From the IMG/VR virus record IMGVR_UViG_3300036770_004143, positions 62,001-126,000 of that record: a DNA stretch of 64,000 nt; one strand, given 5' to 3'. The position numbers and the translations under genes were made by a program. Below the pieces are notes generated by a model. It saw only the letters and a program-made list of their open reading frames with translations, did not search any database and was not told where the DNA came from. How positions within the stretch are numbered: the first letter of the stretch is position 1; every line of letters begins with the position of its first letter. Positions 1 through 64,000 of this stretch are shown here, piece after piece.

Positions 1-1
1 A

Positions 2-412
2 AGTGCCTGAGTTCAAATATTTAGAATCGTTTATGGATCTTTTATTGTCATATAAATGCGTATAATTTGTTGGAGGCCATAAACCTTTTTCTGCACCCAT
101 AATAATATTGCAATTTAATAGTGTAAATTTATCAATAATATCATTTGGTGGTTTGATAAAGTTTGTATCTGTCGCATCTAAAAATAAAATATATTCATAT
201 TTGCCAATAATATTTAATTCTATATATTCTAAAACCTTTACTGTTTTATAGTAAAATAATTTATCATAGTAAGACCCATTAGTTATTAATCCTGAGTTTC
301 TAACAATATGAATGTTATCAATAGGAAAATATTTTATGGCGTTTTTGTAAAATGTTGGCTCATAATAATCAGGATAATCAAATAGTGCTGTGATTAATGC
401 TATTTTATTCAT
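2..412 (-). CDS. PLOD/LH3-like GT-A glycosyltransferase domain protein (3' end runs off window)
   Basis: Not in ORF track; hand translation from ATG at 412 gives MNKIALITALFDYP...YILFLDATDTNF...IIMGAEKGLWPP...KYLNSGT, matching the DxxD / AExxxWP / LNSG motifs of the lysyl-hydroxylase glycosyltransferase domain; open to window edge. Confidence 0.7.
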   Translation of the reverse strand, partial: MNKIALITALFDYPDYYEPTFYKNAIKYFPIDNIHIVRNSGLITNGSYYDKLFYYKTVKVLEYIELNIIGKYEYILFLDATDTNFIKPPNDIIDKFTLLNCNIIMGAEKGLWPPTNYTHLYDNKRSINDSKYLNSGT

Positions 413-413
413 G

Positions 414-1052
414 TTAATTATTATTAATTTGTTTATAAAATTCATTTATAAGATTCTCATCACTCATATATATTTTGTCTTCACCAAAAAACTTAAATGG
501 TATTTCATTTTCCCAAAAAAATATCAATTCGTTTCCTTTTGAATTTTCAATAATTTTATTTGAATCATCATAAACTTCAATAAATGAAAATTTGGGATAA
601 ATACAAACCATATTATTACTAATATCAATAATTTGTTTATGATGAGCATTTCCTCTATATTTATTACCCCATAAAAAAGAAAATTCATTAAATTTTGATG
701 GTACTGCAACATATCCTTTATGTGATATTTTGGGTAATAGTTCTAACAAATCTGTTGGAGTTATTATATCTTCCAAAGTATGAGAACAAATGCTATAATC
801 AAATTTACCATACTTGTTAACGTACTCTAATAATTCAATCCAAGTAGTTTTATCTTGTATGTTAAAGTTAAAAAATTTTACATCATCTTTTTTTATTTCA
901 ACAATATCCGCAACAAATTTACATTCAGGATATGACCAAAATTGTAATGATGCGCCAATATCAATAGTTTTTAAATTATTATCAGATATTATTTTTTTAA
1001 CTTCATCTATTAATTGTTTAACGGATTTGTTGTATTGCCAATGTGTTATCAT
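414..1052 (-). CDS. Putative class I SAM-dependent methyltransferase
   Basis: IDIGAS motif I and FDYSICSHTLED strand; lies in methyltransferase/GT operon. Confidence 0.55.
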   Translation of the reverse strand: MITHWQYNKSVKQLIDEVKKIISDNNLKTIDIGASLQFWSYPECKFVADIVEIKKDDVKFFNFNIQDKTTWIELLEYVNKYGKFDYSICSHTLEDIITPTDLLELLPKISHKGYVAVPSKFNEFSFLWGNKYRGNAHHKQIIDISNNMVCIYPKFSFIEVYDDSNKIIENSKGNELIFFWENEIPFKFFGEDKIYMSDENLINEFYKQINNN

Positions 1053-1659
1053 AATTTTTATTTAAGAAAAATATATCTTGTTGAATTAACTCATATGTTA
1101 TTGGGTGATTTATATTACCAATAAGTTCCACAGGTTTAAACCCCAAATTATCCATATATTCGTAAACAAATTCTTTTGCTGGTGAATTTTTATTATATTC
1201 AACCAAAGAGATTTCCATTAAAATACCCTTAGCTTTTTTGAATATATCTATTCCCCCATTTATAATATCAATCTCAGACCCTTGGACATCAATTTTTATT
1301 AAATCAAATGTTTTATTTAAAAATATATTAGAAATTGTTTTAGTTTGTTTTTTTTTAATAATGATTTGATCATCATCATAAAAAGATGTGTTCTCTCGAT
1401 AAATTGAATTACCTGTACACCTTGGTTCGTTTTTTCTAATGTAAAAATCAACTTGTTTTGCAACGTCACTTAATAAATCTATTGAGTAGTCAACCCCCAA
1501 AGTACGCAATACATCTTCACAAGTTTCATTACCCTCAATCAAATAATAATAAGCATTTGGAAATACAATCATACTTTCTTTATAAAACTGACCAACATTA
1601 GCACCTATATCTAAAATTGATTTAGGTTCAAAATAATCTTTAATTTTTTCTAAACCCAT
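1018..1659 (-). CDS. FkbM-family methyltransferase
   Basis: ILDIGANVGQF and LIKIDVQGSEIDII motifs. Confidence 0.85.
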   Translation of the reverse strand: MGLEKIKDYFEPKSILDIGANVGQFYKESMIVFPNAYYYLIEGNETCEDVLRTLGVDYSIDLLSDVAKQVDFYIRKNEPRCTGNSIYRENTSFYDDDQIIIKKKQTKTISNIFLNKTFDLIKIDVQGSEIDIINGGIDIFKKAKGILMEISLVEYNKNSPAKEFVYEYMDNLGFKPVELIGNINHPITYELIQQDIFFLNKNYDNTLAIQQIR

Positions 1660-1665
1660 AATGAA

Positions 1666-2220
1666 TTAAAAAATTACTACCCCAGTTCCGGTTAAATGAC
1701 CTAAATGTGAAATATCTATTTTATTAATATCAATAAACTTCCAAAAAGTAATCATTTCTTCATTTAATTTTATGTCATCTAGTAAAAGATAACCTTTGTA
1801 ATTTATTTCCTTTAAATAATTGAAAAAAGTTTTCTCAAATGTTCCATCATGGAAAGTATCAAGCAAAATATATCTTGAACTTAATATTAAATCTAAATAT
1901 TCTGGTTTTAATATGTCATCAATATATACATTAATATTTGTAGGGGTAACTGTTAAAGTTAATTGATTATGTAAATTAAATGTATTAATTTTATTACTTG
2001 AATTTATAGACATAGCTAATGCTGAACACCCTTTAAGTGTTCCTATATCTAACATTTTAATACCATCATTGTTTAATGATATATAAGATAATAATCTATA
2101 ATGTTCTACTGAAGATTTAGACGTAAAATAATCTCTATATTCTAAATCATCAATCTTCAAAGATAATGTTGATAAATCAATTTTATCTAAATCTAAATTT
2201 GTTATTTTTTCAAAATCCAT
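1666..2220 (-). CDS. Class I SAM-dependent methyltransferase (Methyltransf_24-like)
   Basis: MLDIGTLKGCSALAM, YILLDTFHD, YLLLDDI motifs. Confidence 0.7.
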   Translation of the reverse strand: MDFEKITNLDLDKIDLSTLSLKIDDLEYRDYFTSKSSVEHYRLLSYISLNNDGIKMLDIGTLKGCSALAMSINSSNKINTFNLHNQLTLTVTPTNINVYIDDILKPEYLDLILSSRYILLDTFHDGTFEKTFFNYLKEINYKGYLLLDDIKLNEEMITFWKFIDINKIDISHLGHLTGTGVVIF

Positions 2221-2222
2221 AT

Positions 2223-3473
2223 TTATAACTCACCAGTTAACCTATCACACCAACCTTTAGATTCGCTATGTGGCCAAATAACCCAATATTTTGGTTGCCT
2301 AACCGCATTGAATTCCCTCCATACTTTGCAATATTTGTCGGGATCATTTAACATTCTATTAATCTCATTCTTATCTGCATCTGCTCTATGGATTGTTTCA
2401 TCATTCTCATCATGAAAAGCAACAACCCAAAAATCATAATCTTTTTCTGGAACAGATGAATATGAAACATCAATGCAATGCTTAAAAACACTTGAAAATG
2501 AATTTAACCAATCTTGCTCACTTTCATAATTATATGTATTTGGTGGATAAGTATGATTTATTGTTTCCTCCTGGATTGCCCTCCTTTCAAATAACATACC
2601 AGCATATCTCTCATAATCCCTCAATGTTCTAACCTTTCCAAATCCAAACAAACCATCATGACCTTCTTGTGTTAAACCATCCATTCCAAATAATTTCTTA
2701 TTTATCAAATGGGATTTTCTATTCTTCTCTGTCCATTCCTTATCATCATCCCATTGTTTTGTTCTATTTTTCCTTGTATATTCATGATACACTGTCAATC
2801 TATGTGGATGAAATAAATCATAACCATGTGTATATGCTCTTGCTGCAATGGATATTTCCTCACCATGAAAATAATATTCTGGATTATGTTGAACTTCAAT
2901 AGAGAATTGACCCAATGTGAAACAAAAATGGGCTGAATAGAATCTTGCTGGGACTGGTAAGGTTAAACTTTGCCAATCTTTTATTGCATCTGGCAAAAAG
3001 AAAACAGCGCCCTCTGGAATAAATCTATCAAATAACATTCTCCAAGGTTCTTTTGACCTTGCCTCTGGGTCATTATCTGGATCAAAAGATGTTACATAAC
3101 CTGTTAATAATGGTTTTGGATGACCTGCTTTTTGTAAATCCTTAATCATTTTAATTAAGATTGTATCCCAATTTTTCTCAAATCTCATATGAGAATCAAT
3201 CTGCAAGGTGTATTCCTCTCCATCATATAACTGTTGGGTTAAATTTCTTGCCCAACAAACACCCTCTGTCTCATTATATGGAATGTCAAGTATCTTGAAT
3301 CTCTTATCTTTTCTCCACTTGTCTAATGTGTCAAATTTATCATTTGGATGATATTGTCGTGCAATTGCAATAACCAAATTTTTTGGATATTTGGCATTTG
3401 ATAACATATCTTCTATGGTTGATTCTAATAAATGGTCTCTGTAAGAGGCAATTTGAACGAAAATTTTGCTCAT
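2223..3473 (-). CDS. GT60-like (Skp1/Gnt1-type) protein alpha-GlcNAc transferase
   Basis: IFVQIASYRD, GVCWARN, EEYTLQIDSHMRF..WD, FYSAHFCF, FHGEEISIAARAYTHGYDLFHP, YHEY: motif series typical of the Skp1-hydroxyproline GlcNAc-transferase family. Confidence 0.8.
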   Translation of the reverse strand: MSKIFVQIASYRDHLLESTIEDMLSNAKYPKNLVIAIARQYHPNDKFDTLDKWRKDKRFKILDIPYNETEGVCWARNLTQQLYDGEEYTLQIDSHMRFEKNWDTILIKMIKDLQKAGHPKPLLTGYVTSFDPDNDPEARSKEPWRMLFDRFIPEGAVFFLPDAIKDWQSLTLPVPARFYSAHFCFTLGQFSIEVQHNPEYYFHGEEISIAARAYTHGYDLFHPHRLTVYHEYTRKNRTKQWDDDKEWTEKNRKSHLINKKLFGMDGLTQEGHDGLFGFGKVRTLRDYERYAGMLFERRAIQEETINHTYPPNTYNYESEQDWLNSFSSVFKHCIDVSYSSVPEKDYDFWVVAFHDENDETIHRADADKNEINRMLNDPDKYCKVWREFNAVRQPKYWVIWPHSESKGWCDRLTGEL

Positions 3474-3524
3474 ATTATTTATCTTATATAAAATATATAG
3501 TTTTTTTTTATTTAAAATAAATAA

Positions 3525-4067
3525 TTAAATTATTAATTGCCAATTTAATGTCTCTTCATTCCAATAATTATTACCATCACTTGGGTATGGTGTTGGTGAA
3601 ACATAATAATTATTCTGATTTAATGACCAACTATCAAATGGTTTCATTAATTCCCAATTTATAATATCTTCATTCCAAACATATCTGTTGTATATTTTAT
3701 ATGGCTCTGGTATGTTTGATGTATCTGGATATGGTATTGGTGAATTCCATAAGCAACTAAATTCCTCTAATATCCATGAAGGAAAAGGTTTTGGAGGGAT
3801 AAAAGCATCCCTAATGCTGTCGTAGTAGTAACCTATTCCAGCATAGTTTTTTCTAAATGCCTTGCTTTGGTCTTGGCTTGGTGTGTTGTTATCAGATTGA
3901 TAATGAACACCACCTCTTGTATTGTAAGAGGTGCGTTTTGCAACACAATTATATAAGTTTGAATAATTTGTTTCAGTATCCAAACCATCTATAATATACG
4001 TCTCATCTGCACCACTTATAACAGATGTGACAAAATTTTCATTATTTAAAAGTGCGTAATGTGCCAT
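3525..4067 (-). CDS. Small partner protein of Thr/Pro-rich fibre 2 (paralog of 7765..8157)
   Basis: [41 protein letters not shown] and PIPYP/W repeats; start overlaps stop of upstream gene at 4067. Confidence 0.75.
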   Translation of the reverse strand: MAHYALLNNENFVTSVISGADETYIIDGLDTETNYSNLYNCVAKRTSYNTRGGVHYQSDNNTPSQDQSKAFRKNYAGIGYYYDSIRDAFIPPKPFPSWILEEFSCLWNSPIPYPDTSNIPEPYKIYNRYVWNEDIINWELMKPFDSWSLNQNNYYVSPTPYPSDGNNYWNEETLNWQLII

Positions 4068-7000
4068 TATGAAAATGTTACTGTTCCAGAATTTTTAATT
4101 TCTCTAATGTTATAACTACCATCAGTATAACTTACTGCATTTGTTTCAGCACCATTTGATAATGTAATAGTTGCAGAAGATGTTAACCATCTTATTATAA
4201 CAACACCTCTGCCACCTTTACCACCAATTGGGGTCTGCCCACCTGTTGCACCACCACCACCACCACCAGTGTAATCAGTACCAACACCACCAGCAGTATT
4301 AGCATCACCTTGTGAACCATTACCTCCACCTCCTATATCACCAGTTCCAGCAGTTAATCCTCCTCCTGCTCCACCTCCACCACCTCCACCACGAGGTATA
4401 TTATTTCCTGTTATTGCCGAATATAATCCAACACCACCATTCCCAGATTTAGTATTTGGTATACTATCTTGACCTTGTGCACCAGCACCCCCACCTCCAC
4501 CAGTAATTGAATTTACACCAATATAATTACCCCCATCATAACCTTGATTAGGAGAACCAGAACCACCTTTGTTTTCATTAGTTCTATTAGCAGCTCCGCC
4601 ACCAGAACCACCATTTGACCCATTTTCTGAAAAACCACCAGAACCACCACCACCACCAGCAATAGAAGTAATAGTTGCAAAAACACTATTAGTGCCATTT
4701 TGACCTTTTACTGTATAGGTTCCACCATTACCACCACCACCAATAGTAACTGTGTAAGTTGTCCCTTTTGTTAAATATAATGCAGTTTCAGCAGCCGAGC
4801 CACCTCCTGATGTACCAAAAGAAGTTCTATAACCTCCAGCACCACCTCCACCACCACGGTCAGCACCACCTCCACCTCCACCAGCAATAACAAGGTAATC
4901 AACTTGAATAGGGGGAACTGTTGGTGTAACTGTTCTTGTTGGTGTGATTGTTGGTGTAATTGTATTTGTAGGTGTAATTGTATTAGTTGGAGTTATTGTT
5001 GTTGTTGGAGTTATGGTATTTGTAGGCGTTATTGTTTGTGTTGGTGTAATGGTATTTGTAGGTGTAATTGTATTAGTTGGAGTTTCTGTATTGGTTGGTG
5101 TTATGGTTGGAGTTGGCGTTTCTGTGTTTGTTGGTGTTATAGTTTGAGTTGGTGTTTCTGTATTGGTTGGTGTTATAGTTGGAGTTGGTGTTTCACTACT
5201 TGTTGGAGTTTGTGTTGGGGTTTCTGTGTTGGTTGGTGTAATTGTATTAGTTGGAGTAATTGTATTTGTAGGTGTTATAGTTTGTGTTGGAGTTTTACTA
5301 CTTGTTGGAGTTATTGTTGGGGTTTCTGTATTTGTTGGTGTTATAGTTTGAGTTGGTGTTTCTGTATTGGTTGGTGTTATAGTTGGAGTTGGTGTTTCTG
5401 TGTTTGTTGGTGTTATGGTTGGAGTAGATGTTTCACTACTTGTTGGTGTTATAGTTTGAGTTGGTGTTTCTGTATTGGTTGGTGTTATAGTTGGAGTTGG
5501 TGTTTCACTACTTGTTGGAGTTTGTGTTGGGGTTTCTGTGTTGGTTGGTGTAATTGTATTAGTTGGAGTAATTGTATTTGTAGGTGTTATAGTTTGTGTT
5601 GGAGTTTTACTACTTGTTGGAGTTATTGTTGGGGTTTCTGTGTTGGTTGGTGTTGGGGTTTCTGTATTTGTTGGGGTTATGCTTGGAGTTGGTGTTTCTG
5701 TGTTGGTTGGTGTTATAGTTGGAGTTGGTGTTTCACTACTTGTTGGAGTTTGTGTATTGGTTGGAGTTATGGTTGGAGTTGGTGTTTCTGTGTTTGTTGG
5801 TGTAATTGTATTTGTAGGTGTTATAGTTTGTGTTGGAGTTTCTGTGTTGGTTGGAGTAATTGTATTTGTAGGTGTTATAGTGCTAGTTGGTGTTATGCTT
5901 GGAGTTGCATCTTGAGATGCTCCTGGTGTTTTTGTTATAGATGGTGTGACAGTATTAGTTGATGTTATGCTTGGAGTAGGTGTAACTGTGTTGGTTGGAG
6001 TTGGAGTTTGTGTTGGTGTTTCTGTATTTGTTGGTGTTATGGTTGGTGTTGGGGTTTCTGTATTTGTTGGGGTTATGCTTGGAGTTGGAGTTTCACTACT
6101 TGTTGGAGTTTGTGTTGGTGTAACTGTATTTGTTGGAGTTATTGTTGGTGTTATTGTGTTGGTTGGTGTTATAGTTGGGGTTGCATCTTGTGATGCCCCT
6201 GGTGTTTTTGTTAGAGATGGTGTGACTGTATTTGTTGCTGTTATAGTTGGTGTAATTGTGTTTGTTGATGTTGGAGTTATACTACTTGTTGGTGTAATTG
6301 TGTTAGTTGGTGTTATAGTTTGAGTTGGAGTTATACTACTTGTTGGTGTAATTGTGTTTGTTGGTGTTATAGTTTGAGTTGGTGTTATACTACTTGTTGG
6401 TGTAATTGTGTTAGTTGGTGTTATGGTTGGTGTTGGTGTTTTACTAGTTGTTGATGTAACTGTATTGGTTGGTGTTACAATTATTATATTTGTGCTTGTT
6501 GGTGTTGGTGTTAAAGCAGAAATTAACCCTCCTTGCCAAAATATATTATTATCAATGGTTATTGTATTTTCAGAACTTCTACCAACAACCAGATGAGTTT
6601 GTGTTGCTGCGGTATTTGAAAATTCAATGGAATTGCCCAACCAAGGTGAAATATTTATATTATTTGCAATATTATCAATTCTATTTGCCAATCCATGTGT
6701 TACAATATTATTAATACCATATACACCAGCAAACACCAAACCAATTATTTTTCTTGTTCCATTTATATCAGCAATTAATGCTGAACCAGAATCACCAGGT
6801 GCTATTGGATAAATGCAAATGAATCCATTTGGTGTGGTTGCAGCACTTGCAACAAATTCAATACAATTATCAAATTGAATTGTTGTTGGTAATCCTTGTC
6901 TTTCATATGAAATTGATATAACAACATTTGTTGCATATGTTAATAATTTCATATCACCTTCACCTTTTGCACCTGAAGTTCTACCTGAACTAAATAGGTT

Positions 7001-7753
7001 TGGATTTAAATATAATAAATCATCAATTTCTTGTGTTGTTGCAAATTCTAGTGGTTCTGTCCAACCAGTTAAACCCAATTGCAAATATGATTCTGAATAA
7101 CTTATATCTGATTCATTTATTGTGGTTAATGCAACATCACTATTATTATAACCATCAAACCTTAAAGGATAATATTTTTTTATAAAACCAATTGAATTTT
7201 GCAATCCTTTATCAGTTGGTTCATTTGGTTGCGTTGCAACATTATTTAAAATATTTGATAATTGTAATCTTGGATTTCTATCACTTGTTATAAATGCATC
7301 TTCAACTAGAACATGGTTATTGGATACACCAACCAAAGAATTTGTTTCATTATCAATAGCCAAAAACCCTAATGTGCCAACCCATGATCCATTTGATGCT
7401 GTATAATTTGTTAAAGATATTCCACCTTGTAATGGTCTTATTTTATTTCTGTTATTTGGATTTGTTGTTTGCCAAGAATAAAAATCTGATGGACATTCTT
7501 CCAAGAATTTTATTTCACATTCAACAACATCTGTTTTAAATGTGTTGCCAGAAAAATTAATTATGCTTGGTATTTGTTCATTTTCTGGTATATCAGAAAT
7601 ATTTAATTTCTTTTTTACTTTAAAAATTAATGATTTCTCATCTGTAACCAAATTGTTGGTTGTTTTATAACCATAACCAACACCAATAATATTTTCAGAT
7701 GTCTCTTCAAAATATTTTAATGTTAATTCTGATAATAATTTTTGATCAATCAT
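4067..7753 (-). CDS. Nal1-like trypsin-fold serine protease + Thr/Pro mucin-like stalk + Gly-rich C-terminal domain; probable virion fibre/appendage
   Basis: GTLGFL..SNNHVL (His), SDVALT (Asp), PGDSGS (Ser); about 530 aa of TPT(N/I/Q) repeats; [20 protein letters not shown] Gly-rich domain. Confidence 0.75.
4920..6510 (-). repeat. Coding low-complexity Thr/Pro tandem repeats ([10 protein letters not shown]-type)
   Basis: gttggtgtt/gttggagtt periodicity on plus strand; boundaries approximate. Confidence 0.9.
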
Positions 7754-7764
7754 TTAAATTTTAT

Positions 7765-8157
7765 TTATGTATTATAAATATTCCATTGTTTATTTTCCTC
7801 ATCCCAATAATATTGGTTGCCATCATTTGGATAAGGTATAGGTGGTTGCCATAAGCAACTAAATTCATCTAATGTCCAACTTGGGTATGGTTTTGGTGGG
7901 ATGAAAGCGTCCCTTATACTATCGTAATAATAACCTATTCCAGCATAGTTTTTTCTAAATGCCTTGCTTTGGTCAAGGCTTGGTGTATTGTTGTCGGATT
8001 GGTAGTGAATACCACCATGTGTGTTGTAGGATGTGCGTTTATGAACTATACCTAATTCATTAAACCAACCAATTTCACCATCCCAATCATCTTCATGACC
8101 AGCACTCTTCATATCTATTACAAAATTATTTTCATCTAAAACTGCATAATACGCCAT
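7765..8157 (-). CDS. Small partner protein of Thr/Pro-rich fibre 1 (paralog of 3525..4067)
   Basis: MAYYAVLDENNFV start at 8157 matches paralog; shares a 44-bp identical block (7931-7974 = 3829-3872). Confidence 0.75.
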   Translation of the reverse strand: MAYYAVLDENNFVIDMKSAGHEDDWDGEIGWFNELGIVHKRTSYNTHGGIHYQSDNNTPSLDQSKAFRKNYAGIGYYYDSIRDAFIPPKPYPSWTLDEFSCLWQPPIPYPNDGNQYYWDEENKQWNIYNT

Positions 8158-8171
8158 AATGTTATATTTTA

Positions 8172-11100
8172 TTACCATGAAATATTACCACTACCAGCAG
8201 TAAAAGTATATGTTTTATACCCTGCCCTTGCTGTTGATGGTGCAGGTGCAGTAGTTGTACCAGCTGCTTGACCATTACATACATGAGATGAGTGAATAGT
8301 TAATAAATTTGGAAAATTATCTGGATATGAAATAATTACAACGCCAGAACCACCTGAACCAGACACACCTGTACTACCTCTTTGTGCACCGCCACCACTA
8401 CCAGTATTTTGCACACCATTTCCTCCTGACCCAGGATTTCCTGCTACACCACCATTTGTACCTGGTGTTCCAGTTGAAGCCGACCCTGAACCAGCCCCTC
8501 CTCCTGCATAATCTTTTAAAATACCAGTAATATCTGATTTTTGGGAGTTTCCACCATTACCAACCAAATTTAAACCACCTGCACTACCAGCACCACCACC
8601 ACCACCACCAGCATTAGTGGTTGCAGTACCCCCAATATTACCTTGAATTGGATTTGTGTTTCTGCTCCCACCCGAAGCACCTCCACCAGCACCACTTGGT
8701 GCACCACCACCGCCTGAACCACCTGAACCACCTGGAGTATTTGAATACCATCCACCACCACCTCCACCAACACTTACTATATTTGCAAAAACAGAATTAT
8801 TACCTGGAACTTGATTTACATTTGACCCACCCTGACCACCAGGACCAACAGTTACTATATATGGTGTGTTCTTATTTATTAAGAATGAATTTTCTAAATT
8901 GCCCCCACCTCCAGTATTAGTAACTGTTGAACGCATTCCACCTGCTCCACCACCACCATTTCCTGGTGTTGTTGGGCTATCAGCGCCTCCAGCACCACCA
9001 CCAGCAACTACAAGGTAATCAACTGTAACAGTTGTTGGAATTGGCGAGGTTGTTGGAGTAATTGTTCTAGTTGGAGTTATGCTATTTGTTGGTGTTATGG
9101 TATTTGTAGGAGTTATAGTGTTGGTAGGTGTTATAGTATTTGTTGGTGTTATAGTGTTAGTTGGTGTTATGGTATTTGTTGGTGTAATTGTTGGTGTTAT
9201 AGTGTTAGTAGGTGTTATGGTTGGAGTTGGTGTTTCACTACTTGTTGGAGTTTGTGTTGGTGTTATAGTTTGAGTTGGTGTTTCACTACTTGTTGGAGTT
9301 TGTGTTGGTGTTTCTGTATTGGTTGGTGTTATGGTTGGAGTTGGTGTTTCACTACTTGTTTGAGTTTGTGTTGGTGTTATAGTTTGAGTTGGTGTTTCAC
9401 TACTTGTTGGAGTTTGTGTTGGTGTTTCTGTATTGGTTGGTGTTATGGTTGGAGTTGGTGTTTCACTACTTGTTGGAGTTTGTGTTGGTGTTATAGTTTG
9501 AGTTGGAGTGATTGTATTTGTAGGTGTTACTGTATTAGTTGGTGTTATGGTTGGAGTTGGTGTTTCACTACTTGTTTGAGTTTGTGTTGGTGTTATAGTT
9601 TGAGTTGGTGTTTCACTACTTGTTGGAGTTTGTGTTGGTGTTTCTGTATTGGTTGGTGTTATGGTTGGAGTTGGTGTCTCACTACTTGTTGGAGTTTGTG
9701 TTGGTGTTATAGTTTGAGTTGGTGTGATTGTATTTGTTGGTGTTACTGTATTAGTTGGAGTAATGGTTGGAGTTGGGTCTTGTGATGCTCCTGGTGTTTT
9801 TGTTACAGATGGTGTAATTGTATTTGTTGGTGTTATGCTTGGAGTAGATGTTTCACTACTTGTTGGAGTTTGTGTTGGTGTTTCTGTGTTGGTTGGTGTA
9901 ACTGTATTTGTTGGTGTTATGCTTGGAGTAATTGTGTTAGTTGGCGTTGGAGTTTCACTACTTGTTGGAGTTTGTGTTGGTGTTTCTGTATTGGTTGGTG
10001 TTATAGTTGGTGTTGCATCTTGTGATGCCCCTGGTGTCTTTGTTAGAGATGGTGTGACTGTATTTGTTGTAGTTATAGTTGGTGTAATTGTTTTGGTAGG
10101 TGTTGTAGTTATAGTTGGTGTAATTGTGTTGGTAGGTGTTGGAGTTTCACTACTTGTTGGAGTTATGGTTGGTGTTACTGTTTTTGTTGGTGTAATTGTT
10201 AGAGTTGTTGTTTGACTTATTGTTGGTGTGATGGTTGGAGTTATAATAAATATATTTGTACTTGTTGGTGTTGATGTAACAGATGGTGTTATAATTGGTG
10301 CTATATTTGGGAAGAATAAGAATATTGTTCTTATTGAATCATCATAAGAAGTAATAGTTGGTGTTATTGTTGGTGTAACAGTATTTGTTGGTGTTATTGT
10401 ATTTGTTGGTGTTATTGTATTTGTTGGTGTTATTGTTGATGTTCTTGTTACTGTTGGTGTTCTTGTTGCTGTTCTTGTTGGTGTTACTGTTCTTGTTAGT
10501 GTAGGTGTTGGTGTTAATGTTCTTGTAGGTGTAATACTTGGTGTTATAGTGTTTGTTGGAGTTTGTGTTGGTGTTATTGTATTTGTAGTTGTAACACTTG
10601 GTGTTATGCTATTTGTTGGAGTTTGTGTTGGTGTTACACTTGGTGTTGGAGGTACTATTATAATAGGTTCTTTATCTGGATTGAACGGATCAATTAATCC
10701 ATATTTTGTTTTTAATATTTTAAAATTATGTCTTACTTGTCCAGCATTTAATGGTTCAATATACATTCTAAATGCTCCCACATCACCAATTAAACTACCA
10801 CCAAATTCTTCTTCAAGAATGATATTTGTTGTTAAACCAGAATATGATGTATTATTTAATATATTAGTTGGCAATAATTCTGAATCTTGTATTAAATCAT
10901 TATTTGTTAATAATATTTGTATTTCTTCATTTTCTGTGCATGAACTTAATGTAAGGGAATCTTTAAGACCTTGTGTTCCACCCCCAATTGAAATATTGAA
11001 AGGTACACCAATTTGTCTTTCTTTTAGGGTATTTAATGGTCTTGGGATAATTTCCTCAAAATTATCAATGATGAAGAATATTTTACCATTTATGTATATT

Positions 11101-12476
11101 CTTAAATTTCCATTTCTATATTTTTTTGTATTAATCCATGATTGGTCAAAGTTAACCACTTCAATGGATGCATTTGTTTCACCACTTAATTTTGGTTGAA
11201 TTAATTCAATGCTTCTATCTGCTGTTGTTGCTGTATATTGGCTTGATATTAATAAACCTAATCCCCCAAGTTCTTTTAAATCACAATTTTCAATTAATCT
11301 ATCTCTAACAAATACTGCATCAATTTGAACCCAATTTTCATTTTGGATATATGTTGTATTTTTAAATTGGTCAAATATTCCTTTTGTTGAACACCATTGA
11401 TTTATGGTTGCACCTGATGTTTCACAAGTCCCTGTTAAGGTGAAAGTTTTAACACAGACTATTGGATTTCCAGAATCACCACTTAATTGAATTGATAATG
11501 CATTTGATACACCATCATATAATGGATTTGTTTCTGGGAATATTACATCTTTATCATAATTTGTAACACCAGTTATGGGATATACTTTATTGCAAGTTGA
11601 TGCTGAATATGTGGATGCTGAATAAGTTGAATTGCAAAGGCAAGTATCCAAGCAAGTTAAACCTGATGTTGGTCTTGTATAACCTGTGAATGATGTTGGA
11701 TGACCATCAGCATAATGATAAAATTTATTTTCTGCTCTTGCACCTAAATAAAAGAATGTTCCTTTATTTTGTGGATATCTTTCATTTAATCCCACTTGGG
11801 TATCCCCGGTCCATCTATATTTTAATATGAATTCTGCTGTCCAACCAAGATTTGGTCTTTCTGGGAATATTTCATAATCATAACCAAATAATCTATAAAA
11901 TCCTTGATAAAATCCCCCAGATAAATTTGCATATAAACCTGTGCTATTTGTTGAACCTGATGATATATTATAAGTATAACTATCATCATTATATATTCTA
12001 TTTGTGGTTGTTGTAAAACCTGTTATTGGATGAAGTTTTAATCTTCTATCAAATTTGTTTCTATTAAAAATATCATTTGGTGATGTGTATAATCCTGTAT
12101 TTATTTCAATGGTTTCACCTGAAATGTTTTGTGTTAACCCATTATCAATTCCTGTTAAACCAACATCACATAATGAAATTTTATTTTGATATGTATTTGC
12201 TGTTAAATTATAATTTTCTGGATTATAATAATTTTTTGAAACAATAACATCTGTGTTAAAATTATTGCAATTGATGCAAATGCTTGTTCCAGAATAGGAG
12301 AAATCAAAATTGAATGGCATTCTATTTCCATCATCTTCAGCAATTAATTTTGATGAAAAAACAGTTTCTTCATCATAATTCAATTCATCTGATGCCAAAC
12401 TTATATCAATAATTTCATTTACAGGTCTAAATCCAATCTTATTGAAATTATATTGATTAATATTTTGATAACTCAT
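8172..12476 (-). CDS. LamG/concanavalin-like domain + Thr/Pro mucin-like stalk + Gly-rich C-terminal domain; probable virion fibre/appendage
   Basis: NGNLRIYINGK..ISIGGG..GDVGAFRMYIEPLNAGQVRHNF LamG-like pattern; about 530 aa TP repeats; VDYLVVAGGGAGG Gly-rich domain. Confidence 0.65.
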   Translation of the reverse strand: MSYQNINQYNFNKIGFRPVNEIIDISLASDELNYDEETVFSSKLIAEDDGNRMPFNFDFSYSGTSICINCNNFNTDVIVSKNYYNPENYNLTANTYQNKISLCDVGLTGIDNGLTQNISGETIEINTGLYTSPNDIFNRNKFDRRLKLHPITGFTTTTNRIYNDDSYTYNISSGSTNSTGLYANLSGGFYQGFYRLFGYDYEIFPERPNLGWTAEFILKYRWTGDTQVGLNERYPQNKGTFFYLGARAENKFYHYADGHPTSFTGYTRPTSGLTCLDTCLCNSTYSASTYSASTCNKVYPITGVTNYDKDVIFPETNPLYDGVSNALSIQLSGDSGNPIVCVKTFTLTGTCETSGATINQWCSTKGIFDQFKNTTYIQNENWVQIDAVFVRDRLIENCDLKELGGLGLLISSQYTATTADRSIELIQPKLSGETNASIEVVNFDQSWINTKKYRNGNLRIYINGKIFFIIDNFEEIIPRPLNTLKERQIGVPFNISIGGGTQGLKDSLTLSSCTENEEIQILLTNNDLIQDSELLPTNILNNTSYSGLTTNIILEEEFGGSLIGDVGAFRMYIEPLNAGQVRHNFKILKTKYGLIDPFNPDKEPIIIVPPTPSVTPTQTPTNSITPSVTTTNTITPTQTPTNTITPSITPTRTLTPTPTLTRTVTPTRTATRTPTVTRTSTITPTNTITPTNTITPTNTVTPTITPTITSYDDSIRTIFLFFPNIAPIITPSVTSTPTSTNIFIITPTITPTISQTTTLTITPTKTVTPTITPTSSETPTPTNTITPTITTTPTKTITPTITTTNTVTPSLTKTPGASQDATPTITPTNTETPTQTPTSSETPTPTNTITPSITPTNTVTPTNTETPTQTPTSSETSTPSITPTNTITPSVTKTPGASQDPTPTITPTNTVTPTNTITPTQTITPTQTPTSSETPTPTITPTNTETPTQTPTSSETPTQTITPTQTQTSSETPTPTITPTNTVTPTNTITPTQTITPTQTPTSSETPTPTITPTNTETPTQTPTSSETPTQTITPTQTQTSSETPTPTITPTNTETPTQTPTSSETPTQTITPTQTPTSSETPTPTITPTNTITPTITPTNTITPTNTITPTNTITPTNTITPTNTITPTNSITPTRTITPTTSPIPTTVTVDYLVVAGGGAGGADSPTTPGNGGGGAGGMRSTVTNTGGGGNLENSFLINKNTPYIVTVGPGGQGGSNVNQVPGNNSVFANIVSVGGGGGGWYSNTPGGSGGSGGGGAPSGAGGGASGGSRNTNPIQGNIGGTATTNAGGGGGGAGSAGGLNLVGNGGNSQKSDITGILKDYAGGGAGSGSASTGTPGTNGGVAGNPGSGGNGVQNTGSGGGAQRGSTGVSGSGGSGVVIISYPDNFPNLLTIHSSHVCNGQAAGTTTAPAPSTARAGYKTYTFTAGSGNISW
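9030..10660 (-). repeat. Coding low-complexity Thr/Pro tandem repeats
   Basis: Repeating [21 protein letters not shown] units; boundaries approximate. Confidence 0.9.
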
Positions 12477-12531
12477 TTATATATATATTATAATAAATAG
12501 TATTTAAATGATATTTATGAATAAAAGTCAA

Positions 12532-13326
12532 ATGATAAATATTAACAAAGAATATTTTAATTCACCTTATTATTTTTTAATTACAGAAAAGACTGACAAA
12601 TATTCATTATATTTCTCAATAAGCAACACATTATCTGAGGCAAGGGATAATGATGATGTTTTTCATTTTGATAAAAAAAATATTAAAAAAGTAAAAAACC
12701 ATTTAAATAAAATGGTTAAGGGAAAGAAACCAACAACAAAAAAGAAGTTGAAAAGAGAACTTGAAGAATTGGTTGGGGATGATGGGTCAATGTTAACATC
12801 AAAAATTCCAATTCTAAATAGCCCCCAACATACGCATAGAACATTAGACCAGATTGTTCCAGCAACAAGGCAAACAAATGACCCAGTTACTCGTGGGTAT
12901 AGAACATATTATGGTGAGAGTGTTGATGATGAAATATCTGAAGTTGATTTATCTGGGGCATTTGGATATGAGGAAACCAAGAATATGGATGGTAAAAAAA
13001 CATATAAATATATGGTGAATAAACTTGGTGTTGAACCTGATGAGGCAAAAGAAAGAACAAAGCAATTTGGTAAGGATCCATATGGAAAAGCTACAAAAAA
13101 GAAGAAGAAGGGGTCAATTGATAAGATGACCTTATCTGAATTAAATAAGGGGAATTTATTAAAGATGGTGGAAGATTTGCTTGTGAATAAGGGGGGTGAT
13201 AATGACATTCAAATATCAAAGGATATTAATCCAATTATTCAAAAAAACATAAAAATGTTGAAAACCCAAGCAGAAAAGAATGGATTATCATTAAATGATT
13301 TAATTAAAATGTTAAAAAGTGAATAG
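12532..13326 (+). CDS. Hypothetical phage protein
   Basis: Long ORF; start moved to 12532 because an ATATTTAT motif lies at 12511-12518. Confidence 0.6.
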   Translation: MININKEYFNSPYYFLITEKTDKYSLYFSISNTLSEARDNDDVFHFDKKNIKKVKNHLNKMVKGKKPTTKKKLKRELEELVGDDGSMLTSKIPILNSPQHTHRTLDQIVPATRQTNDPVTRGYRTYYGESVDDEISEVDLSGAFGYEETKNMDGKKTYKYMVNKLGVEPDEAKERTKQFGKDPYGKATKKKKKGSIDKMTLSELNKGNLLKMVEDLLVNKGGDNDIQISKDINPIIQKNIKMLKTQAEKNGLSLNDLIKMLKSE

Positions 13327-13789
13327 TGAATTATATGGCAAACCTATTCCATTTCCAGATGAGATGAAGCAACATTTGACAATGTGTATGAATTCAGTTG
13401 GTTCAATACCCCAGGATAGTCAGGGGTATAAAAGGAATAAGGACTTGCAAATGAAAAATACCATAACCTATACACAGATGAAAAGGATTAAGGGTTATTT
13501 TGATAATTATAAGGGTGATTATAAGGATTCAGAATTTATTTTGAATGGAGGTCTTAAAATGAAATATTGGGTTGACCAAACATTAAACCAAATGAGAGCA
13601 AATATAAAGATGACCAAAACCAATAGAGCAAATGCTGGGGAAACAAACCAATTCATTGGTGATCATGAGAAAGATGATACAAATGTTAGACCATCACAAA
13701 CACACAAAAAAACATCAGAAAGACATGCCACATCCATTCCAAAAATAACTGAAGAAATAAATAAAATAAAAATGTTAATAAAATATTAA
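13319..13789 (+). CDS. Hypothetical phage protein
   Basis: 156-aa ORF overlapping upstream stop. Confidence 0.65.
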   Translation: MNSELYGKPIPFPDEMKQHLTMCMNSVGSIPQDSQGYKRNKDLQMKNTITYTQMKRIKGYFDNYKGDYKDSEFILNGGLKMKYWVDQTLNQMRANIKMTKTNRANAGETNQFIGDHEKDDTNVRPSQTHKKTSERHATSIPKITEEINKIKMLIKY

Positions 13790-13793
13790 GATT

Positions 13794-14090
13794 ATGGGAG
13801 TTGAAACATCAATTGATTTAAGTCAGAATATTGATAATAATTTGACCAAATATGCTGAAGAGCAAAGGGCAAAGTTGTTGCCAAAAAATGAATATAAGGA
13901 TACAGGATTTGAATATTCACAAACAAACCCAAATGCACTTGGTGATGGGGATGCCAAAGGTAGAGGGAATGGTGTTTTCCTTGATACAGTTAGTCCAACC
14001 ATTGGAACAAAACAAGATGTTGTTGAAAGGAAGAATGGGTTAAAAATAAACAAATGGAAAGCAACCAACCAATATCCAGATTTTAAATAA
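13794..14090 (+). CDS. Hypothetical phage protein
   Basis: 98-aa ORF, TAATG-coupled to next gene. Confidence 0.6.
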   Translation: MGVETSIDLSQNIDNNLTKYAEEQRAKLLPKNEYKDTGFEYSQTNPNALGDGDAKGRGNGVFLDTVSPTIGTKQDVVERKNGLKINKWKATNQYPDFK

Positions 14091-14488
14091 TGAAATTAAC
14101 AACAACATTAAAATCTTTATTAACAGAAATTGCATCCATTGAATCAATTGCTTCAGCCATAAGGGGAAAACAAGTCTGTGTTATTTATTATGATGGGGAT
14201 GAACCTGGTGGAAAAGGATTGAGATTGATTGAACCTGTTTGTCTTGGAACAACAAAACGTGGAAACAAGGCAGTTAGGGCTTATGATGTTGAAGGTGCAT
14301 CACATACAGGTTATCTAGGAAAACAAATATTACCAGGATGGAGGATATTTAGATTGGACAAAATAATGTCCTTAAACCCAACAGGTGAAGTATTTACAAA
14401 TCCAAGAGAAGGATTTAATTTTACTGGGGACAAAACATTTGCTGGAGGCATATGTATTGTTAAAGCAGAATTTGAACAAAACACATAA
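14090..14488 (+). CDS. Stand-alone WYL-like domain protein
   Basis: IYYDG..RLIEPVCLG..VRAYD..WRIFRLDKIMSL pattern. Confidence 0.7.
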   Translation: MKLTTTLKSLLTEIASIESIASAIRGKQVCVIYYDGDEPGGKGLRLIEPVCLGTTKRGNKAVRAYDVEGASHTGYLGKQILPGWRIFRLDKIMSLNPTGEVFTNPREGFNFTGDKTFAGGICIVKAEFEQNT

Positions 14489-14492
14489 TAAA

Positions 14493-15074
14493 ATGGAAAA
14501 TGATTTAATGCAAAAATTGGTAAAATCCAAAGCAATAATGGATGTGCACAATAAAATGGGTAGAGGAAATGCATCAGCTATGCCATTAACAGAGGGGATG
14601 AATATGGATATGAGTGTTCCAAATGCTAGGTATAATATACCAGATGACATTCTTTTAGAAAATGAAATGACAGCACCTGTTGTATCATTAAAAACACCAG
14701 AAACCCCATCAACAGAAGCAATTAAGAAATCAAGACTTCCAGATGAGATAAAGAGAATTATGATTGAACACCCAATTGCACAAGCTGCACCACAAAGTAC
14801 AAGAAATATTTTATCTGATAGTATGATTGAAAAGGCATCACAATTGATGGGTAATAAACCAAAACAAACTGTAGTTGAAACACAACAATCAAATGCACCA
14901 AAAATAGATGCAGAATATATTAAAAAGATTGTTAAGGAAACTGTTAAATCCACAATTAAAGAAATGGGTCTATTAACTGAGAGTACAGAGAAATCAGATG
15001 AATTCTTTCAGTTTAGAGTTGGTTCACATATTTTTGAAGGTAAAATACAAAAGATTAAAAAGATAAAGAGTTAA
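14493..15074 (+). CDS. Hypothetical phage protein
   Basis: ORF from ATG 14493, directly after WYL gene stop; followed by terminator. Confidence 0.6.
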   Translation: MENDLMQKLVKSKAIMDVHNKMGRGNASAMPLTEGMNMDMSVPNARYNIPDDILLENEMTAPVVSLKTPETPSTEAIKKSRLPDEIKRIMIEHPIAQAAPQSTRNILSDSMIEKASQLMGNKPKQTVVETQQSNAPKIDAEYIKKIVKETVKSTIKEMGLLTESTEKSDEFFQFRVGSHIFEGKIQKIKKIKS

Positions 15075-15095
15075 TTAACTAATTTTTTTATTTAT

Positions 15096-15135
15096 AAAAA
15101 GCAATATGCAATTTCTGCATATTGCTTTTTTTTTT
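15096..15135 (+). terminator. Rho-independent terminator
   Basis: aaaaagcaatatgca-atttc-tgcatattgcttttt hairpin plus long T run. Confidence 0.8.
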
Positions 15136-15171
15136 CATTTAATATATTATATTTCACTATAAAATATAAAA

Positions 15172-16392
15172 ATGAGTAAAAAAATAAAAGTTCTAGTTAT
15201 ACCATCCGACCGGTCAGGGGTTGGAAAATTCCGGTCAATTGACCCCCATCTTTTCTTGCAATCAGAATACCCAAGTGAATTTCATGTGGATATTAACTAT
15301 GAACCACCAATGGATGATATGAACTTTTGGAAAGATTATGAGATTGTTGCATTTCATAGAAGTATTGGTCATGATTTTGAGAGGGCAAAGAATCTTATAC
15401 TTACATTAAACAAAATGGGTATTATTACAGTATGTGATATTGATGACTATTGGATGCCAACAAAAGACCATCCAATACATGAGATTATAAAAATTCATAA
15501 GATAAATGAGAAGATTATTGAAAATTTAAAGGCAGCAAGTTATGTCACCACAACAACAAGGATATATGCAGATTTAATAAGGAAGTATAATAAGAATGTG
15601 TTTGTGTTTCCAAATGCTATAAATCCAAAAGACCCCCAATTTAATGAACCAACATTGGAATCTGATAGGGTGAGAGTTGGTTGGTTAGGTGGTTCTAGCC
15701 ATATGGCAGATCTTAATTTATTGGATAAATCATTTGGTTCATTGACAAAATATTCAAATAAATTACAATTTGTGTTATGTGGATTTGACACAAGAGGTTC
15801 AGTTACAGAAATAAATGCTGAAACAAAAGAGCAAAAGAAGAGAAATATAAAACCAGAGGAAACTGTTTGGGCAAGGTATGAGGAAATATTTACCCAAAAA
15901 TATTCCACAATAAGCGAGGATTATAAGAAATTTTTGCTTAAATTTGTGCAAGAATCTTATGATAAGGAAAGTGATGAGGCTTATGTGAGAGCCTGGACAA
16001 AACCTGTTACAAGTTATGCTAGGAATTATGCAAAATTTGACATATCTTTGGCACCTATAAAGAATCATATTTTTAATGAGATGAAGTCACAGTTAAAGGT
16101 AATTGAGGCTGGGTTTTATAAGAAAGCATTAATTGCCACAAATTTTGGACCATACACTATAGACTTGAAACATGGTTTAAATAAAGGTACATTTGTAAAG
16201 GGAGGGAATGCTCTATTGGTTGACGCAGATAGGAATGCTATTGATTGGGCAAAATACATTGAGAAGTTAATGAAGAACCCAAATTTGGTTAAAGACTTGG
16301 GGGAGAATTTGTATGAAACAGTAAAGGATACTTATTCCTTGGTTAATGTTACAAAAAACAGAGCAGAATTTTATAAATCACTAATTAAATAA
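15172..16392 (+). CDS. GT-B (GT4-like) glycosyltransferase
   Basis: GVGKFRSIDP, CDIDDYW, RVGWLGGSSH, DISLAP..FNEMKSQLKVIEAG motifs. Confidence 0.8.
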   Translation: MSKKIKVLVIPSDRSGVGKFRSIDPHLFLQSEYPSEFHVDINYEPPMDDMNFWKDYEIVAFHRSIGHDFERAKNLILTLNKMGIITVCDIDDYWMPTKDHPIHEIIKIHKINEKIIENLKAASYVTTTTRIYADLIRKYNKNVFVFPNAINPKDPQFNEPTLESDRVRVGWLGGSSHMADLNLLDKSFGSLTKYSNKLQFVLCGFDTRGSVTEINAETKEQKKRNIKPEETVWARYEEIFTQKYSTISEDYKKFLLKFVQESYDKESDEAYVRAWTKPVTSYARNYAKFDISLAPIKNHIFNEMKSQLKVIEAGFYKKALIATNFGPYTIDLKHGLNKGTFVKGGNALLVDADRNAIDWAKYIEKLMKNPNLVKDLGENLYETVKDTYSLVNVTKNRAEFYKSLIK

Positions 16393-16399
16393 CTATAAC

Positions 16400-17101
16400 A
16401 TGATAAATGTACCTTTAAACAAGATTTTATTTCTGGATATTGAAACAGTTGGTTGTGAAGCCAGTTTTGATAATTTAAAAACAAATAAACCTGAATTAGC
16501 TTACCAGTTTGAAAATTATTTTGATTGGTTTGAGAAAAGATTCCCAGAAGATGGTGCAGATGGTTTTGATTCTATGTTTCATAATAGATCAGCACTTGTT
16601 GGTGAATTTTTGAAAATTGCTTGTGTTTCTTTGGCCTTTGTTAATGATGATGGGACAATTAAAATGCAATCATTTTCTGGAACAGATGAATTGGATATTT
16701 TACAAAAAACTCAAAAGGTTTTGCAAAAAGTTGGTTCACTTAACTATTTCCTTTGTGGTCATAATGTAAAGGGTTTTGATATTCCCATATTAGCAAAGAG
16801 AATGATGATTAATGGTTTAATGCCTCCAAAAATTTTACCAAGTTATGATACAAAACCTTGGGAAATTAAAGCAATTGATACAAAAGATATTTGGCAATAT
16901 GGTCAATTTGGTTCAATTGCATCTTTGGAATTGATGTGTGTTAGCCTTGGGATTGAATCTTCAAAGAATATGGATGTGACAGGAAACAAGGTGCATGATG
17001 CATATTGGATTGATGGCAACATTGAAGGTATTACCAAATACTGTGAGAGAGATGTGGAAGTGTTAATTGATGTCATTAAAAAATTAATGTTATTAAAATG
17101 A
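16400..17101 (+). CDS. Stand-alone PolB-like DEDDy 3'-5' exonuclease
   Basis: LFLDIET, GHNVKGFDIP, YCERDV exo I/II/III motifs. Confidence 0.85.
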   Translation: MINVPLNKILFLDIETVGCEASFDNLKTNKPELAYQFENYFDWFEKRFPEDGADGFDSMFHNRSALVGEFLKIACVSLAFVNDDGTIKMQSFSGTDELDILQKTQKVLQKVGSLNYFLCGHNVKGFDIPILAKRMMINGLMPPKILPSYDTKPWEIKAIDTKDIWQYGQFGSIASLELMCVSLGIESSKNMDVTGNKVHDAYWIDGNIEGITKYCERDVEVLIDVIKKLMLLK

Positions 17102-17487
17102 GAATTTGGGTAAATGGTTGCTTTGACGTGTTGCACATTGGACATATATCATTATTAGAGTATGCAAAAACACTTGGATATGTCCTAGTTGGTGTTGATT
17201 CTGATGAAAGGGTCAAACAATTGAAAGGCAATGATAGACCTGTAAATTCTGTTGATGATAGGATTAAGATGTTAAAATCTTTGAAATTTGTGGATGATGT
17301 TTGTATGTTTGATACAGATACAGAGTTAAATGACATCTTATACCTATATCAACCAGATGTTATTGTGATTGGTGATGATTATAAATCAAAGAATATAATT
17401 GGTTCAGAACACGCAAAAAGAATTGATTTTTTTGAAAAAAAGAATGATATTAGTACAACTAAAATTTTAAATCATAAAAACAAATAA
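17098..17487 (+). CDS. Cytidylyl/adenylyltransferase (TagD / RfaE domain II-like)
   Basis: NGCFDVLHIGH HIGH motif, VGVDSD, ISTTKI. Confidence 0.85.
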   Translation: MRIWVNGCFDVLHIGHISLLEYAKTLGYVLVGVDSDERVKQLKGNDRPVNSVDDRIKMLKSLKFVDDVCMFDTDTELNDILYLYQPDVIVIGDDYKSKNIIGSEHAKRIDFFEKKNDISTTKILNHKNK

Positions 17488-17488
17488 A

Positions 17489-18103
17489 ATGGAAAATAGA
17501 GAAAATTATAGCCAGGAAGAGCTTGAGAACCTAAAAAATTATCTTGATGGTATAGATGGTGATGAAACTATTGATGATACAGATATGGAAGCATTTATTC
17601 AAAATATGTTTGGTATGTCAATGGATGAATATTCAAATGCTCTTGAAGATGCAATGAAATCAAAAACTCTTGGTTATAAGAAATTATCACCTGATGCTGT
17701 TGAACCCAAGTATAATTTTGAGAAAGATTCTGGATTTGATTTACATTCAGTTGAGGATATTGATTTGGGTGGTATGTCAAGGGCTATGGTTAGCACAGGA
17801 ATAGCATTTAATATTCCTGATGGGTATGAGATACAAATTAGACCCAAAAGTGGATTAGCAATCAATTATGGACTTACAGTACTAAACACACCCTCCACAA
17901 TTGATGGTGGGTATGTTGGTGAGGTTAAGGTGATATTATTTAATACATCAAGAGAAACTTATCAAGTTAAAAAGGGAATGAAAATTGCCCAAGCAGTATT
18001 ATGTCCAGTTCAGCAAGGCAAATATGTAAATCTTGAAAATATAGATGAATTACCTGATACTGATAGAGGTAGTGATGGATTTGGATCAACTGGATTAGTT
18101 TAA
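17489..18103 (+). CDS. dut: Trimeric dUTPase with acidic N-terminal extension
   Basis: SGFDL, IRPKSGLA, TIDGGYVGEV, IAQAV, RGSDGFGSTG motifs. Confidence 0.92.
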   Translation: MENRENYSQEELENLKNYLDGIDGDETIDDTDMEAFIQNMFGMSMDEYSNALEDAMKSKTLGYKKLSPDAVEPKYNFEKDSGFDLHSVEDIDLGGMSRAMVSTGIAFNIPDGYEIQIRPKSGLAINYGLTVLNTPSTIDGGYVGEVKVILFNTSRETYQVKKGMKIAQAVLCPVQQGKYVNLENIDELPDTDRGSDGFGSTGLV

Positions 18104-18116
18104 TATAAAAAATAAT

Positions 18117-19628
18117 ATGATAACAATAGTATATTCAACACATAAAGATATAAACTACAATCAAAAATTCAAAAAACATTTACTAGATAAAGTTGGATTA
18201 AAAGATGTGCAAGTTTTAGAATACCTTAATAATAATGAGTTTTCACTTGCACATCTATATAACAAAGGAATTAGTGAAGCCATATATGACGTTGTTGTTT
18301 GTTTACATAACGATGTTATTTTATCTAAGGATTGGGGTAAAAAATTATTAGATGATTTTAAAAATAATCCTGAGTATGGTATTATAGGAAAAGCTGGATC
18401 TACTCATTTTCCAGAATCAGGAATATATTGGGAGAAGATGCACATGACAATGGTTGGGCAAGTTTACCACCACCCACAAGATAAAGATAAATTTTTGAGT
18501 ATGTATTCACCTAAACTAAATTACCTTATACCTGTTGTGACCATTGATGGTCTTTTTATTGCTTTTGATAAAAATAAAATAAGCCATAAGTTTGATGAAA
18601 CTATTGGGAAGTTCCATTTTTATGATCATTCTTTTTGTCTTCCAAATTATTTTGATGGGGTTAAATTGGGCGTAACTAGTTCATTTGAGATTACGCATGA
18701 ATCTGTTGGTCAACCAAATGAAGAGTTTTTTGAATCAAAAGATGTTTTCTTAAAAAAATTTGGTGAAAAGTTACCCATAACTATTTTACCTGAAAAACCA
18801 CATGTTAATCCAGTTGCTGCATATAATAATAAAAACAATAATAAAGTTGCTGTTATTATACCAACTAAGGGTAATATTGATGTTTTATTTGAATGTATAG
18901 AATCCTTTTATCAAAACTGTAATCCTAATTACTTTAAAATTTTTGTTGCTGACACTGGTTCAGAAGTTGATGAAAAAAATAAAATGAAAGAAAAGTTTTC
19001 ATCATATTCTAATATAGAATTAATTGAATATGATTATTACAATTTTTCTAAAATTAATAACAATGTTGTACAAAATTATGTAGATGGTAGTTTTAATTTC
19101 ATTTTATTCTCAAATAATGATATCAAGTTATTATCCAATGTTATTGATAGTATGTTAATGACGTTTAATGAAAAACCAAATGTTGGCACTGTTGGGGCTA
19201 GACTTTATTATCCAGATAATACAATTCAACATGATGGTGTTTTTGTGTTGTATAATACAAAAAATAATTTCTTAGGTGTTTCACATTTTGGGCTTAAAAC
19301 ACATTACAATTTCATAAACACCAAAAGAATTGTATTAGGGAATACTGGCGCGCTACTCATGATAAGTAAAAAAACTTTTGAGAAAGTTGGTATGTTTAAT
19401 GAGGAATATATAAGTTGCTTTGAAGATGTTGAATTAAATTTACAATGCATTTTACATGGTATGCAAAACTACTTGGATTCAAATGCTGTTGCATATCACT
19501 ATGAGTCCAAAACTAGGGGTGAAGATTCTGATAATTTAAAAAAACTAAACATTGACTATTCAGAAAGATTATTACCTTACATAAGTAATAATATGAATAA
19601 ATTAAAACCATATTTTAATATTAAATAA
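18117..19628 (+). CDS. Two-domain GT-A (GT2-like) glycosyltransferase
   Basis: CLHNDV, IDGLFIA, FHFYD (domain 1); VAVIIPTK, FSNNDI, TGALLMI, FEDVEL, AYHYESKTRG (domain 2). Confidence 0.85.
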   Translation: MITIVYSTHKDINYNQKFKKHLLDKVGLKDVQVLEYLNNNEFSLAHLYNKGISEAIYDVVVCLHNDVILSKDWGKKLLDDFKNNPEYGIIGKAGSTHFPESGIYWEKMHMTMVGQVYHHPQDKDKFLSMYSPKLNYLIPVVTIDGLFIAFDKNKISHKFDETIGKFHFYDHSFCLPNYFDGVKLGVTSSFEITHESVGQPNEEFFESKDVFLKKFGEKLPITILPEKPHVNPVAAYNNKNNNKVAVIIPTKGNIDVLFECIESFYQNCNPNYFKIFVADTGSEVDEKNKMKEKFSSYSNIELIEYDYYNFSKINNNVVQNYVDGSFNFILFSNNDIKLLSNVIDSMLMTFNEKPNVGTVGARLYYPDNTIQHDGVFVLYNTKNNFLGVSHFGLKTHYNFINTKRIVLGNTGALLMISKKTFEKVGMFNEEYISCFEDVELNLQCILHGMQNYLDSNAVAYHYESKTRGEDSDNLKKLNIDYSERLLPYISNNMNKLKPYFNIK

Positions 19629-19636
19629 TTTAAATA

Positions 19637-20392
19637 ATGAATAAAGTAATTTTAGCAACAGGTTCAGATTACAAATATCTGCAAAAAATTCAACCATATT
19701 TATCATCATTAGATAAGAACTCCAATTTTGATGAGAATGTTTTAGTATTTATAGGTGATGAGGATTTTCATTTTGAAAACAAATCTATTTCTTTAACAAA
19801 GTTACCAAAAACATCAATATTATCACTAAATACAATTAGTTGTGTGCAACATGGTGAATTTGCGTTTGCCCCTTATTTTGATAAATTTGAAGATTCTGAT
19901 ATAATTTTTTTCACTGATGGTGATATGTTCTTACAACGAAGTATTACCACAGAAGAAAAAACAATGTACTCAAATTTTAATGATGGAGATGTTTATATTG
20001 GGTATAATTCATCAAAAGATGATACTCTTCAAAAAGAATCTCCAAGGATAGGGTACAAGAATATTATGTATAAAGAATTTGAAAGAGACTGGAATTCAAT
20101 AAAAATTTACAACACCGGAGTGGTGGGTATGAATAAAAAATCATGGAAAAAGTTGGCAAAAGATTATATAGAACTTTATCCTTTAGTTGATACAATGTTT
20201 ACACACTATGCAAAACAACAATGGTTGATTTCATTCCTTATAGGAACAGATAATTATTTTAACATAATAGAAATGGGATATGATATTCATAACCACACAC
20301 ATTATGCTAGTCCAATAGGAACAACACAAGACGCTAATCGTAATGTTTTTTTTGATAATAAACTTGTATTGTTCAAACATAAATGGGATTAA
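19637..20392 (+). CDS. Putative GT-A glycosyltransferase (GT8-like)
   Basis: IIFFTDGDMF DxD motif, YNTGV, KQQWLI; between GT2 and glf. Confidence 0.55.
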   Translation: MNKVILATGSDYKYLQKIQPYLSSLDKNSNFDENVLVFIGDEDFHFENKSISLTKLPKTSILSLNTISCVQHGEFAFAPYFDKFEDSDIIFFTDGDMFLQRSITTEEKTMYSNFNDGDVYIGYNSSKDDTLQKESPRIGYKNIMYKEFERDWNSIKIYNTGVVGMNKKSWKKLAKDYIELYPLVDTMFTHYAKQQWLISFLIGTDNYFNIIEMGYDIHNHTHYASPIGTTQDANRNVFFDNKLVLFKHKWD

Positions 20393-20395
20393 AAT

Positions 20396-21496
20396 ATGTA
20401 TGATTATGTAATTGTTGGTGCTGGGTTTTTTGGTTCTATTTGTGCGCATGAATTGACTAAAAAGGGTAAAAAAGTTTTAGTACTTGAAAAAAGAAACCAT
20501 TTAGGGGGTAATTGCTATACAGATAAATGGGATAATATAAATATCCATTATTATGGTCCTCACATTTTTCACACATCAAATGAAAAAGTTTGGCGCTGGA
20601 TTAATAAATTTGCAGAATTCAAACCTTATAAACATAATGTTGTGGCAAATTATAAAGATAATGTTTTCTCTATGCCATTCAATATGTGGACTTTCTCCAA
20701 ACTTTGGAATATAAAAAGCCCTGATGAAGCAAAAAAAATAATTAAAGAACAAAGTTTAGGAATAGAATACCCTAAAAATTTAGAAGAACAAGCCATAAAA
20801 CTTGTTGGTACTGATATATATGAAATGTTCATAAAGGGTTATACGCAAAAGCAATGGATGAAAGATCCAAAAGATTTACCTAAAGAAATTATCAAAAGAA
20901 TACCTGTTAGATTTACTTATGATAATTCATATTATTTTGACAAATATGAAGCAATACCTATTGGAGGGTACACCCAAATTTTTGAAAAATTATTAGTAGG
21001 AATTGAAGTTAGACTTAACACTGATTATTTTACAGAAAAAGAATATTACAATTCAATAGGGGAGAAAGTTATTTTTACTGGACCTATTGATAAATTTTTT
21101 GATTATAGTTTAGGTAAACTAGAATACAAAACTACTAAATTTTTGCATAAGAGATTTGAGACTAATAACTACCAAGGTGCTGCCCAGATAAATTATACTG
21201 AATTAGACACTCCACAAGTTAGAACTTTGGAACATAAACATTTTGAAAAATCTGAATCTAATGTGACTTGGGTTACTTGGGAATATCCAACTCCATATAT
21301 TGTGGATGAAACAGAGCCTTACTATCCTGTAAATGATGACATCAATAATAGAATGTATCAAGAATATAAAGAGATGGCTAATAATTACCCAAATATTTAT
21401 TTTGGAGGGAGATTAGGTGATTATAAATATTATGATATGGATAAGGTTATAGACTTAGCATTAAATTTTGTTGAGAATTTGACTACTAAATCATAA
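20396..21496 (+). CDS. glf: UDP-galactopyranose mutase
   Basis: VIVGAGFFG, GGNCY, HYYGPHIFHT, YTQKQW, GRLGDYKYYDMD. Confidence 0.95.
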   Translation: MYDYVIVGAGFFGSICAHELTKKGKKVLVLEKRNHLGGNCYTDKWDNINIHYYGPHIFHTSNEKVWRWINKFAEFKPYKHNVVANYKDNVFSMPFNMWTFSKLWNIKSPDEAKKIIKEQSLGIEYPKNLEEQAIKLVGTDIYEMFIKGYTQKQWMKDPKDLPKEIIKRIPVRFTYDNSYYFDKYEAIPIGGYTQIFEKLLVGIEVRLNTDYFTEKEYYNSIGEKVIFTGPIDKFFDYSLGKLEYKTTKFLHKRFETNNYQGAAQINYTELDTPQVRTLEHKHFEKSESNVTWVTWEYPTPYIVDETEPYYPVNDDINNRMYQEYKEMANNYPNIYFGGRLGDYKYYDMDKVIDLALNFVENLTTKS

Positions 21497-21530
21497 TACC
21501 TATTATTTATTATTAAATAAAAACAACTTA

Positions 21531-22262
21531 ATGACGAGAAGAAGATTTGTGAAAAAAGAAGATGAGGTTGAGTTAGCTCCCCAATCAAGAAAAAGCCAAA
21601 TTTGTAGTTTGCTTAAAAAGAAGACAAAAGAGAAATTTCTAAACGACAATCAAGCAATTTATTATGATAAATTGTTAAATCACCAAATAACAATTTGTGT
21701 TGGTCCGGCTGGAACAGGCAAAAGTTATATGTCAATGAAGGCAGCAGTTGATTTACTTGCAGACCCAAACAATACATATGAGAAATTGGTAATTGTTAAA
21801 CCAGCTGTTGAAGCAGAAGAAAAGTTAGGAGCATTACCAGGAACAGTAAATGAGAAGATGGATCCATATATTTACCCATCTTTTTATCTTTTAAACAAAA
21901 TCATTGGCAAGAATATCCGTGAAAAATTAATGGATATGGAGGTTATTGAGGTTATGGCTCTTGCTTATATGAGGGGGTTAAATATTGATAATACTATATT
22001 GGTTTTGGAGGAAGCACAGAACACTACACCAAACCAAATGAAATTAGTATTAACAAGGATTGGTTTTAATACTAAATTCTTTATATCTGGTGATTTGGAG
22101 CAAACTGACAGGTATAAAGACAAAAGGGGAACTGGATTATATGATGCTATGTTAAGATTGCAAGATGTTGATGATATTGCACATCATGAATTTGGTACTC
22201 AAGATATTGTAAGAAATCCCCTAATATCAAAAATATTAAAAAAATATGAAGATTGGAATTGA
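21531..22262 (+). CDS. phoH: PhoH-family ATPase
   Basis: GPAGTGKS, LGALPG, AYMRG, EEAQN, ISGDLEQTD, DIVRNPL. Confidence 0.92.
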   Translation: MTRRRFVKKEDEVELAPQSRKSQICSLLKKKTKEKFLNDNQAIYYDKLLNHQITICVGPAGTGKSYMSMKAAVDLLADPNNTYEKLVIVKPAVEAEEKLGALPGTVNEKMDPYIYPSFYLLNKIIGKNIREKLMDMEVIEVMALAYMRGLNIDNTILVLEEAQNTTPNQMKLVLTRIGFNTKFFISGDLEQTDRYKDKRGTGLYDAMLRLQDVDDIAHHEFGTQDIVRNPLISKILKKYEDWN

Positions 22263-22275
22263 TTTGACAAAAAAT

Positions 22276-22863
22276 ATGAGAATTGGTATTGATTTGAATG
22301 GGGTTTTAAGGGATACCCTTGGTAAAATAGAGCAAGTGTATGATAAGTTCTATGTCTCAAATGAGGAGGGGGGGAGTGATTTTAAATATGAAGTAAATTA
22401 TCCCATTGATTCCTTAAACCTTATGAATCACTTCAAATTTGAGAATAGTGAAGATTTGTATAATTTCTTATATGTTGAACATCCTATGGAAATATTTGGT
22501 CATGCAGCATCCGTTGAATATACAGGGATGAATGATTTAAATGATTTCTATCTTGATATGAGAGATAATTATAAAATTATTATTATTTCAGATGAGATTG
22601 GTAAATCCAAACCTGCCACATTATTTTTTTTATCAAAGTTTTCTTGTTTGATTGAAAACATTATGTTTTATAGTGAACAGACAAAAAATAATATGCTTGG
22701 GTCAATAGATGTTTTACTTACAGCAAATCCAGACTTATTATTAAAAGAAGTTAATGGCTTGAAGGTTATTAAATATGAACAAGAATATAACAAAAACATT
22801 AAAGCTAAATACAGCATAAACAAACTAAAAGAGTTAAAAGATAAAATTTTAGAAATATGTTAA
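22276..22863 (+). CDS. HAD-superfamily 5'(3')-nucleotidase-like protein
   Basis: RIGIDLNGVLRD N-terminal motif (second Asp replaced by Asn); start could also be 22246. Confidence 0.55.
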   Translation: MRIGIDLNGVLRDTLGKIEQVYDKFYVSNEEGGSDFKYEVNYPIDSLNLMNHFKFENSEDLYNFLYVEHPMEIFGHAASVEYTGMNDLNDFYLDMRDNYKIIIISDEIGKSKPATLFFLSKFSCLIENIMFYSEQTKNNMLGSIDVLLTANPDLLLKEVNGLKVIKYEQEYNKNIKAKYSINKLKELKDKILEIC

Positions 22864-23135
22864 AAATCTTAGGAGAACATTATTATGTTGATTTAGATGT
22901 TGTTGAAAAGTATGTTGATATGACAGAAGTTGCACCAATAGAAACAACAGGTACAACAGATACAAAAATAAATATCATTAAATATGAACTTGTAAAACTA
23001 ATGTTAGATGTCATTTTAACAGAAAGTGATGATATTGATGAAAAACTTGGTTTAAGTTCAGCTAGTGACTTGAGTTTACCATTTAAATTGGCTTTTAATA
23101 CATTATTAAACAAAAAGATAATAAACAAATATTAA
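22857..23135 (+). CDS. Hypothetical phage protein
   Basis: 92-aa ORF in operon. Confidence 0.65.
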   Translation: MLKILGEHYYVDLDVVEKYVDMTEVAPIETTGTTDTKINIIKYELVKLMLDVILTESDDIDEKLGLSSASDLSLPFKLAFNTLLNKKIINKY

Positions 23136-23136
23136 C

Positions 23137-24183
23137 ATGAGTGATATCAAAACAAAAATTGAAAATTCCTTAAACCTATTAAAAGACAAAAAATCAAGAA
23201 TTTATTTTGTTGCCCAAGATACAAAAGGAAATGCTAGGGCTTCTATAAAATACATTTATGACCTTGCTTTGGCTTTGAAGGAGAATGGATTTAACCCCAT
23301 CATCTTACATGAAAAAAAAGATTACACAGGTGTAGCATCTTGGCTTGATGAAAGTTATATGACAAATCTTCCCCACCGTTCAATTGAGGGGGAAAATTTA
23401 GAAATTAGCCCAGAGGATTTTATTGTTCTTCCTGAAATTTATGGTTTCATTATGGAACAGATTAAGGATTTACCTTGCGGTAAGATTGTATTAACCCAAT
23501 CATATTCATATGTGTTGGATACATTGCAACCTGGTCAAAGTTGGCCATCACTAGGCTTCCTAAAATGTATCACAACTTCTGAAAAACAGAAAGAGCAGAT
23601 TGAATCTTATATGAAAAAAATGTCATATGATATTATCACACCTTACATAGCAGAAGTTTTTGATAAACCAAAATTACCCCCAATGCCAATTGTTGCAGTT
23701 CATACAAGGGATCAGACAGATACCATTAACATTGTTAAGCAATTCTACTTAAAGTATCCCCAATTTAGGTGGTTTACTTTTAGGGATATGAGGGGTCTTA
23801 ACCAAGTAGAGTTTGCCAACTCTTTAAAGAGTTGTTTTCTTAGCGTTTGGATTGATGATATTAGTGGTTTTGGAACATATCCATTGGAATCAATGGCTTG
23901 TGGGATTCCAGTTATTGGAAAAATACCTGATTTAATTCCAGAGTGGATGAATGAGAAAAATGGAATATGGGTACAGGACAAGTTAAAGATGGTTGATTAT
24001 ATTGCAGAGTTCATCCAGAATTGGCTTGAGGATAGCATTACCCCTGATTTATATGAGGAACTTGAGAAAACAGGGAATGAATACAAGGATAAAGAAAAAT
24101 TCACAACAAATGTTGTCAAGTGTTTTACAGGCTATTTTGATAATAGAATAAATGCATTTCAAGAACAATTAAACAAATTATAA
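23137..24183 (+). CDS. GT-B glycosyltransferase-like protein
   Basis: IVLPEIYG, SVWIDDISGFGTYPLESMACGIPVIG (ExxxxG.PV motif). Confidence 0.75.
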   Translation: MSDIKTKIENSLNLLKDKKSRIYFVAQDTKGNARASIKYIYDLALALKENGFNPIILHEKKDYTGVASWLDESYMTNLPHRSIEGENLEISPEDFIVLPEIYGFIMEQIKDLPCGKIVLTQSYSYVLDTLQPGQSWPSLGFLKCITTSEKQKEQIESYMKKMSYDIITPYIAEVFDKPKLPPMPIVAVHTRDQTDTINIVKQFYLKYPQFRWFTFRDMRGLNQVEFANSLKSCFLSVWIDDISGFGTYPLESMACGIPVIGKIPDLIPEWMNEKNGIWVQDKLKMVDYIAEFIQNWLEDSITPDLYEELEKTGNEYKDKEKFTTNVVKCFTGYFDNRINAFQEQLNKL

Positions 24184-24184
24184 A

Positions 24185-24991
24185 ATGAGTAATAAATTAT
24201 CATTATCTGTTATACTACCAATAAAGTCATCAAAAACAAAAGATTTTAATGCATTTTTTGACAAGGCAATTGCATCATTAGAAAAACAAGAAACTGATTT
24301 TGATGAATTGGTTATTGTCCACACAAAGGAAGATTCTCTTGTTAAATTCTTAAATGAATATGACTTTAAGAATTTGAATGTAAAGAAATTTGAATGGACT
24401 TCTGATCCAAATTATTGTTCACAGATTAATTATGGTGTTGAAAAAGCATCATCAGAATGGGTTTCATTATTTGAATTTGATGATGAATATTCCAACATCT
24501 GGTTTAAGAACTTTAGAAAATATGCTGAAGTGTATCCAGATTATGCAGCATTTTTACCAGTTGTAGTTGATGTGGACGCACAGGAGGTTTTTGCTGGGTT
24601 TACAAATGAGGCAACTTTTGCTGCAAATTTCACCCAAGAAATGGGAATATTGACCAATGACATTTTACATGATTATCAAAATTTTCAGACATCTGGAATT
24701 ATTTTGAAAAAGGATATATTTATTAGCACAGGGGGATTCAAACCATCCGTTAAATTAACTTTTGGCTATGAGTTCTTACTAAGGCTTACCTATAATTCAA
24801 CACCAGTAATGACAATACCTAGATTGGGATACAAACATACCAATCTTAGAGAAGGATCTATATTTTGGAATTATAAATTTGCCAAAGATAAAATTACTGA
24901 AGATGAAGTTAAGTTTTGGCTTCAAACTGCTAAAAAAGAATATTTCTTTACAACTGATAGGGAAATAAAATATGAAACTGAAAACTCTTAA
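24185..24991 (+). CDS. GT2-like glycosyltransferase
   Basis: LSVILPI, QINYGV, SLFEFDDEY, GGFKP. Confidence 0.7.
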   Translation: MSNKLSLSVILPIKSSKTKDFNAFFDKAIASLEKQETDFDELVIVHTKEDSLVKFLNEYDFKNLNVKKFEWTSDPNYCSQINYGVEKASSEWVSLFEFDDEYSNIWFKNFRKYAEVYPDYAAFLPVVVDVDAQEVFAGFTNEATFAANFTQEMGILTNDILHDYQNFQTSGIILKKDIFISTGGFKPSVKLTFGYEFLLRLTYNSTPVMTIPRLGYKHTNLREGSIFWNYKFAKDKITEDEVKFWLQTAKKEYFFTTDREIKYETENS

Positions 24992-25725
24992 TGATAAATC
25001 AAATTGTTGATGTAATTGATGATACTAAGAAAACAAAGAAAAAACCAAAAGAAAATTATTTTGACATAAGAGAAGAAAATGCGGTTATTGAGTTTTTAAC
25101 CGCAACTTCTTTTTATGATAAAAATAAAATATACAATGAATTTCTTAGAAAGCCCTTAGATAAAATGATCTCGTCTATAATTAGACGATATAGATTATAT
25201 AGAAAAGATATGGACTTCAATGAGATTCATACAGATGTCCATTCTTTTCTTATGACTAAGGTGGATAAATTCAAGCCATCTAAAAATAAAAAAGCATATT
25301 CTTACTTTGGTACTATATGTAAGAATTACTTGATGGGGCAGATATTAAAAGACCAAAAAGAAACAAATAGGAAAGTTTCATATGAGGACATATCCTCAAC
25401 TATAGAAGAACGTCCAGATATGTTATATCACATTGATGAAGATGTTTTGGATTTAGATTCAGTCATAATAGAATATACAATAAAACTTAAAGATTTTGTT
25501 GAAACCCAATCATTAACTGATAATGAAAAGAAATTAGGGTTGGCTTTAATAGATGTATTTGAGAAATATGAAACAATATTCACATCAACAGATAATTCAA
25601 AGTTTAATAAAAATTTAATATTGTTGTCATTACGTGAAATGACAAACTTAACAACAAAAGAGATTAGAGTTTCATTAAAAAAATTCAAATCTCTTTATAT
25701 TTTTATTATAAATAAAATTACATAA
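24991..25725 (+). CDS. Putative phage sigma-factor-like transcription protein
   Basis: LDKMISSIIRRY..VDKFKPSKNKKAYSYFGTICKNYL resembles sigma-70 region 2; C-terminal helical LREMTNLTTKEIR. Confidence 0.55.
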   Translation: MINQIVDVIDDTKKTKKKPKENYFDIREENAVIEFLTATSFYDKNKIYNEFLRKPLDKMISSIIRRYRLYRKDMDFNEIHTDVHSFLMTKVDKFKPSKNKKAYSYFGTICKNYLMGQILKDQKETNRKVSYEDISSTIEERPDMLYHIDEDVLDLDSVIIEYTIKLKDFVETQSLTDNEKKLGLALIDVFEKYETIFTSTDNSKFNKNLILLSLREMTNLTTKEIRVSLKKFKSLYIFIINKIT

Positions 25726-25727
25726 TT

Positions 25728-26096
25728 ATGCCTAGACCATTAAAAAAAGAAATTTCATTTAATCAAGAATCAATTTTGAACTTGATGCAAGAAATTTACA
25801 ACGAACTTGTTGAACAGAGGACAACAGCAATCCGCATACAAAATAAAATGTTGGCAATGTTGAAAGAACCTGAAGATATGACTATGATTGGACCAGTCAT
25901 TGAGAAACAACAAAAAATCATAAATGAGTGTGTTGAAAAGAAATTAAGTTTATCTAAACTCCAATCAACTATTTGGGGTAAAATGAGCAAAGATGAAACA
26001 TCCTATTCATTTGCAGATTTGGATGAAGGTGTGTTACAAAGTTTATTGGATAAAGATATTAATAATGAAATAACAAATAATTATACAGTAAAGTAA
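25728..26096 (+). CDS. Hypothetical coiled-coil phage protein
   Basis: 122-aa ORF in operon. Confidence 0.65.
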   Translation: MPRPLKKEISFNQESILNLMQEIYNELVEQRTTAIRIQNKMLAMLKEPEDMTMIGPVIEKQQKIINECVEKKLSLSKLQSTIWGKMSKDETSYSFADLDEGVLQSLLDKDINNEITNNYTVK

Positions 26097-26100
26097 TTAT

Positions 26101-28143
26101 ATGCCAGATTTACTGAATGATTATAAAAAAATTAGTAAGCAGATAGATGCTTACACAACTTATTTAAATAGTGTTCAAGCATCAGATAATGCAAGAGCAC
26201 AAGCCCAAGTATTCTTTGACAAAAAAGTATCTGATGTTAAGAATGCAATTAATGTTTTTGATTCAGTAAAGAATTTAAAAAAAAACAAAACCCCCTCTTT
26301 ATTTGACCAATTAATTGGGTTTATCAAAAAGTTGGATGGGGAAGGTCCAGATACAAATAATAAGTTATTAAAGACTTTTTCAGATATTCTTGTTAAGAAT
26401 TTACCTGAAATTAAGAAAATCCTTTCAGAGGAGGCAATCAAATTATTGGGATGTAGGGATGAACAGACATTCCCAGCATTAAAGTTAGTTGATTTTAAGT
26501 CAGATAATTTTATTGTTCCAATTACAAATCAAATATATGTTCCATTAAAAAATTTGGATTTATGGAAAAATCTAAAAAAAGACCCTGATTCAACAGCTGG
26601 AATTTTCTTTTATGAGGATTTGGGTGGTGTTGATATATTAGATGGTATCAATAATGAAAAATATAAGAATTTTGGTGGAGATTTAAAATTTCCTTTTAAT
26701 AGGGAGATATATGCTAGGATTATATCCCCTAATCAAAGTTTTTATAATAAGTATGATGAGGCTTATCAAGGAGGGCCAAATGCACCTTTGTTTGATTTTA
26801 AGTATGTTACAGAGAATGATTTGGGGGAAACAGGAGATTTTATTGCTGTGACATTATTAAGTAAGAATGATGAATTTAATTTTTATAGCAAATTTATTTT
26901 TGACTATTATGATAGTATTAATATTTTTGATTTTAATAATATTATAAAGAACATTTTTAATTATTTGCTTGATGGTGCTGATATAACACAAACTAGTTCA
27001 CCAAAAGAAATAGGTGAGAAAACAAAGTTTATGTTATTGATTGAAAGGCTTTGTGGTAAATGTTTTGATAATAGTGATGAGATTGATGTTAGTGGTATTG
27101 CCAAAATTGCTGAATTAGATGATGATAGTGATGATTTCTTCACATTTTCAGAAATAGATTTGAGACAAATTGATGACAACATAAATAACTATATGAATAA
27201 GATTGTTAGTTTTGATAGTTGTGGAGTTGTTAACCAGCAGATTGATTATGATAGCATTGTTGATTATGCCAAAGAGGTTGTTGGTGGCTTTGAAACATTA
27301 AATTCAACAGGAAAGAGTGATGCAATAACCAATGCCATTTTAAATATATTAAAAAACAATAACTTAAAAAACAACAACTCAACATTATTTTCATTTGTTA
27401 AATCAATTTTGGAATCTATTTTAACCCCAAAGGTTTTATTCCCCATTATGGTTTTGGGTCAAGTCATTGAAAAGACAGCAACTGCACAATATGATTTGGT
27501 AAGGGGACGTGCTGATGATTTTATTACACAAAATAAGAAAGCAATAAAAAACTTTACAGATGAGGCATTTGATACACCTGAATTTTTTGCAAAAAAATAT
27601 AAGACATATCTCCAGAATGTTACAAGAAGGGTTTTAGAATTATTCTTAAAAGAATTGTTTAATGTTCTTAAGGGTAAGTTAAAAAAATTGGTATCAAGGG
27701 TTGTTGGGGGTGTATTTAAGAATTACTCAAAAAAGCAAGTCCAAGTTATATTGGCTTTAAGTACAGGTTTATTGGGTATTATATCAACAATTACAAATTT
27801 TAGGAAATGTAAAAGTGTTATTGATAGTATTGGTAAAATTTTAAATTCAATAAACATACTAACAAAAGCAGCAATAATTCCAATACCCCCACCATTATTG
27901 ATTGGGGCACAGTTTTTGCCAGGTTTTTCAAATGAAAGGGCAAAGATTAATGTGATTGCTGAAATGCAAAGTTTGGGATTGCCAACAGAAGATTTATTGG
28001 ATGGTTCGCCAAATAGAGTTTTATTATTTGCTGAATCTGTTATAAATGGTATGGATACAGAAGAGATAACAAATGGTGCAGTTGATGGTTTCATTGACCC
28101 CCTATTAACAGGAAGGGTATTTGCCAAAAAAAGACATGGATAA
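26101..28143 (+). CDS. Large hypothetical protein, probably structural (tail/baseplate region)
   Basis: 680-aa ORF upstream of the baseplate spike-like gene. Confidence 0.55.
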   Translation: MPDLLNDYKKISKQIDAYTTYLNSVQASDNARAQAQVFFDKKVSDVKNAINVFDSVKNLKKNKTPSLFDQLIGFIKKLDGEGPDTNNKLLKTFSDILVKNLPEIKKILSEEAIKLLGCRDEQTFPALKLVDFKSDNFIVPITNQIYVPLKNLDLWKNLKKDPDSTAGIFFYEDLGGVDILDGINNEKYKNFGGDLKFPFNREIYARIISPNQSFYNKYDEAYQGGPNAPLFDFKYVTENDLGETGDFIAVTLLSKNDEFNFYSKFIFDYYDSINIFDFNNIIKNIFNYLLDGADITQTSSPKEIGEKTKFMLLIERLCGKCFDNSDEIDVSGIAKIAELDDDSDDFFTFSEIDLRQIDDNINNYMNKIVSFDSCGVVNQQIDYDSIVDYAKEVVGGFETLNSTGKSDAITNAILNILKNNNLKNNNSTLFSFVKSILESILTPKVLFPIMVLGQVIEKTATAQYDLVRGRADDFITQNKKAIKNFTDEAFDTPEFFAKKYKTYLQNVTRRVLELFLKELFNVLKGKLKKLVSRVVGGVFKNYSKKQVQVILALSTGLLGIISTITNFRKCKSVIDSIGKILNSINILTKAAIIPIPPPLLIGAQFLPGFSNERAKINVIAEMQSLGLPTEDLLDGSPNRVLLFAESVINGMDTEEITNGAVDGFIDPLLTGRVFAKKRHG

Positions 28144-28348
28144 TATGGATAAGATTGAAAATATCATTGAGTTTTCAAAAGATTTGAAAAATAAAACCAA
28201 TGCACAGATTATAGAAAGTCTTGATACTTTAAATGAAGAGTTTAATGTTACAAAGAATGTTGTTATTAACTTGACACACAATTTGGATAAGATTGAGGAG
28301 TTATATACAATAATCCTAAAAGAGTATAATACAAGACAGAATGGATAA
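28121..28348 (+). CDS. Small coiled-coil hypothetical protein
   Basis: 75-aa ORF overlapping both neighbours; start may be a few codons downstream. Confidence 0.5.
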   Translation: MPKKDMDNMDKIENIIEFSKDLKNKTNAQIIESLDTLNEEFNVTKNVVINLTHNLDKIEELYTIILKEYNTRQNG

Positions 28349-29843
28349 TAGGTTATTATTCCCAGCAATCATCACAAACATTGATGACCCCCTTATGATT
28401 GGTCGTGTTAGGGCAGAGATTGAATCAGACAGGAATGATGCTATTCTAAAATCTATAACTGATCCCCCATTTAATATTAAGAAGGATATATGGGGGGATA
28501 GGGATCCATTCATATTTAAGCCATTATTACCATATTATTATAATATGCCATTAGCAGTTGGGGAAAGGGTATTGGTTGTGTTCTCAAACAAGGATTTTAA
28601 GTTTGATAATCAGTATTTTATTCAATCTGATTTTACATCCCCAATGCGGGTGAATTTTAATAGTGCAACAGAGGCAAGAATAACCACAGGCTCTGGTAGA
28701 AGGTTTAAGACAAATTTGAGTTTAAAGAATTTGGATGGGACATATAGAAAGAATAAGACAAAAGGAATTTTTGTTGAGCCCCAGGATAATGGTGTTATTG
28801 GTAGGGGTTCTGCAGATGTTATTGTTAAGGAAAACGATGTATTAATAAGATCGGGGAAATATAAAGGACAATTAGACCCAAGAGAATTTCCAAATCCAAA
28901 TATAAATAGATCATTTGTTCAAGTATCACAATTCAATACACGTAAGATTGTTTTACCCCCAGTTGAATTTGAGTTTGAAAGGGAAAAGTTTTTAACAACA
29001 AAGTTTTTGATTGAATGGGTTATTCAGAATCCAGATTCAACATCAACATTTAATGGAGTTGTTAATCTATACTCATTGAAACAAAATGAACGTGTTGCCA
29101 TAAATAAACTTGATATTAATAGTTTGGTTGATGACTTGAAAGTCATTAGAGCAAGAACATCATTTACTGGGTTAAACAAAGAAAAAACAATTGCATTTAT
29201 AAATAATTTTATTTTAAATTGTGATACTCTTCTTAAATTGGATAATGGGACACAAATGTTCTTTCCAAATGAGGTTAAATACCCCATATTTTTTAGACCA
29301 GGATTTGCAACAGTAGTTAGATTAAATGGTTCTTTTGGTAAGGTAATTCCACAGAATTTAGTGGATATATATAACAATATTAAATTTGATAAATTTGCCC
29401 CATCAAGTGGATATGGCTTCATTTATTCAAAAGGAAGCACAAAAGTACCAACACTTACAGAAACTGCTGAAATAACCCAAACACAAATTATTAATGAAGA
29501 TAATTCAGCAACATTGATTGGGGCAGATGAGATATACTTATTATCTCATAAGTCAGATGTTGTTCCAAATAAGAATAAAGTTGATTTAACTGGCTCATTA
29601 TATGGGATTGAACAGGATAAAATAATTGATAATATTTTACCAAATACATCTTCAATGGTTAGGGGAGAGGAGTTATTGGAACTTATTAATTTGATTGTTA
29701 GATTTCTAATAACTCATGCACATCCATTCCCAGGTTTGGCACCAGTTTCAGTGACAGAAGATGGATCCACCATAAATGGTTTGTTGAATGAATTATCATT
29801 GGCAACTAAAAAGATTTTAAATAAAAAAATTAGAATGAATTGA
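28341..29843 (+). CDS. gp5-like baseplate hub/spike protein
   Basis: N-terminal ITNIDDPLMIGRVRA..PLLP..PLAVGERVLV OB-fold pattern and C-terminal THAHPF metal-binding tip motif. Confidence 0.65.
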   Translation: MDNRLLFPAIITNIDDPLMIGRVRAEIESDRNDAILKSITDPPFNIKKDIWGDRDPFIFKPLLPYYYNMPLAVGERVLVVFSNKDFKFDNQYFIQSDFTSPMRVNFNSATEARITTGSGRRFKTNLSLKNLDGTYRKNKTKGIFVEPQDNGVIGRGSADVIVKENDVLIRSGKYKGQLDPREFPNPNINRSFVQVSQFNTRKIVLPPVEFEFEREKFLTTKFLIEWVIQNPDSTSTFNGVVNLYSLKQNERVAINKLDINSLVDDLKVIRARTSFTGLNKEKTIAFINNFILNCDTLLKLDNGTQMFFPNEVKYPIFFRPGFATVVRLNGSFGKVIPQNLVDIYNNIKFDKFAPSSGYGFIYSKGSTKVPTLTETAEITQTQIINEDNSATLIGADEIYLLSHKSDVVPNKNKVDLTGSLYGIEQDKIIDNILPNTSSMVRGEELLELINLIVRFLITHAHPFPGLAPVSVTEDGSTINGLLNELSLATKKILNKKIRMN

Positions 29844-29863
29844 TATTTATTATATAAAATATA

Positions 29864-31366
29864 ATGTCAATTCACTTATCTTATTTCAATAAAAATAATA
29901 CATTAATATCAAATTCCAAAATCAATACAGGTAGAAACCCTGTTATGGAATTATCCTATGGGGCAACAGACTATCTAATCCCAGCATATGGACCAACAAG
30001 ATTAATCTTTAATTTAAATCTCCAACCATTAATTGATAAAGTTAATGATAATATCATTTTTAGTGGTTCATTAAGTAGTGCAACACATACATTGGTAATG
30101 AAGAATTCGGCATCATTTGATGAATCATTGTTGAATGGTAAAATGCCATCCCAAAAAAGAAGAGCATCTTCATTTGATTTAAATCTATTTAGAATTCCTT
30201 TAAGCAGTGGTGACACTGGTTATACCCAATATTGGGATGAAGGTGTTGGCTATGATTATACCAATTATTCAAAAAACTTGAATTCAGGATCAGGTGCAAA
30301 ATATCCCCTTGTCATAAAAGATGATAATTCATTTGCCACAACCGCATCCAATTGGTTTAGTGGTAAGACCATAAGTGGCTGGACAGAATCAGGGATATAT
30401 AACAATAGAAATACAGGAAATGTTAATTATAGCGGATTAACCATTCTTGATACACAGCATTTTGAATTTGGGAATGAGGATATTTCTTTTGATATGACAA
30501 ATGAGATAAATGACATTCTAACAGGTTCTACAACAGACTATGCTGGTTGGGGTATTGCTTATCCACCTTCTTATGAAAATGCAACAGGGTTAACAGAAAG
30601 TTATTCTGTGGGCTTTTTTTCAAGGCATACACAAACATTCTATGAACCATATCTTATCACCACATATGATGATTTGGTAAAAGATGATAGAAATAATTTT
30701 GTGAAAAATAAAATAAATAAACTATATTTGTTTATTACAGATGATGGAAATTACATAAATTTGGATTCAAATCCTATTGTCAATATCATTGATAATGATG
30801 GTGATGTTATGAGTGATATAACTAATCTATCAACAAGATTGGTAACAAAAGGGGTTTATGAAGTTTCTATTCCAAATGTGTTTAGTGGATACACAGCACC
30901 AATGGTATTTATAGATGTATGGAGTGGATTAACCTTAAATGGAATAACCTTGCCAAATGTTGAAAATGAATTTGTATTATATGATATGAATAATAGAATT
31001 AAGACCGGAACAAAATCAACAGAAAATGAATCATATAATTTTGATTTTTATAATGTTATGCAAGGGGAGAAAATCCTTAACACAGATATTAGGAAGGTTG
31101 GGGTTATTATAAAGAAAGCATATAGCACAGATGAATTATTAACAGGGGTTAAAGCATATTATAGGGTTTATGTTAAGGAGGGTGAAACAGAGGTGCAAGT
31201 GCAAGATTGGACAGAAATAAATAGAAGCCCAAATGAATATTATTTTATATTTGACACAAGGGATAAAATCCCAAATAAATATTTTATTGATTTAAAAGTT
31301 CATATTGCTGGGGAAGTTTCAACGTATAAAAAACAATTAGCATTCTTTATTGTAAATAAAAAATAA
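29864..31366 (+). CDS. Putative virion structural protein (beta-rich)
   Basis: 500-aa ORF preceded by ATATTTAT motif; beta-strand-rich composition. Confidence 0.5.
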   Translation: MSIHLSYFNKNNTLISNSKINTGRNPVMELSYGATDYLIPAYGPTRLIFNLNLQPLIDKVNDNIIFSGSLSSATHTLVMKNSASFDESLLNGKMPSQKRRASSFDLNLFRIPLSSGDTGYTQYWDEGVGYDYTNYSKNLNSGSGAKYPLVIKDDNSFATTASNWFSGKTISGWTESGIYNNRNTGNVNYSGLTILDTQHFEFGNEDISFDMTNEINDILTGSTTDYAGWGIAYPPSYENATGLTESYSVGFFSRHTQTFYEPYLITTYDDLVKDDRNNFVKNKINKLYLFITDDGNYINLDSNPIVNIIDNDGDVMSDITNLSTRLVTKGVYEVSIPNVFSGYTAPMVFIDVWSGLTLNGITLPNVENEFVLYDMNNRIKTGTKSTENESYNFDFYNVMQGEKILNTDIRKVGVIIKKAYSTDELLTGVKAYYRVYVKEGETEVQVQDWTEINRSPNEYYFIFDTRDKIPNKYFIDLKVHIAGEVSTYKKQLAFFIVNKK

Positions 31367-32070
31367 TGGAAAAAGAAAAACTAAAAAGAATATTTAATTT
31401 CCTTGAAGAGAAAGGAGAACACATTATAGCATTACCAGTTAAGATTAAATTGGCTATGCCAATAGCAAAAGAAGATTTAAATGTTAAAGGTGATTTGAGT
31501 TTAAGACACGCAAATATAACCTCATTGCCAGAAGGTTTGAAAGTTGGTGGTGATTTATATTTAACTAATTCAAACATAACCTCATTACCAGAAGGTTTAA
31601 AAGTTGATGGTGATTTGATGTTAACCTTTTCAAAAATAATCTCATTACCAGATGATTTACAAGTTGGTGGTTCTTTGAATTTATCATATGCGGATATAAA
31701 CTCACTACCAAAAGGTTTGAAAGTTGGGGGTTCTTTGCATATAGAGGACACAAAAATAACCTCATTGCCAGAAGGATTGAAAGTTAATGGTAATTTGGGT
31801 TTAACTAATTCAAAGATAACCTCATTGCCAGAAGGATTGAAAGTTGGTGGTTATTTGACTTTATCACATACAAATGTAACCTCATTGCCAAAAGGATTGG
31901 AAGTTGGTAGAAATTTGTATTTAAGACATACAAATATAACCTCATTGCCAAAAGGTTTGAAAGTTTATGGAAAATTACTTATAGAAAATGCCCTATTAAG
32001 AAAATACACAGATGAAGAATTAAGAGAAATGATTAGACCTGGATTTATAGATGGAGAAATATTTAGATAA
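31366..32070 (+). CDS. LRR-like solenoid family member A1 (8 repeats)
   Basis: MEKEKLKRIFNFLEE cap, 20-aa SLPEGLKVGGDLYLTNSNIT repeats, KYTDEELREMIRPGFIDGEIFR cap. Confidence 0.85.
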   Translation: MEKEKLKRIFNFLEEKGEHIIALPVKIKLAMPIAKEDLNVKGDLSLRHANITSLPEGLKVGGDLYLTNSNITSLPEGLKVDGDLMLTFSKIISLPDDLQVGGSLNLSYADINSLPKGLKVGGSLHIEDTKITSLPEGLKVNGNLGLTNSKITSLPEGLKVGGYLTLSHTNVTSLPKGLEVGRNLYLRHTNITSLPKGLKVYGKLLIENALLRKYTDEELREMIRPGFIDGEIFR

Positions 32071-32666
32071 TGGAAAAAGAAACAATAAAAAGAATATTTG
32101 AGTTCCTTGAAGAAAAGGAAGGGAAAAAACATAAAGATAGAGATAACTTTATTTGGAAATTAAAATTTAATGAACCCCTAACAAAAGATGATTTAGTTGT
32201 TAATGGTGATTTGGATTTAACAGATTCAACATTAAAATCATTACCAGATAATTTGGAAGTTAAAGGTGGTATGCTTACTAGATTTTCAAGAATAGAAGAA
32301 TTACCAAAAGGGTTGAAAGTTGGTGGTACTTTGGATTTATCCTACTCTAGGATAAAAAACATACCAGATGATATTAAAATTGGTAATTCTTTGTATTTAC
32401 ACAATACAAAAATAACTTCACTACCAGAAGGATTGAAAGTTGGTGGTAGTTTAAGTTTAGTTTTTGCAGATATAGAATCATTACCAGAAGGGTTGAAAGT
32501 TGGTGATATTTTGCATTTACAGCGTTCAAAAATAACTTCATTACCAAAAGGGTTGGAAGTTAAAGGTGAGTTGATTATTAAAAATACAGCATTATTAGAA
32601 TACACAAATAATGAATTAAGAGAAATGATTAAACCTGGATTTATAAAAGGAGACATAATAAGATAA
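32070..32666 (+). CDS. LRR-like solenoid family member A2
   Basis: Same caps and repeats; TAATG coupling. Confidence 0.85.
   Translation: MEKETIKRIFEFLEEKEGKKHKDRDNFIWKLKFNEPLTKDDLVVNGDLDLTDSTLKSLPDNLEVKGGMLTRFSRIEELPKGLKVGGTLDLSYSRIKNIPDDIKIGNSLYLHNTKITSLPEGLKVGGSLSLVFADIESLPEGLKVGDILHLQRSKITSLPKGLEVKGELIIKNTALLEYTNNELREMIKPGFIKGDIIR
32124..32431 (+). repeat. 308-bp direct repeat, copy 1 (identical to 34321-34628)
   Basis: Base-by-base comparison by eye found no mismatch. Confidence 0.85.
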
Positions 32667-33064
32667 TGGAAAAAGAACAATTAAAAAGAATATTTGAGTT
32701 CCTTAAAACAAAGGAAAATCTTAACCAACCACTTGTGTGGAAGTTGAAAACTAATATGCCATTAAGAAAAGAAGATTTGGAAATTAATGGTGATTTGCAA
32801 TTATCAAATATAACATCATTGCCAGATGGATTGGAAGTTAAGGGTACTTTGTATTTAGACAACTCAAGTATAACTTCACTGCCAGAAGGATTGAAAGTTG
32901 GTGATGATTTAAGTCTATATAATACAAAAATAACCTTATTACCAAAAGGTTTGAAAGTTGGGCGTAGTTTATTTATTAGAAATACTCCATTAGAAGATTA
33001 CACTAATGAAGAATTAAGAGATATGATAAACCCTGGATTTATAAAAGGAGACATAATAAGATAA
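32666..33064 (+). CDS. LRR-like solenoid family member A3 (3 repeats)
   Basis: Same caps and repeats; flanked by 44-bp direct repeats. Confidence 0.85.
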   Translation: MEKEQLKRIFEFLKTKENLNQPLVWKLKTNMPLRKEDLEINGDLQLSNITSLPDGLEVKGTLYLDNSSITSLPEGLKVGDDLSLYNTKITLLPKGLKVGRSLFIRNTPLEDYTNEELRDMINPGFIKGDIIR

Positions 33065-33642
33065 TGGAAAAAGAAAAACTAAAAAGAATATTTGAGTTCC
33101 TTGAAGAAAAGGAAGGGCATAATGCACCATTTCGATGGAAAATATTAAATAATAAGCCAATAACCAAAGAAGAATTAAATGTTAAAGGTGATTTGGATTT
33201 AGAAAGAACAGAAATTACCTCATTACCAGAAGGGTTAAATGTTGATGGTAATTTATACCTTTATGAATCAAGCATAACTTCATTGCCAAAAGGATTGAAA
33301 GTTAGGGGTTTATTTTTAGCTAGTTCAAGAATAAAATCATTACCAGAAGATTTGAAAGTTGAAGGTTTGGATTTAGGTGGTACAGAAATAACTAAATTAC
33401 CAAAAGGTTTGAAAGTTGATTATAATTTAGTTTTAAAACATTCAAAAATAGAATCATTGCCAGAAGGATTAGAAGTTGGTGGCGATTTAAATTTAAGAAA
33501 TTGTAAAAACTTAAAGTCCTTACCAAAAGGCTTAATAGTTGGTGGAGATTTACATGTTTATGGAACATCCATATATAAACTTGATGATGATGAAATTGCA
33601 AAAATGATTCATCCTGGATACATAAATGGGAGCATATATTAA
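33064..33642 (+). CDS. LRR-like solenoid family member A4
   Basis: Same caps and repeats. Confidence 0.85.
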   Translation: MEKEKLKRIFEFLEEKEGHNAPFRWKILNNKPITKEELNVKGDLDLERTEITSLPEGLNVDGNLYLYESSITSLPKGLKVRGLFLASSRIKSLPEDLKVEGLDLGGTEITKLPKGLKVDYNLVLKHSKIESLPEGLEVGGDLNLRNCKNLKSLPKGLIVGGDLHVYGTSIYKLDDDEIAKMIHPGYINGSIY

Positions 33643-33646
33643 GATA

Positions 33647-34267
33647 ATGGAAATAAATACAATAAAAAAGATACTTGATTTTATTAAAAAGAAAGAAAAT
33701 AAAGTCCCCTCCTATATTAAGTTAAGAAAACTTAACCTAATGTATGACCTAGAAAATTATCCTGATGATGTTCAATTTACACATAATGATAATCTGTATT
33801 TATACGAAATGCCTATAAAAAAACTACCAAATAAATTTAATGTTAAGGGTTATTTGATGGTGAAAGATTGTAAAAATTTAAAAGAACTTTCAGGTGATTT
33901 ACGTGTTGAAGGTTGGGCAGATTTAGCAGGTTTAAATATAACAAAACTCCCAGATAAAATATATGTGGATGATTATTTAGATTTAGATTCTTGTGAAGAA
34001 TTAATAAAACTCCCAAGTGAATTATATGTTGGGGGTAGTTTAAATTTATCTGATTGTGTAAAAATAAAAGAACTTCCAGATAATTTATACGTTGGAGGTA
34101 ATTTTGGTATTATTTCTACACAAATAGAAGATTTTCCAAATAATTTATATGTTAGACGAGATATAGGCATAAGAAACACCCCCCTTGCCAAAAAATATAC
34201 AGATGAAGAAATAAGAAGTAATAAAAATTTAAATGGGGGAAAATTTGAAGGTAAAATATTTAGATAA
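33647..34267 (+). CDS. LRR-like solenoid family member A5 (divergent)
   Basis: MEINTIKKILDFIKK start at the AGATAATGGAAA junction; LPxxLYVGGSLNLSDC repeats; KYTDEEIR cap. Confidence 0.8.
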   Translation: MEINTIKKILDFIKKKENKVPSYIKLRKLNLMYDLENYPDDVQFTHNDNLYLYEMPIKKLPNKFNVKGYLMVKDCKNLKELSGDLRVEGWADLAGLNITKLPDKIYVDDYLDLDSCEELIKLPSELYVGGSLNLSDCVKIKELPDNLYVGGNFGIISTQIEDFPNNLYVRRDIGIRNTPLAKKYTDEEIRSNKNLNGGKFEGKIFR

Positions 34268-34806
34268 TGGAAAAAGAAACAATAAGAAAAATATTTGATT
34301 TTATTGAGAAGAAAGAAAACAAAAAACATAAAGATAGAGATAACTTTATTTGGAAATTAAAATTTAATGAACCCCTAACAAAAGATGATTTAGTTGTTAA
34401 TGGTGATTTGGATTTAACAGATTCAACATTAAAATCATTACCAGATAATTTGGAAGTTAAAGGTGGTATGCTTACTAGATTTTCAAGAATAGAAGAATTA
34501 CCAAAAGGGTTGAAAGTTGGTGGTACTTTGGATTTATCCTACTCTAGGATAAAAAACATACCAGATGATATTAAAATTGGTAATTCTTTGTATTTACACA
34601 ATACAAAAATAACTTCACTACCAGAAGGGTTATTCATTGGTAATTGGTTAGGAATAATGGATACACCAATAAATAAGTTACCAAAAGGGTTAATAGTTAA
34701 TGGCTACTTAAACATAAATAGTGGAAGTAGTTTAGCCAATTTTTCTAATGATGAATTAAGAGAAATGGTTAAACCTGGATATATAAAAGGAATAATTAAA
34801 ATGTAA
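34267..34806 (+). CDS. LRR-like solenoid family member A6
   Basis: Shares 308 identical bp with A2, different C-terminal repeats. Confidence 0.85.
   Translation: MEKETIRKIFDFIEKKENKKHKDRDNFIWKLKFNEPLTKDDLVVNGDLDLTDSTLKSLPDNLEVKGGMLTRFSRIEELPKGLKVGGTLDLSYSRIKNIPDDIKIGNSLYLHNTKITSLPEGLFIGNWLGIMDTPINKLPKGLIVNGYLNINSGSSLANFSNDELREMVKPGYIKGIIKM
34321..34628 (+). repeat. 308-bp direct repeat, copy 2
   Basis: Identical to 32124-32431. Confidence 0.85.
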
Positions 34807-34962
34807 CCATTAAATCCCATTTAACCACACACAATTTAACCAAGACAATAGATTTTAATAAATATGACATAGTAATAGGCTAAAACAAAAAGTATCTTAA
34901 AATCAAAATATGGAAGCCTTAATCAAAATAGACCTTAATGATATTTATAAATAAAAATTAAT

Positions 34963-35385
34963 ATGATTAATCCAAGAATTAAAAGAATTATTGAAACTGC
35001 CATAAAGGAACAAGCAACTGAAAACTATATGTTCTTTGGTAATTTAAAACAAATAAAAAGACAATGTGAATTATTGCTTGAACTGCAACCAGATGAGGTG
35101 AATGAATTAATAAAAAATGGCCATGACTGGGCAGATGACCACATTAGTGTTGCAAAAGAAAATATGGATCAAGTATTTGATTTTATGATGAATGAATTCA
35201 ATGAGAATGATGACCAAAATTTAACAGAAGCAAAAGCCAAAAAGAACAAACCCAAAAATCCAAAATTATGGAGTCAATGTTTAAGTTGGGCAAAATCAAG
35301 ATATAAGGTATGTCCTAGTGCATATTGCAATGGTGCTGCAGCAAAACGTTATAAGCAATTAGGTGGAAAGTGGAAGAAAGAGTGA
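34963..35385 (+). CDS. Hypothetical two-module phage protein (acidic N-part, basic PSAY C-part)
   Basis: ENYMFFGNLKQ..GHDWADDHI module plus PKNPKLWS..PSAYCNG..YKQLGGKW module. Confidence 0.7.
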   Translation: MINPRIKRIIETAIKEQATENYMFFGNLKQIKRQCELLLELQPDEVNELIKNGHDWADDHISVAKENMDQVFDFMMNEFNENDDQNLTEAKAKKNKPKNPKLWSQCLSWAKSRYKVCPSAYCNGAAAKRYKQLGGKWKKE

Positions 35386-35416
35386 TTTGTTTTTATGAAA
35401 TTTTGTTGTATATTTG
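35386..35416 (+). promoter_or_regulatory. Bacteroidota-type primary sigma promoter (-33/-7)
   Basis: TTTG 35386-89, 19-nt spacer, TATATTTG 35409-16. Confidence 0.7.
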
Positions 35417-35437
35417 CAGTGAAACAAAATAAAAACT

Positions 35438-35815
35438 ATGAAACTATTAAATGATTTGATTGCTTCATTTAAGCAAAATATTTTAGCAATGGTTGATCCA
35501 TCAGAAGATGACATACGTTGCAAGAATATATGTCTTAAACTAATTAATCATCCTGATGCAAATTTAGCATATTCATCAAAATCCCCAGAAAGATTGGTAT
35601 ATCTTGAGGAGGATAACATTTATGTCAATATTATTGATAGAGATGTTTGTATCATATATGAATATGAGGTGTTTAAATTTTTTATTTCCCACCAAAACAC
35701 GCATTTGGAAATAGTGCAGGCTTTTGATGATAAAATGGCATCAAAATTTGATGTATTCTATGATTTATCAAATTACCTAAAAGAAAATTTCTTAGTGAAG
35801 GTTGAAAGTTTTTAA
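35438..35815 (+). CDS. Hypothetical protein
   Basis: 125-aa ORF with own promoter and downstream hairpin. Confidence 0.65.
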   Translation: MKLLNDLIASFKQNILAMVDPSEDDIRCKNICLKLINHPDANLAYSSKSPERLVYLEEDNIYVNIIDRDVCIIYEYEVFKFFISHQNTHLEIVQAFDDKMASKFDVFYDLSNYLKENFLVKVESF

Positions 35816-35827
35816 TGTTTAAAACAC

Positions 35828-35880
35828 ATCACTTATTTAAATGATAATACAAAATATCATTTATTTAAGTGATATTTTTT
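35828..35880 (+). terminator. Hairpin/terminator
   Basis: atcacttatttaaatgata ... tatcatttatttaagtgat near-perfect inverted repeat followed by T run. Confidence 0.6.
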
Positions 35881-35910
35881 TTGTATTTAATTATTTTTTG
35901 TTTATCTTTG
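35880..35910 (+). promoter_or_regulatory. Bacteroidota-type primary sigma promoter (-33/-7)
   Basis: TTTG 35880-83, 19-nt spacer, TATCTTTG 35903-10. Confidence 0.7.
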
Positions 35911-35932
35911 CGTAAACAAAAAAATCAAATGT

Positions 35933-36763
35933 ATGAATGCTAATAAAAGTGGAGAGGAATACCAGGAAGAAATTTTTAAACTTCTAAAAACAACAAATTT
36001 ATCTAATGATTTAATGAATGTAGATTCTTCTATTATTGATAATATTGATGCAAAAAAGAATTTTTTTAAAAACCTAAGAAAAAAAATAACAAAGTTATTC
36101 TTAACTAAGAATGATAAATTACCTTATATTAATTATAATTCATCCATAAAGGGTGATATAATTATTAAAGGTTTAGTTAATATAATTTGTGATATAAAAA
36201 ATTATAGTAATATAGATGGTCGGATGAAATTCCCAACAAACTATGGATTAACAATGAACTCTTTTATGAAAGGAGTGGATTCAAATATAAAATATCCTAT
36301 TTTTTATTTTTTTAGAAATTATGAAAATGACTTAAGTAAACTTTATATTTATTTCTTTTTATTAAAGAAAAATAAATTCAATACATTTACATCTAAATAT
36401 AAAACAAAAGAAACAGTATGTTTTTTAAGCACAGAAAAATTTATTGATTTGTTTTGTTTTATTGAACTTGGTTTTGGATGGAAGTTACACAACATATCCC
36501 CAGTAAAGTATTTTTTAACAAAAAATGAGGATAAAATACAATACAAATCTATTGATTTCAACAAGACATTAGATGATTCTAATATTAGAGTTGATTTATT
36601 GTTTGAAAATGATTATACCTATATATTTTTCTACCAAAATGATGAATGTATATATATTTTATCACAAAGACCAACATCTGCTAATTGTTCATTTATTAAT
36701 TTAAACCATATTAAAATTTTAAATGAAGTTAATATTGTTGACTATCAAACACAAATTCCCTAA
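35933..36763 (+). CDS. Hypothetical protein, possible PD-(D/E)xK nuclease
   Basis: GEEYQEEI...KGDIIIK..IICDIKNY pattern; very AT-rich, Lys/Phe/Asn-rich. Confidence 0.4.
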   Translation: MNANKSGEEYQEEIFKLLKTTNLSNDLMNVDSSIIDNIDAKKNFFKNLRKKITKLFLTKNDKLPYINYNSSIKGDIIIKGLVNIICDIKNYSNIDGRMKFPTNYGLTMNSFMKGVDSNIKYPIFYFFRNYENDLSKLYIYFFLLKKNKFNTFTSKYKTKETVCFLSTEKFIDLFCFIELGFGWKLHNISPVKYFLTKNEDKIQYKSIDFNKTLDDSNIRVDLLFENDYTYIFFYQNDECIYILSQRPTSANCSFINLNHIKILNEVNIVDYQTQIP

Positions 36764-37088
36764 TAATTCTAACTATACTTTCATTTGAAACCATTGTTGG
36801 TTTGTTGCCTGTTCCAGATTTTGGATTCTTTTTTTCAGCACTCCTCTTTTTGGCACAGGCAGCTTTTTTTTCAGCATCACTCATTTTACCAGCAACACCT
36901 GCAGCCCTACATTTTGGATAACCCCCTTTACTATCTGACTCCCTTCCACAGGGTGGATGTTTACCACTTGAATCTTTTCTACATATATTAACCCAGGGTC
37001 CTTTGGGTTGGTTGCTACCTTTTGGTTTCTTTTTTGTACCAAACCAAACAGCAAGATCCTCATTTAGAAATGATGGTTTGTTTTCCAT
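36729..37088 (-). CDS. Small basic Cys-containing phage protein
   Basis: EDLAVWFG..GPWVNICRK..PCGR..GYPKCR motif; TATTTATA motif upstream. Confidence 0.7.
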   Translation of the reverse strand: MENKPSFLNEDLAVWFGTKKKPKGSNQPKGPWVNICRKDSSGKHPPCGRESDSKGGYPKCRAAGVAGKMSDAEKKAACAKKRSAEKKNPKSGTGNKPTMVSNESIVRIIREFVFDSQQY

Positions 37089-37172
37089 ACTATTTTATTA
37101 TATAAATATAAAACTATTATGTTTTTTTCTAATATATAAAATATATTCACCTCTATGGGAAAATATATAAAA

Positions 37173-37202
37173 AAAAGGGTTGCAAAACCTTGCAACCCTT
37201 TC
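37173..37202 (-). terminator. Terminator downstream of major capsid gene
   Basis: aaagggttgcaa-aacc-ttgcaacccttt with A run on the left (U run on minus strand). Confidence 0.8.
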
Positions 37203-37253
37203 TATTATCCTTTAAAATGTCCAGTTTTTTAGTAAAAAAAGTGGACAAATTAA

Positions 37254-39047
37254 TTATCTTAACTCTTGTAAGTCAAATGTTCTAACTCCATCAACTGTAA
37301 TTCTACCATAGAAACGGTTATTAACCAATTTTTTAGCATAACGAGTCATTATACCTTTGATAGGTGTGAAGTTGAATGGGTTATACATAGTTGGAGTTAA
37401 TTGTAAAGGTACATAAGGTGCATAGATATAACCTGTGTCAAGTAAAGATGTTCCTTTATGTCCCATCAAAATTTGGTTTGCTGGGAAGTAAGGATCACGA
37501 TATACTTGGTAACGACCAGCTAATGTACCTACTCTTTCAATACCCATGTTGTATTGGTCTTGCTCTGGTGAAGCATTTGATACATGGAAGTATTCCAAAT
37601 CATCAAAAACTGCACTTACTTCAGAAGAAACAACAATCCAGTTTGCACCACCTCTCAAAGTTGATTTGTGAATTTGTGCAGATACTTGGTTGATTGTTGT
37701 AATCAATGTTTGATTCCAATCTTTTTGAGTGTAAGGGATTGCATTTGTACCCAATCTCTTCCAACCATTGTAATCCCAACGTAAATTCCAAGCTGCACCT
37801 TTTCTAAGGTCACGAAGAATTTCTCTATCAATCTCTGCTGCAATTTGCTCTGACAATAAAGCAGTTAATTCTGCTTCAGCATCAATATTATGGAATGCAG
37901 CAACATCCTGTGCCATTTCTGGAGACCATTGAGCCCTTAACTTTCTTTCAGTTACAGAAACTGTAACAGATTGTAAGTCAAAAGAAACCTCACCAATCTT
38001 ATCTTCAAATTCTAAACTCTTGTAAATTCTATAAGTTGCACCAAATGATGAAGTAGATGTTCCACTAATTGCGGTTGTAAGGCCTGAATAACCATCTAAT
38101 GAATTTGAACCAACAGTTGCTGGTCTTAGTAAATCAACTTCAAGATAAACCACACCTTCTGGTGTTGATAAATCATTATATTGTCCACCACCTGTTAAAC
38201 TATCAGGGAATCCTGCTGTTTGAGTACTACCATATTGAACAAGCCCTTTTGCATACTTCTGTGTCACAACTCTAAATAATAATGGACTACCAGCTACTGT
38301 TGTTGCAGCTGAAAAAGGACCATCAGTTTTAGCAGTTATTGTTAAACTAGCCAAGAAACTTTCATTATCAATTGGATTACCATCAGCACCAATTAATTTA
38401 CCTTCACCTGTGCTTGAGAATCCAGTTAAAGCTATTATAACTTTTCTATACTCAGTTGCAGTAGTAATAGATGCATTTTCTAAATTACTACCATTCCAAA
38501 CAACTGTATTAACTCCAGCAGTAACTGCACTATATTGTCCTTTTGAATAATCATAAAGACCTTCTGGGTTTAAACCTGGCTCATTACCTTCATAGAACCT
38601 ATCATATAGATTTTTTCCACTACCATAACCAGAAGTAGGAGTTTGGTCACTTGGTACACCAGGTGCCCCATAAGGTGAATAATGAGCACCAGCAACATTA
38701 CCAGCATTTGCCTCTTGAATTTGTGGCACAAAGAAGAACAATTTACCAATAGGTAAGTTCATTGCTTGTACAGAAACAATATCATTAGCCAATAATTTAG
38801 AGAATACTCTCCTTACAATTGGGAAAACAACTGTTTCAAATGCACCAGTATCAGATGTACTGGCTGCTTCATTTATAAGATATGATGCTTGGTTTTCATA
38901 TAACTGTGCAACATTCTCTTTTAGGTGGCCTTTAAGACCTTCAAGGAATCCTAATTTATTCCATTTGCTAATAGTATCTTCTTTGATAACTTTTAGGTGT
39001 TTCAACCCAATATTACCAACAAGACCTGATTCTAATAATGCTCCCAT
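37254..39047 (-). CDS. Major capsid protein (T4 gp23-like)
   Basis: FPIVRRVF..DIVSVQAM, VTERKLRAQWSPEMAQD..HNIDAEAELT..EIDREI, YAPYVPL, KGIMTRYA. Confidence 0.95.
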   Translation of the reverse strand: MGALLESGLVGNIGLKHLKVIKEDTISKWNKLGFLEGLKGHLKENVAQLYENQASYLINEAASTSDTGAFETVVFPIVRRVFSKLLANDIVSVQAMNLPIGKLFFFVPQIQEANAGNVAGAHYSPYGAPGVPSDQTPTSGYGSGKNLYDRFYEGNEPGLNPEGLYDYSKGQYSAVTAGVNTVVWNGSNLENASITTATEYRKVIIALTGFSSTGEGKLIGADGNPIDNESFLASLTITAKTDGPFSAATTVAGSPLLFRVVTQKYAKGLVQYGSTQTAGFPDSLTGGGQYNDLSTPEGVVYLEVDLLRPATVGSNSLDGYSGLTTAISGTSTSSFGATYRIYKSLEFEDKIGEVSFDLQSVTVSVTERKLRAQWSPEMAQDVAAFHNIDAEAELTALLSEQIAAEIDREILRDLRKGAAWNLRWDYNGWKRLGTNAIPYTQKDWNQTLITTINQVSAQIHKSTLRGGANWIVVSSEVSAVFDDLEYFHVSNASPEQDQYNMGIERVGTLAGRYQVYRDPYFPANQILMGHKGTSLLDTGYIYAPYVPLQLTPTMYNPFNFTPIKGIMTRYAKKLVNNRFYGRITVDGVRTFDLQELR

Positions 39048-39077
39048 TTTTTTTATTTAGTTTTTTTTATTTATTTT

Positions 39078-40703
39078 TTAACCTAATTTACCCATTAAAT
39101 CTTTCATCCTCAAAAATTGTGGATTTTCATAAGTTTTGGATTCAATCAAGTTAGCAGATGAACCTGTTGAGGCAACATTTGAAATCTTGCGGTTAACAGA
39201 TTCATTTAAAGACGTATTTGAATCTTTTGATAATTCGCTATTAATAGCATTGTATAGATTTTTTGATTCTTGTAATGATTGAATATTATCAAAACGTCTT
39301 AAAATGTTTATTTTTTCTTTTTTTGTTGTTGAATGTTCTGTGAACAATCTTGTTGCATATGCCAAATTAGCATTGAAAACAGCAACATCATTTAATTTCT
39401 CTCTAAATACATTTAATGATTTTTTATAATCACTATTCTTTTGTCTTAATTCCAAAACTTGGTTTTCAAGAGATTCTAAATTCAAATTTCTATTTGGTGT
39501 AATGCCTTTTTTAAGACCCCTACCTGCTTTGCTTCCCATACCATAAGTTCTTGATGCTTCTTTGGTTTCTTGTTTTCTACCAGGAGTTACTTTCTTCATC
39601 TTACCATCAACATTTGCGGCAGATTTGTCATAGTCAAACTTGGCTTTTCCTGTTCCCATTTTTTTAGGACCCTCTTTCATTTTTTCGTTAAAACCATTTT
39701 TAGCCATCTTATACTTAAATTTGGAAGCCTTTTTAGCCTCACCTAAATAGTCATATTTTTCAGATGTTTCACTTTTATTTGCCATACATCCATTATTTTC
39801 TAATACTTTCATTATTCTTCCAGCCTCTGTAATTCCATATTCTTCTATGAAATCACTAACTGAAAAATTATCACAATCAACTTCAATGTTGTTTAAATCA
39901 TCTTCCATATCCATATCAAAATCATCTTCCATATCCATATCATCTTCCATATCCATATCAAAATCATCTTCATCTTCCAAATCAATTTGCTCATCTACTT
40001 CAATTTCATAAATGATATTAGATTTTCTGGTATTAGTTCTTTCAAAAATTTTATCAATGGTTGATTGAGTGTCATCTTCATACATTTCACCCATTTCATC
40101 ATCATAATCACCATCCATTTCCATTTCATCTTCATCTTCAAAACCCATATCCATTTCATCTTCATCTTCAAAATCCATTTCCATTTCATCATCATCTTCA
40201 AAATCCATTTCCATTTCATCTTCAAAATCCTCACCACCAAACTCACTTATTTGTTCACCTAATCTTATTAAATATTCATTATCATCATCAGTTAAAGAGA
40301 TGTCCCCACCATCTTTGCTAACAATAATACCATCTTCATCACCCATTGCTTTAAATACTTTTAATAAGTCATGCTCTGAAGACCCCCTCATATCAATGAC
40401 ATCATCATCATCTTCCATATCAAACTCATCTTCATCTTCCATTTCATCATCCTCTATGTCCATATCCATATCCATATCTTCATCCTCCATATCATCCTCC
40501 ATATCTTCAACATCATCTTCCATATCTAAATCAGTGTCATCATCTTCAATATCTTCTTGCTCATTTAAAGATTCTTTAACTAATTCTTCGATTTCTTCCT
40601 TCATTGTTGAAGAAAGTATTCCTTTTGCGTTTTCTGCAAGCACATCTTCAATTTGTTTCATTTGAATTAGTGCTTCTTCTACTAAGTTTTTTTCAGATTG
40701 CAT
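39078..40703 (-). CDS. Prohead core/scaffold protein (gp22-like) with acidic Met-rich repeats
   Basis: Directly upstream of MCP; C-terminal LNDVAVFNANLAY..KKEKINILRRFD coiled coil; DMEDD repeats. Confidence 0.75.
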   Translation of the reverse strand: MQSEKNLVEEALIQMKQIEDVLAENAKGILSSTMKEEIEELVKESLNEQEDIEDDDTDLDMEDDVEDMEDDMEDEDMDMDMDIEDDEMEDEDEFDMEDDDDVIDMRGSSEHDLLKVFKAMGDEDGIIVSKDGGDISLTDDDNEYLIRLGEQISEFGGEDFEDEMEMDFEDDDEMEMDFEDEDEMDMGFEDEDEMEMDGDYDDEMGEMYEDDTQSTIDKIFERTNTRKSNIIYEIEVDEQIDLEDEDDFDMDMEDDMDMEDDFDMDMEDDLNNIEVDCDNFSVSDFIEEYGITEAGRIMKVLENNGCMANKSETSEKYDYLGEAKKASKFKYKMAKNGFNEKMKEGPKKMGTGKAKFDYDKSAANVDGKMKKVTPGRKQETKEASRTYGMGSKAGRGLKKGITPNRNLNLESLENQVLELRQKNSDYKKSLNVFREKLNDVAVFNANLAYATRLFTEHSTTKKEKINILRRFDNIQSLQESKNLYNAINSELSKDSNTSLNESVNRKISNVASTGSSANLIESKTYENPQFLRMKDLMGKLG

Positions 40704-40742
40704 AATTTTTTATTTATTTTTATTATAAATATACAGAAAAGC

Positions 40743-40811
40743 AAAAAAGTTACTAAACAGCAGTAACTTTTTTTAAAAACAAAAACCCCCAACATAAAAT
40801 GCTAGGGGTTT
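40743..40811 (-). terminator. Two tandem hairpins between 40833 gene and scaffold gene
   Basis: aaaaaagttact/agtaactttttt (40743-40773) and aaacccc/ggggttt (40781-40811). Confidence 0.6.
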
Positions 40812-40832
40812 AAAAGGAAAAACAATTAGTTT

Positions 40833-41042
40833 TTATTGGAAAACTTCATCAATTTTTGATTCTGACACAGCAGTTATTCTCCATTCTTGTGTGAAATTTT
40901 GATACTTTTCAGTTATCTTGGCTTCCACATCTGTTACAGAATAACCCTTCACCAATTTTTCTTCTCTTATCTTTTTTAATTTTCCAGTGTTTTCATCTGG
41001 TAAATTAAAAGTTAGTTTTGCAACAAAGAATTTTTCATCCAT
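40833..41042 (-). CDS. DUF4494-like small protein
   Basis: FFVAKL..KKIREEKLVKGYSVTDVEAKI..ITAVSESKIDEVF resembles the Bacteroidota DUF4494 pattern (from memory). Confidence 0.5.
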   Translation of the reverse strand: MDEKFFVAKLTFNLPDENTGKLKKIREEKLVKGYSVTDVEAKITEKYQNFTQEWRITAVSESKIDEVFQ

Positions 41043-41125
41043 AGGTATTGTTTTTTATTTGTTTGTGTAAATATAGTTATTTTTTTAGTTTAAATCAAAT
41101 ATTATTTTTAGTTTTTGTATTTCTA

Positions 41126-41590
41126 TTAGTCATATATTCTACCTTTTATAAAACCTGGTTTTATCATTTCTCTTAATTGTCGTTTTGTATATTTTGTTAA
41201 ATCTGTTCCATGAATATATAAATCACCTCCAACTTCCAATCCTTTTGGTAGTGAGAATATACTTGAATATGCTACACTCAAACCACCCCCAACTATCAAA
41301 TCTTTTGGCAATGATTCAATTGCTGATTTATATAACATCAAATCACCACCAACTTCTAATCCTTCTGGTAGTGAGATTATTTTTGAACCTCTTAAAGATA
41401 AATCACCTCCAACTTTCAATCCTTCTGGTAATGAGGCTATATCTAAATATGAAAAGTCTAAATCACCTTTAACATTTAAATCATCTTCTATTAATGATAT
41501 ATTATTTATTAATTTCCATTTAAGTGGTAATCTATGTTCTCCCTTCTCTTCAAGGAACTCAAATATTCTTTTTAATTTCTCTTTTTCCAT
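41126..41590 (-). CDS. LRR-like solenoid family member B3
   Basis: MEKEKLKRIFEFLEE cap, LPEGLKVGGDL repeats, LREMIKPGFIKG cap. Confidence 0.85.
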   Translation of the reverse strand: MEKEKLKRIFEFLEEKGEHRLPLKWKLINNISLIEDDLNVKGDLDFSYLDIASLPEGLKVGGDLSLRGSKIISLPEGLEVGGDLMLYKSAIESLPKDLIVGGGLSVAYSSIFSLPKGLEVGGDLYIHGTDLTKYTKRQLREMIKPGFIKGRIYD

Positions 41591-41593
41591 TAT

Positions 41594-42184
41594 CTAATCT
41601 CTAACTATTGGGCCATCTATAAATCCAGGTTCAACCATTTTTCTTAATTGTCTATTTGAATATTTTTCTAATGGTGATCCAGAAATCTCCAAACCACCTT
41701 TAACTATCAAACCTTTTGGTAATGTTTCTATTTTTGTAAAGGATAAAACTAACTCCCCCACAATTTTAACACCTTGGGGTAATGATTTTATTGGACTATT
41801 AAATAAATTTAAATCGCCCTTAACAACCAATCCCTCTCCAATGGAAACTATTCTTTTTGCGTATAATTGTATGCTTTTGCCAACTTTTAATCCTTTTGGT
41901 AATGAGGTTATGGCTTCACAACCAATTATATTTAAGTCACCCCCAACTTGTAAATCATCTGGTAATGAGGCTATTTTTGAAAAGGTTAACATCAAATCAC
42001 CCTCAACTTTCAACCCATCTGGCAAGGAGGTTATTGTTGAATTTTCTAAATGTAAGTCACCTTTAAAATTTAACTCTTCGTTTGTTATTGGCATATTATT
42101 TTGATGTTTCCATAAAAATGGCGCATTATGCCCTTCCTTCTCTTCAAGAAAATCAAATATTTTTTTTAATTGATCTATATTCAC
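41594..42184 (-). CDS. LRR-like solenoid family member B2
   Basis: Same architecture; shares 57/59 bp with A1. Confidence 0.85.
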   Translation of the reverse strand: MNIDQLKKIFDFLEEKEGHNAPFLWKHQNNMPITNEELNFKGDLHLENSTITSLPDGLKVEGDLMLTFSKIASLPDDLQVGGDLNIIGCEAITSLPKGLKVGKSIQLYAKRIVSIGEGLVVKGDLNLFNSPIKSLPQGVKIVGELVLSFTKIETLPKGLIVKGGLEISGSPLEKYSNRQLRKMVEPGFIDGPIVRD

Positions 42185-42846
42185 GACCTATATATTTTAC
42201 CTTTTATAAATCCAGGTTTTATCATTTCTCTTAATTCATTATCTGAATATTTTTTTAATGGTGTTTTTGCTATATATATATGGTTGCCAACTTCCAATCC
42301 TTTTGGCAATGAAGTTATTTTTGTTTTAGTTAAAAACAAATCTGAACCAACTTTCAATTCTTCTGGTAATGAAATTAAATTTTTACAATTGTATAAACCC
42401 AAACCCCCTCCAACTTTAAATCCTTCTGGTAATGAAGTTATGTTTGTGTTGTGTAAATGCAAATTGCCAACAACTTTCAAATCTTCTGGTAATGAGGTTA
42501 TAGATGTTGACCCTAGGTTCAAATCACGACCAACTTTCAATCCTTTTGGTAATGAGGTTATTTTTGATTCATCTAAATATAAATCACCAATAACTTCCAA
42601 TCTTTCTGGTAATGAGGTTATGTTTGCGTATTTTAAACTTAAGTAACCATTAACTTTTAATCCTTCTGGTAATGAGGGTATATTTTTTTTAAAATCAAAA
42701 TCTAAGCTACCTTTAACATTTAAATCTTCTTTTGTTAATGGCTCATTAAGTGCAATTTTCCAAAGTAAATCTTCTTTTATGCTAGAAAATTTATTTTCTT
42801 TTCTTTCAAGGAAATCAAGTATTTTCTTTAATTTTTTTAGTTCCAT
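42181..42846 (-). CDS. LRR-like solenoid family member B1 (7 repeats)
   Basis: Same architecture; starts 1 nt after the prohead protease stop. Confidence 0.85.
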   Translation of the reverse strand: MELKKLKKILDFLERKENKFSSIKEDLLWKIALNEPLTKEDLNVKGSLDFDFKKNIPSLPEGLKVNGYLSLKYANITSLPERLEVIGDLYLDESKITSLPKGLKVGRDLNLGSTSITSLPEDLKVVGNLHLHNTNITSLPEGFKVGGGLGLYNCKNLISLPEELKVGSDLFLTKTKITSLPKGLEVGNHIYIAKTPLKKYSDNELREMIKPGFIKGKIYRS

Positions 42847-42847
42847 T

Positions 42848-43549
42848 TTATTTTAAATAACTATCAAGTTTGGACATTAATTTTAATACATTATTAACTG
42901 GTTCAATTTTCTTTTCCTCTTCCAATTTTTCATCATACTTATGTCTATCTTCCTTATTTGAGAATAGATATGCCCCTGGCGTTGATGGTGATGAAACCAA
43001 ATCAAAGCAAATAAGTTCAAAGTCATCTTGAACCTCATTTTTCTCCCCAACTTTTTTTAGTGATCCAACCCCCCTAGAACTGATACCAAGGCTCACTCCT
43101 TGCCTCATTAGGTTTGCTGCAATATCTCCTTTGGTTGAAACTATGCCTCTCTCATGGAAGGCAGGAGAGGTCAATAACAATAACTTCCCCATTAGGATAT
43201 TGCTATCCCACCAAACATCTGTAATTAAATGGGAAACTCTATCCAAATCAATAAGGGATGATTCTGGGTGGTTTAATTCTGATGTTGATAAACCTTTTTC
43301 AATAATCTTTTTATATCTTTCTGCTTCTCTCTTTAATATCTTTTCAGGATATGTTCTGCCGTTCCTATTTGGAACGTCATGCTTTTGCAAGACAGCAAAA
43401 AACTCAAAAGGTTTGCTATAATCTAATTTTTTATTTTCTCTTATTAAATCAATGTTCAACTCATCTTTTGGATTAACCCACCCAGCATCCATTTCAATTA
43501 GAATGCCATGCCCTATTTCATTTGCTTCAAGAAGTCTTAATTCTTTCAT
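42848..43549 (-). CDS. Prohead maturation protease (T4 gp21-like)
   Basis: NRNGRTYP, SELNHP, LGISSRGVGS, FDLVSSPSTPGA. Confidence 0.92.
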   Translation of the reverse strand: MKELRLLEANEIGHGILIEMDAGWVNPKDELNIDLIRENKKLDYSKPFEFFAVLQKHDVPNRNGRTYPEKILKREAERYKKIIEKGLSTSELNHPESSLIDLDRVSHLITDVWWDSNILMGKLLLLTSPAFHERGIVSTKGDIAANLMRQGVSLGISSRGVGSLKKVGEKNEVQDDFELICFDLVSSPSTPGAYLFSNKEDRHKYDEKLEEEKKIEPVNNVLKLMSKLDSYLK

Positions 43550-43586
43550 AATATATTTTAATATATAAATATTAAAATATTTTGTT

Positions 43587-44027
43587 TTAAACAGATAAAT
43601 CCTTTTTTGTTATAAAAAAGTCAAAATATTTGTTCTTTGAAATGTTTTTGTTGTAAATTTCTTTTATGATTTTTCTAACAGCATCCTTCATTTCTTGGGA
43701 TTTGAATAATACACCATCCTTAACAAATAATGTTATTTCTAAATTCATAAATGATTTTTTATCAAGGGATATTCCACTATGCCTAATATCCAAATCAACT
43801 ATTGTTGATTTATGGAATAGATTTAAATCATTGGCATCCAAGATTGTGTGTTTAATATCCCTTGACTGGGTGCAAACAATTTTTCTCCAATTGTTATAAT
43901 CATCCTTGGGTGAAACCCAAGATTGTATATTGATGTATATTGATTTTAATTCAATGTAATCAATTGTCCCATAAAAAATCTTTAAATCATTAAATAATCT
44001 AAGCCTTATTTTTTTTCCATTCTTCAT
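43587..44027 (-). CDS. Hypothetical protein in head module
   Basis: 146-aa ORF between portal and protease genes. Confidence 0.6.
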   Translation of the reverse strand: MKNGKKIRLRLFNDLKIFYGTIDYIELKSIYINIQSWVSPKDDYNNWRKIVCTQSRDIKHTILDANDLNLFHKSTIVDLDIRHSGISLDKKSFMNLEITLFVKDGVLFKSQEMKDAVRKIIKEIYNKNISKNKYFDFFITKKDLSV

Positions 44028-44083
44028 TGTTTGTTAATTGTTTATATAAAAATAAACAAAAACAATCTATTTACCAAATGGGA

Positions 44084-44788
44084 TTAACTATTCAAGGATT
44101 TATTTAGTGATTTTATCTCATAATAATTCAATATATCAAACTTATCAGTTTTAACCTTCTCAATTGCCTTTAATAATTTTGTCTTAACCTCACCATTTGT
44201 TTCATTCAATAACAATTCAGTTAATTTTTTTTCAGTTTCTTCCTTTAACAAAACAAAATCAGCATTTAACTTATTTTTATCTTCCTTCAATAAGGATAAG
44301 ATTTCTTTTTTGGTTTCCTCATTCAAAGAATTAATATATTCATTTATTTTGTTATTAACAACCTTAACCATTGAACTAATTGGAATATTTACCTTATTCT
44401 CATTAATTGCAATAGGCTGCATTAACACCTTTAAAACACTTTCTTTTAGAACAACCAATTCATCAAGATTGTTTGTTGTTTCATATATTAATTTATCAAT
44501 ATTCTCATATTGATTTTCATCAATCTTATTTAAGATAACAGGAATTTTAGATTTCTTTATAAGTTTTCTACCCCAATCAATACCCTCATCCAAGTATATT
44601 TTTGCAGCAGATTCACTTAATCCCCTTGGCTTGGTTAAATCCCCATATAATACATATAGTTTTGATAAACTCTTATCACTTAATATGTGCTTTTTAAAAT
44701 TTTTAATATTTTCCTTAAAAATCTTTTTATCTTTCACTGATTCTGAAAGATTATTCTCAATAATTGTTTTTACTTTACCAAATTTCAT
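44084..44788 (-). CDS. Hypothetical helical protein in head module
   Basis: 234-aa ORF after portal; TATTTATA motif upstream. Confidence 0.65.
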   Translation of the reverse strand: MKFGKVKTIIENNLSESVKDKKIFKENIKNFKKHILSDKSLSKLYVLYGDLTKPRGLSESAAKIYLDEGIDWGRKLIKKSKIPVILNKIDENQYENIDKLIYETTNNLDELVVLKESVLKVLMQPIAINENKVNIPISSMVKVVNNKINEYINSLNEETKKEILSLLKEDKNKLNADFVLLKEETEKKLTELLLNETNGEVKTKLLKAIEKVKTDKFDILNYYEIKSLNKSLNS

Positions 44789-44813
44789 ACTTCTTCTTTT
44801 TTTATAAATATTG

Positions 44814-46664
44814 CTAACCTAATAACTTTTTTAGTTCATTTTCCAAATCACCCAAAGATTTTTGACCTTTTTTGAATGGTGAATAATTTAATCCATTTAT
44901 TTTGTTGTTTTCTGACAAAATATTTAGATTATCAAATCTTGATTCTGGTGCCAAGCCTGGTTCTCCTGGTGGTGGCATTTCACCCCCTCCTGGTGGCGGT
45001 GGTGGTGGAGGCGCACTCATATCCATTCCTCCCATATCCATTCCTCCCATATCCATTCCTCCCATATCATCTGGTGGTGGAGGCATTGCACCTGCTGTTG
45101 CTGTTCCACCTGAAACTGAACCATATAACTTATCAATATTATCAAACAAGCCAGTTTTCTTGATGATAAGAGGTGTTTGTTTTAATTCTTCACCAACTGC
45201 CTTTTCAATCCTTTGTTGTTGTAAATCCAATCTAATTTCCTCATCTGAAAATCCAAAAATATGTTTCTTTGCCCAAGTTGCAGAAACTGGTGCAATCCCT
45301 GTCCCGGGATCTGAAACAGCATCACGATATAATCCAATTTTCTCTTTCCATATATCAATTTTCAATAAATCAGATTGTGTTGAAGGATTTGTCAAGCCTA
45401 ATGTGAAATTGGATATCTCATCTTCAAAACCCAATAAAAATAAATGTATAATAGCAATCTTATTTAATTCAGATATCATACATTTCTGAATTCTATTTAT
45501 TGTCCTTGCAAATCTAATGTCCTGTAATGATAATGTTTTACCATCACCAACCACATCTTCAAAACCCAAGAATGTTTTTGGTATTCTTAATGCTGTAACC
45601 AATTTCTTTTGAATATATTCAATATCTGCTATTTCTCCCAAATTGCTCGCACCTGCTAAAGTTTCAATTGGACTTGCTTGACCTGGATCCCTAACTGGAA
45701 CAAAATAATCTTGGTCAACAGCCATTTGATTATACCTCATATCAACATTACCGGTTTTGCTATCAACAATCTGTTCTCTCTTGAATTTATTTGCAACACG
45801 TTGTACGTACGCCTCAACATCATTATCATCCATATTTCCAACAAACACTTTAAACACCCTTCTTTCTGGTGCTCTTGATGTTCTATATATTAACATTGCA
45901 TCTTCTGATAATAAAAGTTGCTTCCAGATACGTCTTGCTTTTTCCAATAAGGATGTTCCATATGGTAATTTTCTATCATCCCCCAATATTCTAAAGTGTG
46001 CAATTTCCCAAGGTTGGAATTCCATCTGTTTATTTTTCCATTTAAATTTAAGGGAATCATTTTCTGATGATAGTTCTCCATAGCCTGATGCCTTTTCTGC
46101 ACTACCTGGTTCTAATCTTTCAATTTCAATATTTGGTAATTGATTGCATCCAACAATACCTTTTTCTGGATCCAACTTTAAAAAGACAAAATTATCACCA
46201 AACTTACATGTGTTCCTAGTCCACATTGGTAATGATGTATTTATATCCAAAACATTATTAAATAAATCTGTTAATACAGATTTTATTCTTTTTGATTCTG
46301 AATATATTTGCAACATATGTCCATCTTCATTTGAAGTTGTTGATTCTTCTGCATATATATCTAATGCTGCCCCAATTTCTGGAGTGTACTCCATACTTTC
46401 GAAATCATAGACTGATGCCAATCTTGTTGGTTCATAATAAACTGCTTGGGTATATAAGTGGTTATCAATTTTTGCCCATTGGTTTGATAGATAAAAAGAT
46501 TGCTGTGCTTGTAGTTTTTCTCTTTCAAATTCAACTTTATTTTGAGTTCTTAATAGTTCTTTCTTATCAAACTTATATGTGGGTATATCTTGATTTAAAA
46601 GGGAATTTGGCCCAAAAGTTGCTGATAACCTTTGCCATACTGTTAGATTTTCATTATTGCTCAT
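44814..46664 (-). CDS. Portal protein (T4 gp20-like)
   Basis: IGAALDIYAEE, IAHFR, YGTSLLEKARRIWKQL.L.EDAMLIYR.SRAPERRVF..VGN, IETLAGASNLGEIADIEY. Confidence 0.93.
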   Translation of the reverse strand: MSNNENLTVWQRLSATFGPNSLLNQDIPTYKFDKKELLRTQNKVEFEREKLQAQQSFYLSNQWAKIDNHLYTQAVYYEPTRLASVYDFESMEYTPEIGAALDIYAEESTTSNEDGHMLQIYSESKRIKSVLTDLFNNVLDINTSLPMWTRNTCKFGDNFVFLKLDPEKGIVGCNQLPNIEIERLEPGSAEKASGYGELSSENDSLKFKWKNKQMEFQPWEIAHFRILGDDRKLPYGTSLLEKARRIWKQLLLSEDAMLIYRTSRAPERRVFKVFVGNMDDNDVEAYVQRVANKFKREQIVDSKTGNVDMRYNQMAVDQDYFVPVRDPGQASPIETLAGASNLGEIADIEYIQKKLVTALRIPKTFLGFEDVVGDGKTLSLQDIRFARTINRIQKCMISELNKIAIIHLFLLGFEDEISNFTLGLTNPSTQSDLLKIDIWKEKIGLYRDAVSDPGTGIAPVSATWAKKHIFGFSDEEIRLDLQQQRIEKAVGEELKQTPLIIKKTGLFDNIDKLYGSVSGGTATAGAMPPPPDDMGGMDMGGMDMGGMDMSAPPPPPPPGGGEMPPPGEPGLAPESRFDNLNILSENNKINGLNYSPFKKGQKSLGDLENELKKLLG

Positions 46665-46679
46665 AATATTTTTTATATT

Positions 46680-48431
46680 TTATTTTACACCAAATAGCCA
46701 ACCATATTTTTGATAATCATTGACATTTGGTTTATTTGATACATTATTATCTGTTGAACTTGATATCATAGGATTAAAGAACATAGATTGTTCTGTATAT
46801 ATGTTCTTGAATGAACTCCAAGAGTTAATCATAGCCTTTGTATGGTTTGTCACTTTTTCCAAAACCTGGAATGATTTTTCTGCAACATATGTAGCCATAG
46901 CAATTGCCATAATACAATCATCATGATGTCCCTTTTGATGATCAGGTCTTCCATTTATATATATAAACGTATTCATCTCATTGTATAGTCTATTTGAATA
47001 TATTTTAAACTCATGCCTCAATGCTTCCTCAAAAGACGCAATCATCTGCACCCTTTTATTATTGAAATTTATTCCTGGGATTTTATCTGCCATTTTTGAA
47101 TCATATTTCCATTTATTGTTATTATCAATATTATCATAATACAAACTTGGATAATTCATTTCTTGCAATTTTCTTGATGTTGCAACACCCATCCCACCAG
47201 TTAAATCAACAACAACAAATGCCTTATATAATGAACACCATTTAAAAACAACTTCTGCCAATATATCTGGTGGTATTTTGCCAACATATTCCAAAACTTG
47301 TTCTTGCGTATCAAAATCAATAATCTGGATGGTTGAAAAATCTTCTGAATCCCCCCTAGACACATCCACACCTGCAACATATCTATGACCATTTTCTGGC
47401 TCTTTAAACATCCATAAACTATTCCCCATCAATTTTGATATGGGATTTGTTAGTTGGTTTTTTAAAATATTTGATAATAATTCAGAATCAAACACATTAT
47501 CCCCAGACCCCAAGAAATTACTTTCAATCTCTTGTGACACCTTTCTCTTATCATATTTAAGTTTTTTAACCATACCCTCATACCAAGATGAGCATGGTTT
47601 ATAACCTTCTTCAATATATTCAATAACTTTCTGATGGTCTCTCTCATAAGAATTTTCATGTGATAAATCAATTAAATCATCTTTGCTATACTCCTCCTTA
47701 TTTAATAGATAGTGAATCATATCCTTTGTCTTCACCATATACAAATCTTTTGTGTATCTTGGATCCCTATACCAAACCATTTCTGTAATCTTGAACTCAT
47801 TCATATTACGTAACGCTTGGTCATATATTTCATAATATATTGGGTCATATCCATTGGGTGTTGATATTACTACAACTTTACCACCAGTACTCAAAGATGC
47901 CATAGATGCAGCCCAAAAATCAGGGTCAGCATCAATATAAGCAGCCTCATCAAATATTAATGTGGTTGGGGTATAACCCCTCAATGCATCCTTTGATGTT
48001 GCCACAGCCTTAACCTCACAATCATTGTTTAATTTAAAATGTCTTGCAGAATTCTTTTCAGATGAAAAACCAATTCCAACCCAATTTGGCCATTGCTCAA
48101 TAAAATGTCTAACCTTATTTGCCATTTCCACAGCTGTATCCAACTTATTTGCAATAATCAATATCTTTTCAGGTTTATTCCTATTTGCAAATGCCAACCT
48201 TTTTGATATCCAGGCTGCTGTCACAGTTGATACACCAGCCTGTCTATACTTTAATGCAATATTTTCATTATATAAATCAAAATCCTCAATCAACTTAATT
48301 TGGTCAGGAAATAAATCTAATGGTACATATCTTTTTGCTGTATTGTCATATGTCTGCAAATATGTCTTTAAACAGTATGGTGTGCTCTTTATGCATTTGG
48401 CAGATTCAATCAATACTTGATCTCTTGTCAT
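46680..48431 (-). CDS. Terminase large subunit (T4 gp17-like)
   Basis: LKYRQAGVST Walker A region, LIFDEAAY Walker B, ISTPNG, GVDVSRG..DFS nuclease, HHDDCIMA; start at 48431 (MTRDQ) inferred from motif spacing. Confidence 0.93.
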   Translation of the reverse strand: MTRDQVLIESAKCIKSTPYCLKTYLQTYDNTAKRYVPLDLFPDQIKLIEDFDLYNENIALKYRQAGVSTVTAAWISKRLAFANRNKPEKILIIANKLDTAVEMANKVRHFIEQWPNWVGIGFSSEKNSARHFKLNNDCEVKAVATSKDALRGYTPTTLIFDEAAYIDADPDFWAASMASLSTGGKVVVISTPNGYDPIYYEIYDQALRNMNEFKITEMVWYRDPRYTKDLYMVKTKDMIHYLLNKEEYSKDDLIDLSHENSYERDHQKVIEYIEEGYKPCSSWYEGMVKKLKYDKRKVSQEIESNFLGSGDNVFDSELLSNILKNQLTNPISKLMGNSLWMFKEPENGHRYVAGVDVSRGDSEDFSTIQIIDFDTQEQVLEYVGKIPPDILAEVVFKWCSLYKAFVVVDLTGGMGVATSRKLQEMNYPSLYYDNIDNNNKWKYDSKMADKIPGINFNNKRVQMIASFEEALRHEFKIYSNRLYNEMNTFIYINGRPDHQKGHHDDCIMAIAMATYVAEKSFQVLEKVTNHTKAMINSWSSFKNIYTEQSMFFNPMISSSTDNNVSNKPNVNDYQKYGWLFGVK

Positions 48432-48465
48432 ATTCTTTTTTTTATATAAATACACATAAAACAAA

Positions 48466-48497
48466 AAAACCCCAACCTAATTAAAGATTGGGGTTTT
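48466..48497 (-). terminator. Hairpin terminator upstream of terminase gene
   Basis: aaaaccccaa ... ttggggtttt with A run on the left. Confidence 0.6.
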
Positions 48498-48510
48498 AAA
48501 TATTATTTTA

Positions 48511-49851
48511 TTAGTTTCTTCTAATGTTTAAATCTTTCAATAATTCATCAAGTGATATGTCCTCAAAATCTGAGGGGTCAAAATTTGTTTGCTTACCACC
48601 AGTATAATCATCTGGTGCTTGATTAGATGCAAATTCATCATCATCATAAGCATCTTCATCATCCATATCATCCATATACTGGCTTTGTAGGTAATCAAGA
48701 TATCTCTCTTTACTAACTCTAGCTTGTGAAATTAATTCATCAAATTCTCTTTTAGCATAATCTTGATCAGATGGTGTATCTGATATTACATATTTCATCA
48801 AATTAATAAATTCATCTGCTGGTATTTTATATAACTCAACAAAGAAAAATCTAATCAAACCAATATCTGATTTATCAAATAATTCAGCAGGTAAAATATT
48901 CCTTATTTTTTCCAAAATGGCTGGACCAATTCTTAAACCTTCTGTTTCTGATTTTAATGTATCTGCTTGACCTAATGTCATATTAGCCATATTATCATCA
49001 CTAGAATAACCATGTCTTGCTAATGCTTCTTCAATTCCTTTTGCAATTTCATGACATAATATTGGAAACATAAATGCTGTGGCATTGATTACAGTCTTTG
49101 TTTCACCAGTTTCTGGATCCTCTTCATCATCAACATCAACAGCTGCAGAAACTCCACCACCTTTTGCTGCCATATCCATCATTGATTCATTCAAGAAATA
49201 TAATGCATCAACTAAAGGGATTGTTGTTGAGTATAGTTGGTATAATTTTGGGTCAATTGCATCTAATTGAGATTTAACCTCTGGCTTCTCATATATATAA
49301 TGAGTTTTCCTTGCAACCCCACCAATGATAGCATTAATGATATCCCTTTTGAAAACTTCATTTGATAATTCTTCTTCTTCTTCTGGGGATAATTCTTGTT
49401 TAATTTTATCTTTTTCTTTTCTCATTTTACCAACAACATCATTGCCTGGCATCCCTAAACTAGCATTAATGATGAACTCATCATCACTAACTTCCATTTC
49501 ATTTAATGTTTCACTAATTGCTAATTCAACTAATTCATCACTATACCTAGATTCTAATTGTTGAATTGCAGAAGCATTCTGATATACTCTTGATGTTACA
49601 ATTGAAACTAATTCATTTGCAGTTAATGTTTCTTTACCTGCAATCTTTCTAACTCTATTTAATACATCATTAAATGAACGGCTATATAGTTTTTGAACAT
49701 CTGCTGAACCCCTCTTTAAGGCAGGGTTTTGTCCAAACATAGAATTTGGGTCTGCAAGTTTTTTCTCCAATCTAGGATCCATACGTTCAGGACCAGTGTA
49801 TTCTAACTGTTCTCTTAATTTTTTGTTGATTAGTTTGTCTATGTTCTTCAT
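48511..49851 (-). CDS. Hypothetical phage protein with acidic C-tail
   Basis: 446-aa ORF; LCHEIAKG motif of unknown role. Confidence 0.65.
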   Translation of the reverse strand: MKNIDKLINKKLREQLEYTGPERMDPRLEKKLADPNSMFGQNPALKRGSADVQKLYSRSFNDVLNRVRKIAGKETLTANELVSIVTSRVYQNASAIQQLESRYSDELVELAISETLNEMEVSDDEFIINASLGMPGNDVVGKMRKEKDKIKQELSPEEEEELSNEVFKRDIINAIIGGVARKTHYIYEKPEVKSQLDAIDPKLYQLYSTTIPLVDALYFLNESMMDMAAKGGGVSAAVDVDDEEDPETGETKTVINATAFMFPILCHEIAKGIEEALARHGYSSDDNMANMTLGQADTLKSETEGLRIGPAILEKIRNILPAELFDKSDIGLIRFFFVELYKIPADEFINLMKYVISDTPSDQDYAKREFDELISQARVSKERYLDYLQSQYMDDMDDEDAYDDDEFASNQAPDDYTGGKQTNFDPSDFEDISLDELLKDLNIRRN

Positions 49852-50630
49852 TATCCTTTGAAATTTATTAATTGCATAATGTTATCAATAATAGCATCTT
49901 TTGCTTTATTTGGTCCTATTGCTTTTGGAACAGTTTTTACACCTGGGCGTGGGTTTTGGAATGGGTTATCTCTCCTTGATGGTTTTATTTTTGGATTTGC
50001 TGGTTTTACAACTGGTTTTGTTGTTGTATCAGCCTTTGGCATAGGGTTTATTTTTGGATTTGGGTTTTGGAATGGGTTATCTCTCCTTGATGGTTTTATT
50101 TTTGGATTTGCTGGTTTTACAACTGGTTTTGTGTCAGGGGCTTGTTCTTTTAAATGATTTAACAAACCTCTCTTTGTAACTTGTGGTCTTAATTTTGATT
50201 CAACCATTTTATTCATTTGGTCTTCAATAAAAGAATCAATCATATTTGATTCCTTCATATCTTTTTTTGAATTACCCTTAACATCCATAACACATCTTTC
50301 ATATTTGTTTTTTTGTGCTTTTGTCCACTCACTTCTTTCAGAAGTACCAAATTCTTTCTTTAATTGTGCTGTGCAAATAGCCCAAGGATTGGATTTAGAC
50401 TTTTTAGCCTCACCCATCTCTCTTTTCTCTAATCTAACATTATAACCTTTAGCCGCTAATTGCATAGCCTTTGGTTCATTTTTAGTTGAGATGCTTCCTT
50501 TTGTTGTGGTTGATTGTTCACCTAATAACTTTGAGTATAAATAATTTATATTATTATCACTCATACCTTTTAAAGCGTTTATAGAAAAACCCTCCTCCAA
50601 TAAGGTTAATACTTTTTTATTAATTTTCAT
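49851..50630 (-). CDS. Hypothetical protein with duplicated Pro/Lys motif
   Basis: TKPVVKPANPKIKPSRRDNPFQNP twice (71-bp perfect repeat at 49951-50021 and 50062-50132). Confidence 0.65.
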   Translation of the reverse strand: MKINKKVLTLLEEGFSINALKGMSDNNINYLYSKLLGEQSTTTKGSISTKNEPKAMQLAAKGYNVRLEKREMGEAKKSKSNPWAICTAQLKKEFGTSERSEWTKAQKNKYERCVMDVKGNSKKDMKESNMIDSFIEDQMNKMVESKLRPQVTKRGLLNHLKEQAPDTKPVVKPANPKIKPSRRDNPFQNPNPKINPMPKADTTTKPVVKPANPKIKPSRRDNPFQNPRPGVKTVPKAIGPNKAKDAIIDNIMQLINFKG

Positions 50631-51012
50631 ATACTATGGTTTTTTCAAATTCTAAGATTAAATCTCTTTCATACAGTTTATTTTTTATTTCTTGTTCAGT
50701 TTCACCAAACTTAAATACCAATCTATTTTTTGCATCTTCATTAACTTCCCAGCCTAATGCTATAACACCATCAACAGAATCAATCATAGAGAAATAATCA
50801 GAGTTTTGTATTAAATACAATGATACATCTTCTGTTGTTAATTGTCCAACTTTTGTTATATATTTTAATTCTGGCGGTTTTGGATAACCATTGGCAGGTT
50901 TTGCTTCCCAACTCTCCCCCCAAACTGAATCAGAGGATGAAAAGATAAACTCATATATATAATCACCTTTATAATTGATACCCAAAGAATTTATGAAAAT
51001 TAATCTATTCAT
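50620..51012 (-). CDS. Hypothetical phage protein
   Basis: 130-aa ORF in operon. Confidence 0.65.
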   Translation of the reverse strand: MNRLIFINSLGINYKGDYIYEFIFSSSDSVWGESWEAKPANGYPKPPELKYITKVGQLTTEDVSLYLIQNSDYFSMIDSVDGVIALGWEVNEDAKNRLVFKFGETEQEIKNKLYERDLILEFEKTIVYEN

Positions 51013-52319
51013 TTTATGATTTCTCCTTTTTTTGTTATTTTTACAGTGTTTTCATTTAACTTCAACATAATATTACCCAAGTTAGTCTTACCCATAACTT
51101 TGAATCTCTTAAACTTATTTAAGAAATTGTTTGCAGCAGAATATTGTTTCTCTGTTTCAGATAAAATTTTAATTGATTTTAAATTTTCATTTAATGATTT
51201 TTCTATTTTTCTTTTCTTCTGCTCTGACAACACTTTTTCTTGTGGGCTTAATTCAAAATAGTTTGAAATAATTCTATCCACTTTTGATTCTGAATATCTC
51301 TTTTTTGGTGCATATTCTTCACCACCTTGAGGCATAGCACCCATATCTGGCATTTCACCTCCCATACCATCAATCCCTTGCATATCTGGCATTTCACCAT
51401 CCATTCCTTCCATATCAGGCATTTCACCATCCATGTTAGGCATTTCACCATCCATTCCTTCCATATCAGGCATTTCTTCCATATTGCCCTCTTCTCCACC
51501 TCCTTCAAATTTTGAAAGAATGTCATCAACATCTTCTTCATCAAGAATGTCAATATTTAAAGATGATATGACCATATTAATGACATATTTAATTTCTTCA
51601 GATGTTAAACCTTCTTCATTTTCAAGTGTCCTAATCTTTTGTGTTAATCTTCCTGTTAATTTTTGGATAGTTTTAAAGGTAACTTCCTCATCACCTTTGC
51701 CTTGTTTTGGTTCCATAGGTTCATCCTCCATATCCATATCTGGCATTTCATCACCCATATCATCCATTCCTGGTTCAGCAGGTGGTGGCATTTCACCTTC
51801 CATACCTGGTTCACCCATATCAGGCATTTGCCCTTCACCACCTTCCAATGGAGATGGGGGTAACTCTGGATTTGGAACAGCTGGTGGTTCTGGTGGTGGA
51901 GCAGGCATATCACCCATTTCATTATCAGGTTGTGCAGGTTTTGGTGTTTTTAATGTGTATTTCTTTTGCTCACCAAATAATGATATACCATTTGGATTAT
52001 CATATAGTTCATTTAATTCCTTTGTTATTAGATTTAATTTCTTAAATGCTTGAGAATAAGATCTGTAATATTTTCTGTTTCTTATTGGGTCTATATAATC
52101 TAATGTGGATTCATTTAATCCCTTTTTAATAACATAACCAACTTTCTCTTTAACAATAGCATATACATTACCATCTGTTAATTGTATGTCATATTCCTTT
52201 GAAGAAGTTTCATTTATATTAGCTTTATCAACTTCTTTATACATAGCAATTTCTAACATTCTATTTAGTTTTGCACTACCTTGTAGCTTTTCACTGCCTA
52301 TTGGTTTTAATTTACTCAT
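51009..52319 (-). CDS. Hypothetical protein with Pro/Met/acidic disordered tracts
   Basis: PPPEPP and EMPDMEGMDG repeats. Confidence 0.65.
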   Translation of the reverse strand: MSKLKPIGSEKLQGSAKLNRMLEIAMYKEVDKANINETSSKEYDIQLTDGNVYAIVKEKVGYVIKKGLNESTLDYIDPIRNRKYYRSYSQAFKKLNLITKELNELYDNPNGISLFGEQKKYTLKTPKPAQPDNEMGDMPAPPPEPPAVPNPELPPSPLEGGEGQMPDMGEPGMEGEMPPPAEPGMDDMGDEMPDMDMEDEPMEPKQGKGDEEVTFKTIQKLTGRLTQKIRTLENEEGLTSEEIKYVINMVISSLNIDILDEEDVDDILSKFEGGGEEGNMEEMPDMEGMDGEMPNMDGEMPDMEGMDGEMPDMQGIDGMGGEMPDMGAMPQGGEEYAPKKRYSESKVDRIISNYFELSPQEKVLSEQKKRKIEKSLNENLKSIKILSETEKQYSAANNFLNKFKRFKVMGKTNLGNIMLKLNENTVKITKKGEIIK

Positions 52320-52332
52320 TTTTTTATATTTT

Positions 52333-52527
52333 TTAATTATTTAAGCCATTTATTCCACCTAATTTAACTGCTGACATTTCAATAACTGTATCAGTCCCCC
52401 CTGTTGTGTTTACAATAACAGCCTGTGGATGAGGTACTTGTGTTGTCCCAGTCAATGGATCACCACTGAAAAACCCCAACATACCTTTGGTATATTCATA
52501 AAACGTGTTTGCACTAACTACTGCCAT
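52333..52527 (-). CDS. Small hypothetical protein
   Basis: 64-aa ORF with TATTTATA motif 16 nt upstream. Confidence 0.6.
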   Translation of the reverse strand: MAVVSANTFYEYTKGMLGFFSGDPLTGTTQVPHPQAVIVNTTGGTDTVIEMSAVKLGGINGLNN

Positions 52528-52590
52528 TTTTATTTTATTTATATATAAATATATCTATTATGTCAAATATTAATATAGTAAAAATAAAAT

Positions 52591-53334
52591 TTAATAAATT
52601 TCATTTTCAATAGATAATTCTTTGGTTCTTTTATTATATTGATAATTAAACACCTTATCTAATAGACCACTACGCCTTAAATACTTATAAACCAAGTTTT
52701 CATTTGAAAATTCACCCCCCTTCTCCAAGCCACCTTTCCTAAATTTTCTTAATTTATCTGTTAATTTTTTTATTTTTGTTTTTGAAACTTTTAATGATGC
52801 CTCATCTGCATCTTTTAATGTTTTCTTAACAAATTCAACCCAATGGTTTATTTTTAATTTTAATTTTGTTTTATTAACTGGGGGTTTTTCTTTTTTGGGA
52901 ACAACTATCCACTCCTCATTCATTAATGAGTATTGACCTTCTGCTGTATGTTCTTCTTTTTCATCTTGTGGATATACTTCAACATCATAACCTTTGATTG
53001 TTAAATTATGCTTATCATTAAAAATTAATTTCTTTGCTGAAAATAATTTTAAATAAACTTCACCTTCATCCTCAAATTGATCCAAATCAATAATTATATG
53101 CAAATCAAAATCAGAATATTCTGACCAGTTATAATTGGATAATGACCCAGTTAATATTATATCTTCAACAAAAACATCCTCATCCAAAAATTCAATAAAC
53201 TCTTTTGCAATATCCAATAACCCTTTTTTAATTTCAGGCTTCATCTTTGCCTTCTTTACATTATTGGGACTGTCCCAAACTTTTGGGTTCAATGTATCTT
53301 TAACTATAAAACTTTTTATTATATTATTCTCCAT
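52591..53334 (-). CDS. Pol-beta superfamily nucleotidyltransferase
   Basis: ILTGSLSNYNWSEYSDFDLH (hGS..DxD) and YDVEVY third acidic residue. Confidence 0.8.
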   Translation of the reverse strand: MENNIIKSFIVKDTLNPKVWDSPNNVKKAKMKPEIKKGLLDIAKEFIEFLDEDVFVEDIILTGSLSNYNWSEYSDFDLHIIIDLDQFEDEGEVYLKLFSAKKLIFNDKHNLTIKGYDVEVYPQDEKEEHTAEGQYSLMNEEWIVVPKKEKPPVNKTKLKLKINHWVEFVKKTLKDADEASLKVSKTKIKKLTDKLRKFRKGGLEKGGEFSNENLVYKYLRRSGLLDKVFNYQYNKRTKELSIENEIY

Positions 53335-53336
53335 AG

Positions 53337-53579
53337 TTATTTTTTTACATATTTGTAAGTTTTAGCAATAGTTGTACTAAAGAATTTCCCTTGAGATTCA
53401 GCCATCCTAAATTGGGTGTAAATTTTGTGTGGAACATCATCATATTCATATTTTATTCCATTATTAAATTCAACCAATAACTTTTTTGTTTCCAAATCAT
53501 ATTCAGTTTTTTTAACATTGCTAGATTTGACCTCATTGATGATTTTTTTGCCACTTATAATTTCTTTTGTTATTGCCAT
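53337..53579 (-). CDS. KTSC domain protein
   Basis: VKSSNV..YDLETKKLLVEFNNG..YEYDDVP..AESQGKFF. Confidence 0.88.
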   Translation of the reverse strand: MAITKEIISGKKIINEVKSSNVKKTEYDLETKKLLVEFNNGIKYEYDDVPHKIYTQFRMAESQGKFFSTTIAKTYKYVKK

Positions 53580-53612
53580 AGTATTTTTATATATAAATAT
53601 ATAAAATGAAAA

Positions 53613-53648
53613 AAGCCTCCAGAAATATCTAAAATATTTTGGAGGCTT
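53613..53648 (-). terminator. Hairpin terminator
   Basis: aagcctcca...tggaggctt stem with A run on the left. Confidence 0.6.
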
Positions 53649-53669
53649 AACAAAAATGATTAACCTAAA

Positions 53670-54134
53670 TTAAGGTGTGGAAACAATAAAAGGATATTTG
53701 TAATGGAAAATAGTATCACATTTTTTGTTATGTAACTTCACATCTAATACCCCAAATTCAGGAGTTGATGTTTTTATACTAAATAATAAACCTATATTAC
53801 CCCCCACTTTAGTCTTATCCAGGATAGTTATCCTGCTTTTGGATAATGGGTATAACTCATATTTGACAAAGTAATTACTATCTATAACCATATTTGTCAA
53901 ATTAGTAATATTACCTAAACTATCATTATGATAAAATTTAGTAGAAACTACATATGTAGAACTTGATGCAATTGAAAACCAATCTTCATTTATACTAGAA
54001 TATTTTGTTGTAGAATCAATTGATAATTCAACTGCATTTATATTCCTGTTTGATGTAACTTGTTGCAAGGTAAATACTTCATTATCACAAGATAATATCA
54101 AGGATAGAATAAGGAGGGGGATAATAGTTTTCAT
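53670..54134 (-). CDS. Predicted lipoprotein
   Basis: MKTIIPLLILSLILSC signal peptide II with lipobox Cys16, then DNE. Confidence 0.6.
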   Translation of the reverse strand: MKTIIPLLILSLILSCDNEVFTLQQVTSNRNINAVELSIDSTTKYSSINEDWFSIASSSTYVVSTKFYHNDSLGNITNLTNMVIDSNYFVKYELYPLSKSRITILDKTKVGGNIGLLFSIKTSTPEFGVLDVKLHNKKCDTIFHYKYPFIVSTP

Positions 54135-54160
54135 AGTTTTTTAATATAAATATATTATGT

Positions 54161-54592
54161 TTATGAAATGCTTATTGTTTTCTTTCCTGTTTCAACATAA
54201 TTTGGCAAGAATAATGTCAAAATACCATTTGAAACTGTTGCTTCAATATTACCCTCATTTATTTGGTAATTATTCAATTTGAAATTGTGTCTTATTGTTT
54301 TAGTTTCACCCTTCTTGTTAAATACCCTTTTTCCGGTTATCTTTATTTCCTTGTTCTCCAAAACAATTTCCAAATTGTCTTTTGTGTAGCCTGGAACTTC
54401 AAAGGATATATAAGCACCATCCTTGGTTGATTCAATATCATATTCATCATTAAAAATACTACGACTTTGGGTTGATTGTGATGAAATGTTTTGGTCTGAT
54501 GAACTAAAAGGGTTGTAAGTTGAATGTGATGTAAACACAAATGGGCTTGAAGAACCAAATAATAACTCTGCTAAAAAATCTCTCTCTTTCAT
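54161..54592 (-). CDS. Small heat-shock protein (Hsp20/alpha-crystallin)
   Basis: FEVPGYTKDNLEI..ITGKR..IEATVSNGILTLFLP. Confidence 0.88.
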   Translation of the reverse strand: MKERDFLAELLFGSSSPFVFTSHSTYNPFSSSDQNISSQSTQSRSIFNDEYDIESTKDGAYISFEVPGYTKDNLEIVLENKEIKITGKRVFNKKGETKTIRHNFKLNNYQINEGNIEATVSNGILTLFLPNYVETGKKTISIS

Positions 54593-54635
54593 AATTTTGT
54601 TTTTTTTATAAATGTTTATTTTTTTTATGAGAAAG

Positions 54636-54651
54636 TCAAATTTAATACCAA
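54636..54651 (-). promoter_or_regulatory. Sigma54-like -24/-12 element for hsp20
   Basis: Minus strand TTGGTATTAAATTTGA, 44 nt upstream of hsp20 ATG; GG-N10-GA rather than canonical GG-N10-GC. Confidence 0.4.
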
Positions 54652-54663
54652 CTTATTTTCATA

Positions 54664-54738
54664 TGACATTTTGTCAGTTATAAGCATTGTTAGATGACAT
54701 ATTGTCATATGAATCATTATTTTACTGACAATTTGTCA
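54664..54738. promoter_or_regulatory. Three TGACA-N3-TGTCA palindromes at exact 31-bp period
   Basis: 54664-76 TGACAtttTGTCA, 54695-707 TGACAtatTGTCA, 54726-38 TGACAattTGTCA between divergent hsp20 and clpC. Confidence 0.8.
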
Positions 54739-54791
54739 AAACTATTGGATTAGTCCAAAATTTGTATGATATTTATAAAAAAACATAAGAT

Positions 54792-56804
54792 ATGAATGTT
54801 GACTATTTTGATGATGAAAAAACAACAAGAGGCAAGAAAAACACCTCTGGTTCAAAAACTCCAGTATTGGACAATTTTAGTAGGGACTTATCCAAATTGG
54901 CTGAGATGGGAAAATTGGATATGTCAATTGGTAGGGAGAAAGAGGTTAAGAGATTGGCTCAAATCTTATCAAGACGAAAAAAGAACAATCCATTAATCCT
55001 TGGTGATGCTGGGTGTGGTAAAACAAACTTAATTGAAGGTGTTGCATTGATGATTTCAAAAGGTGAGGGTCCACAAAATCTATTAAACAAAAGAATTGTA
55101 AATTTAGATTTAACCTCTGTTGTTGCTGGAACTAAATATAGGGGTCAGTTTGAGGAAAGAATGAAAGTAATTCTTGATGAATTGATTGCAAATCCAAATG
55201 TTGTTGTATTCATTGATGAAATACATACATTAATTGGGTCTGGAAACTCATCTAATGCTATGGATGGTGCAAATATATTCAAGCCAGCATTAGCATCTGG
55301 GGATATTCAATGCATTGGTGCAACCACATTTGATGAATTTAAAAAATCAATAGAGAAAGATGGGGCATTAGCAAGGAGATTTCAAAAAATCAAACTTGAA
55401 CAACCTTCAATAAGTGAAACAATTAAAATTGTTAAACAATCTATTGATAAGTATGAATCCTTCCACAAGGCATCATATAGTGATGAGGTTATTGATTTAT
55501 GTGTCAAGATGGCAGATAGATATATTAATGATAGAGCATTTCCTGATAAGGCTTTTGATGTTATTGATGAAGTTGGGGCAAAACTACAAGTTGAGGTTAA
55601 AATACCTGAATCAATTGTAAAATTAAAAGAAAAGATTAATGACTTAAAACAGGAAAAAACAAGAGTTGTTATAAACCAAGAATATGAATTGGCTGCTGAA
55701 ATTAGGGATAAAGAGTTAAAGTTATTAACAAAACTTGAATCTGAAACAAAAAAGTTTGAAGAGGATAAGTTAAAGAATAAGCGAAAGATAGATATTGAAG
55801 ATGTCTATTCTGTTGTTTCAATTATGACAAATATTCCTTTGGAACAAATGAATATTGATGAAAAGCAAAAACTAATAAATTTAGATAAAAAGATTAAGGA
55901 AAATCTTATTGGTCAAGACGCTGCTGTTGAATCTATTACAAGATCAATTAAAAGAAATAGACTTAACATTAAAGACCCAAATAGACCAGTTGGTAGTTTC
56001 ATATTTTTAGGATCCACAGGAGTTGGTAAAACACATTTAGCAAAACAATTAGCCAAACAATTATTTGGAAATGAGAAATCATTGATTAGGGTTGATATGA
56101 GTGAATACCAGGAAAAACACACCATATCAAGATTGATTGGTTCGCCTCCAGGCTATGTTGGTCATGATGAGGGTGGTCAATTGACTGAAAAAGTTAAGAA
56201 TAACCCATATTCAATTATCTTGTTTGATGAGATTGAAAAAGCCCATAAGGATGTATTTAACTTGTTATTGCAGATATTAGATGAAGGTCATTTAACTGAT
56301 AGTCTAGGTAAAACTGTCAATTTCAAAAACACAATCATCATTTTAACAACAAACTTGGGTATCAAAAAATTCCAAGACTTTGGAACTGGAATTAGTTTCA
56401 CATCATCCAAATATGGCAATGAAGTTGCTAAAAAAGAAATGCTAATGAAAGAATTGAAAAAGTTCTTCTCACCTGAATTCTTGAACCGTATTGATGATAC
56501 CATTGTATTTAACACATTGAATGATGAGAATGTTAAAAAGATAACTGAAATTGAACTTAACAAACTAATTACAAGATTAATAGAATCTAATTACATTGTT
56601 TCCTTTGATTCATCTGTTATTGATTTAATTAGCAAAGTTGGATTTGATGACACTTATGGAGCAAGACCAATCAAGAGAGCAATCCAGGATAAGATTGAGG
56701 ATTTAATATCTGATGAGGTTTTAAATGGTTTCATTAAAGAGAATGAACCTTACCACCTAGTGGTTGAAGATGAAAATGTTATAATTAAAAAGGGGGTCGC
56801 TTGA
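54792..56804 (+). CDS. Class I Clp/Hsp100 ATPase, ClpC-like, lacking the N-domain
   Basis: GDAGCGKT and FIDEIH (D1), UVR-like middle coil (QEYELAAEIRDKE), GSTGVGKT and FDEIEKAH (D2), GISF loop, YGARPIKR. Confidence 0.9.
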   Translation: MNVDYFDDEKTTRGKKNTSGSKTPVLDNFSRDLSKLAEMGKLDMSIGREKEVKRLAQILSRRKKNNPLILGDAGCGKTNLIEGVALMISKGEGPQNLLNKRIVNLDLTSVVAGTKYRGQFEERMKVILDELIANPNVVVFIDEIHTLIGSGNSSNAMDGANIFKPALASGDIQCIGATTFDEFKKSIEKDGALARRFQKIKLEQPSISETIKIVKQSIDKYESFHKASYSDEVIDLCVKMADRYINDRAFPDKAFDVIDEVGAKLQVEVKIPESIVKLKEKINDLKQEKTRVVINQEYELAAEIRDKELKLLTKLESETKKFEEDKLKNKRKIDIEDVYSVVSIMTNIPLEQMNIDEKQKLINLDKKIKENLIGQDAAVESITRSIKRNRLNIKDPNRPVGSFIFLGSTGVGKTHLAKQLAKQLFGNEKSLIRVDMSEYQEKHTISRLIGSPPGYVGHDEGGQLTEKVKNNPYSIILFDEIEKAHKDVFNLLLQILDEGHLTDSLGKTVNFKNTIIILTTNLGIKKFQDFGTGISFTSSKYGNEVAKKEMLMKELKKFFSPEFLNRIDDTIVFNTLNDENVKKITEIELNKLITRLIESNYIVSFDSSVIDLISKVGFDDTYGARPIKRAIQDKIEDLISDEVLNGFIKENEPYHLVVEDENVIIKKGVA

Positions 56805-56811
56805 CCCCCTT
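56790..56811. terminator. Bidirectional hairpin between convergent genes
   Basis: aagggggtc-gctt-gaccccctt overlapping the clpC stop codon. Confidence 0.7.
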
Positions 56812-56817
56812 CCTTTT

Positions 56818-57630
56818 TTACCTCTTTTCCCTAAAAGATGGTCTTATAACTGGTATATGTTTCTTTTCATATTTTTCATAACCTAGACTTGCAATCATTT
56901 CCCTCCCTATTTTAATCCCATTCTCCACATCTTCTAAAACAACATACTCATCTGGTGTATGATAATCATAATAACCAATGGATATGTTAAGGCAACTAAA
57001 ATCAAATAACTTCTTTAATGCATATACATCTGTATAAGGATGTGAGCCAAACCTGGGGGTTGTATTCTCTACTAATACACTGTTAATCTTATTGAAGAAC
57101 TCACTATCCCTATTAAATAAAGGAACACCAGATGAAATTTCAGTCACCATCCAATCAAAAGGGGCATCAAACTGTATGGCATATCCAACGTTTTTGAAGA
57201 ATTCTGGATCTGCTTTTAATGAACCAATACACCCAATTTCTTCTGATACAAAAAAAGCAGCCTTTAAAACTGGTAATTCTGTCAATAAAGTTAAACAGGC
57301 AAAAACACCAGCTTTATCATCACCCCCAATTCCAGTTGGTTGCCCAATCTTATTATAACCCTTATAAGCCTCTTTTAAGACACCTTTTGAATTTTCCCTT
57401 AGTTCAGTTCTAACATCTATATAAGTGTTGTTGTGGACTGTATCTGTGTGTGCTACAACACAAGGATAGGTTTCTGTTTCACCCTTTGTGCAATATATGT
57501 TGGACATCTTATCAACCTCATATGGTATATTATTCTTTTTTAGAAATTCACATATGTAATTAACTAATTTTAATTCCCTGTCACTATATGATGGAATTGA
57601 TAACACTTCTTTTAATAATTCTTTGTTCAT
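56818..57630 (-). CDS. Zn-dependent peptidase (M28/M42-like)
   Basis: VAHTDTVH, GGDDKAG, SEEIG, QFD, YHTPDE metal-ligand motifs. Confidence 0.8.
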   Translation of the reverse strand: MNKELLKEVLSIPSYSDRELKLVNYICEFLKKNNIPYEVDKMSNIYCTKGETETYPCVVAHTDTVHNNTYIDVRTELRENSKGVLKEAYKGYNKIGQPTGIGGDDKAGVFACLTLLTELPVLKAAFFVSEEIGCIGSLKADPEFFKNVGYAIQFDAPFDWMVTEISSGVPLFNRDSEFFNKINSVLVENTTPRFGSHPYTDVYALKKLFDFSCLNISIGYYDYHTPDEYVVLEDVENGIKIGREMIASLGYEKYEKKHIPVIRPSFREKR

Positions 57631-57654
57631 GTTTTTTTGTATAAATATAAGTGA

Positions 57655-58065
57655 TTAAATTGTTAAAAACTTAATTTCACCACCCTTTTCTTTTATCATA
57701 TCCTTGATTTCTTTGTATGAATATTTTTCAGATAGAGTTGTGTATTTTGCAAACATTGAGTGTGCTTTTAGATTTTTTGGAATTGAATCTATTTCTAAAG
57801 CCGTTAGGTATAAATCACCATCAATAGTTAAATTATCTGGGAGAGTTTTTATTTTTGTCAATCTTAAATCAAGATATCCTTTAACAGTAAAATTGTCTGG
57901 TAATCTTTTTACCCTTGCACCATATAAATCAAAATTATCATCATAAAATAAATCTTTATCATCTATTGAATCAAAATCATTGATTAATTTCCATGTTAGG
58001 GGTGTTCTTTTGTTATCTTTTCCTTCAAGGAATTCAAATATTCTTTTTAATACTTCTTTTTCCAT
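57655..58065 (-). CDS. LRR-like solenoid family member C2 (divergent, 3 repeats)
   Basis: MEKEVLKRIFEFLEG cap, LPDNFTVKGYLDL repeats. Confidence 0.8.
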   Translation of the reverse strand: MEKEVLKRIFEFLEGKDNKRTPLTWKLINDFDSIDDKDLFYDDNFDLYGARVKRLPDNFTVKGYLDLRLTKIKTLPDNLTIDGDLYLTALEIDSIPKNLKAHSMFAKYTTLSEKYSYKEIKDMIKEKGGEIKFLTI

Positions 58066-58535
58066 TATCTAATTATTTTTCCTTTTATAAATCCAGGTTT
58101 AACCATTTCCCTTAATTCATCATCTGAATATTTTGTTAATTTTGTATTACCTATAACCAAAAAAGATTCAACTTCCAAACCTTTTGGTAATGATGTTACT
58201 TTTGTAAATCTTAAATCCAAAGCACCACCAACTTTCAATCCTTCAGGTAATGAAGTTATTGAATCACAACCCAATAACCACAAAATACCACCAACTTTTA
58301 AGTCTTTTGGTAGTGAGGTTATATTAATAGAACCATTTAAATCCAAATCACCACCAACTTTTAAACCTTCTGGTAATGATTTCACTTTTGACCTTTCTAA
58401 ACTAAAATTACCTTTAATATTCAAATCTTTTTTTGTTAATGGTATATTATTTTCCCATTTCCATAAAAATGGTGCTCTATGTTCTTGATTATCTTCCAGG
58501 AATTGAAGTATTCTTTTTAATTGTTCTTTTTCCAT
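58065..58535 (-). CDS. LRR-like solenoid family member C1
   Basis: Same caps and repeats; TATTTATA motif 18 nt upstream. Confidence 0.85.
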   Translation of the reverse strand: MEKEQLKRILQFLEDNQEHRAPFLWKWENNIPLTKKDLNIKGNFSLERSKVKSLPEGLKVGGDLDLNGSINITSLPKDLKVGGILWLLGCDSITSLPEGLKVGGALDLRFTKVTSLPKGLEVESFLVIGNTKLTKYSDDELREMVKPGFIKGKIIR

Positions 58536-58695
58536 TGTTTAGTTAATTTCAATTATAAATATATAAAAAAAACTATTTTTAATACCACATTCAACTAATA
58601 TCACTATAACTAATCTCTTATGTAAAGATAAGTCTTATTATTGACTTTATCATACCCCAAGCAAACTATTTTATTTAAAATAAATGAAAAAAACA

Positions 58696-58727
58696 TTTGG
58701 AAAATCAAAAAAAGGGATGTATATTTG
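58696..58727 (+). promoter_or_regulatory. Bacteroidota-type promoter driving tmRNA
   Basis: TTTG 58696-99, 20-nt spacer, TATATTTG 58720-27. Confidence 0.7.
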
Positions 58728-58764
58728 TATTCTCAAAACAAGTGAGGTATTTATACAAAGAAAA

Positions 58765-59186
58765 GGGGACGAAAGGTATCGATTGGCGTGGATTGTGTGA
58801 GTAGGCATGTTGGGGCTGAATTAACCTCATTAACAACTGGTTCAAGCCTTTAACTGGCAACACTTTAGAAACTTTAGCAACTTTAGGCTTAGTGCGTGAA
58901 GATGCTGTTGTTGCAGCTTAGTAGTTGTGACAACCCCAGGTCGGTGGGCATATAACCTAGGAACAGAAGCCTCATAGTGTGATACTACTTATTGTGTCAA
59001 AGGTTTTAGTTTGGGGTGCTACCTGTTAGTCTATGCAAATAGCAGAAGTGAATCCTCCATAGTTGGCAGATCAAATGGCAAAATATGAACTGTCTTATGT
59101 GTCCATACAGAATCTATGGAATAAACATGTAGTCTATTTACTTAATTACGAGCAAGACCAGGGTTCAATTCCCTGCGTCTCCACCA
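58765..59186 (+). ncRNA. ssrA: tmRNA (422 nt); tag peptide (A)GNTLETLATLGLVREDAVVAA at 58856-58924
   Basis: 5' GGGGACG pairs with 3' CGTCTCC-ACCA including the G3:U alanine determinant; T-arm CAGGG-TTCAATT-CCCTG; GCATGT/AAACATGTAG helix; tag ORF ends GCA GCT TAG TAG. Confidence 0.95.
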
Positions 59187-59218
59187 ATGGAAGAACCATA
59201 TTATTTGGTTCTTCCATT
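59186..59218 (+). terminator. Hairpin terminator after tmRNA
   Basis: aatggaagaacca-tattatt-tggttcttccatt. Confidence 0.75.
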
Positions 59219-59327
59219 TATTTTAAACAAAATGTTACTTATTATTAATATTTATATTAAAAATACAACCAATCTAGGGTAAAATCTTACCTTACATTTT
59301 ATTATCTTTGCAAAAAAAAATAAAATT

Positions 59328-59933
59328 ATGAAAAAAATAATATATGCACTAGTTGCAGTATCAACTGTTGACTTGTTACAAATGACAAGTAATACCAAAT
59401 TTCAAAAAAATGAAATTAATGAAATAAAAATAACCAGTCAAAAAGTTCTAAAGAATAAGGATGCCAAATTATTATTCTTATATCTTGAGATAATTGAAAA
59501 TGGTATCAAACATCCTGATATTGTTTTAGCACAAGCAATATTGGAAAGTGGTTATCTATCAAGCCAAATATTCATTGAGAATAAAAACCTATTTGGGATG
59601 AGATTTCCTGAAAGAAGGCCAACAGTTGCCTTATCAAAGAATAGGGGGTATTCTGTTTATGATTGCTGGACAGATAGTGTTAAGGATTATAAGTTGTTCC
59701 AGGATTTTCTATTTAGAAGAAAAGAAAAGACAAGAGATGAATATTTTGATTACTTAAATAGAATTTATGCAGAGGATCCAAATTATGTGCCATTCTTAAA
59801 AAAAGTTATTGAGGATAATAAGATTATCATAGAGTCCAATTTAGATTTATATAAAGAATTCAAAAACAACACAGAAACATATGAATATAATGAAAAAATA
59901 TGTGAATTAGCAAAACCAATAAAAATAGTTTAA
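59328..59933 (+). CDS. GH73 glucosaminidase-like peptidoglycan hydrolase
   Basis: IVLAQAILESG..NKNLFGM..Y.VYDCWTDSVKDY..YAEDPNY; hydrophobic N-terminus; TATCTTTG at 59303-10. Confidence 0.75.
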   Translation: MKKIIYALVAVSTVDLLQMTSNTKFQKNEINEIKITSQKVLKNKDAKLLFLYLEIIENGIKHPDIVLAQAILESGYLSSQIFIENKNLFGMRFPERRPTVALSKNRGYSVYDCWTDSVKDYKLFQDFLFRRKEKTRDEYFDYLNRIYAEDPNYVPFLKKVIEDNKIIIESNLDLYKEFKNNTETYEYNEKICELAKPIKIV

Positions 59934-59969
59934 TGATATTGTTATATTTATATATATAATATATAAATT

Positions 59970-61256
59970 ATGATTTATGAAAATAAACTTTATGCCCCCA
60001 TCAAGAACTATAGCCCAAGTATTATAACTTCAAAATATAATGAAGTTAGAAAAAATAAGCAACACAAAGGTCTTGATTTGGGTGTACAATCTGGAACACA
60101 AGTATTAGCACCCCAGGATGGGACAATTAAAACTAGCCAAATAACCCAAGGTAATTGTGGTGGTTTGATTGAAATAACACATGCTGACAATATAACAACA
60201 AGATATTGTCATTTAAAAAAGATAGATGTTAGACCAGGTCAAACTGTTAAAGCTGGACAAGTGATTGGTTTGAGTGGTGGTGCAGCAAATGATTTTGGAA
60301 AAGGACTATCAACAGGCGCTCATTTGCATTTTGAAGTTCTTGTTGGAAACCAATTTGTTGATCCAGAAAAATATCTATCAGGACAAGCAGCTACTTTTAC
60401 AGGAGACACATCAAGTAATTCTTATAATTTAAGCAATGATGGAAGTACATCTTCCTCATCAAAAAGTTATATTGCAGGAGATGGAAGTACAAGTTCATCA
60501 CAAAAAACATATAATATGTATAACCCAAATAAAGAAGCAGTTGTTCCTGAATCAATTAAAAATGATGTTAAAAATATTAAAGAATATTATAAAAAATTAA
60601 ACATACCAATTCTTTTGGAATATAATTTATTTGAACCAAATGAATTAACAAAACTTGGTGAAAAATTAGTTGATTCATTTAGTAAAAAAAGTAATAAAGA
60701 ATTTTCAGATAATTACACCTACCAGCCAATTGGCACAGAGTTTAGATGCCAGTTTAGTAGATGTGAAACCACTAAAAAAGGAAATTGCTATCTAACAGAG
60801 ATATACTATGATAATAGTACTCATTATATTGAAGTATGTGCTGATAACTTTGAACTAAAAAATAGAGTTGCAAGGAAAAATGATATTATTGCAAATATTA
60901 AATCAAATGATGATAATTATAGTGTAACTATATCAAGGGGACTTAGTACAAAAGTTGAATTAGTTAAGGGTGGTACTAGAGAAAAGAAACCATATAAATT
61001 CACATATGGGGGGACATCCTCCTCATCAAAAACATATAAACTAGGAAATGGTGATACTAGTATGTCAAGAAAGACTTATAGCCTTGGGAAAGGGAAAACA
61101 AGTTCTTCAAAAGAACCCTATGCTTTAGGTAGGGGTGGTACAGATATGTCAAGTAAGAGTTATGATATGCCTGGAAAAAGTGATAAAATTTTATCAAATG
61201 AAACATATAATTTAGATGTTAAAAATGAAATAAATAGAATACGCCAAATTTTATAA
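59970..61256 (+). CDS. M23 family metallopeptidase with Ser/Gly-rich repeats
   Basis: HKGLD, TRYCHL, VKAGQVIGLSG, STGAHLHFEV. Confidence 0.88.
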   Translation: MIYENKLYAPIKNYSPSIITSKYNEVRKNKQHKGLDLGVQSGTQVLAPQDGTIKTSQITQGNCGGLIEITHADNITTRYCHLKKIDVRPGQTVKAGQVIGLSGGAANDFGKGLSTGAHLHFEVLVGNQFVDPEKYLSGQAATFTGDTSSNSYNLSNDGSTSSSSKSYIAGDGSTSSSQKTYNMYNPNKEAVVPESIKNDVKNIKEYYKKLNIPILLEYNLFEPNELTKLGEKLVDSFSKKSNKEFSDNYTYQPIGTEFRCQFSRCETTKKGNCYLTEIYYDNSTHYIEVCADNFELKNRVARKNDIIANIKSNDDNYSVTISRGLSTKVELVKGGTREKKPYKFTYGGTSSSSKTYKLGNGDTSMSRKTYSLGKGKTSSSKEPYALGRGGTDMSSKSYDMPGKSDKILSNETYNLDVKNEINRIRQIL

Positions 61257-61257
61257 A

Positions 61258-61491
61258 ATGAAAAAATTCTTTAAATCATTATTAACAGCAAATGGTGATA
61301 TATCAAGCAAACGATCAATAGGTATTTCTGCTGCAATGACTATCATATTTGCATCAATTGTTGATTTGTTTTCAGACTTCACAATAACTAATTATGTATT
61401 TGAAGGCCTTGTTTGGTTGGCTATTGCTGGATTAGGTTTTGTTGCTAGTGAAAAGTTTGCAGAGGTATTCAATTCAAAGAAGAATAGTTAG
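61258..61491 (+). CDS. Small membrane protein, possible holin
   Basis: Two hydrophobic segments after ISSKR; follows cell-wall hydrolase genes. Confidence 0.5.
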   Translation: MKKFFKSLLTANGDISSKRSIGISAAMTIIFASIVDLFSDFTITNYVFEGLVWLAIAGLGFVASEKFAEVFNSKKNS

Positions 61492-63098
61492 TTTGCAAAA
61501 CAAAATAAATTTCTACTTTGTATATACCTCAAATCTCTTGTTTTAAAATTAGGTGGTAGTTGAAGAACTATAGCAACACCTCTACCTTGTTGACCAGTTT
61601 GACCACTATCTATTTTAATCTTCCAATCATTTGTTTTTTCTATATATTTTGGTCCATCAATTATTAAACCTTTTATATTATCAAAAGTCCTTTTTATCTT
61701 TTCAAGATCTCCTTCAACAATTTTTTTAGTAGCCTCAATTATTATATCAATTATTTCTTCTAAAAATTTCTTAAAAAAATTTATATCAGAACCATAATCA
61801 TTAAGAAAACCACTTTCTTTAATGTTTTTTAATATTTTTGGAATGTTTGGTTCTAATATTCTTGTAATATGGAGTGTGTTATTCTTTTTACTACTTGTAA
61901 TATCATCTATTTTGAAATATTTTAATTCAATAATATCACCTTTAACTAAAACTTCACTTTTTTCTTCCATACATAATGAAACAGGGTTATCCACCATTAT
62001 ATCACCTTTTGTCATTTTATTATGTTCTTCAATTTCTAAAAAAACAGAGTTTTTGAAAATTAATTCAATTTTATTTTTAATATCTTTATTTGAAGAAATA
62101 CAATTACTATAAACATTATTTTGTTCATAACAATTTTTATAAAATTCTTTAATATTTTTACTTGATAACATTATTTTAATTGTGTCAGCATAAGCTAAAT
62201 AAACTTTATTTTTTACTGTATTCTCACTATTTGCTTCACCTACTGCTTCAATATACAAAGCACCATTCAAATCAGCTAATGTGCTTATTTGGTAATTAAC
62301 ATTACCTTTATATGATATAAATTGATTTGAATGTTCAAATCTTTTTTCAAATTTAAAAGCATCAGTTGTCTCTCTTTTATGTGTCAATCCACAAAGTAAT
62401 TTATCAATTGGTGTTGTTTTTTCGGTACAATCGTAAGAATAACTTGTACTTTTAGGTAATTCTTCTGAATCAAAATTTATTTGATAATCCACATATGTAT
62501 TATATATTAAATTTTTTTCCTTACCTGCTTCAAGACTCATTAAACTTGTTTTATCATTTAGATAAAAAGAATCATCATACATATTAACTAAATTCCTATA
62601 TGAATAAAAATTAGGTTCATTTATTGATATCTTTCTTTCTCTATTTATAAAGAAATTTGTAAATATATCAATATGAAGTGATACAAAATCATCAAACAAA
62701 CCATCATCTCTTTTTTCTACACTTAATAGATTAGTAAAAATTTGACTAATATATATATTCATAAATTTAGGAAGACTACTACAATAAAATTCAGCATTTA
62801 ATTGGATTGATTCATTATCTAAATTTGATTTTTTTGATTTTTTTGATTTTTTTAATTGCTCTGTTGCTTTATCACAATCACTAAAATTTTTAAAATCAAT
62901 AGATTTTAACTCAACATTTGGCTCTAAATATGATATAATTCTATTTTCTAATTTAGTTTTACTATTATTTGGTACTATATCTTTAAATTTACCTTGTACA
63001 CAATCATATACAAATTGAAACTCATCTGGTGTAATATATTTATGTTTCACACGTTTGCTATTACCCTCATCTAATCTAAATAAATTAAAACTATTCAT
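61488..63098 (-). CDS. Hypothetical protein
   Basis: 536-aa ORF, no recognised motif. Confidence 0.6.
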   Translation of the reverse strand: MNSFNLFRLDEGNSKRVKHKYITPDEFQFVYDCVQGKFKDIVPNNSKTKLENRIISYLEPNVELKSIDFKNFSDCDKATEQLKKSKKSKKSNLDNESIQLNAEFYCSSLPKFMNIYISQIFTNLLSVEKRDDGLFDDFVSLHIDIFTNFFINRERKISINEPNFYSYRNLVNMYDDSFYLNDKTSLMSLEAGKEKNLIYNTYVDYQINFDSEELPKSTSYSYDCTEKTTPIDKLLCGLTHKRETTDAFKFEKRFEHSNQFISYKGNVNYQISTLADLNGALYIEAVGEANSENTVKNKVYLAYADTIKIMLSSKNIKEFYKNCYEQNNVYSNCISSNKDIKNKIELIFKNSVFLEIEEHNKMTKGDIMVDNPVSLCMEEKSEVLVKGDIIELKYFKIDDITSSKKNNTLHITRILEPNIPKILKNIKESGFLNDYGSDINFFKKFLEEIIDIIIEATKKIVEGDLEKIKRTFDNIKGLIIDGPKYIEKTNDWKIKIDSGQTGQQGRGVAIVLQLPPNFKTRDLRYIQSRNLFCFAN

Positions 63099-63118
63099 AA
63101 ATTTTTACAATTTTTTAT

Positions 63119-63132
63119 ATATTTATAAATAT
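63119..63132. promoter_or_regulatory. Overlapping bidirectional late-type motif
   Basis: Palindrome ATATTTATAAATAT between divergent genes. Confidence 0.5.
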
Positions 63133-63175
63133 AACAATATTGTTATATCTAAACATTTTTTTAAAAAAAAACAAA

Positions 63176-63397
63176 ATGACAAAAGAACAAATCTTAGGAG
63201 TTGTTAGGCATTTACTTACATTCTTTGGTGGTATTTTGGTTACAAAAGGTCTTATTGATGAAACAATTGTAACAGAAATAATTGGTGGTCTTTCCACTTT
63301 AATTGGTGCTATATGGTCTTTTATTGCTAAGACGCCAATTTTAGCACCTACTGAAACACCTGTTGAAACTCCAAAAGTTGCAAAAAAAGGTAAATAA
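63176..63397 (+). CDS. Putative holin (Pam3-gp28-like)
   Basis: MTKEQILGVVRHLLTFFGGILVTKG..IIGGLSTLIGAIWSF two-TM pattern. Confidence 0.6.
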   Translation: MTKEQILGVVRHLLTFFGGILVTKGLIDETIVTEIIGGLSTLIGAIWSFIAKTPILAPTETPVETPKVAKKGK

Positions 63398-63415
63398 TCA
63401 AATTTACCAAAATAG

Positions 63416-63446
63416 AAAAGGGCTTATATCACTATAAGCCCTTTTT
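63416..63446. terminator. Bidirectional terminator
   Basis: aaaagggcttata-tcac-tataagcccttttt between convergent genes. Confidence 0.8.
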
Positions 63447-64000
63447 TTATAAGTTAAATGCTTTTAAGGAGTATTTAAATGGATTCCCAGGTATTTGCTT
63501 AATCTCATTAAGCATCTGTTCAACAACATCACCAATTTCATATTGTGATGGTGAATCTAAACATCTTTTCTTATATATCTGTACAAACCCATCAAATGAT
63601 AGAAATTTATTGCTATTTAATTGTGAATTATACATCTTGAAGAACCTAGATGATTCTTTTGCCCTTGCTTTTGACATCCCTGCCTCAACCAAATCTTTAA
63701 AGCAATTATGATACATTTTATTTAACTTCTCACTTTGAGCATTTAATGTATCATACCAGAATTTACCCTTATCACCAAATTCAAGCCAATCTTTTGGTAA
63801 GTAGAATTTATCCTCTTTCAATTCCTTGTATCTTGCTGACTCTGCATTCTCAGCTAATAATGCCACAGAATGCTTCAAAAATTGAATGTGAGTGGCTATC
63901 TCTGTTGTGGTGACAAAGTGTAGGGAACTAAATCTAAATGGTGAATTATGCCCTTCCTGTCCCAAATAAAATAATAGTTGTTCCACATTCCTAATCTTCT
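63447..64000 (-). CDS. thyX: Flavin-dependent thymidylate synthase (5' end outside window)
   Basis: GHNSPF, LKHS..ENAESARY, ARAKESSRFF, QYEI motifs; frame open to window end. Confidence 0.7.
   Translation of the reverse strand, partial: KIRNVEQLLFYLGQEGHNSPFRFSSLHFVTTTEIATHIQFLKHSVALLAENAESARYKELKEDKFYLPKDWLEFGDKGKFWYDTLNAQSEKLNKMYHNCFKDLVEAGMSKARAKESSRFFKMYNSQLNSNKFLSFDGFVQIYKKRCLDSPSQYEIGDVVEQMLNEIKQIPGNPFKYSLKAFNL

What the first reader, a model, noticed from the sequence alone, without database searches (positions are those of the whole stretch)
2..12476. Candidate phage mucin-type protein O-glycosylation locus
Seen: one co-directional minus-strand run holds two proteins with about 500-residue Thr/Pro stalks, their partner genes, a GT60-type GlcNAc transferase, three methyltransferases and a PLOD-like GT. 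Established: GT60 enzymes modify proteins (Dictyostelium Gnt1 on Skp1 hydroxyproline; trypanosomatid homologs start mucin O-GlcNAc chains on Thr) and are related to GT27 polypeptide GalNAc-transferases. The PLOD GT domain also acts on protein. Inference: the phage encodes both the mucin-like substrates and the enzymes that build a methylated glycan coat on virion fibres, which could stiffen the stalks, resist proteases or mimic host or mucus glycans.
Basis: partly seen in the sequence, partly recalled or inferred. Interest (0 to 1): 0.8.

Follow-up and report, generated by a model that had tools for sequence, protein, structure and literature searches.

The report
Phage mucin-like fibre glycosylation locus
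A jumbo phage encodes two fibre-like proteins with roughly 500-residue threonine/proline stalks next to a sugar transferase of the family that starts mucin-type sugar coats in protists. The same enzyme-beside-Thr/Pro-protein pairing recurs in related phages and in bacteria of at least six phyla, which points to an undescribed prokaryotic protein-glycosylation system that still needs biochemical proof.

Summary
The window is part of a 270-kb jumbo-phage contig. Its minus-strand run 1-12476 encodes two modular proteins with Thr/Pro stalks (543 and 532 residues; about 45% Thr, 19% Pro). Each is followed by a small paralogous partner gene. Then come a GT60-type glycosyltransferase, three methyltransferase-like genes and the start of a PLOD-type GT. 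The GT60 hit is strong: Pfam PF11397 2e-67, invariant DxH motif, AlphaFold pLDDT 95.8. Its best solved structural neighbours are GT27 polypeptide GalNAc-transferases. On the parent contig the cassette continues with GT10-like, CmcI-like, HtrL-like genes and a second GT60.

Of 80 related phage loci, 73 have Thr/Pro-rich ORFs within 10 kb of GT60, all on its strand. In 80 bacterial GT60 loci, Thr/Pro ORFs are about 40-fold denser within 500 bp than at 5-10 kb (p 7e-10). That pattern is scattered over the GT60 tree and over 8 phyla, sometimes with PqqD peptide-binding domains.

The reverse link is weak: only 7 of 120 viral Thr/Pro-repeat loci carry GT60.

Sugar transfer, virion location and the methylation target are not shown.

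Verdict: interpretation partly supported; a new variant of a known kind; interest about 0.7.

The parts
8172..12476 (-). Stalk protein B (1434 aa). It has a conserved ~600-aa head (nt 10668-12476), a Thr/Pro stalk (about nt 9012-10667) and a C-terminal glycine-rich domain (nt 8175-9011).
   Evidence: ORF. Thr/Pro segments are residues 604-713 and 734-1155. Gly_rich_2 PF21722 scores 4.2e-15. The head is syntenic and 44-87% identical in 16+ related loci upstream of GT60. LamG/ConA-like fold is only a lead. The structure model failed (pLDDT 31).
7765..8178 (-). Partner gene 2 (137 aa). Its start overlaps the end of B.
   Evidence: phrog_7759 1.2e-30. It is 59% identical to partner 1. The same family follows Gly_rich_2 genes in podophages HTVC025P (gp43/gp44) and CRP-143 (gp39/gp40).
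4067..7753 (-). Stalk protein A (1228 aa). It has a chymotrypsin-like head (nt 6518-7753), a Thr/Pro stalk (nt 4889-6517) and a glycine-rich domain (nt 4070-4888).
   Evidence: ORF. The Thr/Pro segment is residues 413-955. Gly_rich_2 scores 4.8e-20. The head has H147/D206/S322 (GDSGS) conserved at 95% or more in 60 homologues, and those homologues carry many different C-terminal binding domains. The Pfam Trypsin hit is only sub-threshold.
3525..4067 (-). Partner gene 1 (180 aa). Its start overlaps the stop of A.
   Evidence: phrog_7759 2.1e-34. tblastn finds relatives in 31 aquatic phage records.
2223..3473 (-). GT60-type glycosyltransferase (416 aa), the proposed initiating polypeptide HexNAc transferase.
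   Evidence: PF11397 2.3e-67; phrog_24687 1.9e-158. D93, H95, H230, E205 and E206 are invariant in 38 diverse homologues. AF2 pLDDT 95.8. The top Foldseek PDB hits are GalNAc-T4, T2, T1, T12 and T10.
1666..2220 (-). Probable class I SAM methyltransferase (184 aa, Methyltransf_24/3-like).
   Evidence: No Pfam hit. ESM Atlas features score 0.96 to Methyltransf_24/Methyltransf_3 clusters. The orthologous position in L003 and L010 holds Methyltransf_24 genes.
1018..1659 (-). FkbM-family methyltransferase (213 aa).
   Evidence: PF05050 3.9e-14; TIGR01444 4.9e-12; phrog_8156.
414..1052 (-). Probable class I SAM methyltransferase (212 aa, Methyltransf_11/23-like).
   Evidence: Only a weak MetW hit (E 0.05). 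ESM Atlas features score 0.95 to Methyltransf_11/23 clusters.
1..412 (-). N-terminal 137 residues of a PLOD-type GT-A glycosyltransferase. The gene runs off the window start.
   Evidence: PF25342 2.6e-08 in the window. The full gene at L006:13062-13766 scores 8.3e-16.
15172..24991 (+). Further glycan genes outside the finding, possibly part of the same glycosylation capacity. They are a GT4-like gene (15172-16392), a double GT2 (18117-19628), UDP-galactopyranose mutase (20396-21496), a GT1-group gene (23137-24183) and a GT2 (24185-24991).
   Evidence: phrog_7162 2.7e-41. PF13712 plus PF00535, and PF03275 1.2e-68. PF00534 and PF00535. A link to the stalk proteins was not tested.

Best explanation
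The locus is a self-contained protein O-glycosylation module of a jumbo phage.

What is shown:
- Two modular, fibre-like proteins are each built as head, long Thr/Pro stalk, glycine-rich C-terminal domain, followed by a small partner gene.
- They are encoded in one compact, co-directional gene run with a soluble GT60-type GT-A enzyme. That enzyme has no signal peptide or membrane segment in its sequence and carries an intact DxH metal site.
- Three methyltransferase-like genes and further glycosyltransferases follow in the same run.

What is inferred:
1. During infection the GT60 enzyme works in the host cytoplasm. It transfers a HexNAc, most likely alpha-GlcNAc from the abundant UDP-GlcNAc pool, onto Thr hydroxyls of the TPTxTPTx repeats. 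This mirrors Trypanosoma cruzi OGNT on its mucins and the sister GT27 GalNAc-transferases.
2. The second GT60 paralogue, the PLOD-type, GT10-like and HtrL-like transferases extend the sugars.
3. The FkbM, CmcI-like and other methyltransferases O-methylate the sugars.
4. The result would be an extended, bottle-brush-like stalk. It would hold the distal module away from its anchor.
5. The glycine-rich domain plus partner behaves like a swappable receptor-binding and assembly module.
For: Enzyme identity:
- PF11397 2.3e-67.
- D93-x-H95, H230 and E205/E206 are invariant.
- The model is confident and its nearest solved folds are GT27 ppGalNAc-Ts.
- The literature states that GT60 and GT27 are sister retaining families sharing DxH and polypeptide Ser/Thr O-glycosylation (PMC7185993).
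- TcOGNT1 makes GlcNAc-alpha-1-O-Thr on mucins, and that GlcNAc is later extended with Gal and Galf (PMC9472816). The window also encodes UDP-galactopyranose mutase.

Linkage in phages:
- 73 of 80 related loci have Thr/Pro-rich ORFs within 10 kb.
- All 133 such ORFs lie on the GT60 strand.
- There are 25,016 Thr/Pro residues in 528 kb upstream against 2,036 in 756 kb downstream.
- The Thr/Pro proteins have many different architectures.
- Four more divergent viral GT60 genes also sit beside Thr/Pro genes.

Linkage in bacteria:
- 33 of 80 loci have a Thr/Pro ORF within 10 kb.
- Density is 14.5 per 100 kb within 500 bp of GT60 against 0.36 at 5-10 kb (p 6.5e-10).
- The state changes at least 19 times on the GT60 tree and occurs in 8 phyla.
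- Some substrates or enzymes carry PqqD peptide-recognition domains.

Fibre nature:
- The Gly_rich_2 plus phrog_7759 pair sits in the tail-fibre regions of podophages.
- Homologues of the A head sit in fibre, neck and sheath neighbourhoods and carry swapped binding domains.
Against: - There is no biochemical or proteomic evidence of any kind.
- The 80 phage loci are one clade with GT60 at least 71% identical, so their synteny is not 80 independent observations.
- The lineage L008-L010 keeps two GT60 genes and the GT cassette but has no Thr/Pro or Ser/Thr-rich ORF within 10 kb.
- 47 of 80 bacterial GT60 loci have no Thr/Pro ORF nearby.
- Thr/Pro stalks are common in aquatic phage fibres without GT60 in cis: 113 of 120 loci, plus L293-L295.
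- GT60 is unusually conserved (71-94%) while the putative substrates are hypervariable.
- Donor sugar, linkage and methylation target cannot be read from sequence.
- Virion location is inferred only from context in other phages.
Confidence: 0.58

Rival explanations
1. The Thr/Pro stalks are unmodified, or host-modified, spacers like the Pro/Thr linkers of bacterial cellulases. The GT/MT cassette then serves another target, such as a host envelope polysaccharide (superinfection exclusion or receptor masking), the capsid, or phage DNA. Adjacency would reflect shared late expression or shared hypervariability rather than an enzyme-substrate relation.
For: - Thr/Pro stalks occur widely without GT60 nearby.
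- L008-L010 keep the cassette without Thr/Pro genes.
- Most bacterial GT60 loci (47 of 80) lack Thr/Pro neighbours.
- The phage carries many further GT2/GT4 genes and Glf, which are typical of polysaccharide synthesis.
- A paper on aquatic jumbo phages lists DNA, serotype conversion and virion as equally open targets for their core GTs (PMC12619734).
Against: - Every characterised GT60 enzyme named in the papers read acts on polypeptide.
- The nearest solved folds are polypeptide GalNAc-transferases rather than polysaccharide synthases.
- The 40-fold positional enrichment of Thr/Pro ORFs next to GT60 in cellular genomes of many phyla cannot be explained by phage late-gene organisation.
- PqqD peptide-binding domains accompany GT60 in bacteria.
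Confidence: 0.27
2. The GT60 enzyme works like Dictyostelium/Toxoplasma Gnt1. It would add GlcNAc to hydroxyproline, not threonine, after prolyl hydroxylation of the Pro residues in the repeats.
For: The stalks are about 19% Pro. By the finding's own account and by my own knowledge of the family, GT60 includes the Skp1 hydroxyproline GlcNAc transferase. A homologue of the partner gene abuts a 2OG-Fe(II) oxygenase in one phage record (H11).
Against: No prolyl 4-hydroxylase or 2OG-Fe(II) oxygenase domain was found in any ORF of the run, its extension on L006, or the 20 further window ORFs scanned. Thr is more than twice as abundant as Pro, and it is the constant feature of the bacterial neighbours too.
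Confidence: 0.04
3. The stalk proteins are glycosylated as proposed but are not virion fibres. They would be released or cell-associated proteins, for example a protease on a stalk acting on host or competitor surfaces.
For: - The locus lies among nucleotide-metabolism and GT genes, 25 kb from the head genes.
- No tail genes were recognised nearby.
- The head of A keeps an intact serine-protease triad.
- The GT60-adjacent Thr/Pro proteins in bacteria have Tat-like signals or membrane segments.
Against: - The Gly_rich_2 plus partner pair lies in podophage tail-fibre regions.
- Homologues of the A head lie beside neck and sheath genes and show the domain-swapping pattern of receptor-binding proteins.
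- No signal peptide is evident at either N-terminus.
Confidence: 0.11

Closest known systems
GT60 polypeptide alpha-GlcNAc transferases of protists (T. cruzi TcOGNT1 on mucins; Dictyostelium/Toxoplasma Gnt1 on Skp1)
   Same: Same Pfam family (PF11397), GT-A fold and DxH motif. Like TcOGNT1, the candidate acceptor beside it is dense in Thr and Pro. A UDP-Galf-forming mutase in the same genome parallels the Galf extension of T. cruzi O-GlcNAc.
   Different: The host is prokaryotic and viral, and the protein is soluble with no membrane anchor. It has an extra conserved beta-rich C-terminal domain of about 115 residues (residues 300-416). It is often present as two paralogues, and it is paired with O-methyltransferases. 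No activity has been shown.
GT27 polypeptide GalNAc-transferases (animal mucin-type O-glycosylation)
   Same: These are the nearest solved structures (Foldseek E 1e-10 to 1e-8, probability 1.00). They share the DxH metal site and have a two-domain layout of catalytic plus C-terminal domain.
   Different: Sequence identity is only 9-15%, and neither sequence nor profile searches hit the PDB. The C-terminal domain is much smaller than a ricin-type lectin. TM-scores of 0.45-0.54 are modest.
Mycobacteriophage virion O-glycosylation (Freeman et al. 2023, as cited in PMC12619734)
   Same: Phage-encoded glycosyltransferases are proposed, and there shown, to decorate the phage's own structural proteins.
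   Different: According to that citation, the glycans there sit on the C-termini of capsid and tail-tube subunits. The system here involves a GT60 enzyme, 500-residue Thr/Pro repeat stalks on fibre-like proteins, a much larger GT/MT cassette and an aquatic jumbo phage.
Cytoplasmic glycosylation of bacterial serine-rich-repeat adhesins (GtfA/GtfB O-GlcNAc) and chlorovirus/mimivirus self-encoded glycosylation with sugar methylation
   Same: By my own knowledge, these are dedicated cytoplasmic enzymes encoded beside a long Ser/Thr-rich repeat substrate. Giant viruses likewise carry their own GTs and sugar O-methyltransferases for capsid or fibril glycans.
   Different: The enzyme families differ (GT4/GT8 for serine-rich-repeat proteins). 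None of these systems uses GT60. These comparisons are analogy only and were not tested here.

Membership tests
CAZy GT60 / Pfam PF11397 (GlcNAc transferase) | Significant match to the family profile over the catalytic domain | tested here: met
   PF11397 2.3e-67, 228 bits against a cut-off of 21. The second copy on L006 scores 8.8e-65. CAZy's own classifier (dbCAN) was not available.
CAZy GT60 / Pfam PF11397 (GlcNAc transferase) | GT-A fold with DxH in place of DxD, plus a distal His | tested here: met
   D93-S94-H95 and H230 are invariant in 38 homologues. The AF2 model has pLDDT 95.8 with a Rossmann-like beta/alpha core. PMC7185993 states that DxH is the GT27/GT60 hallmark. The three-dimensional geometry of the metal site was not inspected.
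CAZy GT60 / Pfam PF11397 (GlcNAc transferase) | Retaining transfer of GlcNAc from UDP-GlcNAc to a polypeptide Thr/Ser/Hyp | not testable with these tools
   This needs an enzyme assay. Only indirect support is available, from gene neighbourhood.
Mucin-type O-glycosylation system (initiating polypeptide HexNAc transferase plus Thr/Pro-rich tandem-repeat acceptor plus extending enzymes) | Long tandem repeats rich in Thr and Pro in the candidate acceptor | tested here: met
   Segments of 543 aa and 110+422 aa have 43-45% Thr and 18-19% Pro. The DNA shows tandem repeats of 18-312 nt.
Mucin-type O-glycosylation system (initiating polypeptide HexNAc transferase plus Thr/Pro-rich tandem-repeat acceptor plus extending enzymes) | Non-random association of enzyme and acceptor genes across genomes | tested here: met
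   In the enzyme-to-acceptor direction: 73 of 80 phage loci, about 40-fold enrichment next to GT60 in bacteria (p 6.5e-10), and at least 19 state changes on the tree. The acceptor-to-enzyme direction is weak at 7 of 120.
Mucin-type O-glycosylation system (initiating polypeptide HexNAc transferase plus Thr/Pro-rich tandem-repeat acceptor plus extending enzymes) | Glycans actually attached to the repeats | not testable with these tools
   This requires glycoproteomics or in vitro transfer.
Phage tail fibre / receptor-binding protein | Modular protein with a conserved head and exchangeable distal domains, encoded with a small downstream assembly or adhesin partner in a structural gene context | tested here: inconclusive
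   Modularity and domain swapping are shown. The Gly_rich_2 plus phrog_7759 pair lies in podophage fibre regions. Homologues of the A head lie near sheath and neck genes. In this window, however, the locus sits among GT and nucleotide-metabolism genes, and there is no PHROG 'tail' annotation.
SAM-dependent sugar O-methyltransferases | Profile match to a methyltransferase family | tested here: inconclusive
   Met for 1018-1659 (FkbM, PF05050 3.9e-14). For 1666-2220 and 414-1052 there is only language-model similarity. That a sugar is the methyl acceptor was not tested.
PLOD-type GT domain (PF25342) | Profile match above the gathering score | tested here: met
   33.8 bits for the truncated window part and 58.4 bits for the full gene, against a cut-off of 27. 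Whether the acceptor is protein or glycan is unknown.

The most novel reading that the evidence does not exclude
GT60 enzymes together with Thr/Pro-repeat proteins form a widespread, so far undescribed 'mucin-type' cytoplasmic O-HexNAc glycosylation system of bacteria and their large phages. In bacteria it sometimes comes with PqqD-type peptide-recognition domains or Tat-like export signals. This phage carries an extreme version, with two stalks of about 540 residues and a cassette of ten or more GT/MT genes, which produces methylated glycan bottle-brush fibres.
Probability: 0.4. Interest if true: 0.85.

Novelty: new variant of a known kind. Interest (0 to 1): 0.7.

Why it matters
Mucin-type O-glycosylation initiated by GT27/GT60 enzymes is regarded as a eukaryotic trait. 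The only GT60 activities named in the papers read here are from protists. Phage virion glycosylation is documented mainly for mycobacteriophages, which use a different arrangement.

If the GT60-Thr/Pro link is functional, three things follow:
- It assigns a substrate class to a very large orphan family. That family has about 4,500 representative clusters and more than 7,000 close relatives in jumbo-phage contigs.
- It explains why Thr/Pro stalk genes and GT cassettes travel together.
- It offers simple, soluble enzymes for making mucin-like glycopeptides in bacteria.

It would also bear on how aquatic jumbo phages build long, protease-resistant fibres. And it would suggest that bacteria of many phyla make glycosylated Thr/Pro tails, some of them exported.

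Tried and rejected
- Megablast of the 12.6-kb run against 50,697 phage records gave no match.
- phmmer and a 38-sequence profile of the GT60 protein against PDB sequences gave no relative. Only the fold search worked.
- tblastn with the glycine-rich domain was blanked by the low-complexity filter.
- An IMG/VR scan with a distant GT60 (P0147) gave only three weak loci. DNA for its own contigs was unavailable, so its Thr/Pro content could not be checked.
- AlphaFold of the B head with a 16-sequence alignment failed (pLDDT 31), so no fold search was made. The LamG assignment is only a language-model lead with a low shared-feature count.
- The promoter/terminator scan found fewer sites than shuffles, so it gives no information on transcription units.
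- RNA-library contigs cover parts of the GT60 gene at 90-100% likeness. They are short, come from relatives, and may be DNA carry-over, so this is not evidence of co-transcription.
- The hydroxyproline route was considered and set aside because no prolyl hydroxylase was found.
- DNA glycosylation was considered and set aside because of the bacterial neighbourhood data.
- Whether the phage belongs to the published 'moraphages' (PMC12619734) could not be established.
Full report
**What the window is.**
The window is AT-rich (about 30% G+C). It encodes a major head protein, a portal and a large terminase. It is 100% identical at the GT60 gene to IMG/VR contig 3300036770_004143, which is 270 kb. 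So it is a piece of a jumbo phage. Near-identical DNA occurs in subsurface, freshwater, river and wastewater metagenomes. No isolate phage is close at the DNA level.

**Checking the observation.**
The minus strand from 12476 down to 1 is one compact, co-directional run.
- Protein B (8172-12476, 1434 aa) and protein A (4067-7753, 1228 aa) contain Thr/Pro segments of 110+422 and 543 residues. These are 43-45% Thr and 18-19% Pro.
- They are the only such ORFs in the 64 kb.
- The repeats are visible as DNA tandem arrays with periods of 18 to 312 nt.
- Both proteins end in a Pfam Gly_rich_2 domain (4.8e-20 and 4.2e-15).
- Each is followed, with overlapping stop and start, by a small gene of phrog_7759. 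The two partners are 59% identical.
- Next come a full-length PF11397 (GT60-type) glycosyltransferase (2.3e-67; phrog_24687 1.9e-158) and an FkbM methyltransferase (3.9e-14).
- Two further small genes resemble class I methyltransferases only by language-model features.
- Last are the first 137 residues of a PLOD-type GT.

The description is therefore correct, with one caveat. Two of the three 'methyltransferases' rest on weaker evidence.

**The locus is bigger than reported.**
On the parent contig the run continues past the window edge. It holds the rest of the PLOD-type GT, a GT10-like gene, a CmcI/rhamnosyl-O-methyltransferase-like gene, a 785-aa HtrL/YibB protein and a second GT60 that is 69% identical to the first. 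On the other side, on the plus strand, the window holds a GT4-like gene, a double GT2, UDP-galactopyranose mutase, another GT1-group gene and a GT2. This phage thus carries at least ten glycosyltransferase domains and four methyltransferase-like genes within about 35 kb.

**The enzyme.**
- An alignment of 38 homologues down to 35% identity keeps D93, H95, H230, E205, E206 and R97 invariant.
- D93-x-H95 is the DxH motif that replaces DxD specifically in GT27 and GT60 (PMC7185993).
- Neither sequence nor profile searches find any solved relative.
- The AlphaFold model is very confident (pLDDT 95.8, pTM 0.91).
- Its best PDB neighbours are almost all polypeptide GalNAc-transferases: GalNAc-T4, T2, T1, T12, T10 and T7, PGANT9 and TgGalNAc-T3. 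They score E 1e-10 to 1e-8 at probability 1.00, but TM-scores are only 0.45-0.54.
- The protein starts directly with the first beta-strand and has no signal or membrane segment.
- It has a conserved beta-rich C-terminal domain beyond the Pfam region.
- In the papers read, TcOGNT1, a GT60 enzyme, makes GlcNAc-alpha-1-O-Thr on T. cruzi mucins, later extended with Gal and Galf (PMC9472816).

**Co-occurrence in the phage's own clade.**
The family is huge in metagenomes. More than 7,000 proteins score E<=1e-10, and the best 120 are 71-94% identical on contigs up to 331 kb. IMG/VR holds 566 loci. I scanned the 80 best loci with a fixed rule: a 30-residue window with T+P at least 60%.
- 73 of the 80 have a Thr/Pro-rich ORF within 10 kb.
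- All 133 such ORFs are on the GT60 strand.
- Thr/Pro residues are about 17 times denser upstream than downstream.
- The Thr/Pro proteins differ greatly between loci. Examples are the B head followed by stalks of 60 to 690 residues, 'beads on a string' proteins, and small 190-aa proteins with one linker. Meanwhile GT60 stays 71-100% identical.
- In some relatives the gene just upstream instead carries Gly-Ser/Thr triplet repeats.
- Exceptions with full flanks are L008-L010. There the B homologue stops after the head, no Thr/Pro or Ser/Thr-rich ORF is seen, and yet two GT60 genes and a large GT cassette remain.

These 80 loci are one clade, so they count as conserved synteny and not as 80 independent tests.

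**Independent test in bacteria.**
A profile of distant homologues found 571+ loci in GTDB genomes.
- Among the 80 loci kept, 33 have a Thr/Pro-rich ORF within 10 kb.
- Density falls from 14.5 per 100 kb within 500 bp of GT60 to 0.36 per 100 kb at 5-10 kb. Thirteen of the 15 ORFs in those two bins lie within 500 bp of GT60 (binomial p 6.5e-10).
- On a tree of the GT60 domains, the state 'Thr/Pro ORF within 3 kb' (25 of 80) needs at least 19 changes. Label shuffles give a mean of 21.6.
- The state occurs in Pseudomonadota, Bacteroidota, Verrucomicrobiota, Acidobacteriota, Gemmatimonadota, Actinomycetota, Planctomycetota and Myxococcota. The link is therefore recurrent and not inherited from one ancestor.
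- Several loci lie on contigs of 0.2-1.2 Mb, so they are cellular.
- The neighbouring proteins are short. Some have a PqqD domain (PF05402 1.5e-07), then a hydrophobic segment and a Thr/Pro tail. Others have a twin-arginine-like N-terminus followed by a Thr/Pro tail.
- One GT60 carries a weak C-terminal PqqD match. Another locus reads GT60-PqqD-ScmC-GT60.
- PqqD-type domains are peptide-binding recognition elements, by established knowledge. This fits a polypeptide acceptor.

**The reverse direction.**
A scan of IMG/VR for DNA encoding TPTxTPTxTPTxTPT returned 120 loci totalling 1.14 Mb. Seven contain a GT60, four of them from divergent GT60 lineages. My rough estimate, not computed, is that this is far above chance, given only hundreds to a few thousand GT60 genes in 2.9 million contigs. 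But 94% of Thr/Pro loci have no GT60 nearby. Three fibre clusters with very long Thr/Pro stalks (L293-L295) likewise have none within 10 kb. So GT60 predicts a Thr/Pro neighbour much better than a Thr/Pro stalk predicts GT60.

**What the stalk proteins are.**
- The head of A has 82 relatives. In the 60 best that I aligned, H147, D206 and S322 (in GDSGS) are at least 95% conserved. It is therefore probably an active chymotrypsin-fold protease, although the Pfam Trypsin hit is sub-threshold.
- Those relatives carry different C-terminal modules: DUF642, DUF285, LamG, cadherin, LRR and BNR. Forty-five of the 82 have a Thr/Pro linker right after the head.
- Three of their loci lie beside neck and sheath genes or among other large Thr/Pro proteins.
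- The Gly_rich_2 plus phrog_7759 pair recurs in podophages HTVC025P and CRP-143, downstream of tail genes. It is absent from the other 78 GT60 loci. This is the signature of a swapped distal module.
- The head of B is the syntenic constant of the clade. Its fold could not be modelled, and a LamG-like fold is only a lead.

'Virion fibre' is thus a reasonable inference from modularity and from context in other phages, but it is not a demonstrated fact.

**Mechanism proposed.**
*Shown:*
- gene order
- domain content
- an intact catalytic motif
- non-random linkage of GT60 to Thr/Pro genes

*Inferred:*
1. Cytoplasmic GT60 adds HexNAc to Thr of the repeats.
2. The paralogue and the other GTs extend the sugars.
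3. The methyltransferases cap the sugars.
4. The glycosylated stalk becomes extended and protease-resistant.

I put 0.58 on the enzyme-substrate relation. The main rival, at 0.27, is that the cassette serves another target and the linkers are plain spacers. A hydroxyproline route is unlikely because no prolyl hydroxylase was found.

**Novelty.**
A full-text search found no paper linking GT60 or PF11397 to phages or to bacterial Thr/Pro proteins. A 2025 paper on aquatic jumbo phages with predicted Bacteroidota hosts notes four core GT families of unknown target (PMC12619734). Whether this phage belongs to that lineage is untested. Virus-encoded protein glycosylation and GT60 chemistry are both known. 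What is new is the combination of a GT60 cassette with self-encoded mucin-like stalks in a phage, and its bacterial counterpart. I rate it a new variant of a known kind with interest 0.7, pending a simple co-expression and mass-spectrometry test.

Noticed in passing
window 58765-59186 (+): The phage encodes a full-length tmRNA. ARAGORN predicts the tag peptide GNTLETLATLGLVREDAVVAA, and Rfam RF00023 scores 87.1 bits (E 2e-32) over model positions 1-374 of 374.
   Followed up: partly
window 54792-56804 (+): An FtsH-like ATP-dependent protease gene (phrog_4871, 1.1e-228) lies next to the tmRNA region. The tmRNA tag and this protease may work together on tagged proteins.
   Followed up: no
window 15172-24991 (+): A second block of glycan genes lies outside the finding. 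It holds a GT4-like gene, a double GT2, UDP-galactopyranose mutase (PF03275 1.2e-68), a GT1-group gene and a GT2. These are interleaved with a PolB-type exonuclease, dUTPase and PhoH.
   Followed up: partly
window 6518-7753 (-), residues 1-412 of protein A: The head domain keeps a chymotrypsin-type H/D/S triad conserved in 60 homologues. Those homologues carry many alternative C-terminal binding domains. It looks like a protease mounted on a fibre-like protein.
   Followed up: partly
L102 8438-9232, L106 9212-9952, L139 11491-12126, L145 11479-12240, L095 2687-3442: Bacterial GT60 genes are flanked by short proteins of two kinds. One kind has a PqqD domain, then a hydrophobic segment, then a Thr/Pro tail. 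The other has a twin-arginine-like N-terminus plus a Thr/Pro tail. One GT60 (L145 9923-11611) has a weak C-terminal PqqD match.
   Followed up: partly
L003 8642-9928; L031 1-831: In some close relatives the gene directly upstream of GT60 carries 140-180 residues of Gly-Ser/Thr triplet repeats (GTSGSSGSS...), which look collagen-like, instead of Thr/Pro repeats.
   Followed up: no
L010 19884-21173 (-): A related phage contig encodes an ORF that ends like an outer-membrane TonB-dependent/SusC-type beta-barrel. This fits a Bacteroidota host.
   Followed up: no
proteins P0122-P0124, P0131, P0133: Some GT60 representatives are 1,000-2,500 residues long and contain up to four separate GT60-like stretches. 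They are multi-domain GT60 proteins of unknown origin.
   Followed up: no
window 12477-12507: Only 31 bases separate the divergent start codons of stalk protein B (minus strand) and the 272-aa gene at 12508 (plus strand). That leaves very little room for two promoters.
   Followed up: no
L001/L002 (Xanthomonas phages Xoo-sp13, XacN1): In these isolated jumbo phages the GT60 homologue (43-45% identical) sits beside a carbamoyltransferase. It is about 5 kb from a ~3,300-aa protein that follows baseplate genes and has a 45-residue Thr/Pro/Ser segment near its C-terminus. This could be a culturable test system.
   Followed up: partly

What the first reader, a model, noticed from the sequence alone, without database searches (positions are those of the whole stretch)
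6600..7753. Nal1-like serine protease displayed on a long mucin-like stalk
Seen: an intact His/Asp/Ser triad context (SNNHVL, SDVAL, GDSGS) preceded by a short pro-domain-like segment, joined to about 530 aa of TP repeats and a Gly-rich domain. Inference: a virion-tethered protease that cuts host S-layer, surface or biofilm proteins, or processes the fibre itself. A protease-on-a-stalk architecture is unusual for a phage appendage.
Basis: partly seen in the sequence, partly recalled or inferred. Interest (0 to 1): 0.6.

Follow-up and report, generated by a model that had tools for sequence, protein, structure and literature searches.

The report
Phage fibre protein with Nal1-like protease
A 270-kb tailed phage encodes a 1,228-residue appendage protein that joins a serine protease of the plant NAL1 type, a 532-residue alternating-threonine tether and a tail-fibre receptor-binding tip. 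It also reveals a large, unstudied family of phage proteases.

Summary
ORF 4067-7753 (minus strand) encodes 1,228 aa in three parts.

- **aa 1-413, protease.** The predicted fold matches rice NAL1 far better than any other protease: Z 30 against Z 19 for alpha-lytic protease. His147, Asp206 and Ser322 are essentially invariant in 239 relatives.
- **aa 414-945, tether.** This is a strict (Thr-X)n polymer, about 165 nm if extended.
- **aa 946-1228, tip.** This is a Gly_rich_2 domain. Its fold matches the receptor-binding tip of cyanophage Pam3 fibre gp24 and a Bxb1 tail-tip protein (Z 12-13).

All four Gly_rich_2 genes in this genome are followed by a paralogous small gene, as a fibre gene is followed by its chaperone gene. 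The 'pro-domain' is the counterpart of NAL1's ATP-binding and trimerising domain.

The protease module belongs to a phage family of more than 700 proteins. About two thirds stand alone at roughly 410 aa. The rest are N-terminal fusions to varied binding domains, and the gene often sits directly after a giant T/P-rich gene.

The topology is probably the reverse: the adhesin is at the far end and the protease is the conserved N-terminal module. Substrate, virion location and glycosylation remain inferred.

The parts
4067..7753 (-). Whole ORF, 1,228 aa plus stop (P0001): protease, then (Thr-X)n tether, then Gly-rich fibre tip
   Evidence: The ORF is base-identical in a second IMG/VR contig, L014.
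7454..7753 (-). aa 1-~100: N-domain equivalent to the NAL1 ATP-binding/trimerisation domain (one helix plus 4-5 strands). K30, K49 and D75 are nearly invariant.
   Evidence: Model residues from 1 onward superpose on NAL1 from residue 91. NAL1 domain limits are from PMC12012508. 8 of 22 relatives give sub-threshold NAL1_N PF25608 hits.
6620..7438 (-). aa ~106-378: chymotrypsin-fold serine protease domain with His147 (7313-7315), Asp206 (7136-7138) and Ser322 (6788-6790) in GDSGS
   Evidence: Z 19, rmsd 2.3-2.7 A to alpha-lytic protease and SGPB over model 106-373; Z 30 to NAL1. Foldseek E 3e-15 to NAL1. The triad is invariant in 239 relatives. Pfam Trypsin scores 19.2 bits, just under its 20.6 cut-off.
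6515..6619 (-). aa 379-413: family-specific C-terminal extension ending in the conserved ...YWQ.GL motif. This marks the module boundary: stand-alone relatives end here and linkers begin here in fusions.
   Evidence: Alignment A1, architectures, low model confidence of 57-69.
4919..6514 (-). aa 414-945: 532-aa tether, a strict (Thr-X)n polymer. 241 of 243 Thr lie in one phase; X is mostly Pro, Ile, Asn, Ser, Glu or Gln. There are 278 Ser/Thr in total.
   Evidence: The same alternation occurs in paralogues A and C and in relatives' linkers.
4070..4918 (-). aa 946-1228: TNF-like plus glycine-rich (Gly_rich_2) domain with the fold of phage tail-fibre tips
   Evidence: PF21722 E 2e-17 and phrog_2295 E 2.5e-47. 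Model pLDDT 91.6. Z 13.2 to Bxb1 tail tip 9d93_Qa, Z 12.4 to Pam3 fibre 7ypx_A residues 94-280, Z ~5 to the ALK/LTK glycine-rich domain.
3525..4067 (-). Small partner gene (180 aa, phrog_7759). Its start overlaps the fibre gene's stop (TAATG). Candidate fibre chaperone or assembly factor.
   Evidence: A paralogue follows each of the four Gly_rich_2 genes in the genome.
2223..3473 (-). Glycosyltransferase of the Pfam 'GlcNAc' family (PF11397). Candidate O-glycosylating enzyme for the Thr-rich tethers.
   Evidence: PF11397 E 2e-67 and phrog_24687 E 2e-158. Syntenic at 69-71% identity in close relatives L018 and L023.
1018..1659 (-). FkbM-family methyltransferase in the same tightly packed minus-strand gene string
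   Evidence: PF05050 E 4e-14.
8172..12476 (-). Paralogous appendage gene C (1,434 aa): a different ~600-aa N-domain, then Thr-X tether, then Gly_rich_2
   Evidence: A homologue of its N-domain sits directly upstream of the protease gene in L023.
7765..8178 (-). Small partner gene of paralogue C (137 aa, phrog_7759)

Best explanation
The gene encodes a modular, tail-fibre-type appendage protein of a ~270-kb myovirus, with three parts.

1. **aa 1-413:** a catalytically competent serine protease homologous at fold level to plant NAL1. It has the ATP-binding/trimerising domain plus the chymotrypsin-fold domain, but lacks NAL1's N-terminal hexamerisation segment.
2. **aa 414-945:** a 532-residue strictly alternating (Thr-X)n tether. 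It is probably an extended, O-glycosylated thread of up to ~165 nm.
3. **aa 946-1228:** a TNF-like/glycine-rich domain of the kind that forms the distal, receptor-binding tip of Pam3 gp24-type fibres. It is probably folded with help from the small protein encoded immediately downstream.

Proposed working (inferred). The Gly-rich tip binds a host surface molecule. The tether links that contact to the conserved N-terminal protease module. That module sits at the virion-proximal or hub end and cleaves protein: either host surface proteins once the particle is drawn in, or the phage's own T/P-rich fibre proteins.

Shown here: domain identities, conservation of the catalytic residues, the pairing with a small downstream gene, and the family's architectures and gene order.

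Inferred: virion location, orientation, oligomeric state, glycosylation and substrate.
For: **Protease**
- NAL1 chains give Z 22-30 (rmsd ~3.5 A, ~320 residues, model 1-378 on NAL1 91-457). Alpha-lytic protease and SGPB give Z 19. DegP/HtrA give Z 14.
- Foldseek gives E 3e-15 to NAL1.
- His, Asp, Ser and GDSGS are kept in essentially all 239 relatives.
- Atlas neighbours are viral clusters at TM ~0.8 and bacterial clusters carrying NAL1_N, Nal1_C and Peptidase_S64.

**Fibre tip**
- Z 12-13 to the Pam3 fibre and the Bxb1 tail tip.
- In Pam3 this domain is the distal receptor-binding end and needs the downstream chaperone gp25 (PMC9608196).
- 4 of 4 Gly_rich_2 genes in this genome are followed by a phrog_7759 paralogue. 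One of the four lies next to the tail sheath gene.
- Stand-alone Gly_rich_2 genes in small phages lie among structural genes: downstream of a capsid gene in one case, just upstream of an endolysin-type peptidase in another, and flanked by Mtd_N genes in a third.

**Family logic**
- More than 700 relatives were found, and 105 viral contigs.
- The protease is always N-terminal, and about a third of the family is fused through T/P/S linkers to varied C-terminal domains. These include DUF642, SprB repeats, DUF285, LRR, LamG and FN3, and what I read by eye as a beta-helix in P0160.
- In about 34 of 80 loci the gene lies directly downstream of a giant T/P-rich ORF, often with a 4-nt gap.
- One 703-aa relative lies just after gp25 and baseplate-J genes.
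- Neighbours across the family include head-tail adaptor (7) and tail sheath (2) genes.

**Other**
- A separate head-maturation protease exists in the head module, window 42848-43549.
- A glycosyltransferase of the GlcNAc family and an FkbM methyltransferase lie in the same gene string. From my own knowledge, PF11397 corresponds to CAZy GT60. GT60 enzymes make GlcNAc-alpha-O-Thr on T. cruzi mucin-like proteins (PMC9472816).
Against: - There is no direct evidence that the protein is in virions.
- The gene's neighbours here are glycosyl- and methyltransferases and replication genes, not a clear baseplate module. No gp25 Pfam match exists anywhere in the genome.
- An enzymatic 413-aa domain is an unusual virion-docking module. 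Pam3-type fibres dock through an N-terminal helix, which is absent here.
- Two thirds of relatives are stand-alone proteases with no binding domain, so the module must also work without a tether.
- NAL1 needs its N-terminal segment and a hexamer for activity (PMC12012508). That segment is missing, so the active state here is unknown.
- The glycosyltransferase does not co-occur with T/P-rich neighbours beyond close relatives (Fisher p 0.75).
- The repeat length rests on one metagenome assembly.
Confidence: 0.5

Rival explanations
1. The shared Gly-rich domain anchors the protein to the virion. The protease is the payload at the free end of the stalk, and it cuts host S-layer, surface or biofilm proteins to clear a path.
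For: - Four proteins in this genome share the Gly_rich_2 domain but carry different N-terminal domains, as if one common anchor held different payloads.
- In relatives the stand-alone protease gene occupies the position just after a giant fibre gene. In T-even phages a tip adhesin gene can sit there (the comparison is from general knowledge).
- Catalysis is strongly conserved.
Against: - In the solved homologue (Pam3 gp24) the Gly-rich domain is the distal, host-binding end.
- In paralogue A the Gly-rich domain is internal and followed by a further 400-aa C-terminal domain.
- Across the family the protease is the constant N-terminal part and the C-terminal domains vary. In fibres that pattern marks the C-terminus as the host-specific end.
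Confidence: 0.2
2. An assembly or maturation protease for the phage's own fibres. It processes the giant T/P-rich proteins encoded beside it, or cleaves itself at the conserved ...WQ.GL boundary to release the tether and tip. It does not act on the host.
For: - The protease gene lies directly after giant T/P-rich ORFs in about 34 of 80 loci, often 4 nt apart.
- It is fused to such linkers in about a third of members.
- The module boundary is sharply conserved.
- Related folds, such as the alpha-lytic protease pro-region and the viral polyprotein proteases among weaker BFVD hits, do act in cis (general knowledge).
Against: - Stand-alone members have nothing to cleave in cis, yet keep the triad.
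- No cleavage products are known.
- Thr/Pro-rich, probably glycosylated linkers are usually protease-resistant (general knowledge of cellulase PT linkers).
- A 515-aa variant in other assemblies looks like a collapsed repeat, not a processing product.
Confidence: 0.2
3. Not a virion part. It is a soluble protease released at lysis and aimed at the host surface by its fibre-tip-like domain. It could, for example, destroy receptors on debris or neighbouring cells, or loosen a matrix.
For: - There is no signal peptide or clear baseplate context.
- C-terminal domains in relatives look like targeting or binding modules.
- Stand-alone members could be free enzymes.
Against: - The Gly_rich_2 domain with its small downstream gene follows the fibre gene plus chaperone gene pattern.
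- Some relatives sit in baseplate or tail gene strings.
Confidence: 0.08
4. The protease fold is only a structural trimerising or docking module, and its chemistry is irrelevant.
For: NAL1's equivalent domains form trimers through ABD-SPD contacts (PMC12012508). A trimer would suit a fibre.
Against: Near-total conservation of His, Asp, Ser and the GDSGS oxyanion-hole motif over 239 sequences down to 25% identity is not expected for a purely structural role.
Confidence: 0.02

Closest known systems
Rice NARROW LEAF 1 (NAL1) serine protease (PDB 8PMI, 7Y77, 8PN2, 8PMG)
   Same: - Both have the two-part fold: a small N-terminal helix-plus-sheet domain (NAL1's ATP-binding domain, residues 89-172) packed on a chymotrypsin-type double barrel.
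- The His-Asp-Ser triad is in the same order.
- Z 30, rmsd 3.5 A over 327 residues.
- Lys30, Lys49 and Asp75 are nearly invariant. By a simple offset they fall near NAL1's ATP/Mg ligands R120, K139 and D166. This is a lead only.
   Different: - Only ~15% identity. No NAL1 hit by sequence or profile against PDB, and no Pfam Nal1_C hit.
- It lacks NAL1 residues 1-88, which are needed for the active hexamer, and the region after residue 458.
- It is encoded by a phage and fused to a tether and a fibre tip.
- Substrates and oligomeric state are unknown.
Alpha-lytic protease / Streptomyces griseus proteases (MEROPS S1, bacterial subfamily)
   Same: The core catalytic domain superposes almost completely: 191 of 198 residues, rmsd 2.5 A, Z ~19.
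   Different: - There is no secretion signal or pro-region.
- It has an extra N-domain and a C-terminal extension.
- Sequence identity is 15-20%.
Cyanophage Pam3 tail fibre gp24 with chaperone gp25; Bxb1 tail-tip protein (9D93 chain Qa); more distantly phage S16 gp38 and the ALK/LTK glycine-rich domains
   Same: - The C-terminal TNF-like plus glycine-rich domain matches: Z 12-13 over ~167 residues.
- A small gene immediately downstream accompanies every copy, like gp24 with gp25.
   Different: - Pam3 gp24 is ~280 aa with an N-terminal docking helix. Here that part is replaced by a 413-aa protease and a 532-aa tether.
- The small partner (phrog_7759) shows no detectable similarity to known chaperones.
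Enzyme-bearing phage receptor-binding proteins (tailspike depolymerases, virion-associated lysins)
   Same: The design logic is shared: a catalytic domain and a host-binding function in one appendage protein, with swappable modules.
   Different: - The catalytic domain here is a protease acting on peptide bonds, not a glycanase or cell-wall hydrolase.
- It is N-terminal and separated from the binding domain by a very long flexible tether.
Thr/Pro-rich O-glycosylated domains: cellulase PT linkers, T. cruzi mucin-like proteins and gp72
   Same: - The Thr/Pro-rich repetitive composition is shared.
- A glycosyltransferase of the Pfam GlcNAc family (PF11397) is encoded two genes away. From my own knowledge, PF11397 corresponds to CAZy GT60, the family of the T. 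cruzi polypeptide alpha-GlcNAc transferases.
- T. cruzi gp72 has a similar alternating T-X stretch.
   Different: - The two-residue periodicity is strict over 532 residues: 241 of 243 Thr in one phase.
- The length is extreme.
- Glycosylation was not shown, and the phage has no prolyl hydroxylase.
Peptidase S74 intramolecular chaperone domain of tailspikes and fibres
   Same: Both are proteolytic domains within a phage fibre protein.
   Different: S74 is C-terminal, uses a Ser-Lys dyad, has an unrelated fold and removes itself after trimerisation (general knowledge). No such Pfam hit was found here.

Membership tests
Nal1-like serine proteases (PA-clan, chymotrypsin fold) | Double beta-barrel chymotrypsin fold | tested here: met
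   Z 19, rmsd 2.3-2.7 A over ~190 residues to alpha-lytic protease and SGPB. Z 30 to NAL1. Model pLDDT 82, pTM 0.88.
Nal1-like serine proteases (PA-clan, chymotrypsin fold) | His-Asp-Ser triad in that order, with GDSG-type nucleophile motif | tested here: met
   H147, D206 and S322 in GDSGS. They are conserved in 237/237, 236/238 and 239/239 relatives.
Nal1-like serine proteases (PA-clan, chymotrypsin fold) | NAL1-type accessory domain (ATP-binding domain, NAL1 89-172) preceding the protease domain | tested here: met
   Model residues 1-378 superpose on NAL1 91-457. 8 of 22 relatives give NAL1_N PF25608 hits, best E 9e-6.
Nal1-like serine proteases (PA-clan, chymotrypsin fold) | Pfam NAL1_N / Nal1_C match at gathering threshold | tested here: not met
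   P0001 has no hit to either. Relatives reach 17-25.7 bits on NAL1_N against a cut-off of 27. Nal1_C gives nothing. The relationship is visible at fold level only.
Nal1-like serine proteases (PA-clan, chymotrypsin fold) | NAL1 N-terminal segment (1-88) that builds the active hexameric cage | tested here: not met
   The phage protein starts at the equivalent of NAL1 residue ~91 (PMC12012508).
Nal1-like serine proteases (PA-clan, chymotrypsin fold) | Trimer/hexamer assembly | tested here: inconclusive
   The two-copy complex prediction gave no verdict. A three-copy job exceeds the size limit.
Nal1-like serine proteases (PA-clan, chymotrypsin fold) | Proteolytic activity | not testable with these tools
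   Needs a wild-type versus Ser322Ala enzyme assay.
Phage tail fibres with TNF-like/glycine-rich tip (Pam3 gp24 type; Pfam Gly_rich_2) | Gly_rich_2 domain above Pfam threshold | tested here: met
   64.2 bits against 24.3. phrog_2295 E 2.5e-47.
Phage tail fibres with TNF-like/glycine-rich tip (Pam3 gp24 type; Pfam Gly_rich_2) | Fold of the solved fibre tip | tested here: met
   Z 12.4 to Pam3 7ypx_A residues 94-280 and Z 13.2 to Bxb1 9d93_Qa. The next hits, ALK/LTK, are at Z ~5.
Phage tail fibres with TNF-like/glycine-rich tip (Pam3 gp24 type; Pfam Gly_rich_2) | Dedicated chaperone gene immediately downstream | tested here: inconclusive
   A phrog_7759 paralogue follows all four Gly_rich_2 genes. 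One overlaps the stop codon as TAATG.
Phage tail fibres with TNF-like/glycine-rich tip (Pam3 gp24 type; Pfam Gly_rich_2) | N-terminal baseplate-docking helix | tested here: not met
   The N-terminus is the protease module.
Phage tail fibres with TNF-like/glycine-rich tip (Pam3 gp24 type; Pfam Gly_rich_2) | Presence in the virion / binding to host | not testable with these tools
   Needs virion proteomics, EM or adsorption assays.
Mucin-like / PT-linker O-glycosylated domains | Thr/Ser/Pro-rich tandem repeats | tested here: met
   46% Thr, 19% Pro, 18-nt unit, 278 Ser/Thr.
Mucin-like / PT-linker O-glycosylated domains | Cognate polypeptide glycosyltransferase | tested here: inconclusive
   A PF11397 enzyme lies two genes downstream and is syntenic in close relatives. 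Across 80 loci it does not co-occur with T/P-rich genes (p 0.75).
Mucin-like / PT-linker O-glycosylated domains | Actual O-glycans on the repeats | not testable with these tools
   Needs glycoproteomics.
Head-maturation (prohead) proteases | Location in the head module and match to prohead protease families | tested here: not met
   A separate prohead protease (phrog_207, E 4e-42) lies between the portal and capsid genes at window 42848-43549. The Nal1-like gene is ~35 kb away and matches none of those families.

The most novel reading that the evidence does not exclude
The Nal1-like module defines a widespread, so far unstudied class of virion-borne proteases in large aquatic phages. It would be a protein-cutting counterpart of tailspike depolymerases. 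It may be latent as a trimer until engaged, and it is carried on glycosylated (Thr-X)n threads more than 100 nm long that end in exchangeable adhesins. The same fold family would link phage and bacterial proteins to the origin of the plant yield gene NAL1.
Probability: 0.3. Interest if true: 0.75.

Novelty: new variant of a known kind. Interest (0 to 1): 0.6.

Why it matters
Enzymes known on phage receptor-binding appendages are almost all glycan or cell-wall hydrolases. A conserved, catalytically intact serine protease at the head of fibre-type proteins would add a new activity to the infection toolkit. The family is large (more than 700 proteins, over 100 viral contigs), so this could point to protein layers or phage fibre processing as targets.

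It also gives NAL1, an agronomically important plant protease with an unusual ATP-binding domain and cage assembly, a large set of viral and bacterial relatives for comparison.

The strictly alternating (Thr-X)n tether, with a GlcNAc-family glycosyltransferase gene two genes away, is a testable case of virion glycosylation. It is also a natural, very long, probably protease-resistant linker.

Tried and rejected
- **Cultured-phage searches.** tblastn of the protease and the Gly-rich domain, and megablast of 19.5 kb of the window, against 50,697 GenBank phage records gave no match. The Gly-rich query is probably masked as low complexity.
- **PDB by sequence or profile.** The protease gave only marginal hits to the GDSG region of 3C and chymotrypsin, and no NAL1. 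The Gly-rich profile and the small partner gave nothing.
- **NCBIfam.** No hits.
- **Complex prediction.** Two copies of aa 1-415 gave no verdict, which is evidence neither way. Three copies exceed the size limit.
- **Promoter/terminator scan of window 1-13000.** Fewer sites than in shuffles, so uninformative.
- **Prolyl hydroxylase.** None in the genome, so a Skp1-type hydroxyproline-GlcNAc route is unlikely.
- **gp25 Pfam model.** No match in the genome.
- **Glycosyltransferase and T/P-rich gene co-occurrence over 80 loci.** Not significant.
- **Prokaryote genomes.** 185,579 genomes scanned with two family peptide patterns gave no relatives. This is a pattern-limited search, not proof of absence. 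The Atlas shows more distant bacterial proteins of the same fold.
- **Rejected readings.** It is not the prohead protease, because a separate one exists. It is not an S74-type C-terminal autoprotease, given the wrong position and no match. The plus-strand ORFs inside the repeats (for example 4904-5962) are shadows of the repeat.
- **Not run.** The large representative protein search was not run, because no claim here depends on it.


Full report
**Setting.** The window is bases 62,001-126,000 of a 270,075-bp IMG/VR virus record, about 30% G+C and estimated ~90% complete. It is a tailed phage with a contractile tail.
- The capsid protein (window 37254-39047), portal (44814-46664) and large terminase (46680-48464) genes are in the window.
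- A head-maturation protease lies at 42848-43549.
- A 1,049-aa tail sheath gene lies at genome 28074-31223.
- No close relative exists among 50,697 GenBank phage records.

**The observation.** ORF 4067-7753 on the minus strand is open for 1,228 codons. The reported interval 6600-7753 corresponds to aa 1-385. The T/P-rich region is aa 414-945 (532 aa), and the C-terminus scores well above threshold on Pfam Gly_rich_2 (64.2 against 24.3 bits).

**The protease module (aa 1-413).**
- Sequence methods see little. Pfam Trypsin reaches 19.2 bits, just under its cut-off, over the GDSGS region. A PHROG annotated 'protease' matches aa 20-162.
- A word-based search found 727 relatives, most of them ~410-aa proteins labelled hypothetical.
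- An AlphaFold2 model built on 22 of them is confident (pLDDT 82, pTM 0.88).
- Foldseek's best PDB matches are all rice NARROW LEAF 1 (E 3e-15 to 1e-11), followed by alpha-lytic protease and Streptomyces proteases.
- VIA-align gives NAL1 Z 22-30 (best 30.4, rmsd 3.5 A, 327 residues, model 1-378 on NAL1 91-457), alpha-lytic protease and SGPB Z ~19 (model 106-373, rmsd 2.3-2.7 A), and DegP/HtrA Z ~14.
- The gap between 30 and 19 arises because the N-terminal ~100 residues also superpose. They match NAL1's ATP-binding domain (residues 89-172), which forms the trimer interface with the protease domain (PMC12012508).
- NAL1's first 88 residues build the hexameric cage needed for its activity. They have no counterpart here.
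- At sequence level, 8 of 22 relatives give NAL1_N hits (best E 9e-6) and 7 give Trypsin hits, all under threshold. None hits Nal1_C.
- In the ESM Atlas the nearest folds are viral clusters (TM ~0.8) and bacterial clusters carrying NAL1_N, Nal1_C or Peptidase_S64. BFVD's best hit is an uncharacterised protein of 'Virus NIOZ-UU157' (TM 0.90).

**Is it an enzyme?** I aligned 239 distinct family members (25-100% identity to the query) to the family profile.
- His147 is kept in 237 of 237 aligned, Asp206 in 236 of 238 and Ser322 in 239 of 239. The whole GDSGS motif is kept in all of them. That argues for catalysis under selection.
- Lys30, Lys49 and Asp75 in the N-domain are almost as conserved. 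By a simple 90-residue offset they fall near NAL1's ATP/Mg ligands (R120, K139, D166). I record this as a lead, not a residue-level alignment.
- I could not measure triad distances because model coordinates are not exposed.

**The tether (aa 414-945).**
- Tandem Repeats Finder shows 18-nt and multiple-of-18 periods with 62-91% matches.
- At protein level the region is more regular than 'TP repeats' suggests. 241 of its 243 threonines lie in one phase, so it is a (Thr-X)n polymer. X is mostly Pro, Ile, Asn, Ser, Glu or Gln, and uninterrupted [T/S]-X runs reach 330 residues.
- The two '[12 protein letters not shown]' interruptions keep the phase and are shared with the paralogues.
- Fully extended, the region would span about 165 nm.
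- The same alternation is seen in the linkers of relatives.

**The C-terminal domain (aa 946-1228).**
- A model built on 22 homologues is very confident (pLDDT 91.6).
- Its best matches are a chain of the mycobacteriophage Bxb1 tail tip (Z 13.2, 167 residues, 35% identity) and cyanophage Pam3 fibre gp24 residues 94-280 (Z 12.4). The ALK/LTK glycine-rich domains follow at Z ~5.
- In Pam3 this TNF-like plus glycine-rich unit is the distal, receptor-recognising end of the fibre. An N-terminal helix docks to the baseplate, and the protein needs the chaperone gp25 encoded next to it (PMC9608196).
- Gly_rich_2 is a very large, almost exclusively viral family (2,439 hits; Atlas).
- Stand-alone members in small phage contigs lie among structural genes. 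One lies downstream of a capsid gene, one just upstream of an endolysin-type peptidase, and one among Mtd_N genes.

**Paralogues and partners.** The genome has four Gly_rich_2 proteins:
- this one;
- gene C directly upstream (window 8172-12476; a different ~600-aa N-domain plus a Thr-X tether);
- gene A at genome 32493-36485 (a 75-aa N-domain, a 640-aa tether, the Gly-rich domain and a further 400-aa C-terminal domain), two small genes away from the tail sheath gene;
- gene D at genome 267530-269830 (no tether).

Each is followed on the same strand by a paralogue of one small protein family, phrog_7759 (E 1e-42 to 1e-127 among them). For the protease gene the stop and the partner's start overlap as TAATG. 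A 4-of-4 pairing follows the fibre gene plus chaperone gene pattern.

**The family's architectures and gene order.**
- Searching with the full-length protein as length reference found 85 long relatives. In all of them the protease is N-terminal.
- The C-terminal parts differ: DUF642, SprB repeats, DUF285, LRR, LamG-type, RCC1, FN3/cadherin, a reprolysin-like domain, and what I read by eye as a right-handed beta-helix in P0160.
- Among 80 viral loci, about two thirds are stand-alone and a third are fused through short T/P/S linkers. Only this phage has the long tether plus Gly-rich tip.
- In close relatives the local gene order is conserved. A divergent junction is followed by one or more giant T/P-rich ORFs (829-3,120 aa), then the protease gene 4 nt later, then further T/P-rich ORFs. 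In two of them the same glycosyltransferase follows at 69-71% identity.
- Over all 80 loci, 43 have another T/P-rich ORF within 10 kb. About 34 have a large T/P-rich ORF immediately upstream.
- One 703-aa relative lies after gp25 and baseplate-J genes.
- Among 121 neighbours scanned, the commonest named PHROGs are head-tail adaptor (7), helicases (4) and tail sheath (2). The structural-module signal is therefore real but modest.
- No relative was found in 185,579 prokaryote genomes with the two search patterns.

**Glycosylation context.** Downstream in the same tightly packed minus-strand string lie three relevant genes:
- a PF11397 'GlcNAc' glycosyltransferase (E 2e-67);
- an FkbM-family methyltransferase;
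- across the divergent junction, a GT1-like enzyme.

From my own knowledge, PF11397 corresponds to CAZy GT60. Published GT60 members add GlcNAc-alpha to Thr of T. cruzi mucin-like proteins (PMC9472816, PMC3769586). T. cruzi gp72 carries a similar alternating T-X stretch (PMC3630849). No prolyl hydroxylase is encoded. Glycosylation of the tether is a reasonable inference, but the co-occurrence test over all loci was not significant (p 0.75).

**Interpretation.**
- What is shown: a three-part protein made of a Nal1-type, catalytically conserved protease, a (Thr-X)n tether and a tail-fibre-tip domain with a dedicated small partner gene. It belongs to a large phage family in which the protease is the constant N-terminal module.
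- What I infer: it is a virion appendage in which the Gly-rich tip is the distal host-binding end, and the protease is at the proximal or hub end.
That picture remains a live rival, because four proteins share the Gly-rich domain while their N-domains differ.
- The substrate is open. Host surface proteins and the phage's own T/P-rich fibre proteins are both compatible with the gene order.
- It is not the head-maturation protease or an S74-type autoprotease.

**Limits.**
- The complex prediction gave no verdict.
The length of the repeat region rests on the assembly.
- The second contig (L014) is base-identical over 9,664 bases but begins inside gene C's repeat, so it is not independent.
- A 515-aa variant in other assemblies joins the start of the tether to the end of the partner gene. 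It looks like a collapsed or deleted repeat.

**Verdict.** The finding is real and more specific than first described. The fold assignment is strong. The appendage role is probable. The target is unknown. Because the family is large and unstudied, and the architecture is new for a fibre-type protein, I rate it a new variant of known kinds with moderate to high interest.

Noticed in passing
Genome 32493-36485, 66067-69753, 70172-74476 and 267530-269830 (window 4067-7753 and 8172-12476 for the middle two): There are four Gly_rich_2 appendage genes with different N-terminal parts. Each is followed by a paralogue of the same small phrog_7759 gene, so the phage may carry four kinds of fibre.
   Followed up: yes
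window 10700-12476 (aa 1-~600 of the 1,434-aa paralogue C): This large N-terminal domain has no Pfam, PHROG or NCBIfam match. A 43%-identical homologue sits directly upstream of the protease gene in relative L023, so it is a second conserved 'head' module of unknown function.
   Followed up: partly
P0002 (515 aa, 99% identical; other assemblies): This variant joins ~95 aa of tether in frame to the last ~25 aa of the small partner gene. That deletes the rest of the tether and the Gly-rich domain. It is either an assembly collapse or a natural deletion variant.
   Followed up: partly
window 9664 (start of contig L014): A second IMG/VR contig of 103 kb is base-identical to the window but breaks inside the repeat of paralogue C. 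The T/P repeats are therefore assembly break points.
   Followed up: yes
P0001 aa 30, 49 and 75 (window ~7529-7666): Lys30, Lys49 and Asp75 in the N-domain are almost invariant across 239 relatives. By offset they lie near NAL1's ATP/Mg-binding residues, so a nucleotide or other ligand site may be kept.
   Followed up: partly
genome 28074-31223: The tail sheath gene is 1,049 aa. The recognisable sheath domains lie only in aa ~654-1046, which leaves a ~650-aa N-terminal extension.
   Followed up: no
window 37254-39047: The major capsid protein is 597 aa, with the recognisable capsid fold only in aa ~343-573, so it has a long N-terminal part.
   Followed up: no
window 28341-29843 and 29864-31366: Two adjacent 500-aa ORFs of equal length have no PHROG match. 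They may be a tandem duplication.
   Followed up: no
genome 16410-17600: A transposase gene (phrog_506, E 4e-133) sits inside the phage genome.
   Followed up: no
loci L026, L032, L034, L036, L037, L040-L047: A 122-aa ORF lies immediately downstream of the protease gene in many relatives. It may be a conserved partner.
   Followed up: no
window 7754-7764 and 4060-4075: There is no Shine-Dalgarno-like sequence ahead of the ORF (AT-rich spacer), and relatives carry SprB repeats. Together these hint at a Bacteroidota host, which is unverified.
   Followed up: no
window 4904-6323 and 9079-10215, plus strand: Long plus-strand ORFs rich in Cys, Trp, Val and Gly are frame shadows of the T/P repeats, not genes.
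   Followed up: yes

What the first reader, a model, noticed from the sequence alone, without database searches (positions are those of the whole stretch)
31366..58535. Eleven-member family of small LRR-like solenoids in three arrays (VLR-like repertoire)
Seen: arrays A (6 genes, 31366-34806, +), B (3 genes, 41126-42846, -) and C (2 genes, 57655-58535, -). All have an N-cap MEKExLKRIFEFLEE, 3-8 copies of a 20-aa unit SLPEGLKVGGxLxLxxxxIT and usually a C-cap KYTxxELREMIKPGFIKGxI. The scaffold positions are fixed while the GxLxLxxx strand positions vary freely. That is the design logic of lamprey VLRs and other LRR binders, where the strand face is the binding surface (established for LRRs in general). 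There is no signal peptide and no catalytic motif. Inference: a diversified phage repertoire of protein binders, such as inhibitors or decoys for host defence proteins.
Basis: partly seen in the sequence, partly recalled or inferred. Interest (0 to 1): 0.82.

Follow-up and report, generated by a model that had tools for sequence, protein, structure and literature searches.

The report
Phage multigene family of LRR binders
An uncultured giant T4-like phage spends about 9% of this window (at least 38 genes genome-wide) on a fast-changing family of small leucine-rich-repeat proteins whose predicted binding face is hypervariable, which looks like a repertoire of protein binders, but what they bind is still unknown.

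Summary
Eleven intact genes sit at the stated coordinates. All share a helical N-cap, 2-9 copies of a 20-residue unit and a C-cap, with no signal peptide and no catalytic domain. AlphaFold2 gives confident LRR solenoids (pLDDT 91-93). The closest solved relative is Vibrio FlrP, followed by the IpaH/SspH LRR domains.

The family is larger than reported. The same 270-kb contig carries at least 38 copies in six arrays, and related phages carry 20 or more.

Core positions are nearly fixed (omega 0.05). The four concave-strand x positions evolve at about the neutral rate (omega 1.13, CI 0.6-2.3). Whole genes have omega 0.5-0.7, against 0.06-0.12 for flanking genes.

Arrays differ between close relatives by gene gain, loss and reordering, and orthologues differ by whole repeats. 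Two paralogues share a 300-nt identical tract, which indicates recombination.

So a "diversifying binder repertoire" is supported as design logic. Positive selection is not proven, no target is known, and the VLR comparison is only an analogy. The N-cap variant occurs only in phages and is undescribed in the literature I could search.

Best reading: intracellular binders of host or competitor proteins, possibly virion-delivered. This is inferred, not shown.

The parts
31366..32070 (+). LRR family gene A1, 234 aa, 8-9 repeat units. It is translationally coupled to the upstream 500-aa gene, which ends at 31366.
   Evidence: (E 1e-100); Pfam DUF5649 27.8 bits, above its cutoff
32070..32666 (+). 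LRR family gene A2, 198 aa. It is a chimera: codons 21-120 are 100% nucleotide-identical to A6.
   Evidence: (D13)
32666..33064 (+). LRR family gene A3, 132 aa, 3 units
33064..33642 (+). LRR family gene A4, 192 aa
33647..34267 (+). LRR family gene A5, 206 aa and the most divergent member. The mechanical ORF starts at 33626, but the family alignment and the junction motif place the start at 33647.
   Evidence: D16; a near-identical metagenome protein is P0094
34267..34806 (+). LRR family gene A6, 179 aa. An orthologue is retained across the clade (77-95% aa).
41126..41590 (-). LRR family gene B3, 154 aa, last gene of the array in the prohead-protease operon
41594..42184 (-). LRR family gene B2, 196 aa, GTG start overlapping the stop of B1. 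An orthologue is kept across the clade (75-91% aa) with omega 0.5-0.7.
42181..42846 (-). LRR family gene B1, 221 aa, starting 2 nt after the prohead protease stop. AF2 model m72740ee8b36d.
   Evidence: (pLDDT 91.1)
57655..58065 (-). LRR family gene C2, 136 aa, 2-3 units, with a divergent C-cap
   Evidence: E 4e-45
58065..58535 (-). LRR family gene C1, 156 aa. AF2 model m46d302e7a0e1.
   Evidence: pLDDT 93.5
58554..58561 (-). Promoter-like motif TATTTATA (coding orientation) 19 nt upstream of array C. The same motif precedes the scaffold, protease and p234 head genes.
   Evidence: 12 of 35 occurrences lie within 60 nt upstream of a start codon
42848..43549 (-). Prohead core protease (T4 gp21 type, Peptidase_S77). 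It is the first gene of the operon that continues into array B.
29864..31366 (+). 500-aa protein (paralogue of 28341-29843) that always precedes array A in relatives. Some relatives of this protein carry CBM96.

Best explanation
The 11 genes belong to a phage-specific, massively expanded family of small soluble LRR solenoids, with at least 38 copies in this roughly 270-300 kb T4-like genome. Each protein has a helix-loop-helix N-cap, 2-18 coils of a 20-residue unit (S-L-P-E-G-L-K-V-G-G-x-L-x-L-x-x-T-x-I-T) and a small helical C-cap. The L/P/V/G positions build the solenoid core. The x positions flanking L12 and L14, which form the canonical concave LRR strand, together with positions 18 and 20, make an exposed hypervariable face rich in D, N, S, Y and R.

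The most likely function is intracellular protein binding. Each paralogue would use its own face to bind, and so sequester, block or re-route, a different host or competing-element protein during infection. Counter-defence or host take-over is the most plausible theme.

New specificities arise in the germline by four routes: (i) in-frame gain or loss of 60-nt units, (ii) tandem gene duplication and loss at fixed hot spots, helped by the conserved cap-coding DNA and TAATG stop/start junctions, (iii) segmental recombination or gene conversion between paralogues, and (iv) near-neutral or faster substitution on the face.

Shown: the anatomy, the predicted fold, family size, turnover, mosaicism and the omega contrast. 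Inferred: that the face binds proteins, that the targets are host or competitor proteins, and the cellular location.
For: Fold: AF2 pLDDT 91.1 and 93.5, pTM 0.83-0.84. Foldseek and HMM best hits are Vibrio FlrP 8z5u_0 (profile E 1.6e-40) and then the SspH1, IpaH and SlrP substrate-binding LRR domains.

No signal peptide or TM segment, and pI ranges from 5.6 to 9.2. No catalytic or defence-family domain.

Entropy and omega: core omega 0.05, scaffold 0.20 (0.12-0.30), concave positions 1.13 (0.60-2.29). Non-synonymous to synonymous codon changes are 95:19 at variable positions and 51:91 at scaffold positions, Fisher p = 8e-15. Whole-gene omega is 0.5-0.7, against 0.06-0.12 for the flanking protease, p69, p140 and p500b in the same phages.

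Turnover: two conserved insertion sites hold 2-13 genes in different relatives. The closest relative has 4 extra genes and a different order in array A, and one replaced plus two extra genes in array B. Orthologues of 366, 387, 407 and 449 aa differ by whole repeats. Genes A2 and A6 share a 300-nt identical tract.

Family size: at least 38 copies on one contig in six arrays. Some arrays lie next to RNA ligase, DNA polymerase and an SNF2 helicase.

In the temperate Edwardsiella phage Edno5, the single homologue sits in the early-left accessory operon between CI and exo/RecT. That is a typical place for host-directed accessory genes.
Against: No ligand is known for any member. Omega of about 1 fits relaxed constraint as well as diversifying selection, since the confidence interval includes values below 1. 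The only characterised relative, FlrP, is a periplasmic structural spacer, not an inhibitor. Arrays A and B are co-transcribed with structural or late-type genes, which is odd for inhibitors needed early unless they are packaged into the virion. Synonymous divergence of the LRR genes is 3-4 times lower than that of their neighbours. This is unexplained and could inflate omega.
Confidence: 0.5

Rival explanations
1. Packaged and injected proteins. Some or all family members are loaded into the prohead, as T4 internal proteins and Alt or the phiKZ-type ejection proteins are, and are delivered with the DNA. The conserved N-terminal helix would act as a capsid-targeting handle. This rival is compatible with a binder function and concerns delivery.
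For: Array B lies inside the head operon, between the gp21-type prohead protease and p69/scaffold, in every relative examined (more than 10 phages). It has no promoter of its own and is tightly coupled to the protease gene. Array C, the L009 array and the L039 operon are preceded by the same TATTTAT[AT] motif as the scaffold and protease genes. The N-terminal 15 residues form an amphipathic helix containing I-F-E and L-E-E, which resembles the T4 (L/I)xE cleavage motif (my own knowledge of T4 IPI-III), in 7 of 11 genes. The first AF2 run gave this helix low confidence (pLDDT 55-69).
Against: 27 of the 38 copies lie outside structural modules. The N-region is almost never attached to other cargo: 97 of 103 representative proteins of at least 90 aa carry LRR units, and the N-region is on no other ORF in the window or in 68 loci. 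This is unlike the modular T4 targeting sequence. With a deeper alignment the helix is modelled as part of the fold (pLDDT about 80). The TATTTATA motif also precedes non-structural genes (ClpC-like, M20), so it is not proven to be late-specific.
Confidence: 0.17
2. Virion-surface adhesins or fibre accessories. The LRR proteins would dock on a fibre or capsid protein through their conserved caps and widen host or substrate binding.
For: Array A always follows two 500-aa paralogues whose distant relatives carry CBM96 or dockerin modules, and it is translationally coupled to the second of them. Other large phages put LRR or beta-helix domains on predicted host-recognition fibres (Goslar, PMC13742148).
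Against: The p500 proteins have no identified function. Most arrays are not near fibre genes. 38 separate small monomeric-looking proteins are hard to fit on a virion. The Edno5 homologue lies in an early operon, not the tail module.
Confidence: 0.08
3. Substrate adaptors for proteolysis or unfolding. The variable face would capture a host protein, and a conserved cap would dock it to the phage ClpC-like AAA+ ATPase or a host protease. This would work like IpaH (LRR plus E3) or poxvirus ANK/F-box proteins.
For: Array C lies in a cluster made of a ClpC/ClpB-like ATPase (54792-56804), an M20/M42-like peptidase (56818-57630), the LRR pair and a tmRNA gene (58765-59186). The closest effector LRRs (IpaH, SspH, SlrP) are substrate-recognition modules of degradation machines.
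Against: The evidence is positional only and concerns 2 of 38 genes. The ATPase lacks an N-domain, and its ClpP-loop reads GISF rather than (V/I)GF. No degron-like or adaptor motif was identified.
Confidence: 0.07
4. No diversified ligand set. The family has one shared or generic role (structural, crowding or chaperone-like), or it is a selfishly amplifying repeat-gene family, and its surface simply drifts.
For: Omega at the face is statistically indistinguishable from 1. Repeat DNA and conserved cap DNA make amplification by unequal crossing-over easy. FlrP shows that this repeat type can serve as a simple spacer.
Against: All 11 genes, and nearly all of the roughly 230 non-redundant copies examined, are intact ORFs with preserved caps and core (omega 0.05). 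Particular paralogues (the 196-aa and 179-aa genes) are retained as orthologues across the clade. The family takes about 8-9% of coding capacity in a phage. Face composition is biased towards D, N, S, Y and R, with the abundant K, I and E under-represented.
Confidence: 0.13

Closest known systems
Vibrio FlrP (PDB 8z5u chain 0; BCB49735.1), within Pfam DUF5649-type repeats
   Same: It has the same 20-residue repeat subtype (..LPxGLxVxGxLxLxxTxIxx..). The profile match is E 1.6e-40, it is the best Foldseek hit (TM 0.79 by target), and it is a small beta-solenoid LRR of similar size.
   Different: FlrP has a Sec signal peptide and sits in the periplasm bound to the flagellar rod as a spacer. It lacks the phage N-cap and C-cap, is a single-copy cellular gene, and is neither hypervariable nor expanded.
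LRR domains of the type III effectors IpaH, SspH1/2 and SlrP (LPX-type, 20-22-residue bacterial LRR)
   Same: Short bacterial-type repeat with an L-P motif and a helical N-cap. The concave face is the substrate-binding surface. They are the next-best structural and sequence matches after FlrP.
   Different: The phage proteins have no NEL E3-ligase domain and no secretion signal. The matches are far below the family cutoffs (14-24 bits against 450-1243). In the phage unit, position 1 of the LRR consensus is Gly rather than Leu.
Lamprey and hagfish variable lymphocyte receptors
   Same: The design logic is the same: a capped LRR solenoid with a fixed scaffold, variable concave strand residues and a variable number of modules.
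   Different: VLRs have disulfide-knotted LRRNT/LRRCT caps, a signal peptide and a stalk, and they are diversified somatically by cassette copying. The phage proteins have 0-3 Cys, helical caps and no signal peptide, and they diversify in the germline. PDB profile E-values to VLRs are only 6e-5 to 0.1.
Repeat-protein multigene families of large eukaryotic viruses (poxvirus ANK/F-box host-range genes; mimivirus ANK, LRR and FNIP families)
   Same: A large viral genome devotes many tandem paralogues to a repeat scaffold with fast gene turnover. Copy number scales with genome size (PMC5753266 was listed but not read; the statement about scaling is from my own knowledge).
   Different: The scaffolds and hosts differ. 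As far as the searches here reach, no comparable expansion has been described in a bacteriophage.
T4 internal proteins IPI-III and the hypervariable ip locus (my own knowledge)
   Same: Small, polymorphic, non-essential-looking proteins that share a conserved N-terminal segment. Array B is encoded among T4-type head genes.
   Different: The T4 targeting sequence is modular and sits on unrelated cargos, and it ends in (L/I)xE. Here the N-region is tied to the LRR body, and the motif is missing in 3-4 of the 11 genes.

Membership tests
Leucine-rich repeat (LRR) superfamily | Tandem 20-30-residue units carrying the LxxLxLxx(N/C/T)xL core | tested here: met
   1006 units have L12 (91%), L14 (78%), T/S/C17 (91%) and I/L19 (84%). 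Consensus position 1 is Gly rather than Leu, with V8 adjacent.
Leucine-rich repeat (LRR) superfamily | Curved solenoid with one parallel strand per unit | tested here: met
   Prediction only. AF2 pLDDT 91-93 with periodic strands. Foldseek probability is 1.0 to many solved LRRs.
Leucine-rich repeat (LRR) superfamily | Match to curated Pfam LRR models at the gathering score | tested here: not met
   LRR_1, LRR_4, LRR_8 and LRR_14 score 9-17 bits against cutoffs of 20-40. The family is too divergent for these models.
Pfam DUF5649 / FlrP-type repeats | Profile match above the cutoff | tested here: inconclusive
   Gene A1 scores 27.8 bits against a cutoff of 25. None of the other nine genes scanned is listed for DUF5649 at E <= 1 (C1 was not scanned). 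The family profile hits FlrP at E 1.6e-40, a value inflated by the repeats.
Pfam DUF5649 / FlrP-type repeats | Sec signal peptide and periplasmic flagellar-rod binding (FlrP) | tested here: not met
   The N-termini are hydrophilic, with KD(15) at or below 0.5 in 10 of 11, and form an amphipathic helix.
IpaH/SspH/SlrP NEL effectors | C-terminal NEL E3-ligase domain with a catalytic Cys | tested here: not met
   The proteins are 132-234 aa and end in a 25-aa cap. There is no NEL hit in Pfam or NCBIfam.
Variable lymphocyte receptors | Cys-knot LRRNT and LRRCT caps, a signal peptide, and an incomplete germline gene flanked by donor cassettes | tested here: not met
   There are 0-3 Cys per protein, the caps are helical, and all genes are complete ORFs.
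T4-type internal proteins with a capsid-targeting sequence | Short N-terminal leader ending in (L/I)xE and shared by unrelated cargos | tested here: inconclusive
   The motif is present in 7 of 11 genes. The leader is found on non-LRR bodies in only 4-6 of 103 database representatives, some of which look like frameshifts.
T4-type internal proteins with a capsid-targeting sequence | Presence in the mature capsid and cleavage by the prohead protease | not testable with these tools
   This needs virion proteomics. Only the position in the protease operon is known.
Diversity-generating retroelement (DGR) targets | A template/variable repeat pair with adenine-specific differences, plus a reverse transcriptase | tested here: not met
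   The only long near-identical repeat is the A2/A6 coding tract. The other repeats are the 60-nt units and the cap DNA. Variation is spread over all units. A reverse-transcriptase search of every ORF was not done.
Known anti-phage defence or anti-defence families | Match to PADLOC models | tested here: not met
   No meaningful hit for the 10 members scanned (C2 was not scanned).

The most novel reading that the evidence does not exclude
A giant phage carries a germline 'repertoire' of about 40 LRR binders. Their specificities are continually reshuffled by repeat indels, gene turnover and inter-paralogue recombination. Each would neutralise a different host immunity or physiology protein. This would be a counter-immune system built on the same scaffold logic that jawless vertebrates and plants use for immune recognition. 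Part of it may be loaded into the capsid through the head operon and injected ahead of gene expression.
Probability: 0.25. Interest if true: 0.9.

Novelty: new variant of a known kind. Interest (0 to 1): 0.68.

Why it matters
If these are specific binders, this family would be the first large, naturally diversified binder repertoire described in bacteriophages. It takes 8-9% of a roughly 270-300 kb genome, which implies strong selection. It would give a ready-made set of probes for finding the host proteins, possibly defence systems of an uncultured and probably Bacteroidota host, that matter most to a giant phage. The scaffold is small, free of Cys-knot caps (0-3 Cys per protein) and tolerant of changes in repeat number, which also makes it interesting for protein engineering. 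Even without a function, it documents a mode of phage genome evolution (tandem repeat-protein gene families at fixed hot spots, including inside the normally rigid T4-type head module) that is otherwise known from giant eukaryotic viruses.

Tried and rejected
1. Capsid-targeting signal. I profiled the N-terminal 45 residues against 1.84 billion representative proteins and against all ORFs of the window and 68 loci. The N-region is essentially always attached to an LRR body, so it is not a demonstrably modular signal. A deeper-MSA AF2 run raised its confidence to about 80. I kept this only as a minority rival.

2. Positive selection. NG86 on 38 independent close pairs gives omega 1.13 (0.60-2.29) at the concave positions. 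This is not significant, so I do not claim it.

3. Near relatives among cultured phages. There are none at the DNA level. By protein, only one homologue was found, in Edwardsiella phage Edno5.

4. Cellular homologues of the capped form. None were found in 185,579 species genomes. The bare repeat core occurs sporadically in diverse bacteria and one archaeal MAG, and it is fused to an unknown C-domain or to PcfJ in some bacteria and phages.

5. Literature searches for phage LRR multigene families, DUF5649 and PcfJ gave nothing relevant. The PcfJ search was swamped by C. elegans pCFJ plasmids.

6. PADLOC and NCBIfam gave no family assignment.

7. T4-type late promoter TATAAATA. The enriched motif is its complement, TATTTATA, in coding orientation. 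It also precedes non-structural genes, so timing cannot be assigned.

Full report
**Observation**

- six head-to-tail on the + strand (31366-34806)
- three on the - strand (41126-42846)
- two on the - strand (57655-58535)

They align end to end (A1). The shared parts are an N-terminal MEKExLKRIFEFLEEKE segment (M1, I9 and F12 invariant), a second short conserved stretch (..WKL.N..PLT..DL), a variable number of 20-residue units, and the tail ..KY(T/S)xxELREMIKPGFIKGxI.

A family HMM recovers just these 11 ORFs from all 324 ORFs of the window (E 1e-45 to 1e-100). The next best ORF has E 0.14.

Tandem Repeats Finder and the repeat finder see the 60-nt periodicity independently. They also show that genes abut through a conserved ..AGATAATGG.. 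junction with a TAATG stop/start overlap.

Gene 5 probably starts at 33647 rather than 33626.

The 11 genes occupy 6,043 nt, which is 9.4% of the window.

**What the proteins are**

Curated profile libraries barely recognise them. Pfam DUF5649 is above its cutoff for gene A1 only. The classical LRR models are sub-threshold. PHROG 21719 (function unknown) matches weakly. NCBIfam gives far-sub-threshold hits to the LRR parts of type III effectors. PADLOC gives nothing.

AlphaFold2 with family alignments gives confident models:
- 221-aa protein: pLDDT 91.1, pTM 0.83
- 156-aa protein: pLDDT 93.5, pTM 0.84

The models show helix 3-15/17, helix 23-28/32, then one short-strand pair per 20-residue coil, then two short helices and a terminal strand.

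In both Foldseek runs against the PDB, 8z5u chain 0 is the top hit. In the first run SspH1 and IpaH LRR domains follow with probability about 1.0. In the second run those matches are weak (probability mostly at or below 0.5).

A family profile hits 8z5u chain 0 at E 1.6e-40, followed by SlrP, SspH1 and designed or VLR-derived repebodies. 8z5u chain 0 is Vibrio FlrP, a 21.5-kDa periplasmic LRR beta-solenoid found bound to the polar flagellar rod (bioRxiv 10.64898/2025.12.04.692373).

The class is the short bacterial 20-residue type, not the VLR type.

None of the 11 has a hydrophobic N-terminus or a TM segment. pI ranges from 5.6 to 9.2, and they have 0-3 cysteines.

**Genome context**

The window is part of a distant T4-like myovirus with about 30% G+C. 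On the - strand it carries the large terminase, a gp20-type portal, a gp21-type prohead protease, an acidic scaffold-like protein and a gp23-type capsid protein.

It corresponds to IMG/VR contig 3300036770_004143 (270,075 bp), positions about 62001-126000.

The nearest cultured capsid proteins are only 41-42% identical (Flavobacterium phage immuto and Microcystis phage Mel-JY01).

Array B lies between the prohead protease and a 69-aa DUF4494 protein that precedes the scaffold gene. It starts 2 nt after the protease stop and has no promoter-like motif of its own. The unit ends in a hairpin terminator after p69.

Array A is coupled to the second of two 500-aa paralogues of unknown function. Some relatives of these carry CBM96.

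Array C follows an M20/M42-like peptidase gene and lies between a ClpC/ClpB-like ATPase gene and a tmRNA gene.

**Family size and distribution**

The same contig holds three more arrays outside the window:
- 2+10 genes next to RNA ligase, a PfkB-like kinase and a metallophosphoesterase
- 7 genes near an M12 peptidase
- 8 genes between DNA polymerase and an SNF2 helicase

This gives at least 38 paralogues per genome.

Profile searches find at least 2000 clusters at 90% identity in metagenomes, nearly all unnamed. In IMG/VR, 289 stretches encode a relative of the family. ESM Atlas neighbours are 85-100% viral. BFVD holds 'Leucine-rich repeat [uncultured Caudovirales phage]' models at 40-42% identity.

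The version with this N-cap is narrow. Only 157 representatives at 50% identity exist among 1.84 billion proteins. All are at most 240 aa, with the match at residue 1. None occurs in 185,579 bacterial and archaeal species genomes.

The bare repeat core occurs sporadically in very diverse bacteria and one archaeal MAG. In bacteria and other phages it is fused to an unknown ~150-aa C-domain or to a PcfJ-like domain.

The only homologue in a cultured phage is in temperate Edwardsiella phage Edno5. It sits in the early-left accessory operon between CI and exo/RecT.

**Variation**

From 231 non-redundant family genes I extracted 1006 in-register units. Spacing between units is 20 residues in 710 cases and 21 in 204.

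- Low entropy: 0.2-0.6 bit at L2, P3, L6, V8 and L12, and 1.0 at L14.
- High entropy: 3.2-3.8 bits at positions 11, 13, 15 and 16, 3.3 at position 18, and 2.8 at position 20.

Positions 11, 13, 15 and 16 are dominated by D, N, S, Y, G and R, rather than the K, I and E that an AT-rich genome favours.

Nei-Gojobori estimates on 38 independent close pairs (85-99.5% nt identity) are as follows:

| Position class | omega | 95% bootstrap |
|---|---|---|
| Core L/P/V positions | 0.05 | not computed |
| All scaffold positions | 0.20 | 0.12-0.30 |
| Six variable positions | 1.02 | 0.60-1.91 |
| Four canonical concave x positions | 1.13 | 0.60-2.29 |

Codon differences (non-synonymous : synonymous) are 95:19 at variable positions and 51:91 at scaffold positions (p = 8e-15).

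Within orthologue groups, whole-gene omega is 0.5-0.7. The flanking protease, p69, p146, p140, p500b and p122 have omega 0.06-0.12 in the same phages.

The face is therefore not under detectable purifying selection. Positive selection is not demonstrated either.

An oddity remains: the dS of the 196-aa LRR gene is 3-4 times lower than that of its immediate neighbours for the same phage pairs.

**Turnover and recombination**

In a clade of relatives (capsid 79-95% identical, protease 88-99%) the same two sites are always occupied, but with different gene sets. Site A holds 6-13 genes and site B holds 2-5.

The closest relative keeps all six array-A orthologues (88-99% aa). It also has four extra genes and a different order. 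In array B one gene is replaced (51% identity) and two are added.

More distant relatives retain only the 179-aa and 196-aa genes as recognisable orthologues.

One site-B gene occurs as 366, 387, 407 and 449 aa versions that differ by whole units.

Genes A2 and A6 are chimeric relatives. Codons 21-120 are 300/300 nt identical, while the flanks are 55-67% identical. In the closest relative the same tract is 94% identical, and in a more distant relative the two genes are unrelated.

The diversity is therefore generated in the germline by unit indels, tandem duplication and loss, and inter-paralogue recombination.

**Mechanism**

The best-supported reading is a repertoire of soluble intracellular binding modules that use the variable concave face. 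The fold, the family's dynamics and the lack of any catalytic or export feature are shown. Binding, and the identity of targets (host defence or physiology proteins, or competitor elements), are inferred by analogy with LRR domains in general and with the IpaH/SspH substrate-recognition domains.

I tested whether the conserved N-cap is a capsid-targeting signal, because array B sits in the protease operon. An (L/I)xE motif is present in 7 of 11 genes. However, the N-region is almost never found on other cargo. It is modelled as part of the fold when the alignment is deeper. Most arrays also lie outside structural modules. I keep delivery by the virion as a minority rival (0.17).

A TATTTATA motif is strongly enriched just upstream of start codons. 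It precedes the scaffold, protease and p234 genes and array C, and variants of it precede two arrays outside the window. It also precedes non-structural genes, so expression timing remains open.

The other rivals are surface adhesins, adaptors for the neighbouring ClpC-like ATPase, and a generic or selfish role. They are listed with their tests in the rival explanations.

**Novelty**

The fold and the repeat subtype are known. Individual phage LRR proteins are annotated in databases.

The capped family is unnamed. I found no description of a tandem LRR multigene expansion in a bacteriophage. The nearest parallels are the repeat-protein gene families of poxviruses and giant amoebal viruses.

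I rate this a new variant of a known kind, with interest 0.68. The anatomy and dynamics are striking and well supported, but the function is unproven.

Noticed in passing
window 58765-59186 (+): The phage encodes a full-length tmRNA gene. ARAGORN reads the tag peptide as GNTLETLATLGLVREDAVVAA. Rfam RF00023 scores 87 bits against a gathering score of 47. It lies directly next to LRR array C.
   Followed up: partly
window 54792-56804 (+) and 56818-57630 (-): A two-ring ClpC/ClpB/ClpA-like AAA+ ATPase without an N-domain, whose ClpP-loop region reads GISF instead of (V/I)GF. It is followed by an M20/M42-like peptidase homologue. Together with the tmRNA gene they form a protein-quality-control-like cluster around array C.
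   Followed up: partly
window 4067-7753 (-) and 8172-12476 (-): Two very large paralogous ORFs (1228 and 1434 aa) with about 40% G+C, against 30% for the rest of the window. They contain long Gly-rich arrays with 18-nt periodicity (129 repeat copies) and match PHROG 2295 and 15511 (function unknown). They are probably fibre-like structural proteins.
   Followed up: partly
window-wide; e.g. 40724-40731, 43564-43571, 44803-44810, 54770-54777, 57640-57647, 58554-58561, 59945-59952: The 8-mer TATTTATA (in coding orientation) occurs 35 times against about 15 expected. Twelve occurrences lie within 60 nt upstream of a start codon. It is a candidate phage promoter element.
   Followed up: partly
window upstream of 35438, 35933, 59328 (+) and 54592 (-): TAnnTTTG boxes, which are the Bacteroidetes-type -7 promoter consensus (my own knowledge), occur upstream of these genes. 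Other hints point the same way: a DUF4494 protein (40833-41042), about 30% G+C, and the nearest cultured capsid being from a Flavobacterium phage. Together they hint at a Bacteroidota host.
   Followed up: partly
window 41594-42184 compared with 42848-43549 and 40833-41042, across loci L023, L029, L040 and L061: For the same phage pairs, the LRR gene has 3-4 times lower synonymous divergence than the protease and p69 genes on either side, but twice the non-synonymous divergence. Possible causes are recent inter-phage exchange of LRR genes or synonymous constraint. This is unexplained.
   Followed up: partly
window 39078-40703 (-): A scaffold-like 541-aa protein that is extremely rich in D, E and M, with 12-30-nt periodic repeats. 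The 597-aa gp23-type capsid protein (37254-39047) matches the Pfam Gp23 model only from residue 325 onward.
   Followed up: no
window 31347-31751 (-), 32342-32680 (-), 42170-42646 (+), 57704-57946 (+): Long antisense ORFs (80-158 aa) run through the LRR genes, with translations such as PFGNEVIF... They are a by-product of the stop-free reverse complement of the repeat unit and not evidence of genes.
   Followed up: yes
L060:9239-10798; L051:6673-8082; proteins P0099, P0001, P0004, P0026: In other phages and in gut and rumen bacteria, the same repeat core is fused to a PcfJ-like domain at the N-terminus, or to an unannotated ~150-aa C-terminal domain (..YRVITGAC..GT..F..). P0099 sits next to MazE/PIN toxin-antitoxin genes in a bacterial chromosome.
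   Followed up: partly
window 28341-29843 and 29864-31366 (+): Two tandem 500-aa paralogues found only in phages, with no family assignment. Atlas neighbours include clusters carrying CBM96 or dockerin. They always precede LRR array A, and the first copy is more variable between relatives (62-77%) than the second (84-93%).
   Followed up: partly
window 15172-22262 (+) and 2223-3473 (-): Auxiliary genes are interspersed before the putative structural block: two glycosyltransferases, a 3'-5' exonuclease, a dUTPase and a PhoH-like ATPase.
   Followed up: no
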